Source of the DNA: Bacteroidales bacterium
GTDB taxonomy: Bacteria > Bacteroidota > Bacteroidia > Bacteroidales > WCHB1-69
Direction of reading: 5' to 3'
Assembly (NCBI GenBank): GCA_017613015.1
Contig: JAGAEQ010000062.1
Location: 874 to 64,873 of the forward strand
DNA: 64,000 bases
Below the pieces are notes generated by a model. It did not search any database. It was not told the origin of the DNA and saw nothing but the letters and a program-made list of their open reading frames with translations. Below are positions 1-64,000 of this stretch, piece after piece. How positions within the stretch are numbered: the stretch's first letter is position 1; each line of letters starts with the position of its first letter. A program made the position numbers and the translations under genes.

Positions 1-655
1 TTCCGAAATGGCTGATGTATAGCCAGGAAAGCAAATCGTCTATCGCGTCGCCCTGGGAAAGGCGCAGCTGCTCCTGCAAGGCATAGGGCGAGGGGTAGTC
101 GCTGCGGAGGCGGATTTTCGCGGCGCGGACGGCGGCCGGGCTGCTGACATAGGCTAAAAAAGTCTCCCAGGCGTCCCCTTCAAAACTCTGGTACAGGCGG
201 TGCAGTATGGCGGCGGCGGCTTCGCTGGACAGCTGCGGGTCGTAGCGTTCGTCGTACATCGAATCCATGCGCAGGCCGTAGCGGACGCCCTCAAGGTAGG
301 AGAGACCCCAAAAACCCCTTAGCCCCCCCTCCTGGTAGCGTATATCCATTTTGCTGATTACCAAAGGTATGTATTGAAAAACAGGGGGGAGTTCGTACTT
401 GGAGAGGGCTTGGGCGAAAAGCGGCTGGTAGCTGTAGAACACCGCCATGGTCTCTTTCATGCGGTAAGGCGCCTGCCGTTCCTTCTGCTTCGTCATTTCC
501 GCCAAGGCGGGCGAGTAGGGTATGCGCAAGGGCTTGATTTGCTGCGAGACACGCTGGTGGTAAAGGCTGTCCGACTGGGCGTGCAGGCACACAGGCGCAA
601 AGGGGTATGTGACGCTCCAGAGAATCAATAGCAGAAAGGGTGCGCGGAGGTTCAT
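1..655 (-). CDS. SLT-like (lytic transglycosylase family) protein, N-terminal part; the gene runs off the window start
   Basis: Not in the ORF track because it has no stop inside the window. Hand translation of the - strand from ATG 655..653 gives MNLRAPFLLLILWSVTYPFAPVCLHAQ (signal peptide). It continues ...YIPLVISKMD...GFWGL...DERYDPQLSSEAAAAILHRLY...AYVSS, which aligns with the SLT core of the 57296..58702 protein. The start overlaps the nusB stop (ATGA). Confidence 0.5.
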   Translation of the reverse strand, partial: MNLRAPFLLLILWSVTYPFAPVCLHAQSDSLYHQRVSQQIKPLRIPYSPALAEMTKQKERQAPYRMKETMAVFYSYQPLFAQALSKYELPPVFQYIPLVISKMDIRYQEGGLRGFWGLSYLEGVRYGLRMDSMYDERYDPQLSSEAAAAILHRLYQSFEGDAWETFLAYVSSPAAVRAAKIRLRSDYPSPYALQEQLRLSQGDAIDDLLSWLYISHFG

Positions 656-1620
656 CCCATCAGCCCTCTTCCCTGCTTGTGCAGGCGTTTTTCGCTGCGC
701 AGAAGTTGCAGGGCCTTGTCTAACACCCCGTTGATGAAAATACGGCTTTTGGGGGTGCTATAGTGTTTTGCGATTTCAATGTATTCGTTCATGGTGACAC
801 GGATGGGGATGGACGGCATGTGCATGAATTCGCACAGCGCCATTTTGAGCAGCAGCATGTCCATGGTCGCGATACGGTCCATTTCCCAGTTGTGGATGCA
901 CTGCTCAATGATTTCCTCGTAGGCTTTGTCGTGGGCAAGTGTCTGGGTGAACAGCTCTTCCAGAAAAACCTCGTCTTCCGGGCGGCCGCCGTCCGGGTTG
1001 GGTTTGTACAGGGCGGGAAGGGCTTTGTCCGTCTTCTGCCGTTCCGTGTATTTCTTCAAATGGTTGTATACCGCGATGATGGCGTCGTTGTAGTCGGTGC
1101 GCCAGCGCAGGCGCGTCTCTCCCAAATAGTTGGCGCATTCCTCGTTTTCAAGCAGGAAAAGCTCCACTAATTGCAGCACGAAGGTTTTGTCCTCCTCGTA
1201 GGCGTTTTCCCCGGATTTCAGGTAGCGGGTGTAGAAGTCCTGGTTGCTCAAGGTGGTGTAGAAGGGTTTCAGGAAAAGCTGGTCCAGGTCGTTGTCCCAT
1301 CCGCATGCGTAGTCCCGTATGGCTTTTTCCAGTACGGGGTTCTCGTCCAATTGGCGTATCAGGCGGTTTTCGGAGAACTTGTAGTTGGGTCGCAAATCCT
1401 CTTCGGAGGGAAGCAGCCTCCCTTTTTTCAGCTCAAGTATTTTCGCATCCATGCGGGTCAGGGCGGGAAGCAGGGCCAGCAGCCGCACAAAAAGGGCGTA
1501 AAACTCCGTCATGGCGTGCTTCAGGCGTTTTTCCGCCGCCAAAGTGTCCTCCGAATGGGAGACCCTGTAGGCGTACAGCGCTTCTAATACTTTAATCCTT
1601 ATAAAATTGCGACTTACCAT
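652..1620 (-). CDS. nusB: transcription antitermination factor NusB (long Bacteroidetes form)
   Basis: The track ORF is 652..1791. I chose the internal ATG at 1620 (MVSRNFIRIKVLEALYAY...), which lies 21 nt downstream of a TAnnTTTG box. The NusB core is present: DRIATMDMLLLKMALCEF...IEIAKHYSTPKSRIFINGVLDK. Confidence 0.85.
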   Translation of the reverse strand: MVSRNFIRIKVLEALYAYRVSHSEDTLAAEKRLKHAMTEFYALFVRLLALLPALTRMDAKILELKKGRLLPSEEDLRPNYKFSENRLIRQLDENPVLEKAIRDYACGWDNDLDQLFLKPFYTTLSNQDFYTRYLKSGENAYEEDKTFVLQLVELFLLENEECANYLGETRLRWRTDYNDAIIAVYNHLKKYTERQKTDKALPALYKPNPDGGRPEDEVFLEELFTQTLAHDKAYEEIIEQCIHNWEMDRIATMDMLLLKMALCEFMHMPSIPIRVTMNEYIEIAKHYSTPKSRIFINGVLDKALQLLRSEKRLHKQGRGLMG

Positions 1621-1640
1621 CGTGTTTTGTTCATGCGCTG

Positions 1641-1648
1641 CAAAAATA
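1641..1648 (-). promoter_or_regulatory. Bacteroides-type -7 promoter box (TATTTTTG on - strand) for nusB
   Basis: Forward caaaaata is TATTTTTG on the - strand, matching TAnnTTTG, 21 nt upstream of the nusB ATG. Confidence 0.45.
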
Positions 1649-1751
1649 TACCAAATCCCAATACAAAGCGGGATGCGGCCAAAAAAAATATGCTTTCGGC
1701 TTGCAGGGCGATTTTTTTCGGGGAATCCTGCGGAAGTATCCATAAAAATTC

Positions 1752-1759
1752 TACTTTTG
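1752..1759 (+). promoter_or_regulatory. Bacteroides-type -7 promoter box TACTTTTG
   Basis: ctACTTTTGca context identical to the boxes upstream of both tRNAs. It lies 90 nt upstream of the ATG at 1850. Confidence 0.4.
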
Positions 1760-1849
1760 CACAGCCGTCCGGCAAAACCGCGGGCAGACACGCCGTTTCC
1801 CTTGCGGGCGGGCGGAGTTTTATTGTTGTTTAATGTAAGAAAATGCGTT

Positions 1850-2554
1850 ATGAAGAAAACTGATTGCTTAGTCCTTGCGTTGGTAATCCTTTTTTTGGCC
1901 CCTTTTTTCCTTTTCGACAGCGTGTATGAGGGCTATAAGGCCTGGAACCATGCCAATGCCATGTCAATGGCGTTCCTGAAATTCGCCATACTGGCCACTT
2001 TCGGGGAAATGCTGGGGCTTCGTATCAAAACAGGACATTACTGGGAAAAGGGCTTCGGCATCGTCCCGCGCATGGTGGTGTGGGGCGTGTTTGGCATGTG
2101 GATTGCCGCCGCCATGGGCATTTTCCGCATGGGAGTGCCTGCTTTTTTGGACACCTTCACTATCTTTGACGGCATAGGGGAGGCCATGAAGGGTGATTTC
2201 GGCGGTATGAAGCTGCTGGGCGCCTTCTGCATCAGCCTGATGATGAACACCAGTTTCGCGCCGGTTTTCATGACCATGCACAAAATCCTTGACACCCAGA
2301 TTGCCAAGCACGAGGGCCGTTTCTCCAGCCTGACCACCCCGCTTCCGATGGAAGCCTTCATCAGCTCCTTGAACTGGAAAGTCCAGTGGGGCTTTGTCTT
2401 CAAAAAGACCATTCCCATTTTCTGGATTCCCGCCCATACCGTCACCTTCCTGCTGCCTCAGGACATGCAGGTGCTTTTCGCCGCCCTGTGCAGCGTGGCC
2501 TTAGGGCTTTTCCTTTCCATAGCCGCTGTCAAATCCAAAAACGCGCAAGCATGA
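1850..2554 (+). CDS. integral membrane protein of unknown function
   Basis: ORF 1607..2554; first plausible ATG at 1850 (MKKTDCLVLALVILFLAPFF). It has several hydrophobic segments. Its stop overlaps the next start (ATGA at 2551). Confidence 0.6.
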   Translation: MKKTDCLVLALVILFLAPFFLFDSVYEGYKAWNHANAMSMAFLKFAILATFGEMLGLRIKTGHYWEKGFGIVPRMVVWGVFGMWIAAAMGIFRMGVPAFLDTFTIFDGIGEAMKGDFGGMKLLGAFCISLMMNTSFAPVFMTMHKILDTQIAKHEGRFSSLTTPLPMEAFISSLNWKVQWGFVFKKTIPIFWIPAHTVTFLLPQDMQVLFAALCSVALGLFLSIAAVKSKNAQA

Positions 2555-3300
2555 AAATACCCAGGAACAAACGTTACGATTACATTATAGAGCCCAAGGA
2601 CGTCGATTTGGCGGGCCGGGCCACCATGGTCTCCATTTTCGACTACATGATGCGGACCTCCCACCTGGACTCCCAACGGCATAAACTGGGTGTGTACCAG
2701 ATACGCAAGCAGAACCTGGCCTGGGTGATTTCCCGGGCGGTGGTGGAAGTGAACACCGTGCTGCGCGACATGGACCCCTTCAAGGTGGTGACTTGGGTCA
2801 GCGAGTGCAACCGCATCGCCTGTGTGCGTAACTTTCTGATGCTAAATGCGGAAGGTAAGGAAATCGGCCACGCGGTCACCCAGTGGTCCATGATTGACTT
2901 CACCACCCGCGAGGCGGTCAACCTGCTGAAGCTGCCGCGCATCATCCGTCACCTGCATCCGGAATACCCCACCTGCGGACTGTATCCGAAAAAGCTTCAT
3001 CCTTTGGAAAATCCGGATCGGGCCATACGCAACGAGCACAAGGTGGTGTACAGCGATTTGGATTTCAACGGGCATGTCAATAGCCTGAAATACATCCAAT
3101 GGATGCTGGACCAGATGCCGATAGAGTGGGCTTCCAACCATCAGCTGTGGCGTTTCGATGTCAATTACATCCACGAGATGCACTGGGGGGAGAACCCCTA
3201 CATTCTGACCCAGTTGGAGGGCGACACCACCTTTTTTGAGATTTGCGGCGGGGATGGCCGCGTGGCCTGCCGCGCCCGTATGGAATGGCGTGATTTTTAA
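2551..3300 (+). CDS. acyl-[acyl-carrier-protein] thioesterase (FatA/B-like double hot-dog)
   Basis: ATG 2551 (MKIPRNKRYDYIIEPKDVDLAGR...). Motifs seen: NLAWVISRAVVEV..., VVTWVSE, TQWSMIDFTTREAV, YSDLDFNGHVNSLKYIQWMLD. Confidence 0.8.
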   Translation: MKIPRNKRYDYIIEPKDVDLAGRATMVSIFDYMMRTSHLDSQRHKLGVYQIRKQNLAWVISRAVVEVNTVLRDMDPFKVVTWVSECNRIACVRNFLMLNAEGKEIGHAVTQWSMIDFTTREAVNLLKLPRIIRHLHPEYPTCGLYPKKLHPLENPDRAIRNEHKVVYSDLDFNGHVNSLKYIQWMLDQMPIEWASNHQLWRFDVNYIHEMHWGENPYILTQLEGDTTFFEICGGDGRVACRARMEWRDF

Positions 3301-3309
3301 GCGATAGCC

Positions 3310-5574
3310 TTAAAGTTTTTCCTTGCCCAACAGCCGGGGCATGTGCTTGCGTTCGCCCGCCACCCAAACCACGTCGTCCAGTTCGAAGGTCGTGGAGGCC
3401 TGAGGGTTCATCAGCATGCTTCCTTGGCGTTCTATGCCAATCACCATGAAGCCGAGTTCGCGCACATTGGTTTCTTTCAGTGTTTTCTGCAGGAAGGGGA
3501 AATCCGGCTCCACCACAAAGGAGTAGAAGCCCACGTTTTTTACATAGGCGTTTTGCTGCGCTTCAACGTCCATGTACTGAATGTCTTTCATGAAATCTTC
3601 CAGCTGCTGGTCACTTCCAAGCACCAATAGCTTGTCGTTAGGGTAGATGTGCTCATCGGGGGAGGGCAGGGTGATGGCATGGCTTCCCCGCTTGATTTTC
3701 ACGATGTTGATGCCGTATTTCCGCCGGAAGTCGGATTCGGCCAAGGTTTTTCCCACGTAGGGTGAATCCGCCGACACACGTATGCCTTCCAAATGGATGT
3801 CGTTGCCTGCAAAGCGCTTGTTGTAAGAGTATTCCAAAGGGTTTTCCTTTTGGGCGAGCGTTTCCTTGGCGTTGAGGTTGGACTGGAAATGGCTTTCAAT
3901 GCGGCTGTAGCGTCTCAAGGTTTTCTCCGAGAAGGCGATGAAGAAGAAAATCGCCACCGCGAACAGCAGGATAATCCAGGGAGAGTATTTGAAATGCTTG
4001 AAAAGCACGCTTGAAACGAAGAAAAAGACCATGAACACCTTGAGCAATACCAAGGCAATCAGGCCGCTGCGGTTGAAACGGCCGTTGTTCCACAGCCGGA
4101 AATAGATTTGTCCCGACTGCCGGTTCTGGTTCAGCAGCCCCCGCAGGAAGGGCGCCATCGCAATCAGTGTGACGCCTGCGTTGATGCAGCCGATGAGGAA
4201 GGGGGAGAACTCCTCTCCGAGGTGTTTCCACACAAAGGGCGACAGCCATTGGAAGGAGGCTAACAGTATGGCCGCCAGAATCACTCCGTAGATGAGTATC
4301 TTTTTCAGGTAGGTTTTGAGCAACGTCCGCCATTCGCTTTCCTGGTTCACTGTATGGGAGCGGCCTTGGTGGAGGGCAAGCCTCGCTTTCCATCGGGCGG
4401 GCATACGCTCCTCCATCCAGGTGGCGATGGGTTCGGCGAAGCGGATGCAGTAGGGCGTGGTAAAAGTGGTGATGACAGAAACGGCCACAATCACCGGGTA
4501 AATGTAGGCGTCCATCACGCCGAGGGAATTGCCGAGAGTGGCTATAATGAACGCAAACTCACCGATTTGGGAAAGGCTCATGCCGGTTTGCACCGCCACT
4601 TTGAGGGATTCGCCCGAAAGCAGCACGCCCAAGGCGGTCATGCTGGATTTGACGAAAATGGTGACGAGCGAAAGAATCAGTATGGGCAGCCAGTAGGAGA
4701 CCAGAATCTGCGGGTCCACCATCATGCCGACCGAGACAAAAAAGATGGCCCCAAAGATGTCTTTGGTTCCTTTCATCAGTTTTTCAATGCGATGGCCTTC
4801 CACGGTCTCTCCCAAAATGGAGCCCATGACAAAGGCGCCGAGGGCGGAGGAGAAGCCCAGACTGGTGGCTAAGGCCACCATGCCGAAACACAGTCCGATG
4901 GAAATGATGAGCAGGGTCTCCTCGTTAATGAGTTTCTTGCCTTTTTTGAAAAAGGATGGAAACACATAAATACCGATAAGAAACCATAAAATAATGAAAA
5001 ACACCAATTTGACAATGCTCATGAGCAGGTCCTTGCCACCCACGCCGGAATGCGCGGCGATGGACGGCAGCAGCACCATCATGAGAATGGCTACCAAGTC
5101 CTGGATAATCAGCACCACCAAGGTGATGTCCGCGAATTTCTGCTTTTTGACTCCCATGTCGGCAAAGGCCTTGATGACAATGGTGGTGGACGACATGGCC
5201 AGCATGCCCCCCAGAAAGACGCTCTCAATGGTGGTCCATCCCAGCAGGTAGCCGGTCATGAAACCGGCCAGAAACACCGTGATGATTTCCACACCGGCGG
5301 TGGTGAAGGCGGTGCTTCCGACCTGAAACAGGCGTTTGAAGCTGAATTCCAGTCCCAAGGCGAACAGCAGAAAGATGATGCCTATTTCCGACCATTCGCT
5401 GATGACAGCCTGTTCCATGATGGTCGGGAAGAGGTTGAAATGCGGCCCGACCAGAAATCCGGCCACAATGTAGCCCAGCACCAGCGGCTGTTTCAAGGCT
5501 TTGAAAACAATGGTGGTGATTCCTGCGGAAATCAGGATGAGGGCAAGGTCCGTTACCAGATGAAGGTCTTCCAT
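3310..5574 (-). CDS. cation:proton antiporter (CPA2/Kef-type) with two C-terminal RCK_C (TrkA-C) domains
   Basis: ATG 5574 (MEDLHLVTDLALILISAGITTIVFKALKQPLVLGYIVAGFLVGP) avoids overlap with argS. There are about 12 TM segments and two TrkA-C-like repeats (GKTLAESDFRRKYGINIVKIKRG...; LQKTLKETNVRELGFMVIGIERQG...). Confidence 0.85.
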   Translation of the reverse strand: MEDLHLVTDLALILISAGITTIVFKALKQPLVLGYIVAGFLVGPHFNLFPTIMEQAVISEWSEIGIIFLLFALGLEFSFKRLFQVGSTAFTTAGVEIITVFLAGFMTGYLLGWTTIESVFLGGMLAMSSTTIVIKAFADMGVKKQKFADITLVVLIIQDLVAILMMVLLPSIAAHSGVGGKDLLMSIVKLVFFIILWFLIGIYVFPSFFKKGKKLINEETLLIISIGLCFGMVALATSLGFSSALGAFVMGSILGETVEGHRIEKLMKGTKDIFGAIFFVSVGMMVDPQILVSYWLPILILSLVTIFVKSSMTALGVLLSGESLKVAVQTGMSLSQIGEFAFIIATLGNSLGVMDAYIYPVIVAVSVITTFTTPYCIRFAEPIATWMEERMPARWKARLALHQGRSHTVNQESEWRTLLKTYLKKILIYGVILAAILLASFQWLSPFVWKHLGEEFSPFLIGCINAGVTLIAMAPFLRGLLNQNRQSGQIYFRLWNNGRFNRSGLIALVLLKVFMVFFFVSSVLFKHFKYSPWIILLFAVAIFFFIAFSEKTLRRYSRIESHFQSNLNAKETLAQKENPLEYSYNKRFAGNDIHLEGIRVSADSPYVGKTLAESDFRRKYGINIVKIKRGSHAITLPSPDEHIYPNDKLLVLGSDQQLEDFMKDIQYMDVEAQQNAYVKNVGFYSFVVEPDFPFLQKTLKETNVRELGFMVIGIERQGSMLMNPQASTTFELDDVVWVAGERKHMPRLLGKEKL

Positions 5575-5614
5575 GGCTTGTTCGGAATGAAGGCGCGGAA
5601 AACGGTGGCCGGTG

Positions 5615-7402
5615 TCACATGCGTTCAGGGACAAGGATGCCCAACAGCCCCATCGCCCGGCGTATCACGTCGGCGGTGAAGGCGGAAATGCAGAGCCGCA
5701 GCTGCTGTTTCTGCGCGTCACTCTCCCGTAGAATGGGGCAGTCCTGGTAGAAGCGGTTGTAGCTTTTGGCCAGTTCGTAGGCGTAGTTGGCCAGCACCGC
5801 CGGGCTGAACTCTGCGGCGGCTTGCGCCACGGTAGCCGGGTAGTCGTACAAGTTGCGGATAATCTCCTTTTCAGGGTTTCCCAAAACGGCTTCGCCGCCG
5901 GGAAGCGTCTGTTGCGGGGTGAATCCGGCTTTGAGCAGCAGGGAGCGGATGCGGGCGTGGGTGTATTGGATGAAGGGCGCGGTGTTCCCGTTCAAGTCGA
6001 TGGACTCGTCCGGGTTGAACAGCATGTTCTTTTTCGGATCCACTTTCAAAATGAAGTATTTTAATGCGCCAATACCCACAATGTCAGCTAATTGTTTCGC
6101 CTCTTCCTCCGAGAAGGAGGTTTTGCCCAACTGGGCGGTGTTGGCGGCGGCCATGCCGGTCATGGTGTCCATCAGGTCGTCGGCGTCCACCACCGTGCCT
6201 TCCCTGGATTTCATTTTGCCGGAAGGCAGCTCCACCATACCGTAGGAAAGGTGGTAGATGGTTTTTCCCCAGTCGTAGTCCAATTTTTTCCCCAGAATGA
6301 GTTTCAGCACGTCGAAATGGTAGTTCTGCTCGTTGCCCACCACGTAAATCATGCGGGTGGGGTGGAACTCGTTGTAGCGGGTCAGGGCTGTCCCCAAATC
6401 CTGGGTGATGTACACGGAAGTCCCGTCCGAGCGCAGCAGCACCTTCTCGTCCAATCCTTCATCCTCCAGATGGATGCGCACCGAGCCGTCGCTGTGGCGG
6501 TAGAACACTTTTTTGTCCAATCCTTCCTTGACAATCTCTTTGCCTAAAAGATAAGTATTTGATTCGTAATATGTTTTGTCGAAAGCTATGCCCATTCTGC
6601 GGTAGGTGGTGTCAAAGCCCGCGTACACCCATGCGTTCATCATCTCCCACAGCTGGCGGGTTTCGGGATCGCCTTCCTCCCAGCGGCGGAGCATGGCCTG
6701 CGCCTCTTGCAGTATGGGTGCCTGTTTCGCGGCTTCCTCCTCCGGCACGCCCTTGGCCACAAGCTCCTGAATTTCCGCTTTATAGTGCTTGTCGAACTCC
6801 ACGTAGTATTTGCCGACCAAATGGTCCCCTTTCATTCCGGAGGACTCGGGGGTCTCGCCCTGCCCGTACCTTTGCCAGGCTATCATGGACTTGCAGATGT
6901 GTATACCTCTGTCATTCACTAAGTTCACCTTGATGACCCGCTTGCCGTCCGCCTCTAATATGCGGGAAACCGAATCGCCGAGCAGGTTGTTGCGCACATG
7001 CCCCAGATGCAGCGGTTTGTTGGTGTTGGGGGAGGAGAACTCAATCAGCACGGGGGCCGCGTCCTTCGCCGCCTGCTTGTGCCCGAACTGCGGGTCGGAG
7101 GCCGCCTCCCTGACAAAGCCTATCCATTCGGAAGGGCGCACGCTCAGGTTGAGGAACCCCTTGATAACGTTGTATTTCTCCAAAAAAGGAAGTTTGGCCA
7201 GCAGGGCGTCGCCCAACTGCCGGGCGGTGTCCTCGGGTTTGAGCCGGGAAAGTTTCAGCAGCGGGAACACCACAATGGTGAAATCCCCTTCAAACTCCTT
7301 TTTGGTCTTCTGTATGCTGAGGCTTTGCGCATCCGCTTGGCTATGGTATAGTTCCTGAATGCTTTCTGTCAGCGCTTGTGCGATTTTTGATTCAAATGAC
7401 AT
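5615..7402 (-). CDS. argS: arginine--tRNA ligase
   Basis: 595 aa with a class-I HIGH-type motif (SPNTNKPLHLGHVRN). The architecture is full-length ArgRS and it ends with the typical ...LVPERM. Confidence 0.95.
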   Translation of the reverse strand: MSFESKIAQALTESIQELYHSQADAQSLSIQKTKKEFEGDFTIVVFPLLKLSRLKPEDTARQLGDALLAKLPFLEKYNVIKGFLNLSVRPSEWIGFVREAASDPQFGHKQAAKDAAPVLIEFSSPNTNKPLHLGHVRNNLLGDSVSRILEADGKRVIKVNLVNDRGIHICKSMIAWQRYGQGETPESSGMKGDHLVGKYYVEFDKHYKAEIQELVAKGVPEEEAAKQAPILQEAQAMLRRWEEGDPETRQLWEMMNAWVYAGFDTTYRRMGIAFDKTYYESNTYLLGKEIVKEGLDKKVFYRHSDGSVRIHLEDEGLDEKVLLRSDGTSVYITQDLGTALTRYNEFHPTRMIYVVGNEQNYHFDVLKLILGKKLDYDWGKTIYHLSYGMVELPSGKMKSREGTVVDADDLMDTMTGMAAANTAQLGKTSFSEEEAKQLADIVGIGALKYFILKVDPKKNMLFNPDESIDLNGNTAPFIQYTHARIRSLLLKAGFTPQQTLPGGEAVLGNPEKEIIRNLYDYPATVAQAAAEFSPAVLANYAYELAKSYNRFYQDCPILRESDAQKQQLRLCISAFTADVIRRAMGLLGILVPERM

Positions 7403-7414
7403 GTCTTGTATGCT

Positions 7415-8092
7415 TCAAAGGTTATAGTTTCTGCTTCCGAAAATGGCGCTGCCGATGCGCACCATGGTGCTGCCTTCCTCCACGGCAATCGGGTAGTCCC
7501 CGGTCATGCCCATGGAGATTTCCCTGAAATTTTCCTCTCCGGAGAAAAAATCCTGTTTCAGACGGTCGAAATAGGTTCTCAAGGTGCGGAACTCCTTGCG
7601 GACGAGCGTGCTGTCCTCCGTGTTGGTCGCCATGCCCATCACGCCGCAAAGCTCCACGTGACGCCATTCGCTGAACTCCGGCGAAACCAGCATGCGCACG
7701 GCTTCCTCGTAGGAAAACCCGAATTTGCTCTCCTCCGTGGCGATGTGGAACTGGAGCAGGCAGCGCACCCGGCGGTCCTGTTTGGCGGCCTGACGGTTCA
7801 CTTCGGCCAGCAGGTGGGCGCTGTCGATGCTGTGGATGCAGTCCACGAAGGGGATGATGTATTTGATTTTGTTGGTTTGCAGGTGTCCGATGAAATGCCA
7901 GGCGATGTCTTTGGGAAGATGCTCATGCTTGTCTCTCATTTCCAATGCCTTGTTTTCCCCGAAAAGCCGCTGTCCGGCCTCGTAAGCCTGAAGGATGTCC
8001 TCCTCCGGCTTGAATTTGGACACGGCGATAAGGCGGACTTGCTCGGGAAGGCGCTCCCGGATGTTGGCGATGTTTGCTGCGATAGAATTCAT
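7415..8092 (-). CDS. yggS: YggS-family pyridoxal-phosphate homeostasis protein
   Basis: ATG 8092 (MNSIAANIANIRERL...). Motifs: LIAVSKFKP (PLP Lys), FGENKALE, WHFIGHLQTNKIKYI, MGMTGDYPIAVEEGSTMVRIGSAIFG. Confidence 0.85.
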   Translation of the reverse strand: MNSIAANIANIRERLPEQVRLIAVSKFKPEEDILQAYEAGQRLFGENKALEMRDKHEHLPKDIAWHFIGHLQTNKIKYIIPFVDCIHSIDSAHLLAEVNRQAAKQDRRVRCLLQFHIATEESKFGFSYEEAVRMLVSPEFSEWRHVELCGVMGMATNTEDSTLVRKEFRTLRTYFDRLKQDFFSGEENFREISMGMTGDYPIAVEEGSTMVRIGSAIFGSRNYNL

Positions 8093-8148
8093 CTCTGCTT
8101 TCTGCTTCAAGTAGTTAAAACCATGCGGACACTTTTTTCCGCAAGCTG

Positions 8149-8156
8149 CAAAGATA
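8149..8156 (-). promoter_or_regulatory. Bacteroides-type -7 box (TATCTTTG on - strand) for yggS
   Basis: Forward caaagata is TATCTTTG on the - strand, 57 nt upstream of the yggS ATG. Confidence 0.35.
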
Positions 8157-8362
8157 GCATAAAATCCAATGCGATTCCCGTTTTTCCTGCGATTCCCTTT
8201 CCTGCGGACGGGAAAAAGCCAAGGCACTTCCAAAAATTTTTCCGTATAACTATTTGTGTTTTATAGGATAAGATGAAAATGCGAAAAAATAGGCGGCGGC
8301 GGATACAATAAATCGGATTTTTTTCAGATAATTCCAAAAGTACGAACTAAAAAAACATCTAC

Positions 8363-8833
8363 ATGAAAAAACTGCTGCTTTTGGCGCTGCTGGGTGTGTT
8401 CGCCGCCCCTGACATGGCGAACGCCCAGGCCGGTATGGCCGAACCGCCGTGTGTTGTCTACAAAACGAAGAAAAACTACGACCGCAATGTGGCGGTGGAG
8501 CTGTCCGAGGACCGCACCCACATCGTGAGCTACCCTCATCCGAGGGACGTGTATACCGGCGGAACCCTCTGCACCCCCGTCCGTCTGGCCCGGAATTTCC
8601 GACTGGACCGCAGGGGCATAGGACCGCATGTGGCCTTCCTCTCCGTCACCTATGAGGAGTACAGCCAATGGCAGGAGACCCCCAGTGTGGAAAAACTGGA
8701 ATCCCTGATTATCGACAGGAAGCCGCTGAAAAAGATGTACCGTTGCCCCAATCCCAATCCCGAACATCCGGAGGAGGCTTTGAACACGGCCATCCGCAAA
8801 GGGAAAAAAGGTTTTGAGGATTTGCTGAAATAA
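8363..8833 (+). CDS. hypothetical secreted protein
   Basis: 156 aa with signal peptide MKKLLLLALLGVFAAPDMANA. The stop overlaps the next start (TAATG at 8831..8835). No motif recognised. Confidence 0.55.
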   Translation: MKKLLLLALLGVFAAPDMANAQAGMAEPPCVVYKTKKNYDRNVAVELSEDRTHIVSYPHPRDVYTGGTLCTPVRLARNFRLDRRGIGPHVAFLSVTYEEYSQWQETPSVEKLESLIIDRKPLKKMYRCPNPNPEHPEEALNTAIRKGKKGFEDLLK

Positions 8834-10428
8834 TGCGGATCAGGGAGAGGGATGCGGTGCTGTACCTGGCGCTGACGCTGGCTGCCGGTATTTTGCTCGG
8901 GACGTATATGCCGCTGCGCAAGGCAGGTGTGACACCAAGTGTCGCACCCTCGCTTTCCCATTGGGACAAAGCGGATTATGTCCGGGAACTGATACAGACC
9001 TATTATTATGAGGACTTGGACGGGGACTCCCTGACGGATGAGATGATCACCGCCCTGCTGCAAGCCCTGGACCCGCATTCCTCCTATATCCCGGCCAAGG
9101 AGGCGCAGCGGTACAACGCCGTGCTCATGGGCGGTTTCGAAGGCATAGGCATCACCTTTAACATTTTGGACGACACCATCACGGTCATCAGCGTGACCCC
9201 TTCCGGCCCTTCGCAGAAAGCGGGGGTGCTTGCCGGGGACAAAATCATCCGGGTGGATGGGGAGAACGTGGCGGGCGTGCACATACAAAATGCCGATGTG
9301 ATAGGGAAGCTGCGTGGCAAACGCGGGACCAAGGTGCGGATAGAGGCGCTGCGCCCCGCGCACGGGCAGTTGCTTGCTTTCGATCTGGTGCGGGACAAAA
9401 TCGCCTTGAAAAGCGTGGAAGTGGCCTATATGCTGGAACCTTCCATTGGCTATATCCAAATCAACAGTTTCTCCGCCACCACGGGGGATGAGTTCTCCCG
9501 GGCCCTGCATGAGCTGCTGGCGCAGGGCATGCGACAGCTGGTGCTGGATTTGCGGGGCAATTCCGGTGGTTCGCTGCAGTCGGCCATTGCCGTCTGCGAC
9601 GAGTTTCTCGGGCGGCGCGAAGTCATTGTGGGCACCCGGGGCAAGGCCGTGGGGAGCATGGTGTACCGGGCGACTTCCTACGGTTCCTTCGAAAGGGAGG
9701 ACCAGTCTTTGGTGGTGCTGATAGACGAATGGTCGGCCTCCGCCTCGGAAATTGTCGCCGGGGCCGTGCAGGATCAGGACAGGGGGGTGGTCATAGGCCG
9801 CCGCTCTTTCGGGAAAGGCTTGGTGCAGCGCAGTTTCAACCTTCCCGATAGTTCCGAGCTGCTGTTGACGGTCGCCCGCTATTACACGCCCACCGGACGC
9901 TGCATCCAAAAGCCCTTCGAGCGTTACGAGGAGGATATCGCCAGCCGTTACCTGCACGGGGAAATGAATTCCGCCGACAGCATTCCCATTGCCGACTCCC
10001 TGAAGTTCCGGACCCCGAAAGGCCGGATTGTGTACGGGGGAGGCGGTATCATTCCCGATATTTTCGTTCCCATTGACACTTCGGAGGACTACGTGTATTT
10101 CAACCAGTTGTCCCATGCCGGCGTAATCTTCCGCTATGCCTTGGCCTACACCGACGCCCACCGGGCGGAATGGGCGGACTGTCCGGACGTGCGTGCCTTT
10201 GACCGCCGCTTTGCGGTGAGTGACGCCATGGTGGCGGAAATCATGAGGCAGGGCGAGGCCCAGTCCGTGTCCACGCAGAAAGCCACCCCGGGCTCGCGCA
10301 AGGAAATCAAGAAATGGTGCAAGGCCTACATCGCCCGCAACCTTTTCGGGGAGGAGGGCTTTGCCTACCTTTCCAACCAGGACGACAAAATGGTGCGGAA
10401 AGCGGTGCAGGTTCTGCGGCGGAAATAG
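8833..10428 (+). CDS. S41-family C-terminal processing peptidase (PDZ-containing)
   Basis: 531 aa with an N-terminal TM anchor and a PDZ-like region (GVLAGDKIIRVDG). S41 core present: LDLRGNSGGSL and DEWSASASEIVAGAVQD. Confidence 0.85.
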   Translation: MRIRERDAVLYLALTLAAGILLGTYMPLRKAGVTPSVAPSLSHWDKADYVRELIQTYYYEDLDGDSLTDEMITALLQALDPHSSYIPAKEAQRYNAVLMGGFEGIGITFNILDDTITVISVTPSGPSQKAGVLAGDKIIRVDGENVAGVHIQNADVIGKLRGKRGTKVRIEALRPAHGQLLAFDLVRDKIALKSVEVAYMLEPSIGYIQINSFSATTGDEFSRALHELLAQGMRQLVLDLRGNSGGSLQSAIAVCDEFLGRREVIVGTRGKAVGSMVYRATSYGSFEREDQSLVVLIDEWSASASEIVAGAVQDQDRGVVIGRRSFGKGLVQRSFNLPDSSELLLTVARYYTPTGRCIQKPFERYEEDIASRYLHGEMNSADSIPIADSLKFRTPKGRIVYGGGGIIPDIFVPIDTSEDYVYFNQLSHAGVIFRYALAYTDAHRAEWADCPDVRAFDRRFAVSDAMVAEIMRQGEAQSVSTQKATPGSRKEIKKWCKAYIARNLFGEEGFAYLSNQDDKMVRKAVQVLRRK

Positions 10429-10572
10429 GAAAAAACTGCCACTTTTCCAATCCGTTTGCGGAAAGCCAAGCGGGAGCCCTCCGGTAAAATGGGCGGAAAT
10501 ATATAGAGAAACAATTGGTTACTGCTTGAAAAAAATATTCGGACGACCGCTTCGGGGTATTGGAAAAAGCGG

Positions 10573-10580
10573 TACTTTTG
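10573..10580 (+). promoter_or_regulatory. -7 promoter box TACTTTTG for tRNA-Asn
   Basis: ggTACTTTTGca, 24 nt upstream of the mature tRNA 5' end. Confidence 0.5.
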
Positions 10581-10603
10581 CAGCCGTGAAAATGGAACAA
10601 GAT

Positions 10604-10677
10604 TCCTCCTTAGCTCAGTTGGTTAGAGCATCTGACTGTTAATCAGAGGGTCGCTGGTTCAAGTCCAGCAGGGGGAG
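10604..10677 (+). tRNA. tRNA-Asn (anticodon GTT)
   Basis: Hand-folded cloverleaf. Acceptor tcctcct/aggggga (one G-U pair); D arm gctc-agttggtta-gagc. Anticodon arm tctga-ctGTTaa-tcaga; T arm gctgg-ttcaagt-ccagc. CCA is not encoded. Confidence 0.9.
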
Positions 10678-10687
10678 CAAAAGGATA

Positions 10688-10711
10688 GGGGACAGCGATG
10701 TCCCCTTTTTT
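10688..10711 (+). terminator. rho-independent terminator after tRNA-Asn
   Basis: Perfect 7-bp stem ggggaca/tgtcccc with loop gcga, followed by tttttt. Confidence 0.8.
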
Positions 10712-10787
10712 CTTTGTCCGGGCGGCCGCTTCCCGGTCCGGTTGAAAATTTTTTTCCGGAGCATGGAATCCATATTCGGATATTGGC

Positions 10788-10836
10788 TACATTTGTAATT
10801 TTGAAAAAAGATAATTGCTTATCGGTTTTATTTTTG
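10788..10836 (+). promoter_or_regulatory. two candidate -7 boxes (TACATTTG 10788..10795; TATTTTTG 10829..10836) upstream of the acyl-CoA ligase
   Basis: Both match TAnnTTTG. They lie 59 and 18 nt upstream of the ATG at 10854. Confidence 0.35.
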
Positions 10837-10853
10837 ACGCTAAACACTGAATC

Positions 10854-12629
10854 ATGGAAGTAAAAAGGACATTCGATCTGCTGACCCAGTTAAAGGAAAA
10901 ATACGCATTCAAACAGGATATTCTTTCCATCCGCACCCCTGAGGGCTGGGTGAAATACAGCGTGGAGGACTATTACCGGATTTCCCATCAGCTGGCTTAC
11001 GGCCTGCTGGCCGCCGGTTTTCAGGAGGGCGACCGTGTGGTCATCATCACCCAGAACCGTCCGGAATGGAATTTTCTGGATATGGCCTTGGCCATGGCCC
11101 ACATGATTTCCATACCGGTGTATCCGACCTTGAGCGAGGATGACTACCGCCACATACTGAACCACAGTGGCGCACGGGCGGTTTTCGTCGGCAACGAGAA
11201 AATCTGGAGTGTGGTCAGCCCCTTGGTGGAGGAGATGCCGCTTCGTCCGGAACTCTTCACTGTCAATCCGATAGAAGGACAGAAAAACTGGAAGGAGCTG
11301 CTCCGGCTCGGCGAGGAAAAGGCGGAGGAATGGGCCCCTGTGATTGAGGAGAACAAAAAGAACATCGCTCCGGAGGAAGTCTGCACCATCATTTACACCT
11401 CCGGCACCACCGGACTGCCCAAAGGGGTGATGCTGAAGCATATCGGCCTTACGTTCAATGCTATCGGCCACGCCAACATGCAGATTCGCGACCACCGTCA
11501 CCGTATGCTGAGCTTTCTGCCGCTCTGCCACATTTACGAGCGCAGCATGAACTATGAGTACCAGTACCTGGGTGTCAGCATCTATTATGCGGAAAGTCTG
11601 CGTTCCATCGCCCGTGACATGCAGGAGGTGCAGGCGGACGGCTTCTGCGCCGTGCCCCGCGTGATGGAAATGATGTTCGACAAGCTGCGGGCCAAGGGGA
11701 AGGAACTGAAAGGCGTTGCCCGCTGGATTTACAAGTGGGCCTTCTATATCGCACAGAAATTTGATTACAAACGCAAGGATTTCTTTTACAAAATCCCATA
11801 CGCCATCGCGGACAGGCTGGTCTATTCCAAGTGGCGCGAGGCCTTGGGCGGGCATGAGCTGCTGATTGTCTCCGGCGGTTCTTCCATTCAGGATAAGATT
11901 ATCCGGCTTTACACCGCGGCCAAAATGTACATTTTCGAGGGCTACGGCATGACGGAGACTTCACCGGTGATTGCCGTCAATAACCCCAAGGAAATGCTGA
12001 TTGTGATTGGCACGGTGGGCAAAATCATGCCAGGCATTGAGATGAAACTGGCGGAGGACGGCGAAATCCTGACCAAGGGCATCTGCCTGATGGAAGGCTA
12101 CTACAAGGATCCGGAAGCCACCAAACAGGTGATTGACGAAGATGGCTGGTTCCACACCGGCGATATCGGCGAGTTCAACAAGGACGGCTACCTGCGCATC
12201 ACCGACCGTAAAAAGGAGATTTTCAAGCTCTCCGCAGGCAAGTACATCGCGCCGCAGATGCTGGAGAACCGTTTCAAGGAATCCTCTTTCATTGAGAACA
12301 TCATGGTGATAGGCGAGAACGAGAAATTCGCTTCCGCGCTGATTGCCCCCGATTTCAACCGCTTGCAGGCCTGGGCGAAAAAGCACAAGGTCCCCTACAG
12401 CACCCACGCCGACCTGGTGAACAATCCGCAGGTGAAAAAACGGATTATGGTGGAGGTGGATGCCATCAACAGCCGCTTGGCAATGCACGAACAGCTGAAA
12501 CGCCCCCAGCTGGTGCCGGACGAGTGGAGCGCCGCCACGGGAGAGCTCTCGCAGACCATGAAGCTGAAACGCCGCGTGATTCTCAAGAAATACGAGAAGG
12601 AGATCAAGGAAATCTATATGCACGAGTAG
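10854..12629 (+). CDS. long-chain fatty acid--CoA ligase (AMP-forming, ACSL type)
   Basis: 591 aa with AMP-binding motifs IIYTSGTTGLPKGVML, EGYGMTETS, WFHTGDIG and DRKKEIFKLSAGKYIAP. Confidence 0.85.
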   Translation: MEVKRTFDLLTQLKEKYAFKQDILSIRTPEGWVKYSVEDYYRISHQLAYGLLAAGFQEGDRVVIITQNRPEWNFLDMALAMAHMISIPVYPTLSEDDYRHILNHSGARAVFVGNEKIWSVVSPLVEEMPLRPELFTVNPIEGQKNWKELLRLGEEKAEEWAPVIEENKKNIAPEEVCTIIYTSGTTGLPKGVMLKHIGLTFNAIGHANMQIRDHRHRMLSFLPLCHIYERSMNYEYQYLGVSIYYAESLRSIARDMQEVQADGFCAVPRVMEMMFDKLRAKGKELKGVARWIYKWAFYIAQKFDYKRKDFFYKIPYAIADRLVYSKWREALGGHELLIVSGGSSIQDKIIRLYTAAKMYIFEGYGMTETSPVIAVNNPKEMLIVIGTVGKIMPGIEMKLAEDGEILTKGICLMEGYYKDPEATKQVIDEDGWFHTGDIGEFNKDGYLRITDRKKEIFKLSAGKYIAPQMLENRFKESSFIENIMVIGENEKFASALIAPDFNRLQAWAKKHKVPYSTHADLVNNPQVKKRIMVEVDAINSRLAMHEQLKRPQLVPDEWSAATGELSQTMKLKRRVILKKYEKEIKEIYMHE

Positions 12630-12659
12630 TTTTTCGTTGTTTTCTCTCCAGCGTAAAAC

Positions 12660-12682
12660 AGCGGCAGTCGCATCCGCTTTTT
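12660..12682 (+). terminator. weak terminator-like hairpin after the ligase gene
   Basis: 5-bp stem agcgg/ccgct with a 9-nt loop, followed by ttttt. Confidence 0.3.
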
Positions 12683-12783
12683 GCGTATTTTTGTAAAAAA
12701 AAGTCTTGTTTTTCTCCGCAAAAACGCCGACAGCTTCTGCGAAGCGTGAATGGTTTGTTGTTGTGTGTTATTCTTAAAAAATA

Positions 12784-12859
12784 GAAAAAGTTGTTAAAAT
12801 CGATTGAGAAAACTGGAAAAAGTTGTAAAAAGTAGCCTTTGATATTGGAAAAAGTTGTA
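12784..12859 (+). repeat. three direct repeats GAAAAAGTTGT(T/A)A phased exactly 32 bp apart
   Basis: Copies start at 12784, 12816 and 12848. Copies 2 and 3 share tGGAAAAAGTTGTA, and copy 3 runs into the -7 box of the downstream ATPase gene. Confidence 0.7.
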
Positions 12860-12865
12860 TTTTTG
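12858..12865 (+). promoter_or_regulatory. -7 promoter box TATTTTTG for the DUF4143 ATPase gene
   Basis: Matches TAnnTTTG and overlaps the third direct repeat. It lies 24 nt upstream of the ATG at 12889. Confidence 0.45.
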
Positions 12866-12888
12866 CCGGATAGGAAATGTCATGTGTT

Positions 12889-14205
12889 ATGCTTGAAAGG
12901 AAGATACAATTAGCTCTTAAAGAATATTTTAACTCTCCAATGGAGAAGGTTCTCATTGTGGACGGGGCGCGTCAGGTCGGAAAATCGTATATAATCCGTC
13001 ATGAAGGGAAGGCTTTTTTCCGGAATTTTGTGGAGGTGAACCTGATTGATGACCGCGACGGCGCGCGTCTGTTTGCGAATGTGAAAGGGGTGGAGGACTT
13101 CTATGTGAGACTCAGTTCCTATGCCGGGCGCCGGTTGGGTTCCAAAAAGGATACCCTTGTGTTCTTGGATGAAATACAGGCCTGTCCGGAAATGCTCACG
13201 TTGCTTAAATTCCTCTGTGATGACGGACGTTTCAATTACATTGCCAGCGGTTCACTCTTGGGTGTCACCTTGCATCAGACGCTCTCTGTTCCGGGAGGCA
13301 GAATGGAGGTGCGGCACATGTATCCGTTGGATTTTGAGGAGTTTCTTTGGGCCAACGGCGTGGGGATGGATGTGGTGGCGCACATGCGCAGCCAGTTTGA
13401 GAAAAAGGAAGGGCTTGTGGATGGTCTGCACCGCCGCATGCTGGAGCTGTTCAAGACCTATCTGCTTGTCGGGGGGCTTCCGCAGGCGGTGAACGCGTAT
13501 CTTTCCTCGCAGAATATCTGGCGTGTGCGCAAGGTGCATGAGGAGGTGCACAACCTCTATAAAGAGGATGCTTCGCAATACAGCATTGCCGGAAAGCTGA
13601 AAATCAGGCGCATTTACGACATGATTCCTTCAAACATGGAGAACCGTAAAAAGCGGTTGCATTTCAATGATATTGAAGGAAAACGCGGCCGTGCGGCCCG
13701 AGATTATGAGGATGAGATGGAATATCTGGTCAGTGCCGGCGTGGCGCTTGATGTGCATGCCATCTCCAATCCGGTCTTCCCGTTGATTGCCTCGGCCCGC
13801 AAGAACCTGATCAAACTTTACCTGAACGATGTGGGGCTACTGTCGTATATCCTGTTCCGTGACAATGTGACGGCCATCAAGGACGACCGTTTGGGTGTTA
13901 ACCTCGGTTCGGTGTATGAAACGGCGGTGGCTGCGGAACTTAATGCGCACAACCATCTGCTTTTCTACTATGACAACAAGCAGAAGGGGGAGGTGGATTT
14001 CATGGTGGATGACTACCAGACGCTCTCCATCCTTCCGATAGAGGTCAAGTCGGGCAAGGATTACTCCGTTCATCGTGCGTTGGACCGTTTTGTGCACAAT
14101 CCCGATTACAAGGTTAGGTCCGCCGTGGTGCTTTCCAATGAGGCGGTGGTTTCCACCCAGGGGGGCATTGCCTACATGCCGGTTTACTATGCGATGTTTT
14201 TGTGA
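12889..14205 (+). CDS. AAA-type ATPase with C-terminal DUF4143-like domain (COG1373 type)
   Basis: The ATG could be 12877 or 12889. Walker A is VDGARQVGKSY and Walker B is LVFLDEIQ. The C-terminal region (GEVDFMV...IEVKSGK) resembles a restriction-endonuclease-like fold. Confidence 0.75.
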   Translation: MLERKIQLALKEYFNSPMEKVLIVDGARQVGKSYIIRHEGKAFFRNFVEVNLIDDRDGARLFANVKGVEDFYVRLSSYAGRRLGSKKDTLVFLDEIQACPEMLTLLKFLCDDGRFNYIASGSLLGVTLHQTLSVPGGRMEVRHMYPLDFEEFLWANGVGMDVVAHMRSQFEKKEGLVDGLHRRMLELFKTYLLVGGLPQAVNAYLSSQNIWRVRKVHEEVHNLYKEDASQYSIAGKLKIRRIYDMIPSNMENRKKRLHFNDIEGKRGRAARDYEDEMEYLVSAGVALDVHAISNPVFPLIASARKNLIKLYLNDVGLLSYILFRDNVTAIKDDRLGVNLGSVYETAVAAELNAHNHLLFYYDNKQKGEVDFMVDDYQTLSILPIEVKSGKDYSVHRALDRFVHNPDYKVRSAVVLSNEAVVSTQGGIAYMPVYYAMFL

Positions 14206-14349
14206 TGAATATGTCGGTCGAATTTGTAAGTCATGCTGACAAGAACGCTATAACAAGTAATGGATATATATATCTTATTTAGAATAAAGTTGTTATGGTT
14301 TTCAGGGCGTGTCGTGTGGGGAAAACGGTGCTGGCACAGCAGGTGGTGA

Positions 14350-14374
14350 ACGCCTTTGCAGGCGTCGGTTTTTT
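14350..14374 (+). terminator. terminator-like hairpin in the ATPase/mntP intergenic region
   Basis: 6-bp stem acgcct/aggcgt with loop ttgc, followed by cggtttttt. It sits 145 nt after the ATPase stop and 70 nt before the mntP ATG. Confidence 0.4.
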
Positions 14375-14443
14375 CTCCGCTTCCGCACAATAAACCGCAA
14401 CGCGGTGCGTTTTCAGCGGAGACAAATGAACGGATAACGTACG

Positions 14444-15007
14444 ATGGATTTCATATCAGTTGTTTTGTTGGCGGTGGCTTTGGCGATGGATTGCTTTTCG
14501 GTAAGCCTGGCCAACGGTACGCGCATGCCGGCACTGAAAGCGCGTCCGGTGGTGGAGCTGGCTTTTTTTATGGGGCTGTTTCAGGCGTTGATGCCGGTGA
14601 TAGGCTGGTTTTTAGGCAGCCGCTTCCTTCGTTGGATTGGCGCGTTTGACCATTGGGTGGCTTTCGGGCTGCTCTTTTTCCTCGGCGTGAAAATGTGCGT
14701 GGATGCCCTCCGCCCGGAAAAAACGGATGCCGCGGAGCCCTTCCGGCAGTCTTTCGCTCAGGTGATGCTGATGAGTGTCGCCACCAGCATCGATGCCTTG
14801 GCGGTGGGAGTCAGTTTTGCCATGATTGAAATGTCTATCAGTATGCCGGTAGTGGTTATTGGCCTGGTTTCCAGTGTGTTTTCTGTAACCGGAAGTGCCA
14901 TCGGCTACCGTTTCGGGCAGGTGAAATGGTTCAATGCGCGGCTGGTCGGCGGTCTGATGCTGATTGCCATCGGCGTGAAAATCCTGTTGTCACATTTGTT
15001 GGCGTAA
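14444..15007 (+). CDS. mntP: manganese efflux pump MntP
   Basis: 187 aa with six TM segments and duplicated halves. N-terminal LAVALAMDCFSVSL and second-half ATSIDALAVGVSF are the typical MntP/DUF204 motifs. Confidence 0.85.
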   Translation: MDFISVVLLAVALAMDCFSVSLANGTRMPALKARPVVELAFFMGLFQALMPVIGWFLGSRFLRWIGAFDHWVAFGLLFFLGVKMCVDALRPEKTDAAEPFRQSFAQVMLMSVATSIDALAVGVSFAMIEMSISMPVVVIGLVSSVFSVTGSAIGYRFGQVKWFNARLVGGLMLIAIGVKILLSHLLA

Positions 15008-15015
15008 CCTCCCTC

Positions 15016-16011
15016 TCAGTCCTCATGCAACAGCTGCCATAGGGCGTCCTTCACCTCGGAGACACCCATTTGCGCGTGGGCGGACATGAACAGCAGCGGA
15101 ATGTCGCAGCGGAGTTTTTTCTTCAGCTTGCCAAGCTCCTCCGGCGGGACGAGGTCGCATTTGGAGACCACCAGCAGGCGTTTTTTGTCTAAAAGCTCAG
15201 GGTTGTATTGTCTCAGCTCGTTCAGGAGCACGCGGTATTCCTTCAGAATGTCCTCCGAGTCCACCGGCACGATGAACATCAGCACGGAGTTGCGTTCGAT
15301 GTGGCGCAGGAAGCGCAGTCCCAGACCTTTGCCTTCGGAAGCCCCCTCGATGATGCCCGGAATGTCGGCCACGACGAAGGAATATCGGTCGCGGTAGGTC
15401 ACCATGCCCAAATTGGGTTTCAGGGTGGTGAAGGGGTAGTTGGCGATTTTCGGGCGGGCGTTGGAGACCACCGAAATGAAGGTGGATTTTCCGGCGTTGG
15501 GGAAACCCACTAATCCCACGTCCGCCAACACTTGCAGTTCCAGAATTTTCCATCCTTCCGAACCCATCTCTCCGGGTTGGGCGAAGCGGGGGGTCTGCCG
15601 CACGGACGACTTGAAATGGGTGTTTCCCAGTCCGCCGCGTCCGCCGCGCATATAGATGATTTTCTGCTTGTCTTCCAGAATTTCAGCCTCTTTCTCCATG
15701 GTGACGTCGTTGCGCACCACCGTTCCGAGCGGCACTTCCACAATGACGTCCTTGCCGTTTTTCCCGAAACACTGATTGCGGCCTCCGGCTTCCCCGTCTT
15801 CCGCCACTAAGTGCTTGGTGTATTTGAGGTGGAGCAGCGTCCACAGCTGGGCGTTGCCGCGCAGGATGATGTGTCCGCCGCGTCCGCCGTCCCCGCCGTC
15901 AGGGCCGCCTTTGGGGGTTTGGGCGGAGCGTGCCAGATGGGCGGAGCCGTCCCCGCCGCGTCCGGAGTGGAACCATATTTTGACGTAATCGATAAAGTTC
16001 TCGTTTTCCAT
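15016..16011 (-). CDS. obg: GTPase Obg/CgtA
   Basis: Glycine-rich Obg fold (GGDGSAHLAR...GGPDGGDGGRGGHIIL). G domain motifs: GFPNAGKST (G1), DIPGIIEGA (G3), SKCD (G4). Confidence 0.95.
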   Translation of the reverse strand: MENENFIDYVKIWFHSGRGGDGSAHLARSAQTPKGGPDGGDGGRGGHIILRGNAQLWTLLHLKYTKHLVAEDGEAGGRNQCFGKNGKDVIVEVPLGTVVRNDVTMEKEAEILEDKQKIIYMRGGRGGLGNTHFKSSVRQTPRFAQPGEMGSEGWKILELQVLADVGLVGFPNAGKSTFISVVSNARPKIANYPFTTLKPNLGMVTYRDRYSFVVADIPGIIEGASEGKGLGLRFLRHIERNSVLMFIVPVDSEDILKEYRVLLNELRQYNPELLDKKRLLVVSKCDLVPPEELGKLKKKLRCDIPLLFMSAHAQMGVSEVKDALWQLLHED

Positions 16012-16014
16012 GGC

Positions 16015-16839
16015 TTATTCTTTGGTCGGTGCGTCGGGCTCCTTGGCCATCATATCGTAGACCACGTGGTTGAGCAGCCGTTTGCAGAGGAATTTTGCAA
16101 AATACACAACAATGTCGGTGAAAGAGACCTGGTATTGGGTCTTTTTCCGTATGCCTTTCAGTATGTGGGCCGCCGTGGCCTCACTGGACATCATGCTGCT
16201 TTCGTTCCTCGGGGTGCACCCTTGGGCGGAACCGTCCGCGGTCAGGGCGTGGTAGCGGATTTCCGAGGTGGTGAAGCCGGGGTAGGCGATCATCACATGC
16301 ACGCCTTTTTTCATGTTTTCCAGCCGTATGGTCTCCAAAAAGCCGGTGATGGCGAATTTGGATGCAGAGTAGCCTGTCCGCCAGGGAAGTCCGTGAATTC
16401 CGGCGGTGGAGGAGACCCCCACGAGGCAGCCTTTGGATTGTTGCAGGTAGGGCAGGGCGTATTTGGTGCAATGGACCGTGCCGAAAAAATTGACCTCCAT
16501 CAGGCGGTGGATCACTTCCAAATCCACGTCGTCGAAATTGGCGCGCATGGAAATGCCCGCATTGCAAATCAGCAAATCCAGCTTCCCCCAGTTTTGGACA
16601 GTCTTCTCCACCAGACGTTTGCAGTCCTCCGCCTGGCTGACGTCCGTCACGCAGTAGTCGGCGCGTCCCCCTTTGTCCGTGATTTGTCCGACGATTTCCT
16701 TCAACAAATCCTCCCGTCGGGCGGCCAGCATGACATAGGCCCCTTGTTCCGCGAGGGAGAGGGCCAAAGCTTTTCCGATGCCGGAGGAAGCCCCAGTCAC
16801 AATGGCGGTTTTCTTTTCGAAGGTCGTTTTTTTCTTCAT
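16015..16839 (-). CDS. SDR-family oxidoreductase
   Basis: 274 aa with TGASSGIGKALA (TGxxxGxG), NAG and the YSASK catalytic motif. Confidence 0.85.
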   Translation of the reverse strand: MKKKTTFEKKTAIVTGASSGIGKALALSLAEQGAYVMLAARREDLLKEIVGQITDKGGRADYCVTDVSQAEDCKRLVEKTVQNWGKLDLLICNAGISMRANFDDVDLEVIHRLMEVNFFGTVHCTKYALPYLQQSKGCLVGVSSTAGIHGLPWRTGYSASKFAITGFLETIRLENMKKGVHVMIAYPGFTTSEIRYHALTADGSAQGCTPRNESSMMSSEATAAHILKGIRKKTQYQVSFTDIVVYFAKFLCKRLLNHVVYDMMAKEPDAPTKE

Positions 16840-17016
16840 ATCCGAATCCTTTAGTTATACGAATAAAAGAATAAACAAAACGAAAAACCATGCCAGTCTA
16901 TTGTGCGCACAGCGGAAAAAGAGCGGAGATTTTTCGCATCGGGGCGTTTTTTCCGGCTTTGGGCCTAAGGGAAAACAATTTTTTCGCACAAGCGGGTTTT
17001 GTGTCGTTTTTTTGAA

Positions 17017-17024
17017 TAAATTTG
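17017..17024 (+). promoter_or_regulatory. -7 promoter box TAAATTTG for the T9SS-cargo/GH3 gene pair
   Basis: Matches TAnnTTTG, 49 nt upstream of the ATG at 17073. Confidence 0.4.
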
Positions 17025-17072
17025 CAAATTCAACGAACCAATCAATAATCCAAAACCAAAAAACATTTACGT

Positions 17073-19559
17073 ATGATGAAAAAACAACAACTTCGCGTTC
17101 TTGCAGGGCTGTGTCTCGGTGTGCTGCTTTCCGGCATACTGTCCGCGACACCGGCCGGAAACCTGCGCATTGTGGCCAGCGGCAACACTTCGGCGGAACC
17201 GCATGGCGGATGGTTCACCGGTTTGGGCCAACGGGGGCATACCTATACCATGACTGCCGCGGTCGTCGCCAATCTGATGGATTCGACATCCAATGACCTG
17301 GTGCTGAGCTTCGACACCATTTATATCAGCGGCGATGTGGTGATAGACAGGAGCAAAATCACCGGCAACCAGTCGCTGACGCTGCGTGCGAACGATTACG
17401 CCACTGGCGCCATCGTGTTTGAGACTGGCGCTTCCCTGACCCTCAAGGCCGCCTCCGGCAGCAGTTCCGTGGTCACCTTGGCCTGCGCCAACATTCCCGG
17501 TTTCCCGAAAGTGATTGCGGAGAGAGTGGTGCTGTCCAACATCACGACAGCTTACAAGCGTGTGGAAATGAACGGCTTCAAAAACTGGAAACAGTGGCAG
17601 ATTGATTCCCTGCTGGCCCATGCCACCAAGTTGGGACCTGAAATCGGCAATGGTGCGTACGATTTCTCCCAAAACACCCTTTTCACCATTGACCAGAACC
17701 ATGTGTTCTCCATGACCGCCCAGACGGATTTCCTGAATGGCCAGAAGATTGGCTTCAAGAACATGGACCGCGCCGGCAAGTTGCTTCCGGACACGAACTA
17801 TTCCTTGGGCGCCTATCCCGACAGTTTCTATGTGGATCTTTCCAAGGCGGAGGGCATACGTTTCAAGGTGGAGCTGAAGGGTTCCGCCAAGAGTTTCAAC
17901 ATTGGTCTCTCCAACTGTCTGAAAAAAGGGCAGTGGCATGAACATTGCTTTGAATATTATGTGTACGACATTCCTTTCACCGCCGTGGACAAGGACGGCT
18001 ATGTCACGCTACCCTTCTCCATGTTCGAAAAGGTTTCTTGGAGCGGCACCTGGGATCTTTCCCTGCTGATTGTGTTCATCATGGAAGTGCAGGACATCAC
18101 CAAAGGCAGCGTGGTCTCCTTCAGCGATGTGCACGGCTACACCACCACCACCCAGACCCATCCGGAGTTGATGGTCGGCAATATGGAAGTGTATAACATG
18201 CTGGAATTGAAAGCGAACGATGGAAAAATCCGGCAGCTGCAAGGCACACGCCTGCAAGCCGCCCAAACGACCGTCTCCGCCAACGGCAGTGTGCTGCTTC
18301 CGAGCCCGGACAATGTGTTGGGCGGAACCGTCAATGTGACGTCCAGCTATACCTTCATGCAATACCGCGCCGCAACGCCCAGCCGTTCCTCCATCAGCAT
18401 CAATGCGACGGCTTTGGCACGCTTCTCTTTGGACAAGGTGTGGGACGACAATGTCAGCAAGGGGCAGACCTACAATCTCCAGCGCACCCTTTCGGACACC
18501 CTTCCCCATTCCTATGAGGCGGCTTTCACCAACGCCTACGTGAGCTTTGACATGGAACACGACCACGACATTTGCCGTTCGGAGGCCTTGGAGCTGCTGC
18601 CGAAATCCTCGGCGACCGGTCTGAGCTGCCAGTGGTACGACGCCAACGGGGCCCGTCTGGTGAAGGACACCCTGCGCATCCCCGCCTATCAGAACGAGGG
18701 ACGTTACCGTTATTTTGTCGAAACAGACGCTGTTTACGGCAGCTACACCTACAACCTGATGCGCGGCGCCGTGGTGGATGTGTGGCCCGAATATGAGGAC
18801 AAGGACACCATGACCATTTGCGCCTCCTCGCTTCCGCTGCAATGGAAGGACACGACCTTCCAGTCCGGAACGGTCAGCGGTTTCTACCGTTTGGCCCGCC
18901 AGACCGTCCATGGCTGCGACAGTGTGATGGAACTGCTGCTGACGGTGAATGAGGAAAGTTTCACCCAGGTTTCCGATACGGTGTGCGAAGGCTCCGCCTA
19001 CCAGCGTTACGGTTTTGACATTCCTGCGGACAGCACTGTGGGCAAAAAACTGCTCTCCGACACCTTGGTGACCACCAACGTCGCCGGTTGCGACAGCGTT
19101 TCCGTGCTGCTGCTGACCGTCCTTCCGACCTCCCATACGGAACTGTACGACACCGTGAAACAAGGGGAAAGCTACCAGCTGAACGGTTTTGACATTTCCG
19201 GCACGGCGCTTGGCGATTCGGTGTTCACCCTGACCCTCACCAACGCCTTCGGTTGCGACAGTGTGGTGGTGCTGCACTTGACGACCATTGTGAACGACGG
19301 GGTTTCCGACATCGCCGTCGCACGCTTTTTCGCAGTGTATCCCAATCCAGCTTCCGATCAGATTTTCTTCGAGCAGAAAGACGGCATGCGTGCCGACGCC
19401 CTGCGTCTGTCAGACATCAGCGGCCGTTGCCTGCAACGTGTCGCGCTCACGGAAACACGTACCGGCATTTCCTTGCAATCCTTGGCTTCCGGCATGTATT
19501 ATCTGGGAGTTTACAATGAAAACAAACTGATTACGGTTCTTAAAATCACGAAGGAATAA
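17073..19559 (+). CDS. T9SS C-terminal-target-domain surface protein of unknown function
   Basis: 828 aa with signal peptide MMKKQQLRVLAGLCLGVLLSG. It has three GCDSV-containing modules. The Por/T9SS sorting domain is VYPNPASDQIFFE...GMYYLGVYNENKLITVLKITKE. Confidence 0.75.
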   Translation: MMKKQQLRVLAGLCLGVLLSGILSATPAGNLRIVASGNTSAEPHGGWFTGLGQRGHTYTMTAAVVANLMDSTSNDLVLSFDTIYISGDVVIDRSKITGNQSLTLRANDYATGAIVFETGASLTLKAASGSSSVVTLACANIPGFPKVIAERVVLSNITTAYKRVEMNGFKNWKQWQIDSLLAHATKLGPEIGNGAYDFSQNTLFTIDQNHVFSMTAQTDFLNGQKIGFKNMDRAGKLLPDTNYSLGAYPDSFYVDLSKAEGIRFKVELKGSAKSFNIGLSNCLKKGQWHEHCFEYYVYDIPFTAVDKDGYVTLPFSMFEKVSWSGTWDLSLLIVFIMEVQDITKGSVVSFSDVHGYTTTTQTHPELMVGNMEVYNMLELKANDGKIRQLQGTRLQAAQTTVSANGSVLLPSPDNVLGGTVNVTSSYTFMQYRAATPSRSSISINATALARFSLDKVWDDNVSKGQTYNLQRTLSDTLPHSYEAAFTNAYVSFDMEHDHDICRSEALELLPKSSATGLSCQWYDANGARLVKDTLRIPAYQNEGRYRYFVETDAVYGSYTYNLMRGAVVDVWPEYEDKDTMTICASSLPLQWKDTTFQSGTVSGFYRLARQTVHGCDSVMELLLTVNEESFTQVSDTVCEGSAYQRYGFDIPADSTVGKKLLSDTLVTTNVAGCDSVSVLLLTVLPTSHTELYDTVKQGESYQLNGFDISGTALGDSVFTLTLTNAFGCDSVVVLHLTTIVNDGVSDIAVARFFAVYPNPASDQIFFEQKDGMRADALRLSDISGRCLQRVALTETRTGISLQSLASGMYYLGVYNENKLITVLKITKE
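18795..19300 (+). repeat. three tandem ~55-58-aa modules ending in GCDSVxxLxLT(V/T)
   Basis: GG(C/T)TGCGACAG(T/C)GT recurs at 18912, 19086 and 19251. The protein modules read ...HGCDSVMELLLTVNE, ...AGCDSVSVLLLTVLP and ...FGCDSVVVLHLTTIV. Confidence 0.7.
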
Positions 19560-22459
19560 TGAATATGCGCAGATGGCGGGCTATACTGCCGCTATGTTGG
19601 CTGCTGGCGGCCCCCTTTGCCTATCCTATGTCCGTCCCACATGCTTCCCCGCCCATGGCGGCGGGGAAGTCCTGGGCGGATTCTGTGCTGCAAACCATGA
19701 GTTTGGACCAGAAGATTGCGCAGCTGATGATGCTGCGCATTCATTCTAATAAGGGGAAGGCATACAACGACACCATGCTGGCCCAGTTGGAGCGTTACCA
19801 ATGGGGCGGCTATTGCTTTTTCCAGGCCTATCCGGTCTGCCAGGCCCGTCTGACCAACCGTTTGCAGGCGGCCAGCCGCATCCCGCTGATGATTTCCATT
19901 GACGGGGAATGGGGTTTGGGCATGCGCTTGGATAGTATTATTCTGTATCCCAGACAAATGGCTTTGGGTGCCGGACGCGATACGGCGGCCATTTACGAAA
20001 TGGGTCGGCAAATGGCCTTGCAATGCCACCGCATCGGGGTGCATGTGAATTTCGCCCCGGATGTGGACATCAACAACAATCCGCAGAATCCGGTCATCAA
20101 CAGCCGTTCCTTCGGCAGTGACCCGTATTGGGTCTCCCGTTGCGGTATCGCCTACATGAAGGGTATGCAGGAGCACGGGGTGATGGCGACGGCCAAGCAT
20201 TTTCCCGGCCACGGGGACACCGAAACCGATTCCCATGCGGCCACGCCGCTCATCCGTCATTCGTACCGGCATTTGCAGAAAACGGAGCTGCAGCCTTTTG
20301 CCGCGCTGATTCGCGCCGGGGTGGACGGGGTGATGGTCGGGCATTTGAGCGTGCCCGCTTTGGACTCCCATGCCATTGCCACGCTTTCCCGTCCCATCCA
20401 ACGCGCTTTGCTGCGGGACCAGCTGGGATTTAAGGGGTTGGTCTTTACTGATGCCTTGGAAATGAAAGGCATACACAACATCTATCCCGACGGGGATTTG
20501 GAGGTGCAGGTGCTGTTGGCCGGTGCCGATGTGCTGCTGCTGCCCCAGAATCCGGTGCTGGCCCTGCAAAAAATCAGGGAGGCGGTTCAGGAAGGGGTGT
20601 TGAGCGAAGCCCTGATTGACGAGCGTTGCCTGCGGGTGCTGCGGATGAAGGAGAAATACGTGCTTCCCTATGCCGCTCCCGTGGATGAAAGGCATTTGGT
20701 GGAAGACCTTAACAGTTTGGCCGCCACGGAGGTGACCCGGCGTTTGTCGGAGGCTTCCCTGACCCTGCTGAAAAACCGTCACCACTTGGTGCCGCTTCCC
20801 GAACAGGCGGAAACGGTGACGCATTTGCGTATCGGCGGAGGCTGCGGAGCCATTGACACCTTTTTGCAGCGCCGCTATGGGACGCGGACCTTGCGGATTT
20901 CCGCCAAACAGGCTGCGGACACCGCTTTGGCGGCCGCATTCCTGCGTGCTTCCGACACAGCGGAGGTGATGGTGGTGACGCTCACCTGCCTTTCCCAATA
21001 TCCTAAAGACAATTACGGTCTCCGTCCGGAGGTGGTGCAGTTGCTGGAAACCCTTTCGGAACACAAGCGGATGCTGCTGATTGTCATGGGCAATCCCTAT
21101 TGCCTGAATTTCCTGCCTTCCGCCCACCACGCCGCCGCCCTTTTGCTTGCCTACCATCCGACGGAGGCTGCCGAGCGGGCCGTGGTGGAGGCCTTGGCGC
21201 ACCGCATCCCCGTGCAAGGGAAATTGCCCGTGGACTTGCGGGACTTTGAAGCGGGGGAGGGCGTTTCCGTTTGCCGGACCCCCGAATTGCAGCCATACGG
21301 AGGGGAGGCTTCCCCTTCGCTGCCCTATATCGACACCATGGTCCGTAAAGGGCTGGAAGCGGGCGCTTATCCGGGCTGCCGGGTGCTGGTGACCCATCAC
21401 GCCCGCGTGGTGTACGACAAGGCTTTCGGAAGCTATTCCTATCAGGACCTCCGTCCCGTGACCCTTGAAACCATGTATGACCTGGCTTCGGTCACCAAGT
21501 CCTTAGCCACGACCATGGCGGTGATGCTGCTGTACGAACACCACAAAATCCGCTTGGACGCGCCTTTGTCGGAATATCTTCCCTACTTGAAGGGCAGCAA
21601 CAAGGAGCGTATCACCGTGGCGGAGGTGATGACCCATACGGCCGGATTGAAGGCCTGGATGCCTTTTTACACGCATTGGGGACCGGAGATTTACCGTCCG
21701 GCTCCAGAAGGCGCCTACACGGTGCCCGTTTGCGAAGGCATGTACATGCGGGCGGATTACCGGGACTCCATCCGCCGCCTGATTGTGCAGTCGCCCTTGA
21801 AAAAGGACAAGTCCTATCTGTACAGTGACATGGGCTTCTACCTGCTGGCCGATGTGGTGAAAGCCGTCAGCGGGCAGCCTTTGGACAGCTTTCTCACGGA
21901 AAACCTCTACCGTCCCATGGGCATGGGGCACACTTGCTTCAATCCGTACCTGCATTTTCCTAAAACCCAGGTGGCTCCGACGGAAAACGACAAAACGTTC
22001 CGCCATCAGGAGGTGTGCGCCTACGTGCACGACCAGGGGGCGGCGATGATGGGCGGGGTGTGCGGCCACGCCGGGCTGTTCTCCACTGCCGGAGATTTGG
22101 CCAAGCTGCTGCAAATGCTGTTGAACGGCGGCTCTTACCGGGGCGTGACCTATTTCCGTCCGGAAACCGTGGAACGTTTCACCCGTTACTACTATCCGGA
22201 TGGCTGCCGGCGGGGGCTGGGTTTCGACAAGCCTTCACGCAGCGGTCCGTCCCCCTGCGGCAAGTTGCCTTCACCGGAAAGCTATGGGCATAGCGGTTTC
22301 ACCGGCACCTTTTTCTGGGTGGATCCGGTGCATGAGCTGGGCTATATCTTCCTCTCCAACCGGGTTTGTCCGGACGCAAGCAACACCAAGCTCTCCTCCA
22401 TGAACATTCGGACGGACATACAAGACTACTTGTATCAGCAACTTACGGATGTTCACTAA
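19559..22459 (+). CDS. fusion protein: GH3 beta-N-acetylhexosaminidase (NagZ-like) N-terminal domain plus serine hydrolase/beta-lactamase-family C-terminal domain
   Basis: 966 aa. The GH3 part has KHFPGHGDTETDSH and FTDALEMKG. The beta-lactamase fold has ASVTKS (SxxK), YSD and HSGFTG. The start overlaps the upstream stop (TAATG). Confidence 0.85.
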   Translation: MNMRRWRAILPLCWLLAAPFAYPMSVPHASPPMAAGKSWADSVLQTMSLDQKIAQLMMLRIHSNKGKAYNDTMLAQLERYQWGGYCFFQAYPVCQARLTNRLQAASRIPLMISIDGEWGLGMRLDSIILYPRQMALGAGRDTAAIYEMGRQMALQCHRIGVHVNFAPDVDINNNPQNPVINSRSFGSDPYWVSRCGIAYMKGMQEHGVMATAKHFPGHGDTETDSHAATPLIRHSYRHLQKTELQPFAALIRAGVDGVMVGHLSVPALDSHAIATLSRPIQRALLRDQLGFKGLVFTDALEMKGIHNIYPDGDLEVQVLLAGADVLLLPQNPVLALQKIREAVQEGVLSEALIDERCLRVLRMKEKYVLPYAAPVDERHLVEDLNSLAATEVTRRLSEASLTLLKNRHHLVPLPEQAETVTHLRIGGGCGAIDTFLQRRYGTRTLRISAKQAADTALAAAFLRASDTAEVMVVTLTCLSQYPKDNYGLRPEVVQLLETLSEHKRMLLIVMGNPYCLNFLPSAHHAAALLLAYHPTEAAERAVVEALAHRIPVQGKLPVDLRDFEAGEGVSVCRTPELQPYGGEASPSLPYIDTMVRKGLEAGAYPGCRVLVTHHARVVYDKAFGSYSYQDLRPVTLETMYDLASVTKSLATTMAVMLLYEHHKIRLDAPLSEYLPYLKGSNKERITVAEVMTHTAGLKAWMPFYTHWGPEIYRPAPEGAYTVPVCEGMYMRADYRDSIRRLIVQSPLKKDKSYLYSDMGFYLLADVVKAVSGQPLDSFLTENLYRPMGMGHTCFNPYLHFPKTQVAPTENDKTFRHQEVCAYVHDQGAAMMGGVCGHAGLFSTAGDLAKLLQMLLNGGSYRGVTYFRPETVERFTRYYYPDGCRRGLGFDKPSRSGPSPCGKLPSPESYGHSGFTGTFFWVDPVHELGYIFLSNRVCPDASNTKLSSMNIRTDIQDYLYQQLTDVH

Positions 22460-22500
22460 AAAGATTTGACGGAATGCCCGACGCATAAGGAAAAAAATGC

Positions 22501-22508
22501 TACTTTTG
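22501..22508 (+). promoter_or_regulatory. -7 promoter box TACTTTTG for tRNA-Arg
   Basis: gcTACTTTTGca, 47 nt upstream of the tRNA 5' end. Confidence 0.45.
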
Positions 22509-22554
22509 CACGTTTCGGCGAAGCACGTCCCGGCGTGCCTTTTGCCAAGGCAAC

Positions 22555-22629
22555 GCCCTCATAGTTCAACGGATAGAACGGAAGTTTCCTAAACTTTAAA
22601 TCTAGGTTCGATTCCTAGTGGGGGTACCA
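22555..22629 (+). tRNA. tRNA-Arg (anticodon CCT), CCA encoded
   Basis: Hand-folded cloverleaf. Acceptor gccctca/tgggggt (two G-U pairs); D arm gttc-aacggata-gaac. Anticodon arm gaagt-ttCCTaa-acttt; T arm ctagg-ttcgatt-cctag. Discriminator a followed by cca. Confidence 0.85.
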
Positions 22630-22639
22630 AAAGACTTTC

Positions 22640-22666
22640 CGCCCGGAAAACGGGGCGCTTTTTTTT
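22640..22666 (+). terminator. terminator after tRNA-Arg
   Basis: Imperfect GC hairpin cgcccg-gaaaa-cggggcg followed by a run of eight t. Confidence 0.6.
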
Positions 22667-22734
22667 GAGGCAAGCCCGTGAGCCAAAATCCGAAAGAAAA
22701 AAACACAAGCTAAAAAAGGTATTAAAAAAATGTA

Positions 22735-22742
22735 TACTTTTG
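22735..22742 (+). promoter_or_regulatory. -7 promoter box TACTTTTG, candidate promoter of the 24-gene operon
   Basis: Matches TAnnTTTG, 134 nt upstream of the ATG at 22876, in an AT-rich leader. Confidence 0.4.
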
Positions 22743-22875
22743 TATTTTTTGACCTGGATACAGGTTGGAAGTGTTAAATGTGATAATCCCAAGGGGATAG
22801 ATATAGATAGTGATACATTGAGAGAGGTTGATTTTATGTTTTTTTCAGTTGGATTCCAAAGCGATAAAAGATGAT

Positions 22876-24393
22876 ATGAAAAAACTGAAATTTGAAGAGA
22901 TAGAAAACATTGTCTTTGGTGACACTCAATGGATTGTAGGAAGTGATGATTTACAGGGTGTTGAGGAATGCTATCTCTTTTTGAAGGAGTTTGCGTCGGA
23001 GAAAGTGATTTACGGCATCAATACGGGGTTTGGCCCCATGGCGCAGTGGCGCGTGGATGACAAACACTTGAGGGATTTGCAATATAATATCATCCGGAGC
23101 CACTCCACGGGTGCGGGTGAGGCATTGGACGATGTGTATGTGAAAGCCGCCATGATCGCACGGACAACCAATCTTTTGCAGTGTCGGTCGGGAGTGCATC
23201 CGTCGGTGGTGAAACTTCTTTTGGAGTTCATTAATCGCGGCATTTTCCCCTATATCCCCGAACATGGATCGGTGGGCGCGAGCGGCGATTTGGTGCAGTT
23301 GGCGCATATTGCCTTGACGCTCATTGGTGAGGGTAAGGTGCACTATAAGGGAGTGTGGCGTGCGAGTGCGGATGTGATGAAGGAATGTGGTATGGAACCG
23401 CTACAGATACATATTCGCGAAGGCCTTTCCATTACCAATGGCACCTCTGTGATGACTGGCATCTCGGCGGTAAACCAGCATTATGCCGAGCGGCTGTTAT
23501 GGCATGCCGTGTTGGCGAGTGTGTGGATGAATGAGATCGCGGGTTCTTATGACGATTGGATGGCAGAGGAGCTTAACGGGGTGCGTCGCCAACCGGGGCA
23601 GCAGGTTGTGGCGTCACGCATGCGCGAACTGGCTAAGGACAGCCGCTGTCTCATCAAACGCGAACACCACCTCTATAGCGAGGAGCAGAAAGGGAAGAAC
23701 TACTTTGAACACAAGGTGCAGGCCTACTATTCGCTGCGTTGCACCCCACAGATATTGGGACCCGTGTACGACACCCTGATGAATAGCCGCAGTGTGCTGG
23801 AAAACGAGTTCAATTCAGCCTGTGACAATCCTATTGTGGATCCCGTGAGCCGGAATGTCTATCACGGAGGAAACTTCCATGGCGACTACATCTCTCTGGA
23901 GGCCGATAAGGTGAAGATTGCCATAACGCGTCTGGCTATGACGATGGAACGTCAGCTGAATTACCTCTTCCACGACCGTATTAACGGTATATTGCCTCCG
24001 TTCCTGAACATGGGAGTCCTTGGTCTCAACTACGGCATGCAGGCATGTCAGTTCACTGCCACCAGCACCACGGCAGAGTGCCAGACCCTATCCATGCCGA
24101 ATTACGTGCACAGTATCCCGAACAACAATGACAATCAGGATATTGTAAGTATGGGCACAAATTCGTCCCTGCTTTGCAAACGGGTCATAGACAATGCTTA
24201 TCAGGTGCTGGCCATTCACATGATAGCGTTGGCGCAAGCCACCGACTGCCTGAAGAAGGCCGATGCGCTATGCGGCGCCTCCCGTCGGATGTACGAAAAG
24301 GTGCGTGGAATCATACCTCTTTTTGTGGAGGACACACCTTTCTACCAGGAGATTGCTGAGGTGGAGAACATGTTGAAAAAAGAGTGGGAATAA
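22876..24393 (+). CDS. aromatic amino-acid ammonia-lyase (HAL/PAL/TAL family), probable tyrosine ammonia-lyase
   Basis: The track start at 22828 is TTG; the first ATG is 22876 (MKKLKFEEIENIV). Motifs: NTGFGPMAQ, MIO tripeptide in GSVGASGDLVQLAH, YSLRCTPQILGP, NFHGDYISL, NQDIVSMG. Confidence 0.85.
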   Translation: MKKLKFEEIENIVFGDTQWIVGSDDLQGVEECYLFLKEFASEKVIYGINTGFGPMAQWRVDDKHLRDLQYNIIRSHSTGAGEALDDVYVKAAMIARTTNLLQCRSGVHPSVVKLLLEFINRGIFPYIPEHGSVGASGDLVQLAHIALTLIGEGKVHYKGVWRASADVMKECGMEPLQIHIREGLSITNGTSVMTGISAVNQHYAERLLWHAVLASVWMNEIAGSYDDWMAEELNGVRRQPGQQVVASRMRELAKDSRCLIKREHHLYSEEQKGKNYFEHKVQAYYSLRCTPQILGPVYDTLMNSRSVLENEFNSACDNPIVDPVSRNVYHGGNFHGDYISLEADKVKIAITRLAMTMERQLNYLFHDRINGILPPFLNMGVLGLNYGMQACQFTATSTTAECQTLSMPNYVHSIPNNNDNQDIVSMGTNSSLLCKRVIDNAYQVLAIHMIALAQATDCLKKADALCGASRRMYEKVRGIIPLFVEDTPFYQEIAEVENMLKKEWE

Positions 24394-24415
24394 GAACACA
24401 TAAAACATACGAACT

Positions 24416-25144
24416 ATGGAATACGCAATGATAACAGGCGCCTCTCGGGGTTTGGGAAGGGCGGTGGCATTGCGGCTGGCAGGCGAAGGAATGCCCGTGC
24501 TCATTAATTACCGGAGCAATGAAACTGCCGCAAAGGCCACGCTTGACGAGATTGTGTCAGCGGGAGGCAAGGGCGAACAGATCCCCTTTGATGTGGCTGA
24601 CAAGGGACAGGTGGAAGCCGCTATGGGGCAGTGGGAGTCCTCGCATCCAGATGATTATGTGTCTGTGCTGGTTAACAACGCTGGCATCAACCAGGACAAC
24701 GTGCTTACCTTTATGACAGATGAGGAGTGGCACAGCGTCCTCTCGACAACGCTTGACGGTTTCTTTTTCCTGACACGTCTGCTGGTGAAGCCGATGCTGC
24801 TGCATCGCTATGGGCGTATTGTCAATATGACTTCCCTTTCGGGTTTGAAAGGCCTGCCCGGGCAGGTGAACTATTCGGCAGCCAAGGCGGGTTTGATTGG
24901 CGCCACCAAGGCCTTGTCGCAGGAAGTGGCGCGGCGTAACATCACGGTCAATGCCGTGGCGCCGGGCTTTATCGAAACGGACATGACCCGGGATCTTCCT
25001 CAAAACGAACTGAAGTCCATGATACCGATGCGTCGCTTCGGCAAGCCGGAGGAGGTTGCCTCGCTGGTGGCGTTTCTGGTCTCAAAGGAGGCCTCCTACA
25101 TCACGGGGCAGGTGATTTCTGTCAATGGGGGACTGTATGCTTGA
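24416..25144 (+). CDS. 3-oxoacyl-ACP reductase (FabG/ApeQ-like ketoreductase)
   Basis: 242 aa SDR with ITGASRGLGRAVAL, NNAG, VNYSAAKAG and PGFIETDM. Confidence 0.85.
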   Translation: MEYAMITGASRGLGRAVALRLAGEGMPVLINYRSNETAAKATLDEIVSAGGKGEQIPFDVADKGQVEAAMGQWESSHPDDYVSVLVNNAGINQDNVLTFMTDEEWHSVLSTTLDGFFFLTRLLVKPMLLHRYGRIVNMTSLSGLKGLPGQVNYSAAKAGLIGATKALSQEVARRNITVNAVAPGFIETDMTRDLPQNELKSMIPMRRFGKPEEVASLVAFLVSKEASYITGQVISVNGGLYA

Positions 25145-25157
25145 AACTAAAGAGATT

Positions 25158-26381
25158 ATGAAAAATAGAAGAGTGGTTATAACGGGAGCGGGGATATGGT
25201 CATGCCTTGGCTCGTCAATGGACGAGGTCCGGCAGTCTCTCTATGAAGGAAAGTCGGGCATTGGGCTGGAGCCTGAGCGTCTGACTTACGGATACCAGTC
25301 CGCTTTGACCGGTATAGTGAAGAAACCCGTGCTCAAAGGGGTGCTTGAACGCCGACTGCGTGTTGGCATGTCGGAAGAGGCCGAATACGCCTACATGGCC
25401 AGCCGCGAAGCGCTGGCCATGGCCCGGATTAACGACACTTATCTTGACAACAACGAGATAGGTGTGCTGTTTGGCAACGATTCTTCAGCGAAAGCCGTGG
25501 TGGAGTCGTATCGGCTGATGGAGGAAAAGAAGGATTCGATGCTTTTGGGCTCAGGATGGATCTTCCAGTCAATGAACTCAACGGTGAATATGAACCTGAG
25601 TTCCATCTTCCGTTTCCGTGGCATCAATTTTACGGTGAGCGCAGCTTGTGCCAGCGGGTCGCACGCCGTGGGGCTCGGGATGATGTTTATTCGTCAGGGA
25701 TTGCAGGACATGGTGGTGTGTGGCGGCGCGCAAGAGGTGAACGCCTACAGCATGGCATCCTTCGACGCCTTGTCGGCATTTTCCAAACGCATGGATGAAC
25801 CAACCAAAGCTTCGCGACCTTTCGACCGCGACCGTGACGGGCTCATTCCGTCGGGAGGCGCTGCGGCATTGGTGCTGGAGGAGTATGAGCATGCGGTGGC
25901 CCGTGGCGCGAACATATTGGCGGAGGTGGCCGGTTACGGCTTTTCCTCCAATGGCAGCGGGATTTCCCAGGCGAGTGCCGATGGGTCGGAAATAGCCATG
26001 AGACGCGCTTTGCAGGATGCCGGCATTTCCGCAGACGAGGTTGATTACGTCAATGCCCACGCCACATCGACGCATGTGGGGGATAGCAATGAGGCCATCG
26101 CTCTCCATCGCATTTTCTCCGGCAAACGGGCGTTGGTGAGTTCCACAAAGTCAATGACCGGACATGAGTGCTGGATGGCAGGCGCAAGCGAAATGGTGTA
26201 TTCGCTGCTTATGATGCAGCACAATTTCGTGGCGCCCAACATCAATTTTGAGCATCCGGATGAGTACAGCGCCAAGTTGAATATTGCAGCCAGAACCGTT
26301 GACACGCAAGTGGACACGGTGCTGAGCAACAGCTTCGGTTTTGGCGGAACCAATTCGGCATTGGTGCTGAAGAAGTTATAA
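25158..26381 (+). CDS. beta-ketoacyl-ACP synthase (KAS I/II type), KS1
   Basis: ATG 25158 (MKNRRVVITGAGIWS). Active Cys in SAACASGSHAVG; His residues in NAHATSTHVGD and KSMTGHECWMAGA. C-terminus FGFGGTNSALVLKK. Confidence 0.9.
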   Translation: MKNRRVVITGAGIWSCLGSSMDEVRQSLYEGKSGIGLEPERLTYGYQSALTGIVKKPVLKGVLERRLRVGMSEEAEYAYMASREALAMARINDTYLDNNEIGVLFGNDSSAKAVVESYRLMEEKKDSMLLGSGWIFQSMNSTVNMNLSSIFRFRGINFTVSAACASGSHAVGLGMMFIRQGLQDMVVCGGAQEVNAYSMASFDALSAFSKRMDEPTKASRPFDRDRDGLIPSGGAAALVLEEYEHAVARGANILAEVAGYGFSSNGSGISQASADGSEIAMRRALQDAGISADEVDYVNAHATSTHVGDSNEAIALHRIFSGKRALVSSTKSMTGHECWMAGASEMVYSLLMMQHNFVAPNINFEHPDEYSAKLNIAARTVDTQVDTVLSNSFGFGGTNSALVLKKL

Positions 26382-26465
26382 TGACAGGTATGAAAGATGA
26401 ACTGAATACAATACAGAATCTTTTCGGATTGGTTTTCAGGAAATTGTCTATAAAAGAATAAACGT

Positions 26466-27563
26466 ATGCACCTTACTCCCGTATTAAAGGAAGCTTATTG
26501 CAAGGAGCGTCTCAGCGCTCGTGAGGCACAGGCCAAGGCGGAATGGATTGCCTGGGGGCCGGTGGTGTTTCAGGTGTGCCGTCTGATGAAGAAGTTTGGC
26601 GTCTTGGAGCTGTTGCGTAACAGCGATGATGGCATGACCGAGGCGGAGATAGCCGAGGCTACGGGCTTGAGCGGCTATGCCGTAAAGGTGATGCTGGAAG
26701 CCAGTCTCTGCATAGGTACTGTGCTCCTTGATCCCGAAAGTGACCGCTACAGTTTGAGCAAGACCGGGTGGTTTCTCATTACCGATCCCGCAACCAATGT
26801 GAACATGGACTTCAACCATGACGTGAACTACGAAGGTTGGTTCCATTTGGAGGAGAGCCTCAAAGAGGGGCGTCCCGCCGGTTTGGAGCATTTTGGCCCG
26901 TGGCCCACGGTCTATGAGGGCTTGTCGCAACTGCCGTCACAGGTTCAGAAAAGCTGGTTCGGCTTCGATCATTTTTACAGCGACAGTTCGTTCCGGCAGG
27001 CGTTGGAGATAGTCTTTGCCAATCATCCCCGTACGCTGCTTGATGTGGGCGGAAACACTGGCCGTTGGGCTTTACAGTGTGTGAAATATGACAGTGATGT
27101 GCGTGTGACCATCGTCGATCTGCCGCAGCAGCTGGAGATGATGCGACGTGATACCGCGGGTAAGACCGGTGCCGACCGTATTGACGGCTACGGCATGAAC
27201 TTGCTGGATCCGGCACAGGATTTCCCTGCCGACAAGCGTTATGACGCTATCTGGATGAGCCAGTTCCTGGACTGCTTCGGTGAGGATGAGATTGTTGGCA
27301 TTGTCAGCCGTGCGGCCAAGATTATGGATGAGGAGAGCCGCCTCTACATCATGGAGACTTTTTGGGACCGCCAGCGTTTTGAGCCGGCAGCCTTCTGCCT
27401 AACCATGACGAGCCTGTATTTCACCGCTATCGCCAACGGAAACAGCAAAATGTACCATTCGGAAGACATGGCGCGACTGGTGGGGAAAGCCCACCTGGAG
27501 GTGGAGACAATACATGACAACCTGGGACAGGGGCACAGTATCATGGTTTGCCGGAAAAAATGA
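26466..27563 (+). CDS. class I SAM-dependent methyltransferase (O-MT-type architecture with N-terminal wHTH/dimerisation region)
   Basis: 365 aa with SAM motif I LLDVGGNTGRWA. The N-terminal region (MTEAEIAEATGLSGYAVKVMLEA) looks like a winged helix. Confidence 0.8.
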   Translation: MHLTPVLKEAYCKERLSAREAQAKAEWIAWGPVVFQVCRLMKKFGVLELLRNSDDGMTEAEIAEATGLSGYAVKVMLEASLCIGTVLLDPESDRYSLSKTGWFLITDPATNVNMDFNHDVNYEGWFHLEESLKEGRPAGLEHFGPWPTVYEGLSQLPSQVQKSWFGFDHFYSDSSFRQALEIVFANHPRTLLDVGGNTGRWALQCVKYDSDVRVTIVDLPQQLEMMRRDTAGKTGADRIDGYGMNLLDPAQDFPADKRYDAIWMSQFLDCFGEDEIVGIVSRAAKIMDEESRLYIMETFWDRQRFEPAAFCLTMTSLYFTAIANGNSKMYHSEDMARLVGKAHLEVETIHDNLGQGHSIMVCRKK

Positions 27564-27618
27564 AGGTATAAAGGAAACATTACAAATAATAAAAGTAACT
27601 TAAAAACATAATAATAAA

Positions 27619-27870
27619 ATGACTCGTCAGGAAATAGAAGAACAGGTAAAGAAATTTATGGTCGAAGAGCTTGAACTCGAGGCTGCTAAAATTATTCCCG
27701 AGGCAAAACTAAAAGAAGATATAGGCGTTGACAGTCTTGATTTTGTGGATATAGTGGTGATTGTGGAGAAAGAGTTCGGTTTTAAGATTGTTCCAGAGGA
27801 AATGAAAGGCGTGGAAACCTTCGCTCAATTTTGCGATTATATAGAGCGCAAGCTTCAGCAAAAAGAATAG
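27619..27870 (+). CDS. acyl carrier protein (ACP1)
   Basis: 83 aa with phosphopantetheine site DIGVDSLDFVDIV. Confidence 0.85.
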   Translation: MTRQEIEEQVKKFMVEELELEAAKIIPEAKLKEDIGVDSLDFVDIVVIVEKEFGFKIVPEEMKGVETFAQFCDYIERKLQQKE

Positions 27871-27873
27871 GGG

Positions 27874-28719
27874 ATGGTGCAGCAGCAATGGTCGGGAAAA
27901 ACCGACGGGACAACATGGATGCAGCGTTCGCTGATAGCGATGCTCCGGATTATACCCTGCGAGGTGTTTTACGGGGTGCTATTGGTGGTGGTGCCGTTCT
28001 ACATGCTGTTCAGCCGCAAAAGCTATTGCGCCATTTATCGCTATTTTCGGCATCGTTTGGGCTATGGCCGCGTGAGGGCCTTCCTTAACGTATACTGGAA
28101 TCACTTTTTGTTCGGGCAGGTCGTCATTGACCGTTTCGCCGCTTTTGCCGGCAAACAGTACAAATTTGAGATAGACAATCTCCATCTTTTTGATGAGTTG
28201 GTTGCAGGAGAAGGGGGCTTCATCATGCTTAGCTCGCATGTGGGTTGTTACGAAATGGCAGGTTGCATGCTCACTTCGAAGAAGAAGCCCATCAACGCTG
28301 TCGCCTATGATGGGGAGACCGCCGTTGTCAGCCGTAACCGGGAGAGCCTGATGCTTCGACATAACATGAAACTGATACCCGTTAAGCGTGATATGAGTCA
28401 TCTTTTTGCCGTCAATTCCGCGCTTGACCGGGGCGAGATTGTCAGTCTGCCCGCAGACAGGCTCAACGGTTCCCCTAAAACGGTACGGTGTATGTTTATG
28501 GGGGAGGAGGCGCAGTTTCCCATGGGGCCTTTCTCGCTGGCACGCGTCAAGAAGGTGCCTGTGCTGGCCATGTTTGTCATGAAAGAGGGGTCGCGCCGCT
28601 ATCATATTTACCTCTCACGGGTGGAGAATGCACAACAGTTCGCCTGCGACATTGAGGCGACATTGCGTAAATATCCCGCCCAATGGTTTAATTTCTATGA
28701 TTTTTGGAATAAGGAATGA
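27874..28719 (+). CDS. LpxL/HtrB-family lysophospholipid acyltransferase (ApeD-like)
   Basis: 281 aa with an N-terminal TM segment and an HX4(D/E) box SSHVGCYE. The C-terminal YPAQWFNFYDFW is typical of the family. Confidence 0.75.
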   Translation: MVQQQWSGKTDGTTWMQRSLIAMLRIIPCEVFYGVLLVVVPFYMLFSRKSYCAIYRYFRHRLGYGRVRAFLNVYWNHFLFGQVVIDRFAAFAGKQYKFEIDNLHLFDELVAGEGGFIMLSSHVGCYEMAGCMLTSKKKPINAVAYDGETAVVSRNRESLMLRHNMKLIPVKRDMSHLFAVNSALDRGEIVSLPADRLNGSPKTVRCMFMGEEAQFPMGPFSLARVKKVPVLAMFVMKEGSRRYHIYLSRVENAQQFACDIEATLRKYPAQWFNFYDFWNKE

Positions 28720-29162
28720 AAAAGGAATTGGAAAACATCGATGTGCTGACACTTATCCCGCAACGTCCTCCTTTTGTGATGGTCGATCGGCTGATAGCGT
28801 TCGATTCGATGTCCGCCGTCACCGAGTTTGAAGTGCGGGAGGACAATCTTTTTGTCGATGACGGAAAGCTCTCTTTCGGAGGCGTGGTGGAGAATGTGGC
28901 GCAGTCGTGTGCCGCGCGTCTGGGCTATATCAATCACCAGTTGGACGAGCCTGTCAAGTTGGGGGTCATTGGGGCGGTAAAGAACTTTGAGGTTTCAAGG
29001 CTGCCTCTTGTGGGTGAAACCTTGACCACCCGCATTCTGGTGCGTGAAACGGTCTTCGCTATGATGTTGGTTTCTGCCACTGTCTGTGTCGGTGTCACGG
29101 AAATCGCACATGCCGACATGAAGATTGCCGTGACCGATACGGATGCAAGCACTAAAGCATAA
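28716..29162 (+). CDS. FabZ-like hot-dog protein lacking the catalytic His (DH1)
   Basis: 148 aa. LIPQRPPFVMVDRLI matches FabZ LPHRFPFLLVDRV. The FabZ GHFP position reads DDGK, while the Glu helix VENVAQS is retained. ATGA overlap with the upstream gene. Confidence 0.65.
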   Translation: MKKELENIDVLTLIPQRPPFVMVDRLIAFDSMSAVTEFEVREDNLFVDDGKLSFGGVVENVAQSCAARLGYINHQLDEPVKLGVIGAVKNFEVSRLPLVGETLTTRILVRETVFAMMLVSATVCVGVTEIAHADMKIAVTDTDASTKA

Positions 29163-29173
29163 GCATTGGATTT

Positions 29174-29608
29174 ATGATGAACAGCGAAAAAAACGGCAGC
29201 GCTTTGTGTGTGACGAAGAACATAGATATCCGCTTTAGCGAGGTGGATTCAATGAACGTTGTGTGGCACGGCAATTACCTGCTTTATTTCGAGGATGCCC
29301 GCGAGGCATTTGGCCAGAAGTACGGGCTGGACTACCTCACTATCTACCATAATGGCTACTATGCACCGCTGGTGGACATGAGTCTGCAATACAAGCGTCC
29401 CATTGTCTATGGCCAAAAAACTGTGATTAAGATTACCTATTGTCCTACGGATGCCGCCAAACTGGTGTTTGAGTATGAGATTTGGGACGAGGAGGGGGTG
29501 ACCCTGTTCGTCAAGGGACGGTCGGTACAGGTGTTTATGGACATGAATTATCAACTCATATGGACGAATCCGCCGTTTTTTGAGGAGTGGAAAAAGAAAT
29601 GGTTATAA
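29174..29608 (+). CDS. 4HBT/YbgC-type acyl thioesterase (ApeK-like)
   Basis: 144 aa hot-dog fold with IRFSEVDSMNVVWHGNYLLYFEDAR. Confidence 0.75.
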   Translation: MMNSEKNGSALCVTKNIDIRFSEVDSMNVVWHGNYLLYFEDAREAFGQKYGLDYLTIYHNGYYAPLVDMSLQYKRPIVYGQKTVIKITYCPTDAAKLVFEYEIWDEEGVTLFVKGRSVQVFMDMNYQLIWTNPPFFEEWKKKWL

Positions 29609-31353
29609 AACTGTCAGATAACGTATATTCCCCTTTGGGGACAACGACCCTGGCCAATTACGAGGCCGTGCTGTCGGGACGCAGCACCTTGCGGCCGTAT
29701 ACGCTTCCCAATGGAGCGTCCTATATGGCGTCTCTTTTCCCTGAAGAACAGCGTCAGGACGGAGACCTTACCTTTTTCGAACGTCTTTGCATCGCTTCTG
29801 CCAGCGACGCCATTGCGCGTTCGGGCATTGACGCCTCTTCTCCCAAGGTGCGCTTTTTTCTTTCCACAACCAAGGGGAATGTCCATTTGCTGGACCGCAG
29901 GAATCGTCAACGCTATGATGCCGACCGACAGCTGCTTGCGTCGGCCGCTTCTGTGGTTTCCCGGCATTTCGGCAATCCGCATCCGCCGGTGGTGGTAAGT
30001 AATGCGTGTATTTCGGGGCTTAGCGCCCAAATTGCAGCCATGCGCAGTGTGGAGGCGGGTGTGTGTGACGTGGCGGTGGTTATTGGTTGTGAAGTGCATT
30101 CAGAATTCATTGTCAGTGGTTTTCAAACGCTTCATGCCTTGTCGTCCGACGAGTGCCGTCCCTTTGACAAAGACCGCTGCGGACTGAATCTCGGTGAGGC
30201 GGCAGCGACAATAGTGCTGGCGTCCGATGCCAGGTGTCAGGGAACAAAAGACAGACGGTGGGTGGTGACCGGCGGTGTCATGTGTAATGATGCCAACCAT
30301 ATCAGCGGCCCTTCGCGAACGGGCGAGGGATCTTACCGATGCCTGCAGGCTCTTGACATTGACAAGGAAGCAACGGCTTTTGTGAGCGTGCATGGCACTT
30401 CGACAGTATATAACGATGAAATGGAGAGCATTGCAATCGACCGGGCGGGATTGGCCCAGGTGCCCATATTTAGTTTGAAAGGAAACTACGGACACACCAT
30501 GGGTGCCGCAGGAGTGTTGGAGACAATACTTTCCATGCAAGCTGTGGAACATGGCGTGGTGTTCGGCACACGGGGCTTCCATGCTCTCGGCGTTAGCCGG
30601 AAGGTGAATGTCAGTGAGCGGCATACCACTACGGACAAGCATTGTTTTGTCAAGCTGATGTCCGGATTCGGCGGCTGCAATGCGGCGATGAGTTTCGCTT
30701 GGGAAGACGGCGATAAGCCGTTGGAAAGGGAAGGCGGAAGCCTTGGTTTGGCCGATGTGGCGGAAGGGATGCATGCGGTTTCCCTTACGCCGGATAGGGT
30801 CAGTGTGGACCATCGTGCCCTGCCGCATCAGGGCAAAGGGCATGAACTGCTGTTGGAGCTTTACCGCAACCAGATGGGGGACTATCCGAAATTTTTCAAG
30901 ATGGACGAGCTGGCCCGTACCGGTTTCATCGCCAGTGAACTGTTGCTCAAAGTCAGTCCCAAGTCTGATTATAATATTCTGTTGTTCAATAGTGTGTCTT
31001 CCTTGGCTGATGATATCGCCTTCCAGAAAACCATTGACGATAAAGAAAATTTTTTCCCTTCGCCCGCCTTGTTTGTCTATACCCTTCCCAATATCGTCAC
31101 GGGCGAGATAGCCATCCGTAACCGTTTTCAGACCGAAACCAATTTCATGGTGCTTGACAAGGGTGAGACGGTCGACTGTCTCGTCATGGGTGAGCAGGCG
31201 GCCCTTTCCGCACAACGCGGGCCCGTGCTTACAGGATGGGTGGATTGCTGGGACAAAGACCGGTTTCATGCCGTGATGCTTGCTGTACCGAAAGGCACTG
31301 ACGCTGCGACAATCACTAAAGAATTAGTAAAAAATATAAACCCAATGCAATAA
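29599..31353 (+). CDS. beta-ketoacyl synthase fused to a C-terminal Cys-less KS-like (CLF-like) half domain, KS2
   Basis: The track start at 29587 is GTG; ATG at 29599 (MVIKLSDNVYSPLG). Active Cys in SNACISGLSA; His residues in VHGTSTVYND and GNYGHTMGAAG. A further ~200 aa follow GGCNAAMSF (YPKFFKMDELARTGFIASELLL...FVYTLPNIVTGEIAI). Confidence 0.8.
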   Translation: MVIKLSDNVYSPLGTTTLANYEAVLSGRSTLRPYTLPNGASYMASLFPEEQRQDGDLTFFERLCIASASDAIARSGIDASSPKVRFFLSTTKGNVHLLDRRNRQRYDADRQLLASAASVVSRHFGNPHPPVVVSNACISGLSAQIAAMRSVEAGVCDVAVVIGCEVHSEFIVSGFQTLHALSSDECRPFDKDRCGLNLGEAAATIVLASDARCQGTKDRRWVVTGGVMCNDANHISGPSRTGEGSYRCLQALDIDKEATAFVSVHGTSTVYNDEMESIAIDRAGLAQVPIFSLKGNYGHTMGAAGVLETILSMQAVEHGVVFGTRGFHALGVSRKVNVSERHTTTDKHCFVKLMSGFGGCNAAMSFAWEDGDKPLEREGGSLGLADVAEGMHAVSLTPDRVSVDHRALPHQGKGHELLLELYRNQMGDYPKFFKMDELARTGFIASELLLKVSPKSDYNILLFNSVSSLADDIAFQKTIDDKENFFPSPALFVYTLPNIVTGEIAIRNRFQTETNFMVLDKGETVDCLVMGEQAALSAQRGPVLTGWVDCWDKDRFHAVMLAVPKGTDAATITKELVKNINPMQ

Positions 31354-31610
31354 TGGAAGATCTTATTCCCTATTTGAAAAAAGAAATTATTGAAGTTCTC
31401 AATCTCAATGACATTACTCCCGATGATATTGACGAGGACGCTTCCTTATTTAATGAGGGGCTTGGACTGGATTCAATTGATGCGCTTGAACTCATTGTGT
31501 TCATGGAAAAGAACTACGGAATCAAATTGTCGAACCCTAACGAGGGTAAGGAAATCTTCAAGTCCATACGAGTGATGGCGGAATACATACAGACGCATCG
31601 TACCAAGTGA
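31353..31610 (+). CDS. acyl carrier protein (ACP2)
   Basis: 85 aa with GLGLDSIDALELIVFME. TAATG overlap with the upstream gene. Confidence 0.85.
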   Translation: MEDLIPYLKKEIIEVLNLNDITPDDIDEDASLFNEGLGLDSIDALELIVFMEKNYGIKLSNPNEGKEIFKSIRVMAEYIQTHRTK

Positions 31611-33868
31611 TGGCTTCGCAAATTTGGATTACAGGCTACGGCATAGTGTCTGCCATCGGGGTGGGCAAGGATGCCGTACTGCGTTCCTTGCTTTCCTCAT
31701 CCACAGGGATTTCCTCATTACGATACTTGAATACCAGTCATCACGAGTTCCCTGTGGGCGAAGTGAAGATGGACAACGGGGAGATGGCGTCGTGCCTCGG
31801 CATCGGCAAAACCGAGCCGATGAACCGCACCGCTCTCATGGGCATGCTGGCCTTGCAAGAGGCTTTGCAGGAGGCCGGTCTCAGTGCGGACGGCATAGGT
31901 CTGATTTCGGGGACCACGGTAGGGGGGATGGACAAGAGCGAACAGTATTATCTTGACTATTTGCAGAACGACAGCCGTAACGATTACATCAAGATACACG
32001 ATTGTGGAGCCACTACCGAACTGATGGCGGATTGTTTGGGGCGTTTTGCATTCATGACAACAATCTCCACCGCATGCTCTTCCGCAGCCAATGCCATCCT
32101 CTTGGGCGCCAATATGCTCAGAAGCGGGGAGCTGCCTTGTGTCGTTGTGGGTGGCAGTGAGTGTCTTACCAAGTTTCATCTCAATGGCTTCAATTCGCTG
32201 ATGATACTTGACAAGGATTTGTGCCGTCCCTTCGACCGCAGTCGCGCAGGCTTGAATCTGGGGGAGGGAGCCGCCTATCTGGTGCTTGAGAACGCCGAAC
32301 ATGCCGTGGCACGCGGTGTGAAGCCCTTGGCGGTGCTTTCGGGTTACGGCAATGCTTGCGACGCCTATCACCAAACCGCTTCTTCACCCGATGGCGACGG
32401 GGCTTACAGGGCCATGTCGGCGGCTTTGCGTATGGCGGGGATGGACGCTTCACAGGTGGATTATGTCAATGCCCACGGCACAGGCACTCCCAACAACGAC
32501 AGCAGCGAGAGTGCGGCCATGCGCCGGGTGTGGCCGGGGAACATGCCGCCGGTTTCGTCCACCAAGTCGTTTACGGGGCATACCACCAGCGCTTCGGGGG
32601 CTATTGAAGCTGCTATCTGCCTGTTGGCCATGCAGCATCGTTTTTTGCCGCCCAATCTGCATTTCGCTGATGCGGACCCGGACTGTGTCATTCCCGTCAG
32701 CCAGTTGCGGACGGGGGTGGAGTTGCGGCATGTGTTGTGCAATTCGTTCGGTTTTGGAGGCAACGACACCTCGTTTCTTCTGTCAAAGCCCGAGGCGGGA
32801 AGCAAGTTGGCGTTTCTTGCAAAGGAGGGGGAGGTTAAAGTGTACGCCGCCAAATGCATAGCGGCGCAAAATTCCCTTGCCCCCCTCTGTCAGTTTCCGT
32901 CTGAATCCTTGGAAACCCCATTCCAACGCGCAGCCGATCCGGATTTCAAAGGTTATATGCCTCCGTTGGAGGCGCGTCGTCTGGGCAGGCTGATGAAGCG
33001 TGCTGTGGTGACTTCGAAGGAGGCTTTGTCGGAAGCCGGTTTGGAGATGCCCGAGGCTATTCTCACAGGCACGGGGCTGGGATGCATAGAGACTACCGAA
33101 TTTTTCCTTGACAGCTTGTGCAAGGAGGGGGAACAGCTACTGAAACCCACTTGCTTTATGCAGTCCACCCACAACACCATTGGGTCGGCGGTGGCCACAC
33201 AGATAGGATGCCACGGCTACAATGTCACCTATGCCCATAAGGAAATGTCGTTTGACAGTGCGCTGTATGATGGTGTGCTGCAACTTCGCCTGGGGGATAT
33301 TCGTACCGTGTTGGTTGGGGGACATGATGAACTGACCTTGTCTTATTACAAATTGTTGGAGAAGACTGGTTTTCTGGGTCTTGAAGGCGAGTCGGCTTGC
33401 GAGGCCTCCACTTCTTTTGTGCTTGCGGCGGATGGCTGTCTGGATGCCCGTCCGCTGTGTGTCGTGAAGGGAATCCGCTTGCTGTATTGCCCGGAGGAAA
33501 GGGCGTTGCGTCAGGCGATTGGCTGTTTGTTGGCCGATGCGGGCATGACGATGTCCGATCTTTCGGGTGTCGTGCTCAGCGTCAACGGCAATGCGGATCA
33601 TGATGCGCCTGCATTGGCGCTTTGCCGTGCTTTGTTTGCCGATGTGCCCCTGCTGCACTACAAACATTTGTTTGGTGAAAGCTATGCGGCGTCGGGTTTG
33701 GGTTTTTATGTGTCGGTGGCGTGCTTGGCTACAGCCAAAATACCCGATGCGCTGTATCTTGATCCGGCCAGGCGGAGCCATGTGGCGCCGAAGGCGCTTA
33801 TGCTGTTTAACACTACGGACAATAAATGCTGTTCTTTGACGTTGCTATCTCAGGTTAAAACAGAATAA
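31610..33868 (+). CDS. beta-ketoacyl synthase fused to a full CLF-like second KS domain (KS3-CLF)
   Basis: The track start at 31607 is GTG; ATG at 31610 overlaps the ACP2 stop. The N-terminal domain has STACSSAANAI (Cys), NAHGTGTPNND and KSFTGHTTSASG, ending in FGFGGNDTSFLL. The C-terminal ~330 aa is KS-like but reads TYAHKEMSFDSAL where the Cys motif would be. Confidence 0.85.
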   Translation: MASQIWITGYGIVSAIGVGKDAVLRSLLSSSTGISSLRYLNTSHHEFPVGEVKMDNGEMASCLGIGKTEPMNRTALMGMLALQEALQEAGLSADGIGLISGTTVGGMDKSEQYYLDYLQNDSRNDYIKIHDCGATTELMADCLGRFAFMTTISTACSSAANAILLGANMLRSGELPCVVVGGSECLTKFHLNGFNSLMILDKDLCRPFDRSRAGLNLGEGAAYLVLENAEHAVARGVKPLAVLSGYGNACDAYHQTASSPDGDGAYRAMSAALRMAGMDASQVDYVNAHGTGTPNNDSSESAAMRRVWPGNMPPVSSTKSFTGHTTSASGAIEAAICLLAMQHRFLPPNLHFADADPDCVIPVSQLRTGVELRHVLCNSFGFGGNDTSFLLSKPEAGSKLAFLAKEGEVKVYAAKCIAAQNSLAPLCQFPSESLETPFQRAADPDFKGYMPPLEARRLGRLMKRAVVTSKEALSEAGLEMPEAILTGTGLGCIETTEFFLDSLCKEGEQLLKPTCFMQSTHNTIGSAVATQIGCHGYNVTYAHKEMSFDSALYDGVLQLRLGDIRTVLVGGHDELTLSYYKLLEKTGFLGLEGESACEASTSFVLAADGCLDARPLCVVKGIRLLYCPEERALRQAIGCLLADAGMTMSDLSGVVLSVNGNADHDAPALALCRALFADVPLLHYKHLFGESYAASGLGFYVSVACLATAKIPDALYLDPARRSHVAPKALMLFNTTDNKCCSLTLLSQVKTE

Positions 33869-33876
33869 ATCAGAAT

Positions 33877-34233
33877 ATGTTTATTAAAAAGCTTTTGATA
33901 ATCAGTCTACAGTCTCTCTTCCTATGCGGGGGGCACACTTTTCTGAAATTAGCCTTGGCTTCCAAACAGGAGTTCAGCTTGTCCATGGCCTTCTTCAAAT
34001 CCGTGTGTTCGAATTGGAGGTTTATGGTAAGTGGAATTTCGTTTTTCATTGCCGGCATGATGTGGGTGTATATATTGAAAGTGTTTCCTTTTCACCAGAG
34101 CATTCCCATGAGCGCCCTGGTATATGTGTTCTCACTGATTGCCTCCTTGCTTGTGTTTGGTGAGACAGTGCCGCTTGTGCGTTGGATAGGGATGTCGTTG
34201 ATATTGGCTGGATGTCTGTTAATTATGAGTTGA
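33877..34233 (+). CDS. small 4-TM membrane protein, EamA-half/ArnE-like
   Basis: 118 aa with four hydrophobic segments. The C-terminal FGETVPLVRWIGMSLILAGCLLI resembles small DMT/ArnE-F-type proteins. Confidence 0.5.
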   Translation: MFIKKLLIISLQSLFLCGGHTFLKLALASKQEFSLSMAFFKSVCSNWRFMVSGISFFIAGMMWVYILKVFPFHQSIPMSALVYVFSLIASLLVFGETVPLVRWIGMSLILAGCLLIMS

Positions 34234-34252
34234 TGATTAAAAAGAGGACACT

Positions 34253-34852
34253 ATGAGACACTTGTTTTTGGCATTGGGGACGCTGTTTGTTTTAGGCGCT
34301 TTGCAGGCACAACAAGGTGTGGAGTTGGAGGGGCGGCGTTGTAAGGAAACGATGGAGGCCATTGCTGTCTATACCCGTCAGGTGACTTCCATCCAATGCT
34401 CTTTTGTCCAGACAAAGCGGTCGAAAATGCTTAACAATGCCACTACAGCCACGGGCACAATGGAATACACCGCTCCCGACAAACTTGTTTGGGCCTATGC
34501 CACGCCGTTCAAATATGTCCTGAATATTGACGGCAACAATGTTGCTGTAACAGGAAAGGGCGCCGACAACAAAGGGGCCAACTACCAGGCGAAAGCCATG
34601 AGCCGCTTGATACTAGGTTGTGTCAATGGCAATCAGCTGTTTGATGAGCGTATGTTTTCCTATCGCATCTACGATGACGGCAAAAAGTATGCGGTGGCGC
34701 TTGTCCCTAAACGCAAGGAAATGCTTCGTGTTTTTCAGGAGATTGTAATCTGTTTTGACAAGAAAAGCCTGGTGGCGGAAAGCATAGTGTTGAAAGAGGG
34801 CTCGGGAGACAGCACCAGCATCCGTTTTGAAAATGTGAAAGTGAAATTGTAG
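34253..34852 (+). CDS. LolA-like outer-membrane lipoprotein carrier family protein (ApeL-like)
   Basis: 199 aa with signal peptide MRHLFLALGTLFVLGALQAQ. LolA-like pattern FVQTKRSKML...GTMEYTAPDKLVWAYATP. Confidence 0.65.
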   Translation: MRHLFLALGTLFVLGALQAQQGVELEGRRCKETMEAIAVYTRQVTSIQCSFVQTKRSKMLNNATTATGTMEYTAPDKLVWAYATPFKYVLNIDGNNVAVTGKGADNKGANYQAKAMSRLILGCVNGNQLFDERMFSYRIYDDGKKYAVALVPKRKEMLRVFQEIVICFDKKSLVAESIVLKEGSGDSTSIRFENVKVKL

Positions 34853-34869
34853 TTTAAAATCAGGTTGTT

Positions 34870-35229
34870 GTGAAACTTATAGATACATTGTTTAAAATAT
34901 GTTCTTGTGAACAAGACGCTCAGGGTGGATTTGCCGTTGTGGTGAAACCACAGTGTGACCATCCCATCTATAGCGGGCATTTTCCGGATAATCCCATTAC
35001 TCCGGGAGTGTGCCTTGTGCAGTTGGCCAAGGAGTTGGCAAGTCATTGCTGGAAGCTGCCGTTGGAGATAAAGGGCATTAAGATGGTGAAATTCCTCAAC
35101 ATGCTGGTTCCGGACGAGAATGTCACAGCGACCTGTCTGTTGCGGTATGACAGCTTGACCGGCACGCTTCAGGCGGAGATAAGAAACAGTGAGATGGTCT
35201 ATGCTAAAATGACATTGCTGTTGAAATGA
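34870..35229 (+). CDS. FabZ/FabA-like hot-dog dehydratase with catalytic His but Gln at the Glu position (DH2)
   Basis: GTG start at 34870; no in-frame ATG nearby. YSGHFPDNPITPGVCLVQLAKE aligns with FabZ [22 protein letters not shown]. Confidence 0.65.
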   Translation: MKLIDTLFKICSCEQDAQGGFAVVVKPQCDHPIYSGHFPDNPITPGVCLVQLAKELASHCWKLPLEIKGIKMVKFLNMLVPDENVTATCLLRYDSLTGTLQAEIRNSEMVYAKMTLLLK

Positions 35230-35987
35230 AAATCTGTGTGCTGATTCCGACGTATAATAATGACCGCTCGGTGTGTGATGTCATTGACCGCATTTTGGCC
35301 GAGGGGGAGAAGGTTATTGTTGTGAACGACGGCAGCACAGACACCACCGGCACGAAACTGCTGCGTTATGAGGGCGATTCTCGGGTTGAAGTGGTGAGTT
35401 ACACTTCCAATCGGGGGAAAGGCTATGCGTTGTGCCGTGGCTTTGAGAAGGCTATGGCGTCGGGTTTTGACTATGTGGTGACACTTGATGCGGACGGGCA
35501 GCATTTGCCGACGGATGTTCCGCGTCTGAAAAAGGCGCTTGTGCAGCTGCTTGAACAGAAGGCTCCGAAGCGTGGGGTTATGGTTGTGGGATGCCGTAAT
35601 CTGAAGGCGGATGGCATGCCTGGGAGTAATACCTTTGCCAACCGTTTCTCCAATTTCTGGTTTTGTTTGCAGACACTTCATCGTTTGCCTGACACGCAGT
35701 CGGGATTCCGTATCTATGATTTGAAGCATTTGCCTGATATGCGCATGCTTACGGACAAATACGAGTGTGAGCTGGAACTGTTGGTTTATTCCGCCTGGCG
35801 CAGGGTGACGCTGGTGCCTGTTCCGGTGCAGGTGTACTATCCGCCCGAGGGTGAGCGGGTGTCGCATTTCCGCTTCTTTGCCGATTTCGCCCGTATTTCC
35901 CTGTTGAACACCGTGCTCTGCATCGCGGCCGTTTTCTACGGTTTGCCGGGTATGCTGATAAGAAAACTAATGGATTTGCGCAAATAA
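35226..35987 (+). CDS. family 2 glycosyltransferase (DPM1/GtrB/ArnC-like; ApeJ-like)
   Basis: 253 aa with VLIPTYNN, VNDGSTDTT and TLDADGQH (DxD), plus one C-terminal TM. ATGA overlap with the upstream gene. Confidence 0.85.
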   Translation: MKICVLIPTYNNDRSVCDVIDRILAEGEKVIVVNDGSTDTTGTKLLRYEGDSRVEVVSYTSNRGKGYALCRGFEKAMASGFDYVVTLDADGQHLPTDVPRLKKALVQLLEQKAPKRGVMVVGCRNLKADGMPGSNTFANRFSNFWFCLQTLHRLPDTQSGFRIYDLKHLPDMRMLTDKYECELELLVYSAWRRVTLVPVPVQVYYPPEGERVSHFRFFADFARISLLNTVLCIAAVFYGLPGMLIRKLMDLRK

Positions 35988-35989
35988 AG

Positions 35990-38900
35990 ATGGCACATTT
36001 ACTGCTCAACATATATGATTACCTTTCCAAACGCAAACCTTTGGCTGTGGCGCTGCTGCTGGCACTGTTGTTGTTGGGCGTTTTTTTGAGCCTCAGGTTG
36101 CGCTATGTGGAGGATGTCGCAGACTTCCTGCCGCAAAACGAAGCAAACCGTCGCTACACGTCGGTCTACAATAATTTGGGCGATCAGGGCGAGATTACGG
36201 TTATATTCCGGCTGGTTGACAGTTCGGCATGTTCTGGGGATTGGCAGCTGGCCTTGATGGATGCCGTGGATGTGTTCGGCCGGCAATGGGACAGTGTGGC
36301 TTCCGACGGCGCATTGGAAATGCCGGCACGCTGCCACAGCGATGACAGTCAGGTGTTCGACGCCATGGATTATATCCGTCAGCATGTGGCATTGTTCCTT
36401 ACCGCCGAAGACTATCAGCGCATGGATTCCTTGCTGCGCCCCGGTTATGTGGACAGCTGCATGGGCAATATCAGGCAGCTGATGGCCTTCCCTTTGGGGA
36501 GCGTGGCCGTGGAGGCGATTGCCAACGACCCCTTGAATTTGTTTTCTCCGGCACTCAAGCGGCTTTCTCAACTGAGCGTTTCAGACCGGTTCAGTGTTGT
36601 TGACGGCTATGTTTTTGATGAGGAGGGCCGGGCCTATGCCTTCCTTACGTCTCCTTATCCGTCCAGCGACACAAAGAACAACAGCCGTGTCAGTGAGAAA
36701 TTGGAGCAGGCCATGGACGGCACCATGAGCCAGTGCGGTGGTGTGTCCGTGTCGGCGGTGGGGGCGCCGCTGATAGCGGTCACCAATGCCCGTCAAATAA
36801 AGAAGGACAGTCTTGTTTCCATCCTCATGGCGGCCTTGCTGATAATGGGCATACTGATTTATGCCATGGGGCGTAAGCGCAATATCTTCTGGCTGGCTGC
36901 CTCGATTCTTTTCGGATGGCTTATGGCCTTGGCTGTCATTGCGCTCTTCAAAACGGAGATTTCCATTATTGTGATAGGTATAGGTTCGGTGCTGCTGGGC
37001 ATCGCGGTCAATTATCCGCTGCATTTTCTTGATCATCTTTGCGACCATCCCGACCGTCGGTCGGCATTAAAGGATATGATTGATCCGCTGCTTACGGGCA
37101 ATGTGACTACCGTCAGCGCTTTCGCATGTCTTTTGTTTGTCAAGGCCGAGGCGATGCGCGACTTGGGGCTTTTCGGGGCGTTGATGCTGGTGGGCACCAT
37201 AGTGTTCGTGATGGTGTTTCTCCCGCTGCTGGCCAAGCCTGGAAGAAGGGGGACAAAGGCTGGGACAGGGGAGGAACGCTGCCCTGTGTGTGTGGCGAGG
37301 CGCAAAGGCATGGGCCGGGGAATGTCGCTGGCGCTGTTTCTGCTGGTGTGTGCGGTGACAGGTGTTTTGGGGTATTTCAGCACCCGCACCTCGTTTGATT
37401 CCGACTTGCGTCATATCAACTACATGACCGGGCAGCAACGCGCCGATTTGCAATTGCTGAACAATGCCTTGGAAGACAAAGGCGGATTGCTCTATATTGT
37501 TTCAGAGGACACTACGCTTGACGGGGCTTTGGCATCCAACGAGAGGGTTCTCGCATCGCATCGTGACGTTATCCGTCAGGCCAACGGCCCTGTGGGCATA
37601 CTTCCTTCGATGGAGAGACAGCGGGAATCGTTGCGTGGGTGGAGTGAGTTCATGGGGCGGCATCCCGAATTGGCTGGCGAGGTCGTTTCCGCTGCCCGCA
37701 AGGCAGGTTTTGCCGAGGGGGCTTTTGATGACTTTCTGTCCCATTTGCGATGCGATTATGACCCGGTGCCGGTGGAAGAGATGGAGCGCTTGCAGGAAAT
37801 GTGCGGGACGTATTTGCTGAAGGGTGACAGCACTGTGAGAGTGGTGACTTTCGCACGGGTTGATGAGGCTGGGGCAAGTGGTCTCAAGGAGGCGGTCAAC
37901 AACGGTGGGGCGGCCAGTTTCGCATTTGACACGAGCGATGTGGGTTCCCATCTGGTGTCTGCCTTGAATGAGGATTTCAACTACATACTTTATGTGTGCG
38001 GTTTTGTGGTGTTCTTTTTCCTGTGGCTGTCATTGGGACGTCTGGAACTGGCCGTTTTGTCTTTTATTCCGTTGACGGTGGGCTGGTTGTGGATTCTTGG
38101 ACTGATGGATATTTTCGCTGTCAAGTTCAATATTGTCAATATTATACTCGCCACTTTCATATTTGGCCAGGGGGATGACTATACGATTTTCATCACGGAG
38201 GGCTTGATGTATGAATATGCCTATGGCCAACGGAGACTGAAGGGCTACAGGCGTAGTGTCATCCTGTCTGCGCTGCTGATGTTTGTGGGTATCGGAGCGT
38301 TGATTTTTGCCAAGCATCCTGCCATGCGGTCGCTGGCCGAGGTGGCTGTCATTGGCATGGCTACGGTGCTGCTTATGGCCTGTTACCTGCCGCCTCTGAT
38401 ATTCCGTTGGCTCACGGAGAAGAAGGGGAAATTGCGTGAAGTTCCGATGACATTCAAGCGTATCGTTCTCACTTTTTGGATATTGCTGGTGTTCTTTGTC
38501 GCCGCTTTTGTGCTGGTTACGCCCTATACAGTGGTGTATGGACTGATAGGGAAGGATACCGAAACCAAGCGCTTGCGCTTCCATCGGCTGATAAGCTTCT
38601 TTGCCGGGTGGGCTGTCCGTCATTTGCCGGGAGTGAACTACCGCCTGACAAATCCTGCGGGTGAGGACTTTGAAAAACCGGCGGTGATTATTGCGAACCA
38701 CCAGTCGCCCCTCGACTTGCTCTGTGTCCTCAGCCTGACCCCGAAAATGGTGATACTGACCAAGGATTGGGTGTGGAGAAATCCTGTTTACGGGATTATC
38801 ATCCGCTATGCGGAGTTTTGTTCTGTCAGCAACGGCTATGAGAGCAACTTCTCGAAACTGCGCTCGTTGATGGAGCGTGGCTATTCGGTGATGGTGTTTC

Positions 38901-39478
38901 CGGAAGGCACACGTTCGCTTGACGGACGTGTGGCGCGCTTCCGCAAAGGGGCCTTCCAATTGGCGCAGCAGTGCGGCGCGGATATAGTGCCGGTTTATTT
39001 GCATGGGACCAATCATGTGATGTCCAAAGGGGACGGCATGCTCCGCGACGGATCCATTGATGTCAGGGTGGGGACGCGCATTCCTGCCGCTGACATGAAG
39101 GACGGTAATGTCCGAGAGATGGCTTCGCGTATAAGGGAGGAGTTTGTGAAACAATACGAAGCGTTCTGCCAAGAGTTGGAGGACGAGCATTATTTCCTGC
39201 CATTGGTGCGGTATCAGTATGTGTACAAGGGTCGCGATGTCGCGCGACGCAGTCGCCGTACCCTCAAGATGTGGTTGCAGGACAATTCGCTCGAAATGCC
39301 TGGACAGGGCGAAGTGCCTCTTCTGAAGGCATTGGCGCATCCAGACAGGCAATTCGAGTATGTCTTTCATGACGAAGACGATTTTTTGGTGGCCAGCCAT
39401 TGTGCGGTCATGCCCCCCAATCTCCATTATCGTTTGGAGAAATCGGAACTGGAAGAAATGAAAGGAGGCGCAAAATGA
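35990..39478 (+). CDS. MMPL/RND-type exporter fused to a C-terminal PlsC-type acyltransferase
   Basis: 1162 aa. Residues 1 to ~815 form two 6-TM bundles with large loops (MMPL architecture). Residues ~820-1070 have a TM anchor, an HX4D box NHQSPLD (38696..38716) and FPEGTRS (38897..38917). Confidence 0.8.
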   Translation: MAHLLLNIYDYLSKRKPLAVALLLALLLLGVFLSLRLRYVEDVADFLPQNEANRRYTSVYNNLGDQGEITVIFRLVDSSACSGDWQLALMDAVDVFGRQWDSVASDGALEMPARCHSDDSQVFDAMDYIRQHVALFLTAEDYQRMDSLLRPGYVDSCMGNIRQLMAFPLGSVAVEAIANDPLNLFSPALKRLSQLSVSDRFSVVDGYVFDEEGRAYAFLTSPYPSSDTKNNSRVSEKLEQAMDGTMSQCGGVSVSAVGAPLIAVTNARQIKKDSLVSILMAALLIMGILIYAMGRKRNIFWLAASILFGWLMALAVIALFKTEISIIVIGIGSVLLGIAVNYPLHFLDHLCDHPDRRSALKDMIDPLLTGNVTTVSAFACLLFVKAEAMRDLGLFGALMLVGTIVFVMVFLPLLAKPGRRGTKAGTGEERCPVCVARRKGMGRGMSLALFLLVCAVTGVLGYFSTRTSFDSDLRHINYMTGQQRADLQLLNNALEDKGGLLYIVSEDTTLDGALASNERVLASHRDVIRQANGPVGILPSMERQRESLRGWSEFMGRHPELAGEVVSAARKAGFAEGAFDDFLSHLRCDYDPVPVEEMERLQEMCGTYLLKGDSTVRVVTFARVDEAGASGLKEAVNNGGAASFAFDTSDVGSHLVSALNEDFNYILYVCGFVVFFFLWLSLGRLELAVLSFIPLTVGWLWILGLMDIFAVKFNIVNIILATFIFGQGDDYTIFITEGLMYEYAYGQRRLKGYRRSVILSALLMFVGIGALIFAKHPAMRSLAEVAVIGMATVLLMACYLPPLIFRWLTEKKGKLREVPMTFKRIVLTFWILLVFFVAAFVLVTPYTVVYGLIGKDTETKRLRFHRLISFFAGWAVRHLPGVNYRLTNPAGEDFEKPAVIIANHQSPLDLLCVLSLTPKMVILTKDWVWRNPVYGIIIRYAEFCSVSNGYESNFSKLRSLMERGYSVMVFPEGTRSLDGRVARFRKGAFQLAQQCGADIVPVYLHGTNHVMSKGDGMLRDGSIDVRVGTRIPAADMKDGNVREMASRIREEFVKQYEAFCQELEDEHYFLPLVRYQYVYKGRDVARRSRRTLKMWLQDNSLEMPGQGEVPLLKALAHPDRQFEYVFHDEDDFLVASHCAVMPPNLHYRLEKSELEEMKGGAK

Positions 39479-42400
39479 ACAGGAAGTGTGTTGTTATAGG
39501 CAGCGGCTTGGGCGGTCTTTCCATGGGTGTTGTCCTCTCGCGTAGCGGATACGAGGTGACGGTGCTTGAGCAGTCGAATCAGATTGGAGGCTGTCTGCAA
39601 TGTTTTGAACGCGGTGACGCCAAATTTGAGACAGGAATGCACATGATCGGCAGTATGGATGAAGGCCAGGTCTTGTCACATTACCTGAATTTTTTGGGCA
39701 TTAAGGACAAAATAGAGCTGTCCCGTCTTGACACCAATGCTTACGATATTGTGAAGCTGCATGGCGAAAACTTTTCTTTTGCCAATGGGCATGAGGCGAT
39801 GGTTGAGCGTTTGGGCGCACGTTTCCCGAAAGAGAAGGACAATCTGGTCCGTTACTGGCAGCTGGTCGACCAGATTGCTGAAGCGACGCCCTATTATAGG
39901 TTGACGGGAATGAAACAGATAACGGACTATGACATTTCCCTTTTCACCCACAGCGTCAACGAAGTGCTTGATTCTGTCATCGGAGACCCCTTGTTGAAGG
40001 AGGTCCTTATGGGCAATATCGCGCTCTATGCGGCCCGTCGGGACCGCACACCCTTCTCTTCCCATGCCTTTATCAACGACTTCTATAACCGCAGCGCCTT
40101 CCGTATTGTAGGGGGCAGCGACAGCATAGTCAAGGCTCTTTCCGATGAAATAGAGGGGCATGGCGGTTCTATAAGGGTGCATAGCCGTGTGATACGGGCG
40201 CTTTGCAAGAATGGAGCGGTGGATGCGGTGGTCCTTGACAATGGGGAGATTATTCGCGGAGACCTCTTTATTTCAAGCATCCATCCTGCGTTGATGACGC
40301 AACTCTTTGTTGGCAAGGAGTTGCGACCGGCCTATATCCATCGCTTGCAGTCCATTGAAAACACTGTTTCGGTTTTTTCTCTCTTTGTCAAGTTCAGGCC
40401 CCATACGGTGCCTTATCTCAATTCCAACCATTATGTCTTTGTCAATGGCGGCCCATGGGACTTGGAGGATTATGATGACAACACTTGGCCGCGAGGCTAC
40501 ATCTACATGCACCGTTGCCATGAGAGGAATCCCCAGTACGCCGATACGGGTGTGATTATTGCCTATATGTCGGCAAACGAGCTTGCCAGATGGAGCGACA
40601 CGCGAGTGGGGCGCCGCGGTGACGCCTACGAGGCGTTCAAACGTGAGAAGGCAGCCAAACTGCTGGCGGTGGTGGAGCGTGATTTTCCGGGAATCATCGC
40701 CAATATTGAGCGGCAATATACCGCATCTCCGCTTACGTACCGTGACTATACGCTTACTCCCGGAGGGGCAATGTATGGCATGGTCAAGGATGTCACCTTA
40801 GGCATTGGCGGGAGAGTGTCCTATCGCACCAAATTGCCGAATCTCTTTCTGGTCGGACAGAATATCAAGGCGCACGGCATTCTTGGCGTTCTTGTGAGCA
40901 CGCTTGATGTCAGCTCCATTATTTTGGGCGAGGAGGAGGTGCGTCGCTCCATGCTTGAACGGAATGCCGCCTTGGGTCCCGCTTCCCCTTCTTTGCCGGA
41001 CAAAAACACTGTCCTTGTCATGGGGGGCGGCTTGGGTGGTTTGGTGTGCGGCGCGTTGCTGGCCAAGGAAGGGCGGCGGGTGACGGTGCTGGAAAAGAAC
41101 GGTACGGCCGGAGGCGGTCTGCTGTGCTTTCGTCGCCACGGAGTGAACTATCCCACCGGCATACATATTTTTGGAGGCTTTCGCCCCGGGGAGCAACTGT
41201 ACAAGATTTGCAGTTACTTGGGCATCCTTGACAAGTTGCGGTTTGTGGACATCCATACGGACACTTACGACGAAGTGGTCAGCCTGACCCATAACCGCCG
41301 TTACCGTCTGCCCAAAGGGCGTGAGGCTTATATGGCCTTTCTTTGCGAGACATTTCCCCATGCGACGGAGGAAATACACAATTATATGGATGCGCTTTAC
41401 CGTTTGGTGGAAGAGGAGGACTTGTTCTTTTTGCGTCCGCAAAACCATACGCCGTTCAACCATAGCAAAGAGTTCTTCTGGGCGGCGGACCAGTTTATCG
41501 CCCACTATATATCCGATCCTGAATTGCGGGAATTGTTCGGTTACCTGATACCGCTTTATGCGGGAGTGGCAAATGAGACACCGGCATACATACACGCTCT
41601 TATCAATATTTCTCATATTGAAGGCACTATGCAGTTTGCCGACGGCAGTCAGCAGTTTGCCGATGCGTTGATGGGTGTTATCGAGGCGGGGGGCGGCAAG
41701 GTGCTGTGCGGTGAGAAAATCACATCCTTCGCTATCAATGATGAACGTTGTATACGCGAGGTGTCCACCTCCAATGGCCACACCTATACTGCCGACACTT
41801 TCGTTAGCGATATACCGGTCACGGAACTTATCGGCATCGCCCCTCAGGGCGCGTTCCCTCGCTCGTTTCGCAATCGCATGGCGGAAGCCCCCAACAGTTA
41901 TTCGTCTTTCAAAGTGTATCTTCGCCTGAAGGATGGGGAGGTTCCCTTCACCCATTCCACGACCTTCTGTTCCAAGGGAGAACGCAATGTCTGGAATCAG
42001 TTCGATGGGGGGGAGGCCGTATGGCCGCAACTGATGATGTTTATTGCCCATCCGGACAGCACGGGCCGTTTTGTACAGGCAATCACTATCATCAGTCCCA
42101 TGTTGTTCGACTATGTCCGTCAGTGGGAGCACACCACTGTTGGGCATCGCGGGGACGATTATCTCGAATGGAAGCGTCTCAAGACAGAACAGCTGATAGA
42201 CTTTCTTGACAGGGTGGAGCCCGGCATCCGTCGTCACATAGATGCTGTAGAGGCTTCATCACCCCTTACCATCCGTGATTATTACGGGAACAGGGAGGGC
42301 TTTATGTTTGGCCTTCATCGTGACGTCAACCATATCATGCGGTCGCAATTATCAATAAACACTAAACTTAAGAATCTCTTTCTGACAGGACAATGGGTGA

Positions 42401-42507
42401 ATATCCATGGCCTTTGCGGTGTGTCCCTGTCGGCGGTCTCTACAGTGGAGACTGTTTTGAACGACAGTATGTTGCGCACACGTATCCGTCATTCGTCAGA
42501 AGTATAA
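39475..42507 (+). CDS. tandem double CrtI/phytoene-desaturase-like FAD oxidoreductase
   Basis: ATG 39475 (ATGA overlap); the track start at 39400 lies inside the upstream gene. 1010 aa with two Rossmann dinucleotide motifs: VVIGSGLGGLSMGVVLSRSGYEVTVLEQ and VLVMGGGLGGLVCGALLAKEGRRVTVLEK. Each half ends in ...NLFL(V/T)GQ...HG...GV. Confidence 0.8.
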   Translation: MNRKCVVIGSGLGGLSMGVVLSRSGYEVTVLEQSNQIGGCLQCFERGDAKFETGMHMIGSMDEGQVLSHYLNFLGIKDKIELSRLDTNAYDIVKLHGENFSFANGHEAMVERLGARFPKEKDNLVRYWQLVDQIAEATPYYRLTGMKQITDYDISLFTHSVNEVLDSVIGDPLLKEVLMGNIALYAARRDRTPFSSHAFINDFYNRSAFRIVGGSDSIVKALSDEIEGHGGSIRVHSRVIRALCKNGAVDAVVLDNGEIIRGDLFISSIHPALMTQLFVGKELRPAYIHRLQSIENTVSVFSLFVKFRPHTVPYLNSNHYVFVNGGPWDLEDYDDNTWPRGYIYMHRCHERNPQYADTGVIIAYMSANELARWSDTRVGRRGDAYEAFKREKAAKLLAVVERDFPGIIANIERQYTASPLTYRDYTLTPGGAMYGMVKDVTLGIGGRVSYRTKLPNLFLVGQNIKAHGILGVLVSTLDVSSIILGEEEVRRSMLERNAALGPASPSLPDKNTVLVMGGGLGGLVCGALLAKEGRRVTVLEKNGTAGGGLLCFRRHGVNYPTGIHIFGGFRPGEQLYKICSYLGILDKLRFVDIHTDTYDEVVSLTHNRRYRLPKGREAYMAFLCETFPHATEEIHNYMDALYRLVEEEDLFFLRPQNHTPFNHSKEFFWAADQFIAHYISDPELRELFGYLIPLYAGVANETPAYIHALINISHIEGTMQFADGSQQFADALMGVIEAGGGKVLCGEKITSFAINDERCIREVSTSNGHTYTADTFVSDIPVTELIGIAPQGAFPRSFRNRMAEAPNSYSSFKVYLRLKDGEVPFTHSTTFCSKGERNVWNQFDGGEAVWPQLMMFIAHPDSTGRFVQAITIISPMLFDYVRQWEHTTVGHRGDDYLEWKRLKTEQLIDFLDRVEPGIRRHIDAVEASSPLTIRDYYGNREGFMFGLHRDVNHIMRSQLSINTKLKNLFLTGQWVNIHGLCGVSLSAVSTVETVLNDSMLRTRIRHSSEV

Positions 42508-42520
42508 AGTCAGATGCAAT

Positions 42521-43813
42521 ATGGACTCGATTAAACTGAAACTGATTTATCCAAAGTGGAAAAAGCTTCCAGGGCAGACCACTTTTAATTTGCCTCCTCA
42601 CGGGCCAGTGGCCTTTGCCGCCACACTGCCCGATTATGTGGATATAGATTTTGTGGATGAGAATGTGGAGGATCTCAATTTTGACGATGCTTGTGATGTG
42701 GTGGCGCTTTCCACCATGCTCTCCTCCCAAGTGAAGCGTGCTTGGGAGATTGCCGATGAATACCACAAACGGGGCAAGAAGGTGCTTGCCGGAGGCATCA
42801 GCGCCATGCTGCATGCCGAGGAGTTTGTCAACCACGTGGACAGTCTTTTTCTTGGGGAGAGTGAAGGACGTTCCGAACAGGTGATTCTCGATTGGAAGAA
42901 CGACTGTCTCAAGAAAGTGTATAACTATATGGGTAACATGCCTCCCATTGAGATGGTCGGTCCCTGTCGGCGGGACTTGTACAAACGCGACCTTTACAAT
43001 CACAAGGGGGTCCAAATGGTTGATCTTTTCCATGCTTCGCGCGGTTGTCGCTTTTCATGCTATCCCTGTGCGGTTTCTTACCTCGGCGGTCGCAAATTCC
43101 GTCCGCGTCCCATTGACAAGGTGGTCGAGGACATGGCTTCCATAGACAACAACCGTCTCTTTATTGTCGATAACTCGCTTGCGCAGGATAAGGAGTGGGA
43201 AAAGGAGCTTTTCCGGGCCATTGCCCCGCTCAAGAAAAAATGGATATCCCATACCATTGAGGATGACCCTGAAGTTCTTGACCTTGCAGCCAAAGCCGGA
43301 GCATGGTATGTTTATCAGGCGGTCTACGACACTTCCGAGTACATCAAGGAACGTGTCAAACGTTATCACGACTACGGCATCGGAGTGGAGGGCACCATTC
43401 TTCTCGGCCTTGATAACCAAACGGTGGATGACTGTAAGCGTCTCGTTGATTTTTTGGGTGAAATTGATCTTGACCTTGCAGAGTTCACCATCATGACGCC
43501 GTTCCCGCACACCAAGGCCTATGATGACTATCTCCGCCAGGGGCGTATCTTCGATTTTGACTGGAACCATTATAATGCGGGCCAGGTGGTGTTCCAGCCC
43601 GCTCAGATGACGCCGGAAGAACTACAGGATGTCTATGACTATGCATGGAAGAGCTTCTATGCTTCCGAAACACAGGAGTCCAAGATGTTTCGCCTCTTTT
43701 GCAATGTGGCGCTGCGCGAAATGGAAGAAGGCACGTATCGTCCGCGCAATCGCGTTCTCGCCAACAAATCTTTTGGCAAGCAAGTGGTGCGCAACATTAA
43801 ACAGGGACATTAA
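42521..43813 (+). CDS. B12-binding-domain radical SAM protein
   Basis: 430 aa. The N-terminal Rossmann-like region is typical of class B rSAM. CX3CX2C motif in ASRGCRFSCYPC (43046..43069). Confidence 0.85.
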   Translation: MDSIKLKLIYPKWKKLPGQTTFNLPPHGPVAFAATLPDYVDIDFVDENVEDLNFDDACDVVALSTMLSSQVKRAWEIADEYHKRGKKVLAGGISAMLHAEEFVNHVDSLFLGESEGRSEQVILDWKNDCLKKVYNYMGNMPPIEMVGPCRRDLYKRDLYNHKGVQMVDLFHASRGCRFSCYPCAVSYLGGRKFRPRPIDKVVEDMASIDNNRLFIVDNSLAQDKEWEKELFRAIAPLKKKWISHTIEDDPEVLDLAAKAGAWYVYQAVYDTSEYIKERVKRYHDYGIGVEGTILLGLDNQTVDDCKRLVDFLGEIDLDLAEFTIMTPFPHTKAYDDYLRQGRIFDFDWNHYNAGQVVFQPAQMTPEELQDVYDYAWKSFYASETQESKMFRLFCNVALREMEEGTYRPRNRVLANKSFGKQVVRNIKQGH

Positions 43814-43832
43814 CTTTTCGAAAACAGATCCA

Positions 43833-44192
43833 ATGAAGGTATCAGAAGATTATTACGATGAGGTGTTTGAGTTCAAGGGACAATGGGATGTTCCTTCGAC
43901 TTGCGGACTGAAAATCAAGTCTATCAACGGCAAGACCCATGTTATTGTCACGGAGCTCTATCAGGATAATCCCGGCACGTCGGTCACCTATGCCGGTCGT
44001 TCGCTGGCAGAGCAGGTGTGTGAGCGCAAGGGCTTGCATATTGATGATATTGTTTACATTGAGTGCAATCCTGACACCCATTCCAAGTTGTCGTTCTATG
44101 ATGAGGAGTTTTTTGAGGTGGATTACAATGCGGACCCCCAGCATCGTTACCGCCGATTGTCCGATGAGGAGGTGAAAACACTTAAGCAATGA
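43833..44192 (+). CDS. hypothetical 119-aa cytoplasmic protein
   Basis: ATG 43833 (MKVSEDYYDEVFEFKGQW...); the track ORF 43629.. overlaps the rSAM gene. No signal peptide or motif recognised. The stop overlaps the next start (ATGA). Confidence 0.5.
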   Translation: MKVSEDYYDEVFEFKGQWDVPSTCGLKIKSINGKTHVIVTELYQDNPGTSVTYAGRSLAEQVCERKGLHIDDIVYIECNPDTHSKLSFYDEEFFEVDYNADPQHRYRRLSDEEVKTLKQ

Positions 44193-45070
44193 AACGGACG
44201 CGAAGACTTTTGATGGTTTTTTACTGCTGTTTGCCCTTGGCGTTGGCCGCGCAGATGGTGTCCGTCCAGGGTGGCGGGGAACGCTATGCCTTGTGGGGGG
44301 ATTCTACAGGCTCCCATGTGCGGCAGGCCACAATCACACCTTTTCTGACCGATGTCACCTCCACGGCTGTCATCGTTTTTCCCGGCGGCAGCTATTTCTG
44401 GCTTGCCGGTAAAGAAGAGGGGGATGATGTGGGAAGCTGGCTTCAACAGCAAGGGCTTAACGCTTTTGTGGTGCGCTACCGTGTGCCGGGGTGGTGGAGC
44501 TGGTTTTCACACAACAGGCTCTTTGTTCGCGGCAAGCGCCATCCCGACATGTACGGCGACGGTCAGCAAGCGCTGCGTTGGGTTTTTGAACATGCTGCGC
44601 AATTCGGCATCGATACAAGCAAGGTGGGTATGATGGGATTCAGTGCGGGCGGCCATCTGGTGGCTTATCAGGCCTGCTGTGGCGATCCGTGGCGTCCCGC
44701 TTTTGCGGCATCCGTCTATCCGGTGGTTACCATGTCGGAACCTTGCGTGCACCAGCGTTCGCGTCGTGGATTGCTTGGAGAACGGTGGCGGCGCGAGGCC
44801 GACCTTTGCGACCAGCTTTCCGTTGAACGCCATGTGCCAGCCGACTGTCCGCCGATGTTTCTTGTCGCCTGTGATGACGACCCCGTTGTCAATCCCCGCA
44901 ACGCCCAACTTCTCGACAGCGCTTTGACGGTGCAGTCCATCCCGCATCGCTATATACGTTATCGCACCGGTGGCCACGGCTTTGGTGTCAGTGAAACAAA
45001 AGGGTCCTCCGAATCCCGCCAGTGGAAATATGCTTTCCTGGAGTGGCTCAAGGGGATGCATTATCTATAA
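44189..45070 (+). CDS. secreted alpha/beta hydrolase (esterase/lipase-like)
   Basis: 293 aa with signal peptide MKRTRRLLMVFYCCLPLALAAQ. Nucleophile elbow GFSAGGHL and C-terminal GGHGFG. Confidence 0.75.
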   Translation: MKRTRRLLMVFYCCLPLALAAQMVSVQGGGERYALWGDSTGSHVRQATITPFLTDVTSTAVIVFPGGSYFWLAGKEEGDDVGSWLQQQGLNAFVVRYRVPGWWSWFSHNRLFVRGKRHPDMYGDGQQALRWVFEHAAQFGIDTSKVGMMGFSAGGHLVAYQACCGDPWRPAFAASVYPVVTMSEPCVHQRSRRGLLGERWRREADLCDQLSVERHVPADCPPMFLVACDDDPVVNPRNAQLLDSALTVQSIPHRYIRYRTGGHGFGVSETKGSSESRQWKYAFLEWLKGMHYL

Positions 45071-45112
45071 TTCTGTCCGCATCGAATACTGTCGGTTCCA
45101 ATCATTTTTGTT

Positions 45113-46444
45113 ATGAAAGAAGAAGATATTGAATACCAGTCCATAGAATCCATAAAAGCCTATCAGGAAGCGCTCCTTGTCCGGGCATTGGACTATTTGC
45201 AGCGACATTCGCCATATTACCAGCGTTTGTTCAAGAGCTATCGCATTGACGTCTCCAAAATCAGGCATCTTGAAGACCTCGCCAAAATCCCTTTTACAGA
45301 AAAGAAAGACCTTCAGCTTTTCAACAGTGATTTCCTTTGCTGTCCCAAAGAAAAGGTGATTGACTACATCACCACCTCGGGAACCCTTGGCGATCCCGTG
45401 ACGTTTGGTTGCACGGAACGGGACTTGCAGCGGCTTGCCTACAATGAGAAGAAAAGTTTCGCCTGCGCCGGTTTGCATCCGGGTGACATTGTTCAGCTGA
45501 TGACGACCCTTGACAAACGCTTCATGGCCGGGCTGGCCTATTTTCTCGGCATCCGTGAGCTTGGAGCCTCCGTCATTCGTGTCGGCAACGGCATTCCCGA
45601 ACTCCAGTGGGACACCATTCGTCGCATCCGGCCCGATACGATCATGTGTGTCCCTTCCTTCATTCTCAAACTGATTCAGTATGCGGAAGAGCACAACATC
45701 GACTACCGTGGCAGCAGTATCCGCCGTATCATAGGCATAGGCGAGGGGCTTCGCAACCAGGATTTCAGCCTGAACCTGCTCGGTTCCCGCATTAAGGAAA
45801 AATGGGATGTGCAACTTTTTGCCACCTATTCCTCCACCGAGATGGGAGCCACCTTCAGCGAATGCCCTTATGGCCGCGGAGGGCATGTGCATCCGGAACT
45901 CATTATTGTGGAAATCATCGGCGATGACGACATGCCCGTCCCTGACGGCGAGTCGGGGGAGGTGGTGGTGACCACGCTTGGTGTCGAGGGCATGCCGCTG
46001 CTTCGCTTTCGCACAGGAGACATAGCCTCCAAGTGTGTGGACCAGTGTCTCTGCGGTCGCAACTCTTACCGCCTTACGCCCCTCATCGGCCGTAAGAACA
46101 ACATGATCAAGTTTAAAGGAACCACCCTTTACCCGCCGGCGATAAACGATGTGCTTGACAACACCGACTATGTGGCCAATTATGTCATAGAGGTTTCCAC
46201 CAACAGTACCGGCACCGAAGATGTGAAAGTGAAGATAGGTCTTCGCGAAGGTTATACGGATAGCGTGGTGAAGGAGCTCAAGGATTCCTTCCGTTCGCGT
46301 ATTCGCGTGGCGCCAGAGGTGGAGGTGCTTCCTGTGGAGATGGTGCAGCGGATCAATTTCCCTGCTAACAGCCGCAAGCCGGTCAAATTCATCGATCTCC
46401 GCAAAAAACAAGTGTGCGGTGATTCAGAACAAAATAATTCATGA
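45113..46444 (+). CDS. phenylacetate-CoA ligase (PaaK/F390 synthetase)-family adenylating enzyme
   Basis: 443 aa with ITTSGTLGDPV (P-loop-like A3 motif), YSSTEMG, RFRTGD and GRKNNMIKFKGTTLYP. Confidence 0.8.
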   Translation: MKEEDIEYQSIESIKAYQEALLVRALDYLQRHSPYYQRLFKSYRIDVSKIRHLEDLAKIPFTEKKDLQLFNSDFLCCPKEKVIDYITTSGTLGDPVTFGCTERDLQRLAYNEKKSFACAGLHPGDIVQLMTTLDKRFMAGLAYFLGIRELGASVIRVGNGIPELQWDTIRRIRPDTIMCVPSFILKLIQYAEEHNIDYRGSSIRRIIGIGEGLRNQDFSLNLLGSRIKEKWDVQLFATYSSTEMGATFSECPYGRGGHVHPELIIVEIIGDDDMPVPDGESGEVVVTTLGVEGMPLLRFRTGDIASKCVDQCLCGRNSYRLTPLIGRKNNMIKFKGTTLYPPAINDVLDNTDYVANYVIEVSTNSTGTEDVKVKIGLREGYTDSVVKELKDSFRSRIRVAPEVEVLPVEMVQRINFPANSRKPVKFIDLRKKQVCGDSEQNNS

Positions 46445-46486
46445 AATAGAAAAGAAAAAAAAATAGAAACGTATCCGATATTTGTT

Positions 46487-46494
46487 TATTTTTG
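46487..46494 (+). promoter_or_regulatory. -7 box TATTTTTG in the only sizeable intergenic gap of the operon (internal promoter candidate)
   Basis: Matches TAnnTTTG inside the 148-nt gap 46445..46592, 99 nt upstream of the ACP3 ATG. Confidence 0.4.
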
Positions 46495-46592
46495 CGCTCA
46501 CGATTTGTAGTAACAGATAACTGATCCGGGACTTCGGAGGTTTTTGTCACAAGTGGGTTGAAAAGGTAACAGACAGAAGGCCCGTAAACAGA

Positions 46593-46856
46593 ATGGAAGA
46601 TTTAATTTTAACGTTAAAGCAGGAAATTATAGGAGTTTTGAACCTGGAAGAGGTTGGTCCTGAAGATATTGACGAAAATGCGCCGCTGTTTGGAGGTGAT
46701 TTGGGCTTGGACTCTATTGATGTGCTGGAATTGATTGCCTTGATGCAGAAAAAGTATAATATCAATATCACAGACCCTAACCAAGGTGAAAAAATTTTCA
46801 AGTCCGTCCGTTCAATGGCAGAATATATAGAACGGGAAACTGTTGAAAACAAATAA
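46593..46856 (+). CDS. acyl carrier protein (ACP3), paralog of ACP2
   Basis: 87 aa with DLGLDSIDVLELIALMQ. By hand alignment, about 50 of the first 79 positions are identical to ACP2. Confidence 0.85.
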   Translation: MEDLILTLKQEIIGVLNLEEVGPEDIDENAPLFGGDLGLDSIDVLELIALMQKKYNINITDPNQGEKIFKSVRSMAEYIERETVENK

Positions 46857-46937
46857 AGCAGACGATAGGGGCTTCTGTTTCCCGGAAAGGCGGACATGGG
46901 GGTTCCGGCAGAAAAATCGATAATTGTTGAATCCGTC

Positions 46938-47975
46938 ATGATTTCCGGCTATCCGAATGATAGGAAAAAGAATTGCGAGACAGGTGTTTTGGGCAACATG
47001 CTGGCGTGGCATGGGTATGAAATAAGCGAGGGGATGCTGTTCGGCATAGGTTCAGGTCTGTATTTCATGTATTCGCCGATTCTTGCCGTGTCGGGCACGA
47101 TTTACCCCTTGTTGAGACTTCCGCCTGTGGAGATTGTCAAAAGGGCGGCGGAAAGGCTGCATCTGAATGTGCGGGTCAAAAGTTTCGGCAACAACAGGGA
47201 CAGCGCCACCATCGCTCTTGAACGTCTCCTTGAAAAAAACATTCCTGTCGGGGTGGTTGTCAATGTGAAAGGTTTGCCCTATTTCAATGTGTCGGGTGTG
47301 GAGAGTGATTTTAATGGTCATATCGTGGCCGTCATAGGCAAAGAGGGCACTGACTATATCCTTGCGGACACAGACAGCAGGCTGTCTTCCGATGATTATG
47401 TCCGTGCCGGGGAGAGTATCATGCGTGAAATCCGTTTTGCTCCCGGCATAGCCGCTCCGCATGGCAAAATGTTTTGGCTGGACCCTTCGTCTGACTACGC
47501 TTCGCAATCCAAGTTCTTAAAGACCGCGGTGGTGTCCGGACTTAAAGAAACGTGCAATAAGTTTTTGCGGGTGCCGCTTCCCGGTTATGGCGTAAAAGGG
47601 CTGCATGCGTTTGCCAAAGACATCAGAAAATGGGAGGAGCGTTATTCCTTCAGGCAGATCGCGTATGTCCTGATGTGGTATTACCGGCTGATAGAAAGGG
47701 CCGGGACGGGAGGATCGGGATACCGGTATATATACCTTGATTTTTTGAAAGAGGCCGCTACGCTTTTTGAAAGCGATGTGCTGCAAGACAGTACGGATAC
47801 GATGGCCATGTCTGCGGAGCATTGGAGACTTTTCTGTCTCGAATGCCGGCGTTTCATAAGAAACCCTGAAAACACGTCGCTGAAAACAATGGCCGATATT
47901 ATGGATCAGATAGGAGCATATGAATGCGAGACATTTTACAGGATTAAAAAGGGTTTTGTCAGCCGTTGGGAATGA
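46938..47975 (+). CDS. BtrH_N/DUF4872-like protein (papain-like ACP-dependent acyltransferase family)
   Basis: ATG 46938 (an alternative ATG is at 46896). The N-terminal KKNCETGVLGNMLAWHGYEISEGMLFGIGSGLYFMY matches the BtrH N-terminal pattern as I recall it. The candidate Cys codon is at 46974..46976. Confidence 0.6.
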   Translation: MISGYPNDRKKNCETGVLGNMLAWHGYEISEGMLFGIGSGLYFMYSPILAVSGTIYPLLRLPPVEIVKRAAERLHLNVRVKSFGNNRDSATIALERLLEKNIPVGVVVNVKGLPYFNVSGVESDFNGHIVAVIGKEGTDYILADTDSRLSSDDYVRAGESIMREIRFAPGIAAPHGKMFWLDPSSDYASQSKFLKTAVVSGLKETCNKFLRVPLPGYGVKGLHAFAKDIRKWEERYSFRQIAYVLMWYYRLIERAGTGGSGYRYIYLDFLKEAATLFESDVLQDSTDTMAMSAEHWRLFCLECRRFIRNPENTSLKTMADIMDQIGAYECETFYRIKKGFVSRWE

Positions 47976-47988
47976 GCCCTGCGTCGAT

Positions 47989-49755
47989 ATGCCGCAGAGA
48001 ATATTTGATTTGCTGGCATATTACACCACGCATTACGGCCACAAAGACTGCCTGTTTGCCCACAAAGAAAAAGGCGTATGGGTTAAGTGCAGCGGCCAGT
48101 GGGTGATAGAGACAACGGATGCCGTCAGCATGGCGCTGATTCAAATGGGGGTGCAAAAAGGGGACAGGGTGGCCCTCATGATTGACAGCGGCCCCCAATG
48201 GAATGTGATAGACTTTGGCATACAGCAGCTTGGGGCGATTGTTGTACCGATACACCTGAATATAGGGCGGGACGGTTTGGCGCATATTCTTTCCCATTGT
48301 CATCCCAAAGCCATTTTTGTCAGGGATGGGAGTTTGATCCGTCATACACTGGACATCATTCGCCCGATCATCCCCCAAGACAGGATCATTTCCATGGCCC
48401 CTGCCGAAGATTTTCTCCCATTCGACACTTTCCTCCGTACAGGCCAAAACAGGCCTGATTTGCGGGAGGCGTTGGAAAAGGCGGAAGGGGAGGTCTTGCC
48501 GGATGATACGGCGTCCATTATTTACACCTCCGGCACATCCGGTGTGCCCAAGGGGGTGATGCTAAGCCATGGCAACATCATGAGCAATATCGCCCATTAT
48601 GTGAACGATGTGCCCCGTATTGACCGGAGTGTCAGCCATCTTCCTTTATCGCATATTTTTGAGCGTTCCGTACAATACGCCCGCATTTATTGCGGCATTG
48701 AAATCTGTTACGCCGAAAGCAAGGCAAGCATTGTTCGGGATGTTATAGAGTTGAAAGCCAATAGTTTTTCTACGGTTCCAAGGGTCTTGGAACGGATGTA
48801 TGACTATGTCGTGCAAAAGGGGGAGACGCTGAAGGGTGTCAAAAAAAGGCTGTTCCAATGGGCCGTCAGGCTTGCGGACAATTTTGATGAAACCGGAAAG
48901 CACAGCAATGCCCTGTATCGTTGTAAAATGGCCCTGGCCGACCATTGGGTGTACAAAGACATCCGGGAAATGTTTGGAGGTAATCTGGTGTTTATAAATT
49001 CCGGAGGGGCTTTGCTTCATCCGCATCTTGTCAAGTTTTTCACGGCTATAGGGATCCCTGTCGGAATAGGATACGGCCTGACGGAGACTTCCCCGACGAT
49101 AAGCAGCACCAGGCTGACCCAGGGACTGGTAAAGGCCGGTGCCGTGGGGCATCCGTGTCGCAACTTGGATGTGAAAATAGATGAAGCGACCAACGAGATA
49201 CTGGTCAAGGGGCCTTCTGTGATGAAGGGCTATTTCATGGACGAGGAGAAAACGCGATTGGCGTTTGACGAAGAAGGCTACTTTCATACCGGAGACAAAG
49301 GATGGATAGACAGCGATGGCTTTTTGTTTTTAACCGGGCGCATAAAGGATATTTTTAAGACCTCCATGGGAAAATACATCGTTCCGGAGGCGATAGAGAA
49401 CAAATTATGCGAATCGGCATATATAAGCAACGCCATGGTGACAGGAGAGGGACAGCGGTTTGCGGCAGCACTTGTTGTTCCTGATTTCCAGCAGCTTAAA
49501 TTGTGGTGCCGCCAACAAGGAATCACTTTTTGCAGCGTGGAAGAGATGTTGGGGGACAAAAGAGTGCAAAAACTTATTGAAGACGACGTTTCCGCCTGTA
49601 ACAACACCTTGGGAAGCACGGAACGGGTGCAACGGATCAGGCTGCTTGACCATGAATGGACCGTGGAAAGCGGAGAATTGACACCCAGCTTCAAAATCCG
49701 CCGCAATGTGATTCAGGAGAACAATAAGGAATTGATCAAGTCCCTTTTTGACTGA
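47989..49755 (+). CDS. long-chain acyl-CoA/AMP ligase (ACSL type), paralog of the 10854..12629 gene
   Basis: ATG 47989 (MPQRIFDLLAYY). Motifs: IIYTSGTSGVPKGVML, GYGLTETS, YFHTGDKG, GRIKDIFKTSMGKYIVP. Confidence 0.85.
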   Translation: MPQRIFDLLAYYTTHYGHKDCLFAHKEKGVWVKCSGQWVIETTDAVSMALIQMGVQKGDRVALMIDSGPQWNVIDFGIQQLGAIVVPIHLNIGRDGLAHILSHCHPKAIFVRDGSLIRHTLDIIRPIIPQDRIISMAPAEDFLPFDTFLRTGQNRPDLREALEKAEGEVLPDDTASIIYTSGTSGVPKGVMLSHGNIMSNIAHYVNDVPRIDRSVSHLPLSHIFERSVQYARIYCGIEICYAESKASIVRDVIELKANSFSTVPRVLERMYDYVVQKGETLKGVKKRLFQWAVRLADNFDETGKHSNALYRCKMALADHWVYKDIREMFGGNLVFINSGGALLHPHLVKFFTAIGIPVGIGYGLTETSPTISSTRLTQGLVKAGAVGHPCRNLDVKIDEATNEILVKGPSVMKGYFMDEEKTRLAFDEEGYFHTGDKGWIDSDGFLFLTGRIKDIFKTSMGKYIVPEAIENKLCESAYISNAMVTGEGQRFAAALVVPDFQQLKLWCRQQGITFCSVEEMLGDKRVQKLIEDDVSACNNTLGSTERVQRIRLLDHEWTVESGELTPSFKIRRNVIQENNKELIKSLFD

Positions 49756-49757
49756 TA

Positions 49758-51017
49758 CTAAATTTTCTTTTTTGCCACAATGGATACGGCGGTGCAGGCG
49801 ACTGTCAGTGCAAGGAGCAACAGGCAGTTGGGTAGGACAGACCTTATGCCCCCGTCCCTTAAAATGACATTATAGAAGGCTTCAATGCCCCAATTTAAAG
49901 GGGAAAGCACACTGACCGCCTTTAAAAAAGGAGGCATTAGAAAGGTCGGCACCCAAATTCCACCAACGGCAGACAGCACCACTACCGTCACTGCTCCCAA
50001 CACGGAAGCCTGTTGGTGCGTTGAGGCAAATGTTCCAAGCGTCAGTCCTATGCCGATGGCCGCCAGGGCACAGAAAAAGACGATCATCAGGCAAAGGGCG
50101 AATGCCCCGTGCATGCTGAAGACGGGCAGTCCCACCAAAGGGAACAAGAGTTTCCCCATCATCATGACAAGCAAAAACTGTAGCACGCACACGCATTCAT
50201 ATACGACAATTTTACTCATAAGATAGGTGGAATAGGGACAGGTCATCGCCATCAGGCGGGAGAAGCTTCCATCCTGACGTTCTTTGATAATGCCTCCGGA
50301 AAGCGATATCACGATAAAGAAAATGGCGAACAGTGTCCATGCCGGCACATTATGCTCTGTAACATTTATATTGGTCCTGAAAGCGTCTTTGGAATACGCG
50401 ATTTCGTCTATACTGATGGGTTTTAAGTCTGGTGGCGGCGCCATGCTGTCGGTCGGGAAGGGGGAGAATTCCTGCGCTGTCTCCGAAATGGTGGAGAGCA
50501 GCGCTTTTTTTTCGATATGGTTTGACGCTTCGCGAAGATAGCACATCATTGTGGTGCGGAAAGTGTTGTTTACGGTAGGGTCGATAAAAACTTTTAAAGA
50601 GGACAGAGTGTCCGTCTGAGGGGTGGAGCCTAATCCCAACATTTCGGACAGGCTCGACTCGATTTCATTGCGCACCATAGACGAGATGTTCTCGGGAATA
50701 TACACTCCGATGAGAAAAGAGCCTTCCTTGACAGCCTGTTGCACCTCTGATGCGGTTTGGGTGGAATCTGCCAGCGTGACATCAAACAAATCCTGTCGTT
50801 GCAGTTCGCTGATTATTTCCCGGCCCATCTCATCCCTGTCCTTGTCAAGAATCAGAACGGAGACTGTTTTTTTGGATGAATTTTCGACAGCTCCGTCCTG
50901 TATGCCGGTCATGACCAGCACCAGTACCATGGGCATGGCGAAAAGAAACAGCAAGCCGGCTTTGTCCCGGACAAGCAGCAGCAAATCTTTATAAAGCAAT
51001 GCGGCAAATTTTCTCAT
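49758..51017 (-). CDS. ABC-2-type transporter permease
   Basis: 419 aa with an N-terminal TM, a ~170-aa extracytoplasmic region and five C-terminal TMs. Its stop is 2 nt from the convergent ligase stop. Confidence 0.75.
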   Translation of the reverse strand: MRKFAALLYKDLLLLVRDKAGLLFLFAMPMVLVLVMTGIQDGAVENSSKKTVSVLILDKDRDEMGREIISELQRQDLFDVTLADSTQTASEVQQAVKEGSFLIGVYIPENISSMVRNEIESSLSEMLGLGSTPQTDTLSSLKVFIDPTVNNTFRTTMMCYLREASNHIEKKALLSTISETAQEFSPFPTDSMAPPPDLKPISIDEIAYSKDAFRTNINVTEHNVPAWTLFAIFFIVISLSGGIIKERQDGSFSRLMAMTCPYSTYLMSKIVVYECVCVLQFLLVMMMGKLLFPLVGLPVFSMHGAFALCLMIVFFCALAAIGIGLTLGTFASTHQQASVLGAVTVVVLSAVGGIWVPTFLMPPFLKAVSVLSPLNWGIEAFYNVILRDGGIRSVLPNCLLLLALTVACTAVSIVAKKKI

Positions 51018-51021
51018 AGGT

Positions 51022-51780
51022 TCAATCCTCCATCGTTCGAAGTTCTTTTCCTGTCAGCTCAAGATACACCGATTTTAGGTCATGGCATTCGGGGAATCGT
51101 CGGGCAAGCGCTTCGGGGCTGTCCGCGGCCACCAGTTTTCCGCCGTCAATAATGCCCACCCGGGTGCATAAATGTTCCGCCTCTTCCATGTCGTGCGAGG
51201 TGTAGAGAATGGTCGTCCCATGGCTGTTAAGTGTTTTCAAATACTCCAAAATGACTACTTTTGACTGCACGTCAATTCCTACGGTTGGTTCGTCAAGAAT
51301 CAGCAAGTCAGGGTTGTGCAATATTCCGACCATCAGGTTTAAACTTCGCTTCATGCCTCCGGAAAAAGAAGCCGCTTTTTTGTCACGGAATTTTTCAAGA
51401 CCAAAAAGATCCAGCAGCTTTCCAATGCGGTTAGTCAATTCCGGACGGGAGATTCCGTATACCGAACCGAAAACCGACAGGTTCTCATAGGCGGTCAGTT
51501 CGGGGTAGATGGCTATGCTTTGCGGCACGAACCCCACCCTCCGCATGGTGTTTTTTCTGTCGGATGCGACAGGTTTGCCGAATATTTCAATGTTTCCGGA
51601 ATCTTGTTTCAAAAGTCCGGCAAGAATGTTGACAGTGGTCGTTTTTCCGGCCCCGTTGGGGCCGAGAAACCCATAAATCTCGCCTTGTCCAATGGTGAGG
51701 TCAAGTCCGGTAAGGACTTCTTTGTTGCCATTAGGATAGGTTTTCCTGAGTTTTTCTATACGCAGTATGGTTGTTGCCAT
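51022..51780 (-). CDS. ABC transporter ATP-binding protein
   Basis: Walker A GPNGAGKTT, signature FSGGMKRSL, Walker B LLILDEPT, H-loop YTSHDM. Confidence 0.9.
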   Translation of the reverse strand: MATTILRIEKLRKTYPNGNKEVLTGLDLTIGQGEIYGFLGPNGAGKTTTVNILAGLLKQDSGNIEIFGKPVASDRKNTMRRVGFVPQSIAIYPELTAYENLSVFGSVYGISRPELTNRIGKLLDLFGLEKFRDKKAASFSGGMKRSLNLMVGILHNPDLLILDEPTVGIDVQSKVVILEYLKTLNSHGTTILYTSHDMEEAEHLCTRVGIIDGGKLVAADSPEALARRFPECHDLKSVYLELTGKELRTMED

Positions 51781-51784
51781 TTTC

Positions 51785-53200
51785 TTAGAAGTTTCCGTCG
51801 TTGGTTATTGTTCCGAGCAGCGTGTCGATTTCTTTCATTTCTTTAGGCTTGAAGAGGCGTAATGTCCAATAGTGGATGTTGTGCGCTAAGGAGAGAAGGA
51901 AACTCCCTATAAACCGGGATATTGCCGCTCCCAGCAGCTGAATCGCCACGGCGGCAAGGCCCCACCATGCGCCTATGGCGATAATCCGGTTCATCCACAG
52001 GCCTTCCCCAAAGGTGATGGCAAGTCCGATGGCGATGCAATAGGCTATTGAGCCTAAGTAACGCAGGATAAAGTTGAAGGAGTTTTTGAATTGGGGGTCG
52101 ATGCGCATTTTTTTGAAGATGAGATGGGTGGGGATCAGTGGAAAGGGGTAGCACAGCAAGCAGAAGAGCAGGGGCCTGCCGATGGCAGGAAAGAGCGCCG
52201 CCAGGGTGACAACTACGGCAAGGCTTAGCGAAAGTCCAAACGTGGCGGGGAGGCTGAGACGCTCCGAAGGAAACTGGACATCTATGTTCAATTTCCGGCA
52301 CAGCTTTTCATACTGTTGCACACAGGGAAGGATTCTTTCGAATTTGTCAGCTGCTGTTGTCTCCATCAAGTCCAGTTGGCGTGCGATTTTTTGCCGCGTC
52401 ACAAAACAATTCCAGGCTGTTTTTCCCAAACCCTCCCCGCTTCTCCTTTTTTTGTTTAAAATGTTACAAAGGGTGTAAATCTCTTCGTAGTGCCCCTTGC
52501 TGTGTATATCAAGCATTAAAGAGCTTAGCCTTTCCGAGAGGGTGTCTCGCATCTTGTTGAGAGCCAACGCTTCATCTTCGGCATAAACCTTCATGAAAGA
52601 CGGTACGGCCATCGGGGTGCCAATGTTCACCACCAAATTGCCGTAGGGCTGTTCGTAGGTGTCGTAGTCAATGCCGACAGGCACAATGAAAAGCGGTTTG
52701 TCATGAAGGGCTTGCTGTGTTATGCAGGCGATGCGGAACATCCCTTTGCCAAGCGGCAGTAATTGGTGGCGGTTGTTGTGCCGTCCTTCGGCCATAAGGC
52801 ACAGCGGCGTCCCGTCCAGTAACGCTTGTCGGCAAAGGTTGAAAATGTGGAAATTTTGGGAAAGTTTTCCCATGCCGTCACGAGTGCGGTAGATGGGCAG
52901 AATTCTGAGAAAAGAGTGGGTTTTAAGCACTGCCTTTTTGGAAAAGATGTCGGCACGTGTCAGAAAAACAGGCGGTTTGGGTGCGACAGGGAGCATCACA
53001 AACGCATCCATAAGGGTCTGTTGGTGGCATGGTGCCAGCATATAAGGGGCTTCCCGGGGAATGTTTTCTGTGCCGTGGATGTGAAAACACCGGTAATGGC
53101 AGCGGATGCCGAACTTGAAAACCGGCATGAAAAGCGTATAAAGAAAATTACTGCGCTGAACTTTCAGCGTGTCATCCGTATCGTGTTTCAGCCGTTGCAT
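51785..53200 (-). CDS. PlsC/GPAT-family acyltransferase with C-terminal multi-TM domain
   Basis: ATG at 53200 (the track start at 53203 is TTG). HX4D box APCHQQTLMD and second box LMAEGRHN. The C-terminal ~170 aa has 4-5 hydrophobic helices. Confidence 0.7.
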   Translation of the reverse strand: MQRLKHDTDDTLKVQRSNFLYTLFMPVFKFGIRCHYRCFHIHGTENIPREAPYMLAPCHQQTLMDAFVMLPVAPKPPVFLTRADIFSKKAVLKTHSFLRILPIYRTRDGMGKLSQNFHIFNLCRQALLDGTPLCLMAEGRHNNRHQLLPLGKGMFRIACITQQALHDKPLFIVPVGIDYDTYEQPYGNLVVNIGTPMAVPSFMKVYAEDEALALNKMRDTLSERLSSLMLDIHSKGHYEEIYTLCNILNKKRRSGEGLGKTAWNCFVTRQKIARQLDLMETTAADKFERILPCVQQYEKLCRKLNIDVQFPSERLSLPATFGLSLSLAVVVTLAALFPAIGRPLLFCLLCYPFPLIPTHLIFKKMRIDPQFKNSFNFILRYLGSIAYCIAIGLAITFGEGLWMNRIIAIGAWWGLAAVAIQLLGAAISRFIGSFLLSLAHNIHYWTLRLFKPKEMKEIDTLLGTITNDGNF

Positions 53201-53290
53201 CAAACAAAAACCAAAAATGTTTAAGTTGTCTTTTTAACTAAAGTTTCACCACTTTTCCGGACCTTGGGAATATCCAAAGGTCCAAATATA

Positions 53291-53298
53291 CAAAAGTA
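53291..53298 (-). promoter_or_regulatory. -7 box (TACTTTTG on - strand) for the acyltransferase/ABC operon
   Basis: Forward caaaagta. A second candidate, TATATTTG, is at 53283..53290. They lie 80-90 nt upstream of the ATG at 53200. Confidence 0.4.
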
Positions 53299-53367
53299 GT
53301 ACAAAAAAAGACATGGGCTGTTCTGTGGGTGAAAAAAAAGTCCGCTTGTCCGTATATGAAAAATCAT

Positions 53368-53375
53368 TATTTTTG
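53368..53375 (+). promoter_or_regulatory. -7 box TATTTTTG for the DUF4159 gene
   Basis: Matches TAnnTTTG, 21 nt upstream of the ATG at 53396. Confidence 0.45.
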
Positions 53376-53395
53376 CAGTGGAAAGTGACTTGCTT

Positions 53396-54043
53396 ATGCG
53401 AAAACACATCTTAATGATAATTAGTATGCTGCTGTTCGCGGCGGCGGGGAGCGCGCAGTCCATTGCCCTGCTGAAATACCGTGGCGGCGGGGACTGGTAC
53501 GCCAACCCGACCTCTTTGCCCAATCTGGTGGCCTTCTGCAACCGTCAGCTGGGCATGCGGCTGAAGACGGAGGTGCCGGTGGTGGAGGCGGGTAGCCGGG
53601 AGCTGTTCAACTACCCGCTGGTGCACATGACCGGCCACGGCAACGTGGTGTTTTCCGACGAGGAGGCACGCAACCTGCGCACCTACCTGCTGTCCGGCGG
53701 TTTCCTGCACGTGGATGACAATTACGGCTTGAGCCCTTATATCCGCAGGGAAATGAAGAAGGTTTTTCCGGAACTGGAGTTTGTGGAGCTGCCGTTCTCG
53801 CACCCCATTTTCCATCAGAAATACGCATTTTCCAACGGCCTGCCGAAAATTCACGAGCACGACGCCAAGCCGCCCCAGGCCTTCGGTTTGGTGTACGAAG
53901 GGCGTCTGGTGTGTCTGTTCACCTACGAGTGCGACCTCGGCGACGGCTGGGAGGACACCGCTGTCCACCACGATTCGGAGGAGCTGCACCGCAAGGCCTT
54001 GGAAATGGGCGCCAATATCGTGCAATACGTTTTCACCAAATAA
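53396..54043 (+). CDS. DUF4159-like secreted protein
   Basis: ATG 53396 with signal peptide MRKHILMIISMLLFAAAGSAQS. The pattern LKYRGGGDWYANPTSLPNL...HMTGHGNVVFSDEE...GGFLHVDDNYG is one I associate with DUF4159. Confidence 0.6.
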   Translation: MRKHILMIISMLLFAAAGSAQSIALLKYRGGGDWYANPTSLPNLVAFCNRQLGMRLKTEVPVVEAGSRELFNYPLVHMTGHGNVVFSDEEARNLRTYLLSGGFLHVDDNYGLSPYIRREMKKVFPELEFVELPFSHPIFHQKYAFSNGLPKIHEHDAKPPQAFGLVYEGRLVCLFTYECDLGDGWEDTAVHHDSEELHRKALEMGANIVQYVFTK

Positions 54044-54049
54044 AACGCG

Positions 54050-54439
54050 ATGGAAAAAATCCGATTGGACAAATGGCTTTGGGATGTCCGCCTGTTCAAG
54101 ACACGTTCGCTGGCTGCGGACGCCTGCAACGCGGGCAAAGTGAAGGCGGACGGCAACAACTGCAAGCCTTCCCGCGAACTCAAGGAGGGGGAGGTGCTGC
54201 AAGTGCGCATCGGCTCCCTGAACAAGACGGTGCGGGTGCTGGATGCGCCCAAGTCCCGCATTCCCGCTGCGAGGGTGCCGGAGTTTTACGAGGATCTTAC
54301 CCCGGATGAGGAATATGAGCGCGTGCGTATCGCCCGCATGCAGACGGAGTTCCGCGATGCCGGCACGGGAAGGCCCACCAAGCGGGATCGCCGCCGCATG
54401 GATTTTCTGAAGGATTTGCTGCGGGAGGAGGGGGAGTAG
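54050..54439 (+). CDS. RNA-binding S4-domain protein (Hsp15/HslR-like)
   Basis: 129 aa. IRLDKWLWDVRLFKTRSLAADACNAGKVKADG is an S4 alpha-L motif. The C-terminal tail is basic. Confidence 0.8.
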   Translation: MEKIRLDKWLWDVRLFKTRSLAADACNAGKVKADGNNCKPSRELKEGEVLQVRIGSLNKTVRVLDAPKSRIPAARVPEFYEDLTPDEEYERVRIARMQTEFRDAGTGRPTKRDRRRMDFLKDLLREEGE

Positions 54440-54537
54440 CTTCCTTTCGTCTTCTTTTTCTTTCAGGTACGGGCTTCCTGCGGGGCCTGCGTTGATTTTT
54501 TTTGCGGCCTACGGAGGGCGGATGCCTGTTTTTTTTG

Positions 54538-54545
54538 TACCTTTG
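54538..54545 (+). promoter_or_regulatory. -7 box TACCTTTG for der
   Basis: Matches TAnnTTTG, 25 nt upstream of the ATG at 54570. Confidence 0.45.
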
Positions 54546-54569
54546 CATCTTCAGAAACACAGAATCCGC

Positions 54570-55877
54570 ATGAGTAATGTTGTAGCCTTGATAGGGCGTC
54601 CCAATACCGGAAAGTCCACCTTGTTCAACCGCTTGGTGAAAGCGCGTCAGGCCATTGTGGACAGCGTGGCCGGTGTGACCCGGGACAGGAACTACGGTTT
54701 GTCCGAATGGAACGGGGTGCCGTTTTCCGTCATAGACACCGGTGGGTATGTGTCCGATTCTTCGGATATTTATGAGGAGGAGATCCAAAAGCAGGTGCAG
54801 CTGGCCATTGAAGAGGCCGATGTCATTCTTTTTCTCGTGGACGGGCGCGAAGGCCTGACCTCCATGGATGAGGACATTGCCGCCCTGCTGCGTCCCTGCC
54901 GCAAACCGGTGTTTTTAGTGGTGAACAAAATCGACTCTTCCGCCAATTACGCGGATCAGATGGAATTCTACGCATTGGGAGTCAGTGTCTTGTATCCCAT
55001 ATCCGCCATCACGGGCAGCGGTACGGGGGATTTGCTGGACGAGGTGGTCAAACACTGCACGCCGGACATTGAAACCGAGATTCCGGATGATTTGCCCAAA
55101 CTCACCTTCATCGGCCGCCCGAATGTGGGGAAATCCTCCATCATCAACATGCTGCTGGGGAAGGACCGCAACATTGTGACGCCTTTGGCGGGCACGACGC
55201 GGGACAGCATCTATTCGCACTACAAGGGTTTCGGCTATGAGTTTTACCTGGTGGACACCGCCGGTTTGCGCAAAAAGCGGAAAGTGGAGGAGGATGTGGA
55301 GTTCTATTCCGTGATGCGCACGGTGCGTGCCGTGGAGAACAGCGACGTGTGCATCGTGATGTGCGATGCGGCCAACGGTTTCGAGGCGCAGGACTTGAAC
55401 GTGCTCAGCCTGGCGCAGCGGAACAAGAAGGGCATTGTGCTGGTGGTGAACAAATGGGATTTGATTGCCAAGGAGTCCAACACCCACCTGGCTTTTGAGA
55501 AAAACATCCGGGAGCGCATCGCGCCCAACAACGACATTCCGGTGCTCTTCACCTCCGTGTTGAGAAAGCAGCGGATACTGAATGTGCTGGAAAGTGCCAT
55601 GCAGGTGTACACCAACTTGGGCCGCCGCATCCCGACTTCGGAGCTGAACGAAACGCTGAAGCCGGTCATCGACGACAACCCGCCTCCCATTGTCAAGGAC
55701 AAGGTGGTGCGCATCAAATACATCACCCAGCTGCCCACCCCGACCCCCGCCTTTGTGTTTTTCTGCAACCTGCCGCAGTACATCCGGGAGGATTACCGCC
55801 GCTTTCTGGAGAACAAAATCCGGAAGTGCTGGGATTTCAAAGGGGTGCCTGTGGAAGTCTTTTTCCGAAAAAAATAA
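54570..55877 (+). CDS. der: ribosome biogenesis GTPase Der (EngA)
   Basis: ATG 54570 (MSNVVALIGRPNTGKSTLFN). Two G domains are present (GRPNTGKST/DTGG/NKID and GRPNVGKSS/DTAG/NKWD) plus a KH-like C-terminus. Confidence 0.95.
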   Translation: MSNVVALIGRPNTGKSTLFNRLVKARQAIVDSVAGVTRDRNYGLSEWNGVPFSVIDTGGYVSDSSDIYEEEIQKQVQLAIEEADVILFLVDGREGLTSMDEDIAALLRPCRKPVFLVVNKIDSSANYADQMEFYALGVSVLYPISAITGSGTGDLLDEVVKHCTPDIETEIPDDLPKLTFIGRPNVGKSSIINMLLGKDRNIVTPLAGTTRDSIYSHYKGFGYEFYLVDTAGLRKKRKVEEDVEFYSVMRTVRAVENSDVCIVMCDAANGFEAQDLNVLSLAQRNKKGIVLVVNKWDLIAKESNTHLAFEKNIRERIAPNNDIPVLFTSVLRKQRILNVLESAMQVYTNLGRRIPTSELNETLKPVIDDNPPPIVKDKVVRIKYITQLPTPTPAFVFFCNLPQYIREDYRRFLENKIRKCWDFKGVPVEVFFRKK

Positions 55878-55879
55878 GC

Positions 55880-56356
55880 ATGAAAATCAAATTACTGATT
55901 CTGACAGCCTTTTTGTCCGCAGGCTTTTGTTCCTGCCGTCCCGGCCAGCCGCTGATGGACGAGACCGTTTCCTTCCCCAATCACGCATGGAACCGCTTCC
56001 GTGTGCTCAGCTTCCATCCGGAGCTCCCCAAAGAGGACGGCTGCTACGATGTGAAGGTGCGCATTGTCGTTTCGGACGATTTCGCCTTTTCCGAAGTGCC
56101 CATTCACACGGTGCTCAAATCCCCTGACGGGCAGGTGAATGTGATGCGAAAAGTGGTGGGCGTGCGCAAGGCGGACGGCAGCCACGAGGGCACGGTCTTC
56201 GGTGACAGCTGGACCGTGGAGAAAACCATTTATTCCCAACGCAAATTTTCCCAAAAGGGAACCTATACTTTTGAGGTTCAGCAAATGACCCAATATTATG
56301 ATTTGAACGGTATCGAAGCGGTATCGTGTGTCATTCTTCCAACCAAAGCTTCTTGA
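55880..56356 (+). CDS. small lipoprotein, GldH-like
   Basis: ATG 55880 with lipobox LSAGFCSC. Size and pattern (FPNHAWNRF...YDVKVRIVVSDDFAFSEVP...PDG) resemble GldH-family lipoproteins as I recall them. Confidence 0.45.
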   Translation: MKIKLLILTAFLSAGFCSCRPGQPLMDETVSFPNHAWNRFRVLSFHPELPKEDGCYDVKVRIVVSDDFAFSEVPIHTVLKSPDGQVNVMRKVVGVRKADGSHEGTVFGDSWTVEKTIYSQRKFSQKGTYTFEVQQMTQYYDLNGIEAVSCVILPTKAS

Positions 56357-56358
56357 AC

Positions 56359-57303
56359 ATGAAAATCGTAGCAGTAGAACCCATAGGCATGTCGCCGGAA
56401 CTGGCGCAGCGGCTGGCCGCGGAAATGCAGGCCGCCGGGCATTCGTTTGTCTTTTATCCCGACCGCAGGGAGGATGCCGACAGCTTGCGGGCACGCATGG
56501 CCGACGCCGACATCGCCATCATTTCCAACATTCCGCTTCCCGAAGCCGTGCTTTCCGCCTGTCCTAAGCTGAAATACATCGCCTTGGCCTTTACGGGCAA
56601 GGACCATATCGACGAGGCCTATTGCAAGGCGCACGGCATTCGCATCCAGAATGCCGCCGGTTACGCCACCCGTGCGGTGGCGGAGCTGGCCGTCGGGCTG
56701 ATGCTGGACGTGCTGCGCCGCGTGACCGCTTTGGATGCGGATACGCGCCAGGGCGGCACCCGCGCCCAATTTTTGGGCCGCGAGCTGTACGGGAAAACCG
56801 TCGGGATTGTCGGGACGGGGGCTATCGGCACCTACACGGCCCGGCTGTTGCAGGCCTTCGGCTGCAACCTCATCGCCTATAACCGTTCCGAACATGCGGA
56901 AATACGGGCCATGGGCATCCCTTACCTGCCTTTGGAGCGCTTGATGGCGGAGGCGGATATCGTGTCCGTCCACCTTCCCCTGACCCCGGAAACCTGTCAT
57001 TTGTTGTCCAGGGAAAGGCTGGCCTTGTGCAAGCCTTCCGCCATACTCGTCAATACCGCCAGAGGGAATGTGGTGGACCAGCAGGCTTTGGCCGAGGCTT
57101 TGCGCGAGGGGCGCATCGCCGGTGCGGGCTTGGATGTGTACGAAAAAGAACCGCCGCTTCCGGCGGATCATCCGCTGCTGCACGCGCCGAACGTGGTGCT
57201 GGTTCCGCATGTCGGGTATGCCACCCGGGAGGCGTTTGACAGCCGCATCGGCATAGTGTGGGACGGTATTCGGGCCTATCTGAAGGAGGCGGCGAATGCG
57301 TAA
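56359..57303 (+). CDS. NAD-dependent D-2-hydroxyacid dehydrogenase family protein
   Basis: ATG 56359. Motifs: GKTVGIVGTGAIGTYTARL (GxGxxG), NTARGNVVD, LDVYEKEPP, VPHVGYAT. Confidence 0.85.
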   Translation: MKIVAVEPIGMSPELAQRLAAEMQAAGHSFVFYPDRREDADSLRARMADADIAIISNIPLPEAVLSACPKLKYIALAFTGKDHIDEAYCKAHGIRIQNAAGYATRAVAELAVGLMLDVLRRVTALDADTRQGGTRAQFLGRELYGKTVGIVGTGAIGTYTARLLQAFGCNLIAYNRSEHAEIRAMGIPYLPLERLMAEADIVSVHLPLTPETCHLLSRERLALCKPSAILVNTARGNVVDQQALAEALREGRIAGAGLDVYEKEPPLPADHPLLHAPNVVLVPHVGYATREAFDSRIGIVWDGIRAYLKEAANA

Positions 57304-58702
57304 AGGGCTGTGTCTGCTGTTGGGCGGCCTGATGTTGGGGTCGCTGTCCCTTACGGCGCAAAACAAGTTGCATGTCACGGAATCCGACACCCTTTGCGGC
57401 GAGGAGGCCGAAGTGCAGATTCGCAGGATGTGGGAAGAGATGCAGCAGTCCTGGTACGCGCGCATCGTGGAGTATCAGGTGCATTCCCAGCTCTGCCTGC
57501 CGGAGGTGGTGAGGGATTCCGTAAGCGAGGATTCCCTGAACGTGGCCCGTCTGGAGGCTTTGCTGAACACCACGGTTTTTCCCATGGTCTACAACGAGGA
57601 AATCAAGCGTTACATTAATTTATACACCAAGGGCTTGAAATCCATGCCCCTGATTCTGGCCCGCGCCCAGCGTTTCTTCCCCTTTTTCGAGGAGGTGCTG
57701 GACAAATACGGGGTTCCATTGGAACTGAAGTACTTGGCGGTCATAGAGTCCGCCCTCCGTCCGGAGGCGGTTTCCCGTGCGGGAGCCGTTGGCTTGTGGC
57801 AGTTCATCTACGGCACCGGCAAGCTGTACGGCCTGGAGGTGACCACCTTCGTGGACGACCGCATGGACCCGGCCAAGGCGACGGATGCGGCGGCACGCCA
57901 CCTTTACGATTTGAGTGAAATGTTCGACGGGAACTGGCCTTTGGCCCTGGCAGCCTACAACTGCGGTCCCGGCAATGTGATGAAAGCCATCAAAAGGGCG
58001 GGGGGAGCACAGGATTTCTGGCAGATTTACAATTATTTGCCTCGTGAGACACGCGGCTATGTCCCGGCTTTCTACGGTGCCATGTATGCCATGAAATACC
58101 ATGACCTTTACGGTTTGGAGGCGGCGCAGACCGTGGTGGAGGCTGTGGACACGGTACGGGTGTTCCGCAGGCTGGATTTCAGCAAGGTTTCCGCTGTCAC
58201 GGGCATTCCGCAGGAGGAATTGAAATACTACAACCCCCAGTACAAGCGCGGCATTATCCCGACCACGCCTACGGGGGCTTCGCTGACGCTGCCGGTCAAG
58301 TACATTTTGCTGTTTGAGGAAAGCAAGGACAGCATTTTCCGTTTGCAGCAGAAGGACGAGCTGGCGCGGATCAGCCTGCCGGAGCAGGAGGGCGGAAGCC
58401 AGAGCGGCCCCTATTATTACAAAAACAGGTACCATGTGGTCAAATCCGGTGAGTCCCTGACCATGATCTCCAGAAAATACGGCACGAGCGTTTCAGAGAT
58501 TTTGCGCTTGAACCATCGGAAAAGCACCATGATACATCCGGGCGAACGCCTGATTGTCGGGCAGACCAAGGTGTACACGGGCAAACCCGCCCCGGCGCAG
58601 CCGGAAAAAAGCGGCTCCGCCACCGACACCCTGAACGTCCCGCAGTCCGTGCGGGATTCCGCGAGTGTTCTTCCAACCGACACTGTCCAAATCCGGCTGT
58701 GA
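57296..58702 (+). CDS. lytic transglycosylase (SLT domain) with C-terminal LysM
   Basis: 468 aa with a signal peptide. SLT core: AVIESALRPEAVSRAGAVGLWQF...AAYNCGPGNV. LysM: YHVVKSGESLTMISRKYGTSVSEILRLN. Confidence 0.85.
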   Translation: MRKGLCLLLGGLMLGSLSLTAQNKLHVTESDTLCGEEAEVQIRRMWEEMQQSWYARIVEYQVHSQLCLPEVVRDSVSEDSLNVARLEALLNTTVFPMVYNEEIKRYINLYTKGLKSMPLILARAQRFFPFFEEVLDKYGVPLELKYLAVIESALRPEAVSRAGAVGLWQFIYGTGKLYGLEVTTFVDDRMDPAKATDAAARHLYDLSEMFDGNWPLALAAYNCGPGNVMKAIKRAGGAQDFWQIYNYLPRETRGYVPAFYGAMYAMKYHDLYGLEAAQTVVEAVDTVRVFRRLDFSKVSAVTGIPQEELKYYNPQYKRGIIPTTPTGASLTLPVKYILLFEESKDSIFRLQQKDELARISLPEQEGGSQSGPYYYKNRYHVVKSGESLTMISRKYGTSVSEILRLNHRKSTMIHPGERLIVGQTKVYTGKPAPAQPEKSGSATDTLNVPQSVRDSASVLPTDTVQIRL

Positions 58703-59460
58703 TGGATTATCCGATTGTTTTTCACCCCGATACGTATTGTGTCTTTTCTGAGGAAGGCAGCGTCTGGTTAGTGGACAAGCCGCTGCGCTGGACCTCCTTC
58801 GACGTGGTGAACAAGCTGAAATTCGAGATCCGGCGGCAGACGGGCCTGAAAAAGTTCAAAATCGGCCACGCGGGCACCTTGGACCCCTTGGCGGACGGAT
58901 TGCTGGTGGTGTGTCTGGGCAAGGCGACCAAACGCATTGAGGAAATCCAGTCCCTACCCAAAACCTACGAAGGGGTGTTTGTCCTGGGGGCGACCACCTT
59001 GAGCTATGATTTGGAGCATCCGGTCATCAATCCCAAGCCGTACAGCCATTTGGATGAGGCGGCGGTGCGGGAGGCCTGTGCGCGTTTGAGCGGCCCCCAG
59101 CTACAGGTGCCGCCTTCGTTCTCCGCCGTGAAAAAGGACGGGAAGTCGGCTTTCCAGTACGCGCGGAAAGGGGAGGAGGTGGCTTTGCAACCCAAGCCGG
59201 TGACGGTTTATGCCTTCGAAATCACCCGTTTCGATTTGCCCGAAGTGGCCTTCTCCATCCAATGCAGCAAGGGCACCTACATCCGTGCCATTGCCCGGGA
59301 CCTTGGGGAAATGCTGGGTTGCGGCGCCTACCTGAAACGTTTGCGCCGGGTGCGCATCGGAGCCTACAGCGTGGACGACGCCCTGCCGCTGGCCCCTTAT
59401 TTCGAAGCCTCCTCCGGCTCGGCGCCCCCTCATCGGAAAAAACGTTTCGACCTGCCGTAG
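58702..59460 (+). CDS. truB: tRNA pseudouridine(55) synthase
   Basis: The track start at 58699 is GTG; ATG at 58702 overlaps the upstream stop (TGATG). Motifs: GHAGTLDPLADGLLVVCLGKATK, QVPPSFSAVKKDG. Confidence 0.9.
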   Translation: MDYPIVFHPDTYCVFSEEGSVWLVDKPLRWTSFDVVNKLKFEIRRQTGLKKFKIGHAGTLDPLADGLLVVCLGKATKRIEEIQSLPKTYEGVFVLGATTLSYDLEHPVINPKPYSHLDEAAVREACARLSGPQLQVPPSFSAVKKDGKSAFQYARKGEEVALQPKPVTVYAFEITRFDLPEVAFSIQCSKGTYIRAIARDLGEMLGCGAYLKRLRRVRIGAYSVDDALPLAPYFEASSGSAPPHRKKRFDLP

Positions 59461-59569
59461 CCTTGTTTTTCCAACGCTTTTTTGCCTGTCTGCCAAGGGC
59501 GGGCGGAAGGCTTTTCGCACAGGCGAAAATATATTTTCCCCCAAAGGTTTTTTGTAAAGAATAAAACCA

Positions 59570-59577
59570 TACTTTTG
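59570..59577 (+). promoter_or_regulatory. -7 box TACTTTTG for korAB
   Basis: caTACTTTTGca, 46 nt upstream of the ATG at 59623. Confidence 0.45.
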
Positions 59578-59622
59578 CACTTTATTCCAAAAAGCGAAAA
59601 AAATAACAAAAGTATTGATAAT

Positions 59623-61467
59623 ATGGTACAAGCAAATCAGAAAATCCTTCAAAAAGATGACATCGTTGTTCGGTTCGCTGGCGATTCCGGAGACGGGATG
59701 CAATTGACGGGGACCTTGTTCTCCGATGCTTCCGCTTTGACGGGCAACGATATTGCCACTTTCCCCGATTATCCGGCTGAAATCCGGGCTCCGCACAACA
59801 CCATCGCCGGTGTGAGCGGCTACCAGGTGCGTGTGGGCAACCGCATTTACAGCTCCGGTGACAAGTGCGACATTCTGGTCGCCATGAACCCGGCTTCCTT
59901 CAAGTCCAACCTCAAATGGGCCAAGAAAGGGGCGACTGTCATCGTGGATATGGACACCTTCACGGAAGAGGCGATGAAAAAAGCCGGTTACGAATCCAAT
60001 CCCTTTACCGACGAGCTGGAGCGTGACTACACCATCATCAAGGCGCCGGTCTCCTCCTTCACGCTTCGCATCGGCAGCGAGCTGGGCATAGATAGGAAGG
60101 TGGCGGAAAAGAGTCGCAACATGTTCACCTTGGGCATCATTTTCTATATGACGCACAAGAAGTTGGATCAGACCTTCGCTTACCTGGAGCGCAAGTTCGC
60201 CAAAAAGCCGGAAGTAATCAAGCTGAACAAAGCTGTGCTGACGGAAGGATATGAATATGCTGACAAACTGGAAGTTATCCATTCGAAGATTGTAGAGGTC
60301 GCCCATGCGGAAATGCCGAAGGGACGCTACCGCAACATCACGGGCAATGTGGCTACGGCTTGGGGTTTGCTGGCCGCTTCGGAGCGCAGCGGACGCCGTT
60401 TGTTCCTCGGCAGCTATCCCATCACACCAGCCACGGATGTCATGGTGGAATTGGCCAAACACAAAGCATTGGGCGCAAGGGTTTTCCAAGCGGAAGACGA
60501 AATCGCGGGCGTTTGCTCCGCCATTGGTGCGAGCTACGCGGGCGCATTGGCCTGCACCTCCACTTCCGGCCCCGGCCTGTCGCTGAAGAGCGAAGCCTTG
60601 GGTCTGGCAGTGATGGTGGAACTTCCCTTGGTGGTGATTGACGTGCAGCGCGGCGGTCCCTCCACCGGTCTGCCGACCAAAACCGAACAGAGTGATTTGA
60701 ACCAGGCCTTGTATGGACGCAACGGAGAGGCTCCCTTAGTGGTGGTGGCCGCTTCGTCCAGCGCCAACTGCTTCTACTGGGCCTACAATGTCGCCAAAAT
60801 CGCCTTGGAGCACATGACCCCGGTCATTCTCCTCACCGACGGCTATCTTGGCAACGGATCCCAGCTGTTCCGCATTCCGAAGGTGGCTGATCTGCCGGGT
60901 ATCACCCCGCGTTTAGCCACTCCGAACGACCCGAATTACCGTCCCTTCCGCCGCGATCCGGAGACCTTCGCCCGCGAATGGGCGCTTCCGGGCATGGAGG
61001 GGCTGCGTCACCGCGTGGGCGGTTTGGAGAAATGTCCGGACGGCCCGCTCAGCACCGATCCGGAAAACCATGCCCTCATGGTGCACAACCGTCAGGAGAA
61101 GGTGAACCGTGTCGCCAATTATCTTCCCGACCAGGAAGTCATGGGCGACCCCGATGCGGAGCTGCTTGTGGTTGGCTGGGGCGGCACCAGCGGCGCCCTG
61201 ACCCTTGCCGTGGAGGAAATGAACCGCGAAGGGAAAAAGGTGGCCTACACCCATTTCAACTACATTTGCCCTCTGCCCAAAAACACCGGGGATATTTTAC
61301 GCAAATACAAGAAAATCATGGTTTGCGAGCTCAATAACGGCCAGTTCGCCGGTTATTTGCGCACCCAGTATCCCGAATGTCCCATGCGCCAGTACAACAA
61401 GGTCATGGGCCTTCCCTTCGAAGTGGGCGAGTTAAAAGAAGCGTTCAATCAATTTTTAGGAGAATAA
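59623..61467 (+). CDS. korA: 2-oxoacid:ferredoxin oxidoreductase subunit alpha
   Basis: ATG 59623 (MVQANQKILQKDDIVVRFAGDSGDGMQLTG). KorA/OorA-type fused gamma-alpha architecture: GSYPITPATD, DVQRGGPSTGLPTKTEQSD. Confidence 0.9.
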   Translation: MVQANQKILQKDDIVVRFAGDSGDGMQLTGTLFSDASALTGNDIATFPDYPAEIRAPHNTIAGVSGYQVRVGNRIYSSGDKCDILVAMNPASFKSNLKWAKKGATVIVDMDTFTEEAMKKAGYESNPFTDELERDYTIIKAPVSSFTLRIGSELGIDRKVAEKSRNMFTLGIIFYMTHKKLDQTFAYLERKFAKKPEVIKLNKAVLTEGYEYADKLEVIHSKIVEVAHAEMPKGRYRNITGNVATAWGLLAASERSGRRLFLGSYPITPATDVMVELAKHKALGARVFQAEDEIAGVCSAIGASYAGALACTSTSGPGLSLKSEALGLAVMVELPLVVIDVQRGGPSTGLPTKTEQSDLNQALYGRNGEAPLVVVAASSSANCFYWAYNVAKIALEHMTPVILLTDGYLGNGSQLFRIPKVADLPGITPRLATPNDPNYRPFRRDPETFAREWALPGMEGLRHRVGGLEKCPDGPLSTDPENHALMVHNRQEKVNRVANYLPDQEVMGDPDAELLVVGWGGTSGALTLAVEEMNREGKKVAYTHFNYICPLPKNTGDILRKYKKIMVCELNNGQFAGYLRTQYPECPMRQYNKVMGLPFEVGELKEAFNQFLGE

Positions 61468-61470
61468 ATC

Positions 61471-62505
61471 ATGGTAGAAAAACATTTTGTCCCCCAAGCG
61501 GACACGGAATATACGAAAACGGATTTCACCAGTGACCAGATGGTGAAATGGTGCCCCGGCTGCGGTGACCATTTTATCCTCAGTTCACTGCTCAACGCCT
61601 TCCCCAAGCTGAACAACCGTAAGGAGAACATCTGCATGGTCAGCGGTATCGGCTGCTCCAGCCGTATTCCCTATTATGTGGACACCTACGGCTTTCACTC
61701 CATCCACGGCAGGGCCTGTGCCATTGCCACCGGTGTGAAATTAGCCAATCCCGCCTTGAGCGTGTGGGTGAGCATGGGCGACGGCGACTCCATGGCCATC
61801 GGCGGCAACCACCTGATTCATGCGGTGCGCCGTAACCAGGACCTCAACATCACCATTTTTAACAACGAGATTTACGGCCTTACCAAAGGGCAGTACAGCC
61901 CCACCACCAAGTTCGGACAGGTGACCAAAACCTCTCCCTTCGGAACCATCGACTATCCCTTCAATCCCGGGGAACTGGTCATGGGTGCGCAGGGCACTTT
62001 CTTCGCCCGTTCGCTGGACTGCGTGCCGCAACTCACCACCGATGTGATGGTGCGTGCTGCCCGGCATGACGGCGCTTCTGTGGTGGAAGTGCTGCAGAAC
62101 TGCATGATATTCAACGACAAGACGCATGCTGCCATTACCGATCGTGCCGTGCGTGACGACCGCACCATTGTGCTGGAGGACGGCAAGCCCATGATTTTCG
62201 GCAAGGAAAAGAACAAGGGCCTCCGTTTCAACGGCCGCCAGCTGGAGGTGGTCACCATCGGAGAGAACGGTGTCACCATGGACGACATCATGATTCACCA
62301 CGAGGACATAGAGGACACCGGCATCCACATGATGCTGGCCCACATGGGCGGCGACCTGCCCGTGGCCCTCGGCGTGATCCGGAATGTGCGCAAGCCCTCC
62401 TATACCCAGTTGTACGAGGAACAGATGGAGGAGCAGATGGTAAACGGAAAATACAAGACCGTGGACGCGCTGCTGAACAGCGGCGACACTTGGGAAGTGG
62501 AATAG
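61471..62505 (+). CDS. korB: 2-oxoacid:ferredoxin oxidoreductase subunit beta (TPP-binding)
   Basis: 344 aa with WCPGCGDH, GIGCSSR, GDGDSMAIGGNH and NNEIYGLTKGQ. Confidence 0.9.
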   Translation: MVEKHFVPQADTEYTKTDFTSDQMVKWCPGCGDHFILSSLLNAFPKLNNRKENICMVSGIGCSSRIPYYVDTYGFHSIHGRACAIATGVKLANPALSVWVSMGDGDSMAIGGNHLIHAVRRNQDLNITIFNNEIYGLTKGQYSPTTKFGQVTKTSPFGTIDYPFNPGELVMGAQGTFFARSLDCVPQLTTDVMVRAARHDGASVVEVLQNCMIFNDKTHAAITDRAVRDDRTIVLEDGKPMIFGKEKNKGLRFNGRQLEVVTIGENGVTMDDIMIHHEDIEDTGIHMMLAHMGGDLPVALGVIRNVRKPSYTQLYEEQMEEQMVNGKYKTVDALLNSGDTWEVE

Positions 62506-62524
62506 GTTCCGCTTGCCGGTATGC

Positions 62525-62560
62525 AAAAAGGGGGAGTGCCGATGCATTCCCCCTTTTTTT
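62525..62560. terminator. bidirectional rho-independent terminator between korB and the convergent S41 gene
   Basis: Perfect 11-bp stem aaaaaggggga/tcccccttttt with a 12-nt loop. The flanking A and T runs allow it to function on either strand. Confidence 0.75.
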
Positions 62561-62577
62561 GAGTCTGTCCGCTCCGG

Positions 62578-63648
62578 CTATTTCCGGGACGCGGCCTCCA
62601 TGCTGGTCTGGTTTTCAATCAGGTCGCAGGCGTATTCGATGAGGTTGTCCTTGCCTTGCGCCGTGGCTTTGGGGTCCAAGCGGAGGTAGTGGTCGGGAGG
62701 CACGCCGTTCTCGTAGTTCATCCCTTTCGGGGAGAGCGTGCGGGTGAGCGAAAAACGGTAAATCCAGCCGTTGGGAAGTTGTCCTCCGTTGGGAAGGCCC
62801 AAACCGCCGCCAGTAGTGTCCCCAATCAGCTGCACGTGTGCATACGCCTTGGTGCACAGGGCGAAGAAGGAGGTGGCACTGTAGGAGCCCCTGTCCACCA
62901 ACACCATAACGGGCTTTTGGTAATTCCCGTAGCTGACGCTTCGCTTCGGCGCGCGCACCTCTTTCAGGGGACCGAACGCCTCATGCCCCGCTCCGGATTT
63001 GATTTGGGTGCGGTACAGCACTTGCCCGTCGTTGGGCAGCAGGTTCAGCAGGTTCCAGACATTGGCGATGTATCCGCCTTTGTTTTGCCGCAGGTCAAGG
63101 ACGATGCCTTTGGCTTGGGCGTAATGCTGGGTCAGGTAGCTCAAGGTGGCGCTGTCCGCTTTGCCCTCAAAGGAGGAATAGCTCCAATAGGCGATGGTCC
63201 CGTTCCGTAGTTCGTGGTGCGCGATGCCGCCGGTTTTGTGGTAGTGGTCGTCCGCAATGTGCAGGTAGTGCAGGTTCACCACTTGCTTGTCCACGTTTTT
63301 CTGTTGCTCCATTTTGCGGTACACCGCATCGCTGTAGGACAGGTCGAAAGGGGAGATGAGGTTGGCGTGTCCGTCGTTCAAGGTGTTGAGCATGCGCCCC
63401 ATCAGGTGGAAAAGGCTGTCGTCGCTGATGTCGTCGCTGACTTTGGGCCGCAGGCTGTCGTACACTTGCTGCCAGTCCACTTGCTTGACATCGAAAAAGG
63501 CGTATTGACGGTCCACTTTGTTCCAAAGGAAGTCAAAGGTTTCCGTGGGTGTCCCCTGCATTTCCTCTTCCCAGAAAAGGTCTTCGCAGGCGGGCAGTGC
63601 GAGTGCCAGGGCGGCAAGCGTCGCGAACAGAAAAGGTTTGAGGCTCAT
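62578..63648 (-). CDS. S41-family peptidase lipoprotein
   Basis: 356 aa with lipobox LALPAC. S41 core: LDLRQNKGGY, VDRGSYSATSFFA. Confidence 0.8.
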   Translation of the reverse strand: MSLKPFLFATLAALALALPACEDLFWEEEMQGTPTETFDFLWNKVDRQYAFFDVKQVDWQQVYDSLRPKVSDDISDDSLFHLMGRMLNTLNDGHANLISPFDLSYSDAVYRKMEQQKNVDKQVVNLHYLHIADDHYHKTGGIAHHELRNGTIAYWSYSSFEGKADSATLSYLTQHYAQAKGIVLDLRQNKGGYIANVWNLLNLLPNDGQVLYRTQIKSGAGHEAFGPLKEVRAPKRSVSYGNYQKPVMVLVDRGSYSATSFFALCTKAYAHVQLIGDTTGGGLGLPNGGQLPNGWIYRFSLTRTLSPKGMNYENGVPPDHYLRLDPKATAQGKDNLIEYACDLIENQTSMEAASRK

Positions 63649-64000
63649 CGTGTACGGTATAAAAGGTTCATGGAAAGGTGCAGCGCCAGCAGGTGCCGGG
63701 CATGGTCGAAGCGGTAGACCCCTTTGTGGCCGCTGCTGCGGTAGCTCCAGTCGTAGGAAATCCCGATGCGGTTGCGGTTGGACAGGGTACAGGCGATGCC
63801 GGTGGAAGTGGAGACTCCCGAAAGGGCGATGCCATGCAGGCTGTAAGTGTCTGCCAGGAAATTAAGCTGGTATGGATTGTCGTTGTAGTTGTCCATGTAG
63901 GGAAAACCGGGCCGCAGGGCGATGCCGGCAAAGGGAAGGCACAGGCTGCCGAAAACGGAGAAGGGCCTGCGTCCGTCGCTTTTCCGGAAGCCGAAATCGT
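63645..64000 (-). CDS. C-terminal part of a beta-strand-rich, possibly outer-membrane, protein; the gene runs off the window end
   Basis: The frame stays open from 64000 through the M at 63896 to the stop at 63645. The stop overlaps the S41 start (ATGA). Alternating aromatic/polar pattern (...GISYDWSYRSSGHKGVYRF...). Confidence 0.35.
   Translation of the reverse strand, partial: DFGFRKSDGRRPFSVFGSLCLPFAGIALRPGFPYMDNYNDNPYQLNFLADTYSLHGIALSGVSTSTGIACTLSNRNRIGISYDWSYRSSGHKGVYRFDHARHLLALHLSMNLLYRTR

Follow-up and report, generated by a model that had tools for sequence, protein, structure and literature searches.

A probable flexirubin-lineage gene cluster for an aryl-polyene lipid, with foreign base composition, beside tRNA-Arg(CCT) in a rumen Bacteroidales bacterium

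The window, which is the whole stretch of 64,000 nucleotides that was analysed, contains at 22876-53200 a block of 27 genes and ~30 kb, located directly downstream of tRNA-Arg(CCT) (22555..22629, + strand; ARAGORN and Rfam) according to the ORF list and the gene calls of the source contig. Twenty-four genes are all on the + strand (22876..49755) and are followed by a convergent three-gene operon (49758..53200); this layout had been given in a preliminary description and is borne out by both sets of gene calls. The tRNA gene is followed by a terminator-like hairpin and, directly after it, by an AT-rich promoter region, with the first gene lying 246 nt downstream and not ~100 nt after the tRNA gene, as previously stated. 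A 21-nt promoter motif, TACTTTTGTATTTTTTGACCT (22735..22755, + strand), was found upstream of flxA and includes the sequence TAnnTTTG, which we take to be the Bacteroidetes -7 box. The second copy, TACTTTTGTATATTTGGACCT (53278..53298, - strand), lies upstream of the convergent operon. Both copies form the inverted-repeat pair I2, with 19/21 positions matching, and are the only matches in the window, with none in shuffled sequence. The two convergent operons would share, as judged from this pair, one promoter element.

The first part of the block, entirely on the + strand, codes for the polyene core. It starts with the tyrosine ammonia-lyase FlxA (22876..24393; FlxA_rubin_TAL 827 bits, cut-off 700; Pfam Lyase_aromatic; MIO motif ASG at residue 151), the SDR ketoreductase FlxB (24416..25144; FlxB_rubin_SDR 389 bits, cut-off 340; YxxxK motif) and FlxC, a ketosynthase (KS) with an active-site Cys (25218..26381; Pfam ketoacyl-synt N and C; AACASG) that is 64% identical to the KS of the Aureispira flexirubin core. 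Next come a FlxJ-family methyltransferase for aryl-ring C-methylation (26466..27563; NCBIfam FlxJ_fam_MTase 604 bits, cut-off 560), the FlxD-like ACP1 (27619..27870; Pfam PP-binding; DSL serine motif), the LpxL-type acyltransferase FlxE (27874..28719; Pfam Lip_A_acyltrans; HX4E motif), the ApeP-like hot-dog dehydratase FlxF (28716..29162) and the 4HBT thioesterase FlxH (29174..29608; Pfam 4HBT_2 and 4HBT). Two fused proteins flank the FlxM-like ACP2 (31353..31610; Pfam PP-binding). FlxI-FlxL (29599..31353; Pfam KS; NACISG) joins a KS with an active-site Cys to a condensing-enzyme-like C-terminal domain, and its alignment spans two neighbouring Aureispira genes, while FlxN-FlxO (31610..33868; Pfam KS domains and Ketoacyl-synt_2) joins a KS to a chain-length-factor (CLF) domain and spans the Aureispira KS and annotated chain length factor. 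The core continues with a small EamA-like membrane protein of 118 aa (33877..34233; weak Pfam EamA match), which has homologs of 117-118 aa at the same position in the cluster loci L018 (Parabacteroides sp., GCA_030265565.1), L020, L021, and L022, followed by the periplasmic lipid carrier LolA2 (34253..34852; NCBIfam LolA2_flexi 139 bits, cut-off 125), the ApeI-like hot-dog dehydratase FlxS (34870..35229), the GT2 glycosyltransferase FlxT (35226..35987; Pfam Glycos_transf_2) and FlxU (35990..39478), an MMPL/RND-type exporter fused to a PlsC-type acyltransferase (Pfam MMPL and Acyltransferase; HX4D at residue 904). Both dehydratase calls are based on weak or precomputed Pfam matches: FlxF, 35% identical to its Aureispira counterpart, has a precomputed ApeP-like match on the identical contig gene and gave no match in a fresh hmmscan, and FlxS matches ApeI-like and FabA weakly, with homologs in loci L016 and L020 that match ApeI-like.

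The right half continues on the + strand with a 1010-aa protein made of two fused CrtI/FlxV-like FAD oxidoreductase domains (39475..42507; Pfam Amino_oxidase x2 and NAD_binding_8 x2; two GxGxxG). In L020 the two domains come from separate genes, L009 and L018 have only one of them, and L016 has one joined to FlxU. Downstream lies a radical SAM enzyme with a B12-binding-like domain (42521..43813; CX3CX2C at residue 176; weak Pfam Radical_SAM and B12-binding matches), which has 6188 homologs at E <= 1e-10, the best 120 of the 6188 being at least 77% identical, and whose model (pLDDT 63) has AprD4, MgmA, TsrM, and CysS as best fold matches. The 119-aa protein after it (43833..44192) has no match in Pfam, NCBIfam, or PDB; it always comes directly after the radical SAM gene, with homologs of 99-123 aa so placed in L016, L018, and L020. 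An alpha/beta-hydrolase, or esterase (44213..45070; Pfam BD-FAE and Abhydrolase_3; GFSAG motif), precedes the 4-coumarate-CoA ligase FlxY (45113..46444; NCBIfam FlxY_rubin 696 bits, cut-off 520), the DarC-like ACP3 (46593..46856; Pfam PP-binding), a DarH-like, BtrH-family acyltransferase (46938..47975; Pfam BtrH_N and DUF4872) and a FadD-like acyl-AMP/CoA ligase (47989..49755; Pfam AMP-binding) with a homolog at the same position in L009 (59% identity). The convergent operon, on the - strand, contains a DarJ-like ABC-2 permease (49758..51017; Pfam ABC2_membrane_3), a DarI-like ABC ATPase (51022..51780; Pfam ABC_tran; Walker A motif) and AT472, a PlsC-family acyltransferase of 471 aa (51785..53200; Pfam Acyltransferase; variant HX5D motif, CHQQTLMD), 52% identical to its homolog in L009.

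Pfam and NCBIfam searches recovered the whole domain list of the preliminary description: an aromatic ammonia-lyase, three KS with an active-site Cys (AACASG, NACISG, TACSSA), two CLF-like C-terminal domains (those of the FlxI+FlxL and FlxN+FlxO fusions), one SDR ketoreductase, two hot-dog dehydratases (weak Pfam matches), three ACPs and a 4HBT thioesterase, as well as methyltransferase, LpxL-type and PlsC-type acyltransferase, LolA, GT2, and MMPL domains. FlxA, FlxB, the three KS, the ACPs, FlxU, the flavoproteins, the radical SAM enzyme, the esterase, and the ABC ATPase all keep intact catalytic motifs. The aryl-polyene/flexirubin identity proposed earlier is supported by five proteins that exceed NCBIfam flexirubin equivalog cut-offs (FlxA, FlxB, FlxJ, LolA2, and FlxY) and by the flxA-flxY gene order, which is the same in Chitinophaga pinensis; the order of the Aureispira flexirubin core also equals that of the block. 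Compared to a canonical flexirubin cluster, FlxW, FlxK, FlxP, and FlxX are absent from the block, and the second CrtI-like domain, the B12-type radical SAM enzyme with its 119-aa partner, the esterase, the FadD-like ligase, and the PlsC-type acyltransferase are additional. The region 39475..53200 had been described as roughly without counterpart in the canonical E. coli ape gene set. Much of it does belong to characterised flexirubin clusters: the FlxV-like flavoprotein, FlxY, the ACP, the BtrH-like DarH, and the ABC pair are listed for C. pinensis and Flavobacterium johnsoniae. Its other genes turn up again in Bacteroidales clusters that are uncharacterised.

As the predicted product, an aryl-polyene lipid that is primed with tyrosine and exported to the outer membrane is most likely. 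FlxA would convert tyrosine to 4-coumarate and FlxY would convert this to 4-coumaroyl-CoA, as orthology by model cut-offs suggests, and both activities have been demonstrated for the C. pinensis orthologs (for FlxY, PMC3992019). Judging from domain content and the studied Xenorhabdus Ape system, the starter would then be elongated on the ACPs by the type II KS FlxC, fused FlxI-L, and fused FlxN-CLF; FlxB would act as the ketoreductase and FlxF/FlxS would dehydrate, and a conjugated polyene would result because there is no enoyl reduction. FlxJ may methylate the ring, and the two CrtI-like flavoprotein domains, the B12-type radical SAM enzyme, and its 119-aa partner may tailor the chain. FlxH, the LpxL-like FlxE, the PlsC domain of FlxU, the GT2, the esterase, and the FadD-like ligase/ACP3/DarH-like/AT472 set would together link the polyene and a fatty acyl chain to a lipid head. 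For the radical SAM enzyme, the flavoproteins, the esterase, FadD, and AT472, the roles given here are guesswork. Proteobacterial APE lipids suggest, by analogy, a glyco-phospho-glycerolipid as the head and not a dialkylresorcinol. In proteobacteria, the ApeD/ApeJ acyl- and glycosyltransferases build a full-length product that is an APE-GalNAc-phosphate-glycerol diacyl lipid (bioRxiv 10.1101/2020.12.19.423268), and we counted toward this analogy a glycerol-3-phosphate dehydrogenase gene that follows the cluster in L009. Transport to the outer membrane could then fall to LolA2, the ABC-2 pump, and the MMPL domain of FlxU.

The base composition of the block is foreign. Bulk GC is 0.513, compared with 0.547 in the left flank and 0.569 in the right; the lower GC had been read from spot counts that are all five exact, although five lines are a poor sample. 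The third codon positions carry the real signal, with a GC3 of 0.590 +/- 0.071 in 25 block genes versus 0.732 +/- 0.038 in 36 flank genes (Mann-Whitney p = 1.3e-10) and nearly disjoint ranges (0.39-0.67 and 0.64-0.82). GC3 steps sharply from 0.735 in GH3 to 0.628 in FlxA on the left and from 0.612 in AT472 to 0.816 in DUF4159 on the right. Tetranucleotide distance to the flanks is 0.22-0.29 in the block and 0.11-0.17 outside, the codon-usage shift agrees with it, and the GC/k-mer profile is not flat.

Synteny with relatives breaks at both borders as well, and in the relatives the block does not occupy this locus. The left flank, Obg-SDR-T9SS-GH3-tRNA-Arg(CCT), is kept in four relatives (L027-L030), where synteny breaks immediately 3' of the tRNA and a histidine kinase and unrelated genes follow, and a close relative conserves DUF4159-S4-Der with the cluster absent upstream. 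Left neighbours differ among three cluster carriers (this contig and two others). The two flanks do not adjoin in relatives, and we therefore see no clean empty site. As had been reported, the block genes contain no integrase or transposase domain (Pfam, NCBIfam), and the tRNA 3' end has no second copy, with up to 3 mismatches allowed over 25 nt; no att repeat is present either. Even the closest sampled clusters share only 45-87% identity per protein, which points to no donor; the flexirubin-type core of Aureispira is located on a plasmid. The block, which now carries no mobility gene, probably came to lie here through horizontal transfer or relocation.

One alternative is a canonical flexirubin producer, in which the polyene is esterified to a dialkylresorcinol from darA/darB elsewhere in the genome. 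C. pinensis itself has its flx and dar genes at two separate loci (PMC3992019), and the dar sub-cluster has counterparts of ACP3 (darC), the DarH-like protein (darH), and the ABC pair (darI and darJ). However, neither DarA nor DarB matches any of the 27 block genes, DarB is missing from the rest of the ~75 kb read of the 117-kb contig, where the only KAS III is an ordinary FabH (330 bits, cut-off 249; 44 bits against the DarB model, cut-off 550), and no darA/darB was found at eight related Bacteroidales cluster loci examined. With FlxW, the proposed ester-forming enzyme, missing and the DarH-like protein under its model cut-off (NCBIfam DarH_acyl, 225 bits versus 300), we consider this reading improbable. 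The block is flexirubin-like, without the defining darA/darB, and not a canonical flexirubin cluster.

Vertical inheritance, with low GC3 reflecting weak codon selection on rarely expressed genes and neighbours differing by ordinary rearrangement, is a better candidate that we still hold to be rather unlikely. The absence of mobility genes and att sites, the wide spread of the cluster in Bacteroidales, and the modest identity of the nearest clusters all fit it, and GC3 also dips, though less, in L021 and L022 (cluster 0.70 versus about 0.79 in housekeeping neighbours), so part of the shift could be intrinsic. Against this, the GC3 gap of 0.14 is nearly non-overlapping and starts and ends inside one intergenic region per side, where the synteny breakpoints coincide with it; presumably low-expression host genes, including a second lipid (FAS-like) cluster on the same contig, stay at the host GC3 of 0.65-0.74; and L018 and L020 have no dip, with the sign reversed in L016. 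The abrupt change at both ends, in a source that is a metagenome assembly, might also suggest a chimera joining DNA from two organisms, to which we give hardly any credence: both flanks have one common composition, ENA scaffold_288 contains both junctions, and two contigs of 50-200 kb are listed as carrying block genes. A few SNPs and one tandem tRNA-Asn copy set the window apart from scaffold_288, which suggests that the same junctions were assembled twice, independently.

Taken together, we think it likely that this is a complete and apparently intact aryl-polyene lipid cluster of the flexirubin lineage, of a common host-associated Bacteroidales subtype, sitting as an insert of foreign composition between tRNA-Arg(CCT) and DUF4159-S4-Der in an uncultured rumen Bacteroidales bacterium. 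The block is real and probably placed horizontally; in other respects it is a rather typical representative of a cluster family that is very widespread. Its left half is also found in L021 and L022 (FlxA 83-86% identity), its right half (radical SAM, small protein, esterase, FlxY, and PlsC acyltransferase) in L016, L018, and L020, and the ACP-DarH-FadD-AT472-ABC module in L009. The layout recurs in a Parabacteroides genome and across many Bacteroidales that are uncultured, which makes 39475-53200 a routine part of an uncharacterised subtype. Rumen genomes are known to be rich in aryl-polyene clusters, and this subtype, yet unstudied, is frequent in gut Bacteroidales.

The block of 27 genes between 22876 and 53200 is a flexirubin-lineage aryl-polyene lipid cluster, in a Bacteroidales variant that carries a conserved radical SAM module and no dialkylresorcinol genes. 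Gene calls bore out the layout of the preliminary description, with 24 genes on the plus strand (22876-49755) and three convergent genes (49758-53200), and Pfam and NCBIfam scans recovered in the block each domain listed there. The active-site cysteine is present in all three ketosynthases (KS), and the two domains resembling chain length factors (CLF) are the C-terminal portions of fusion proteins. The alignment of the 584-aa fusion spans two neighbouring genes of the core cluster of Aureispira, and that of the 752-aa fusion spans an Aureispira KS and its annotated chain length factor. Catalytic motifs were intact wherever they were checked in the block, with HX5D in place of HX4D in the 471-aa PlsC-family acyltransferase AT472 (51785..53200). 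The gene at 28716-29162 (148 aa) has an ApeP-like Pfam assignment in the precomputed annotation of the identical contig gene, and a new hmmscan gave none, even at E <= 0.1, a discrepancy that may come from the Pfam version or filters. Riboswitches and other RNA elements, such as a cobalamin riboswitch near the radical SAM gene, were sought in the block with Rfam, and only the two tRNAs were above threshold.

The window is 99.98-99.995% identical to the 117-kb ENA scaffold XIEF21-1_SAMN15830094_METAG-scaffold_288, the differences being a few SNPs and a tandem tRNA-Asn copy of 99 nt; they suggest that the same arrangement was reached by two assemblies independently. The study code points to a ruminant gut as the probable sample source, and the organism is uncultured and represented by metagenome contigs only. 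The ENA scaffold has two tandem copies of tRNA-Asn(GTT) (L005, a stretch of that scaffold region, 11590-11790), as does one relative sharing the flank genes (L029), and the window has one (10604-10678), probably through assembly collapse or strain variation. Flank and cluster proteins alike have their nearest named relatives in uncultured Bacteroidales, and the flank genes (T9SS, GldH, 2-oxoacid:ferredoxin oxidoreductase) fit an anaerobic Bacteroidota host.

The earlier reading of the block as an aryl-polyene/flexirubin-type cluster was essentially right, as five NCBIfam flexirubin equivalog cut-offs are passed and the genes follow the flx order. The five proteins are FlxA, a tyrosine ammonia-lyase with its MIO ASG motif present (NF053541, 827 bits, cut-off 700), the reductase FlxB (389 bits, cut-off 340), the methyltransferase FlxJ (604 bits, cut-off 560), LolA2 (139 bits, cut-off 125) and the 4-coumarate-CoA ligase FlxY (NF053551, 696 bits, cut-off 520). 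The DarH-like protein (46938..47975) scored 225 bits with the NCBIfam DarH model, under the cut-off of 300. The core set of a flexirubin-type cluster is there, with type II KS/CLF, ketoreductase (KR), dehydratase (DH) and ACP genes in flx order together with LolA2, a GT2 and FlxU (35990..39478), which joins an MMPL exporter to a PlsC-type acyltransferase.

We compared the gene order with supplementary table S4 of PMC3992019 (C. pinensis) and with the Aureispira plasmid pAUEa. As in C. pinensis flxA-flxY and F. johnsoniae Fjoh_1074-1110, FlxA and FlxY indicate a tyrosine-derived starter. The core order is common to all three clusters, running FlxA-B-C, ACP, LpxL acyltransferase, DH, TE, KS, ACP, KS, CLF and continuing with LolA, DH, GT2, FlxU, a FlxV-like flavoprotein and FlxY. 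The flxJ gene is present but lies earlier than in C. pinensis, between flxC and the first ACP gene, and FlxI/L and FlxN/O are fused, unlike in either reference. From the flexirubin dar sub-cluster, the block has an ACP (darC), the BtrH-like DarH and the ABC pair (darI, darJ). Compared with the C. pinensis reference it lacks DarA, DarB, FlxW, FlxK, FlxP, FlxX, FlxG and DarD-G; by type, the items present in C. pinensis/F. johnsoniae and missing here include a peptidase C45 (FlxW), a halogenase (FlxK), a deacetylase (FlxP) and a PPTase (FlxX). What the block has and flexirubin clusters do not is a second CrtI-like domain, joined to the first in one 1010-aa protein, a radical SAM protein (42521..43813) with a B12-binding-like domain and a CX3CX2C motif, a 119-aa protein (43833..44192), an alpha/beta-hydrolase (esterase), a FadD-like ligase and AT472. 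The host also differs from C. pinensis and F. johnsoniae in belonging to an anaerobic gut lineage.

The absence of dialkylresorcinol genes was followed beyond the gene list; in flexirubin, darA and darB provide the alcohol half of the molecule. DarB and StlD/DarB models matched none of the 27 block genes, and the Pfam scan found among them no peptidase C45/Ntn hydrolase domain like that of FlxW, the proposed joiner of polyene and resorcinol. On the readable part of the contig there was no DarB either, the sole KAS III there giving the DarB model 44 bits against a cut-off of 550. This KAS III, just right of the window, was ruled out as DarB and is an ordinary FabH, lying about 12 kb right of the block inside a separate FAS-like cluster. 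That second type II FAS-like cluster (positions 1-9096 of scaffold stretch L006, equivalent to about 64.5-74 kb of the window) has host-like GC3 and comprises a geranylgeranyl-reductase-family flavoprotein, FabH, FabF, a hot-dog dehydratase, FabG, an ACP and ETF beta and alpha, as well as a 561-aa acyl-CoA dehydrogenase and a radical SAM protein.

Similar clusters are found in uncharacterised Bacteroidales loci, among them Parabacteroides sp. OttesenSCG-928-N08 (GCA_030265565.1, JAJDGG010000004.1) and the rumen Prevotella and Bacteroidaceae clusters that antiSMASH surveys have counted. These loci share with the block the order KS/CLF, EamA-like, LolA, DH, GT2, FlxU, CrtI-like, radical SAM, small protein, (esterase), FlxY and PlsC-like acyltransferase. 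The radical SAM proteins of these clusters are 80-88% identical to that of the block. The block differs from them in the fusion of its two CrtI-like genes and in an added module of ACP3 (46593..46856), DarH-like, FadD, ABC and AT472 genes. We found this module elsewhere only in the MAG CALEMB010000007 (locus L009), where an extra PlsC acyltransferase and a glycerol-3-phosphate dehydrogenase adjoin it; a scan of species-representative genomes with the DarH-like protein likewise gave one locus only. Across loci the CrtI-like genes occur as two genes, as one, fused together or fused to FlxU. The preliminary description had noted that roughly 39475..53200 has no counterpart in the E. coli ape set; some genes of this stretch are canonical flexirubin components, and the others are routine in the uncharacterised Bacteroidales subtype. 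The block is no new kind of system and leaves general concepts as they are, being an ordinary secondary-metabolite island when viewed as a genome feature.

The subtype is widespread and common in Bacteroidales. FlxA has thousands of relatives at 72-86% identity, and two of the sampled loci (L021 and L022) have the same left half as the block, gene for gene from FlxA to LolA. Aryl polyenes ranked second among the BGC classes of 8,160 rumen genomes (2,800/14,814), and rumen Prevotella also encode them (PMC8241843). In our literature search no paper treated aryl polyene, Bacteroidales and radical SAM together. That plasmids carry the subtype was considered and rejected, as the closest plasmid matches to the radical SAM protein have 28-31% identity and unrelated contexts, and FlxA matches on plasmids reach at most 52%. 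The 122-kb plasmid pAUEa of Aureispira anguillae (NZ_AP026868.1, 98.5-112.5 kb) has a flexirubin-type core beside a ParA gene, with PPTase, FlxA, FabG, KS, ACP, AT, DH, TE, a KS pair, ACP, KS, CLF, deacetylase, LolA and others, which shows that extrachromosomal replicons can carry flexirubin-type clusters.

For the radical SAM enzyme the database holds 6188 relatives at E <= 1e-10. The best 120 are all 77-91% identical to it; their sources are a Parabacteroides genome and MAGs with the names Bacteroidaceae, Prevotellaceae and Tannerella. FlxU, its neighbour in the same loci, shows only 38-55% identity, and so strong a constraint on the radical SAM protein is unusual for a tailoring enzyme. In all sampled contexts (L016/L017, L018/L019, L020) the gene is flanked by a CrtI-like gene and the small protein, and it lies downstream of KS, CLF, EamA-like, LolA, DH, GT2 and FlxU. 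The FlxY ligase follows the pair, with the esterase intervening in L016/L017 and L020. Next to FlxY, the full-length loci (L016-L018, L020) then have a PlsC-like acyltransferase. A specific function was sought from sequence and structure and dropped, the matches among PDB sequences being marginal (E = 0.01 to AprD4) and the AlphaFold model mediocre (pLDDT 63), with fold-match TM scores of 0.3-0.4 that speak to fold class only. The model only places the protein among those radical SAM enzymes that have a B12-binding domain, AprD4, MgmA, TsrM and CysS being examples. The 119-aa partner had no match in Pfam, NCBIfam or the PDB.

Like apeA-R of E. coli CFT073 and Xenorhabdus doucetiae, the block has a type II KS/CLF, at least two ACPs, ApeI/ApeP-type dehydratases, a KR, a methyltransferase, a thioesterase, an LpxL-like acyltransferase, a glycosyltransferase, a LolA-like carrier and an MMPL/RND exporter, and it shares with proteobacterial APEL clusters the logic of an outer-membrane lipid pigment. 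The core defined by Grammbitter et al. is present at the domain level as KS (ApeO/R), CLF (ApeC), ACPs (ApeE/F), KR (ApeQ) and transporter (ApeM); for its DH (ApeI/P), the ApeI-like match is weak (E = 1.9e-4) and the ApeP-like one appears in the precomputed annotation only. The proteobacterial set includes a LolB-like ApeN (DUF3261) and ApeG (COG4648); Pfam scans of the block gave no match to DUF3261, and the two small block proteins without an assigned ape counterpart are the EamA-like one of 118 aa and the 119-aa protein. The starter in apeA-R is 4-hydroxybenzoate, which enters through an adenylating enzyme with no ammonia-lyase, whereas the presence of FlxA and FlxY points to coumarate in the block. 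The ape set, as described in its source paper, has no radical SAM, CrtI-like, BtrH-like or ABC component; the block has all four.

A pathway can be proposed from these parts. FlxA converts tyrosine to 4-coumarate and FlxY makes 4-coumaroyl-CoA (PMC3992019), and by orthology the block proteins would have the same starter activities. Chain extension on ACPs would be carried out by the three KS with two CLF-like partners, the KR and the two hot-dog dehydratases, as their domains and the Ape pathway of X. doucetiae suggest, the latter itself postulated from product structures and gene deletions. Since the block has no enoyl reductase, the product would be a conjugated polyene, and FlxJ, judging from its domains, may methylate the ring. 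The APE lipids solved so far consist of APE-GalNAc-phosphate-glycerol with two further acyl chains, assembled by the acyltransferase ApeD and the glycosyl/acyltransferase ApeJ and exported by the transporter ApeM and a LolA-like protein (bioRxiv 10.1101/2020.12.19.423268). By analogy, a glycerolipid-type anchor could be built and acylated by the LpxL-like FlxE, the PlsC domain of FlxU, the GT2, AT472 and the FadD/ACP3/DarH-like set, with putative delivery to the outer membrane by the MMPL protein, LolA2 and the ABC-2 pump.

The block had been described as a low-GC island next to a tRNA. The tRNA-Arg(CCT) (22555-22629) does adjoin it, but flxA begins 246 nt after the tRNA (at 22876) and not about 100 nt. 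The five spot GC values reported earlier are exact, and in bulk the block is lower in GC than its flanks, but only slightly (0.513 vs 0.547 and 0.569); the strong signal is GC3, at 0.590 +/- 0.071 in 25 block genes against 0.732 +/- 0.038 in 36 flank genes (p = 1.3e-10), with nearly disjoint ranges (0.39-0.67 and 0.64-0.82). The GC and k-mer profile is not flat, and composition shifts at both borders, GC3 stepping from 0.735 to 0.628 on the left and from 0.612 to 0.816 on the right, each within one intergenic region. The tetranucleotide distance to the flanks is 0.22-0.29 inside the block and 0.11-0.17 outside, and the block favours TAT, AAT, CAT, TTT and TGT, whereas the host favours C-ending codons. 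Low GC3 is no general property of the cluster: in L018 and L020 cluster GC3 equals that of the flanks, in L016 (330-11738) it lies above them and falls from 0.79 to 0.50 along the cluster, and in L009 (9733-16320) the ACP-DarH-FadD-AT472-ABC module has 0.39-0.46 and the CrtI-like gene 0.46, most other genes there having 0.58-0.65, so that the module is 0.2 lower. Such patterns point to exchange in mosaic fashion. Among the flank genes of the window, the AAA_14/DUF4143 ATPase gene downstream of tRNA-Asn (12940-14205) has the second lowest GC3 (0.66, GldH being lower at 0.64) and may be another small foreign insert.

Synteny also breaks at both block borders. On the left, four metagenome relatives (L027-L030; Obg 89-91%, SDR 80% and GH3 70% identity) keep tRNA-Asn, Obg, SDR, a T9SS protein, GH3 and tRNA-Arg(CCT), which is followed not by the cluster but by a 1234-aa histidine kinase, DUF4954, peptidase M23, Usp and TsaB, with no flx gene. 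On the right, L013 (Der 93%, DUF4159 87%) keeps DUF4159-S4-Der with a T9SS protein, transketolase and LptFG upstream in place of the cluster, and L010 is similar. The left neighbours differ among three cluster carriers, being tRNA-Arg/GH3, GH25/RNase G and phosphoglucomutase. In the window the left neighbour (19655-22459) is a 934-aa protein in which a NagZ-like GH3 glycosidase is fused to a domain of class C beta-lactamase fold, and it is conserved at 35-71% identity in 80 metagenome loci. In L021, a phage-type integrase (2586-3596) and a tRNA-Arg(CCG) (5749-5823) lie 6.4 and 4.2 kb upstream of flxA, with Rce1-like, HU, RNase G and GH25 genes in between.

The block combines two marks of a genomic island, a composition shift with sharp borders and a site directly beside a tRNA gene, but not those of an integrative element. 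As reported earlier, the 27 genes include no integrase or transposase, nor do the immediate flanks hold an integrase or recombinase; the 25-nt tRNA 3' end matches once only with up to three mismatches allowed, leaving no attL/attR pair, and no flanking direct repeats were found at the block borders. The two window flanks are not adjacent to each other in relatives, so there is no clean empty site. The GC3 dip recurs with the same sign, if milder, in L021 and L022, and no donor can be named, as the nearest clusters have 45-87% identity per protein. All this counts against a classical integrative island. Set against it are the composition at both borders, the left and right synteny and the differing left neighbours, and on these we hold it somewhat probable that the block was placed horizontally beside the tRNA.

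The only border-to-border repeat is an inverted pair of a 21-nt element at 22735-22755 and 53278-53298 (19/21 identical), with just these two copies in the window. We considered a terminal inverted repeat of a transposon and rejected it in favour of a shared promoter, because both copies lie in promoter regions (121-141 nt upstream of flxA and 78-98 nt upstream of AT472), have the same orientation relative to each operon and contain the Bacteroidetes TAnnTTTG -7 box. The promoter pair suggests co-regulation of both operons; the element was not found upstream of flxA in L021 and L022. Over 45-54.5 kb, a sigma-70 scan gave 14 promoter-like sites (shuffle 9.0 +/- 3.3), from models that do not cover Bacteroidetes promoters, and a terminator scan gave 17 sites (shuffle 11.1 +/- 3.9); both counts are near expectation and uninformative.

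Among the biosynthetic cluster families of Gram-negative bacteria, that of the aryl polyenes is regarded as the most widespread. To our knowledge, full-length products come only from aerobic flexirubin producers and one Xenorhabdus strain, and we know of no product for the uncharacterised Bacteroidales clusters. The window holds a complete, cleanly bounded example of this subtype, whose borders, drawn from composition and synteny, define a 27-gene set. Shared with flexirubin are FlxA, B, C, E, F, H, I-L, J, N-O, Q, S, T, U, V and Y and the DarC/H/I/J-like genes; specific to the subtype are the radical SAM enzyme, its 119-aa partner, the esterase, the second flavoprotein, the FadD-like ligase and the extra acyltransferase. 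In practice one could start from this set when expressing the genes heterologously or knocking them out in a Parabacteroides or Prevotella carrier in culture, and it offers a candidate new radical SAM reaction on a polyene lipid. Tentatively, and with more doubt than confidence, we propose that host-associated anaerobic Bacteroidales make a new class of tyrosine-primed aryl-polyene outer-membrane lipids without dialkylresorcinol, in which the unusually conserved B12-type radical SAM enzyme, about 80% identical across Bacteroidaceae, Prevotellaceae, Tannerella and Parabacteroides, and its dedicated partner of about 120 aa would modify the polyene or aryl part, and that the cluster moves among gut and rumen lineages in mosaic form, its sub-modules being exchangeable. 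If true, this would be an oxygen-independent tailoring step without counterpart in the studied flexirubin, xanthomonadin and APE pathways.
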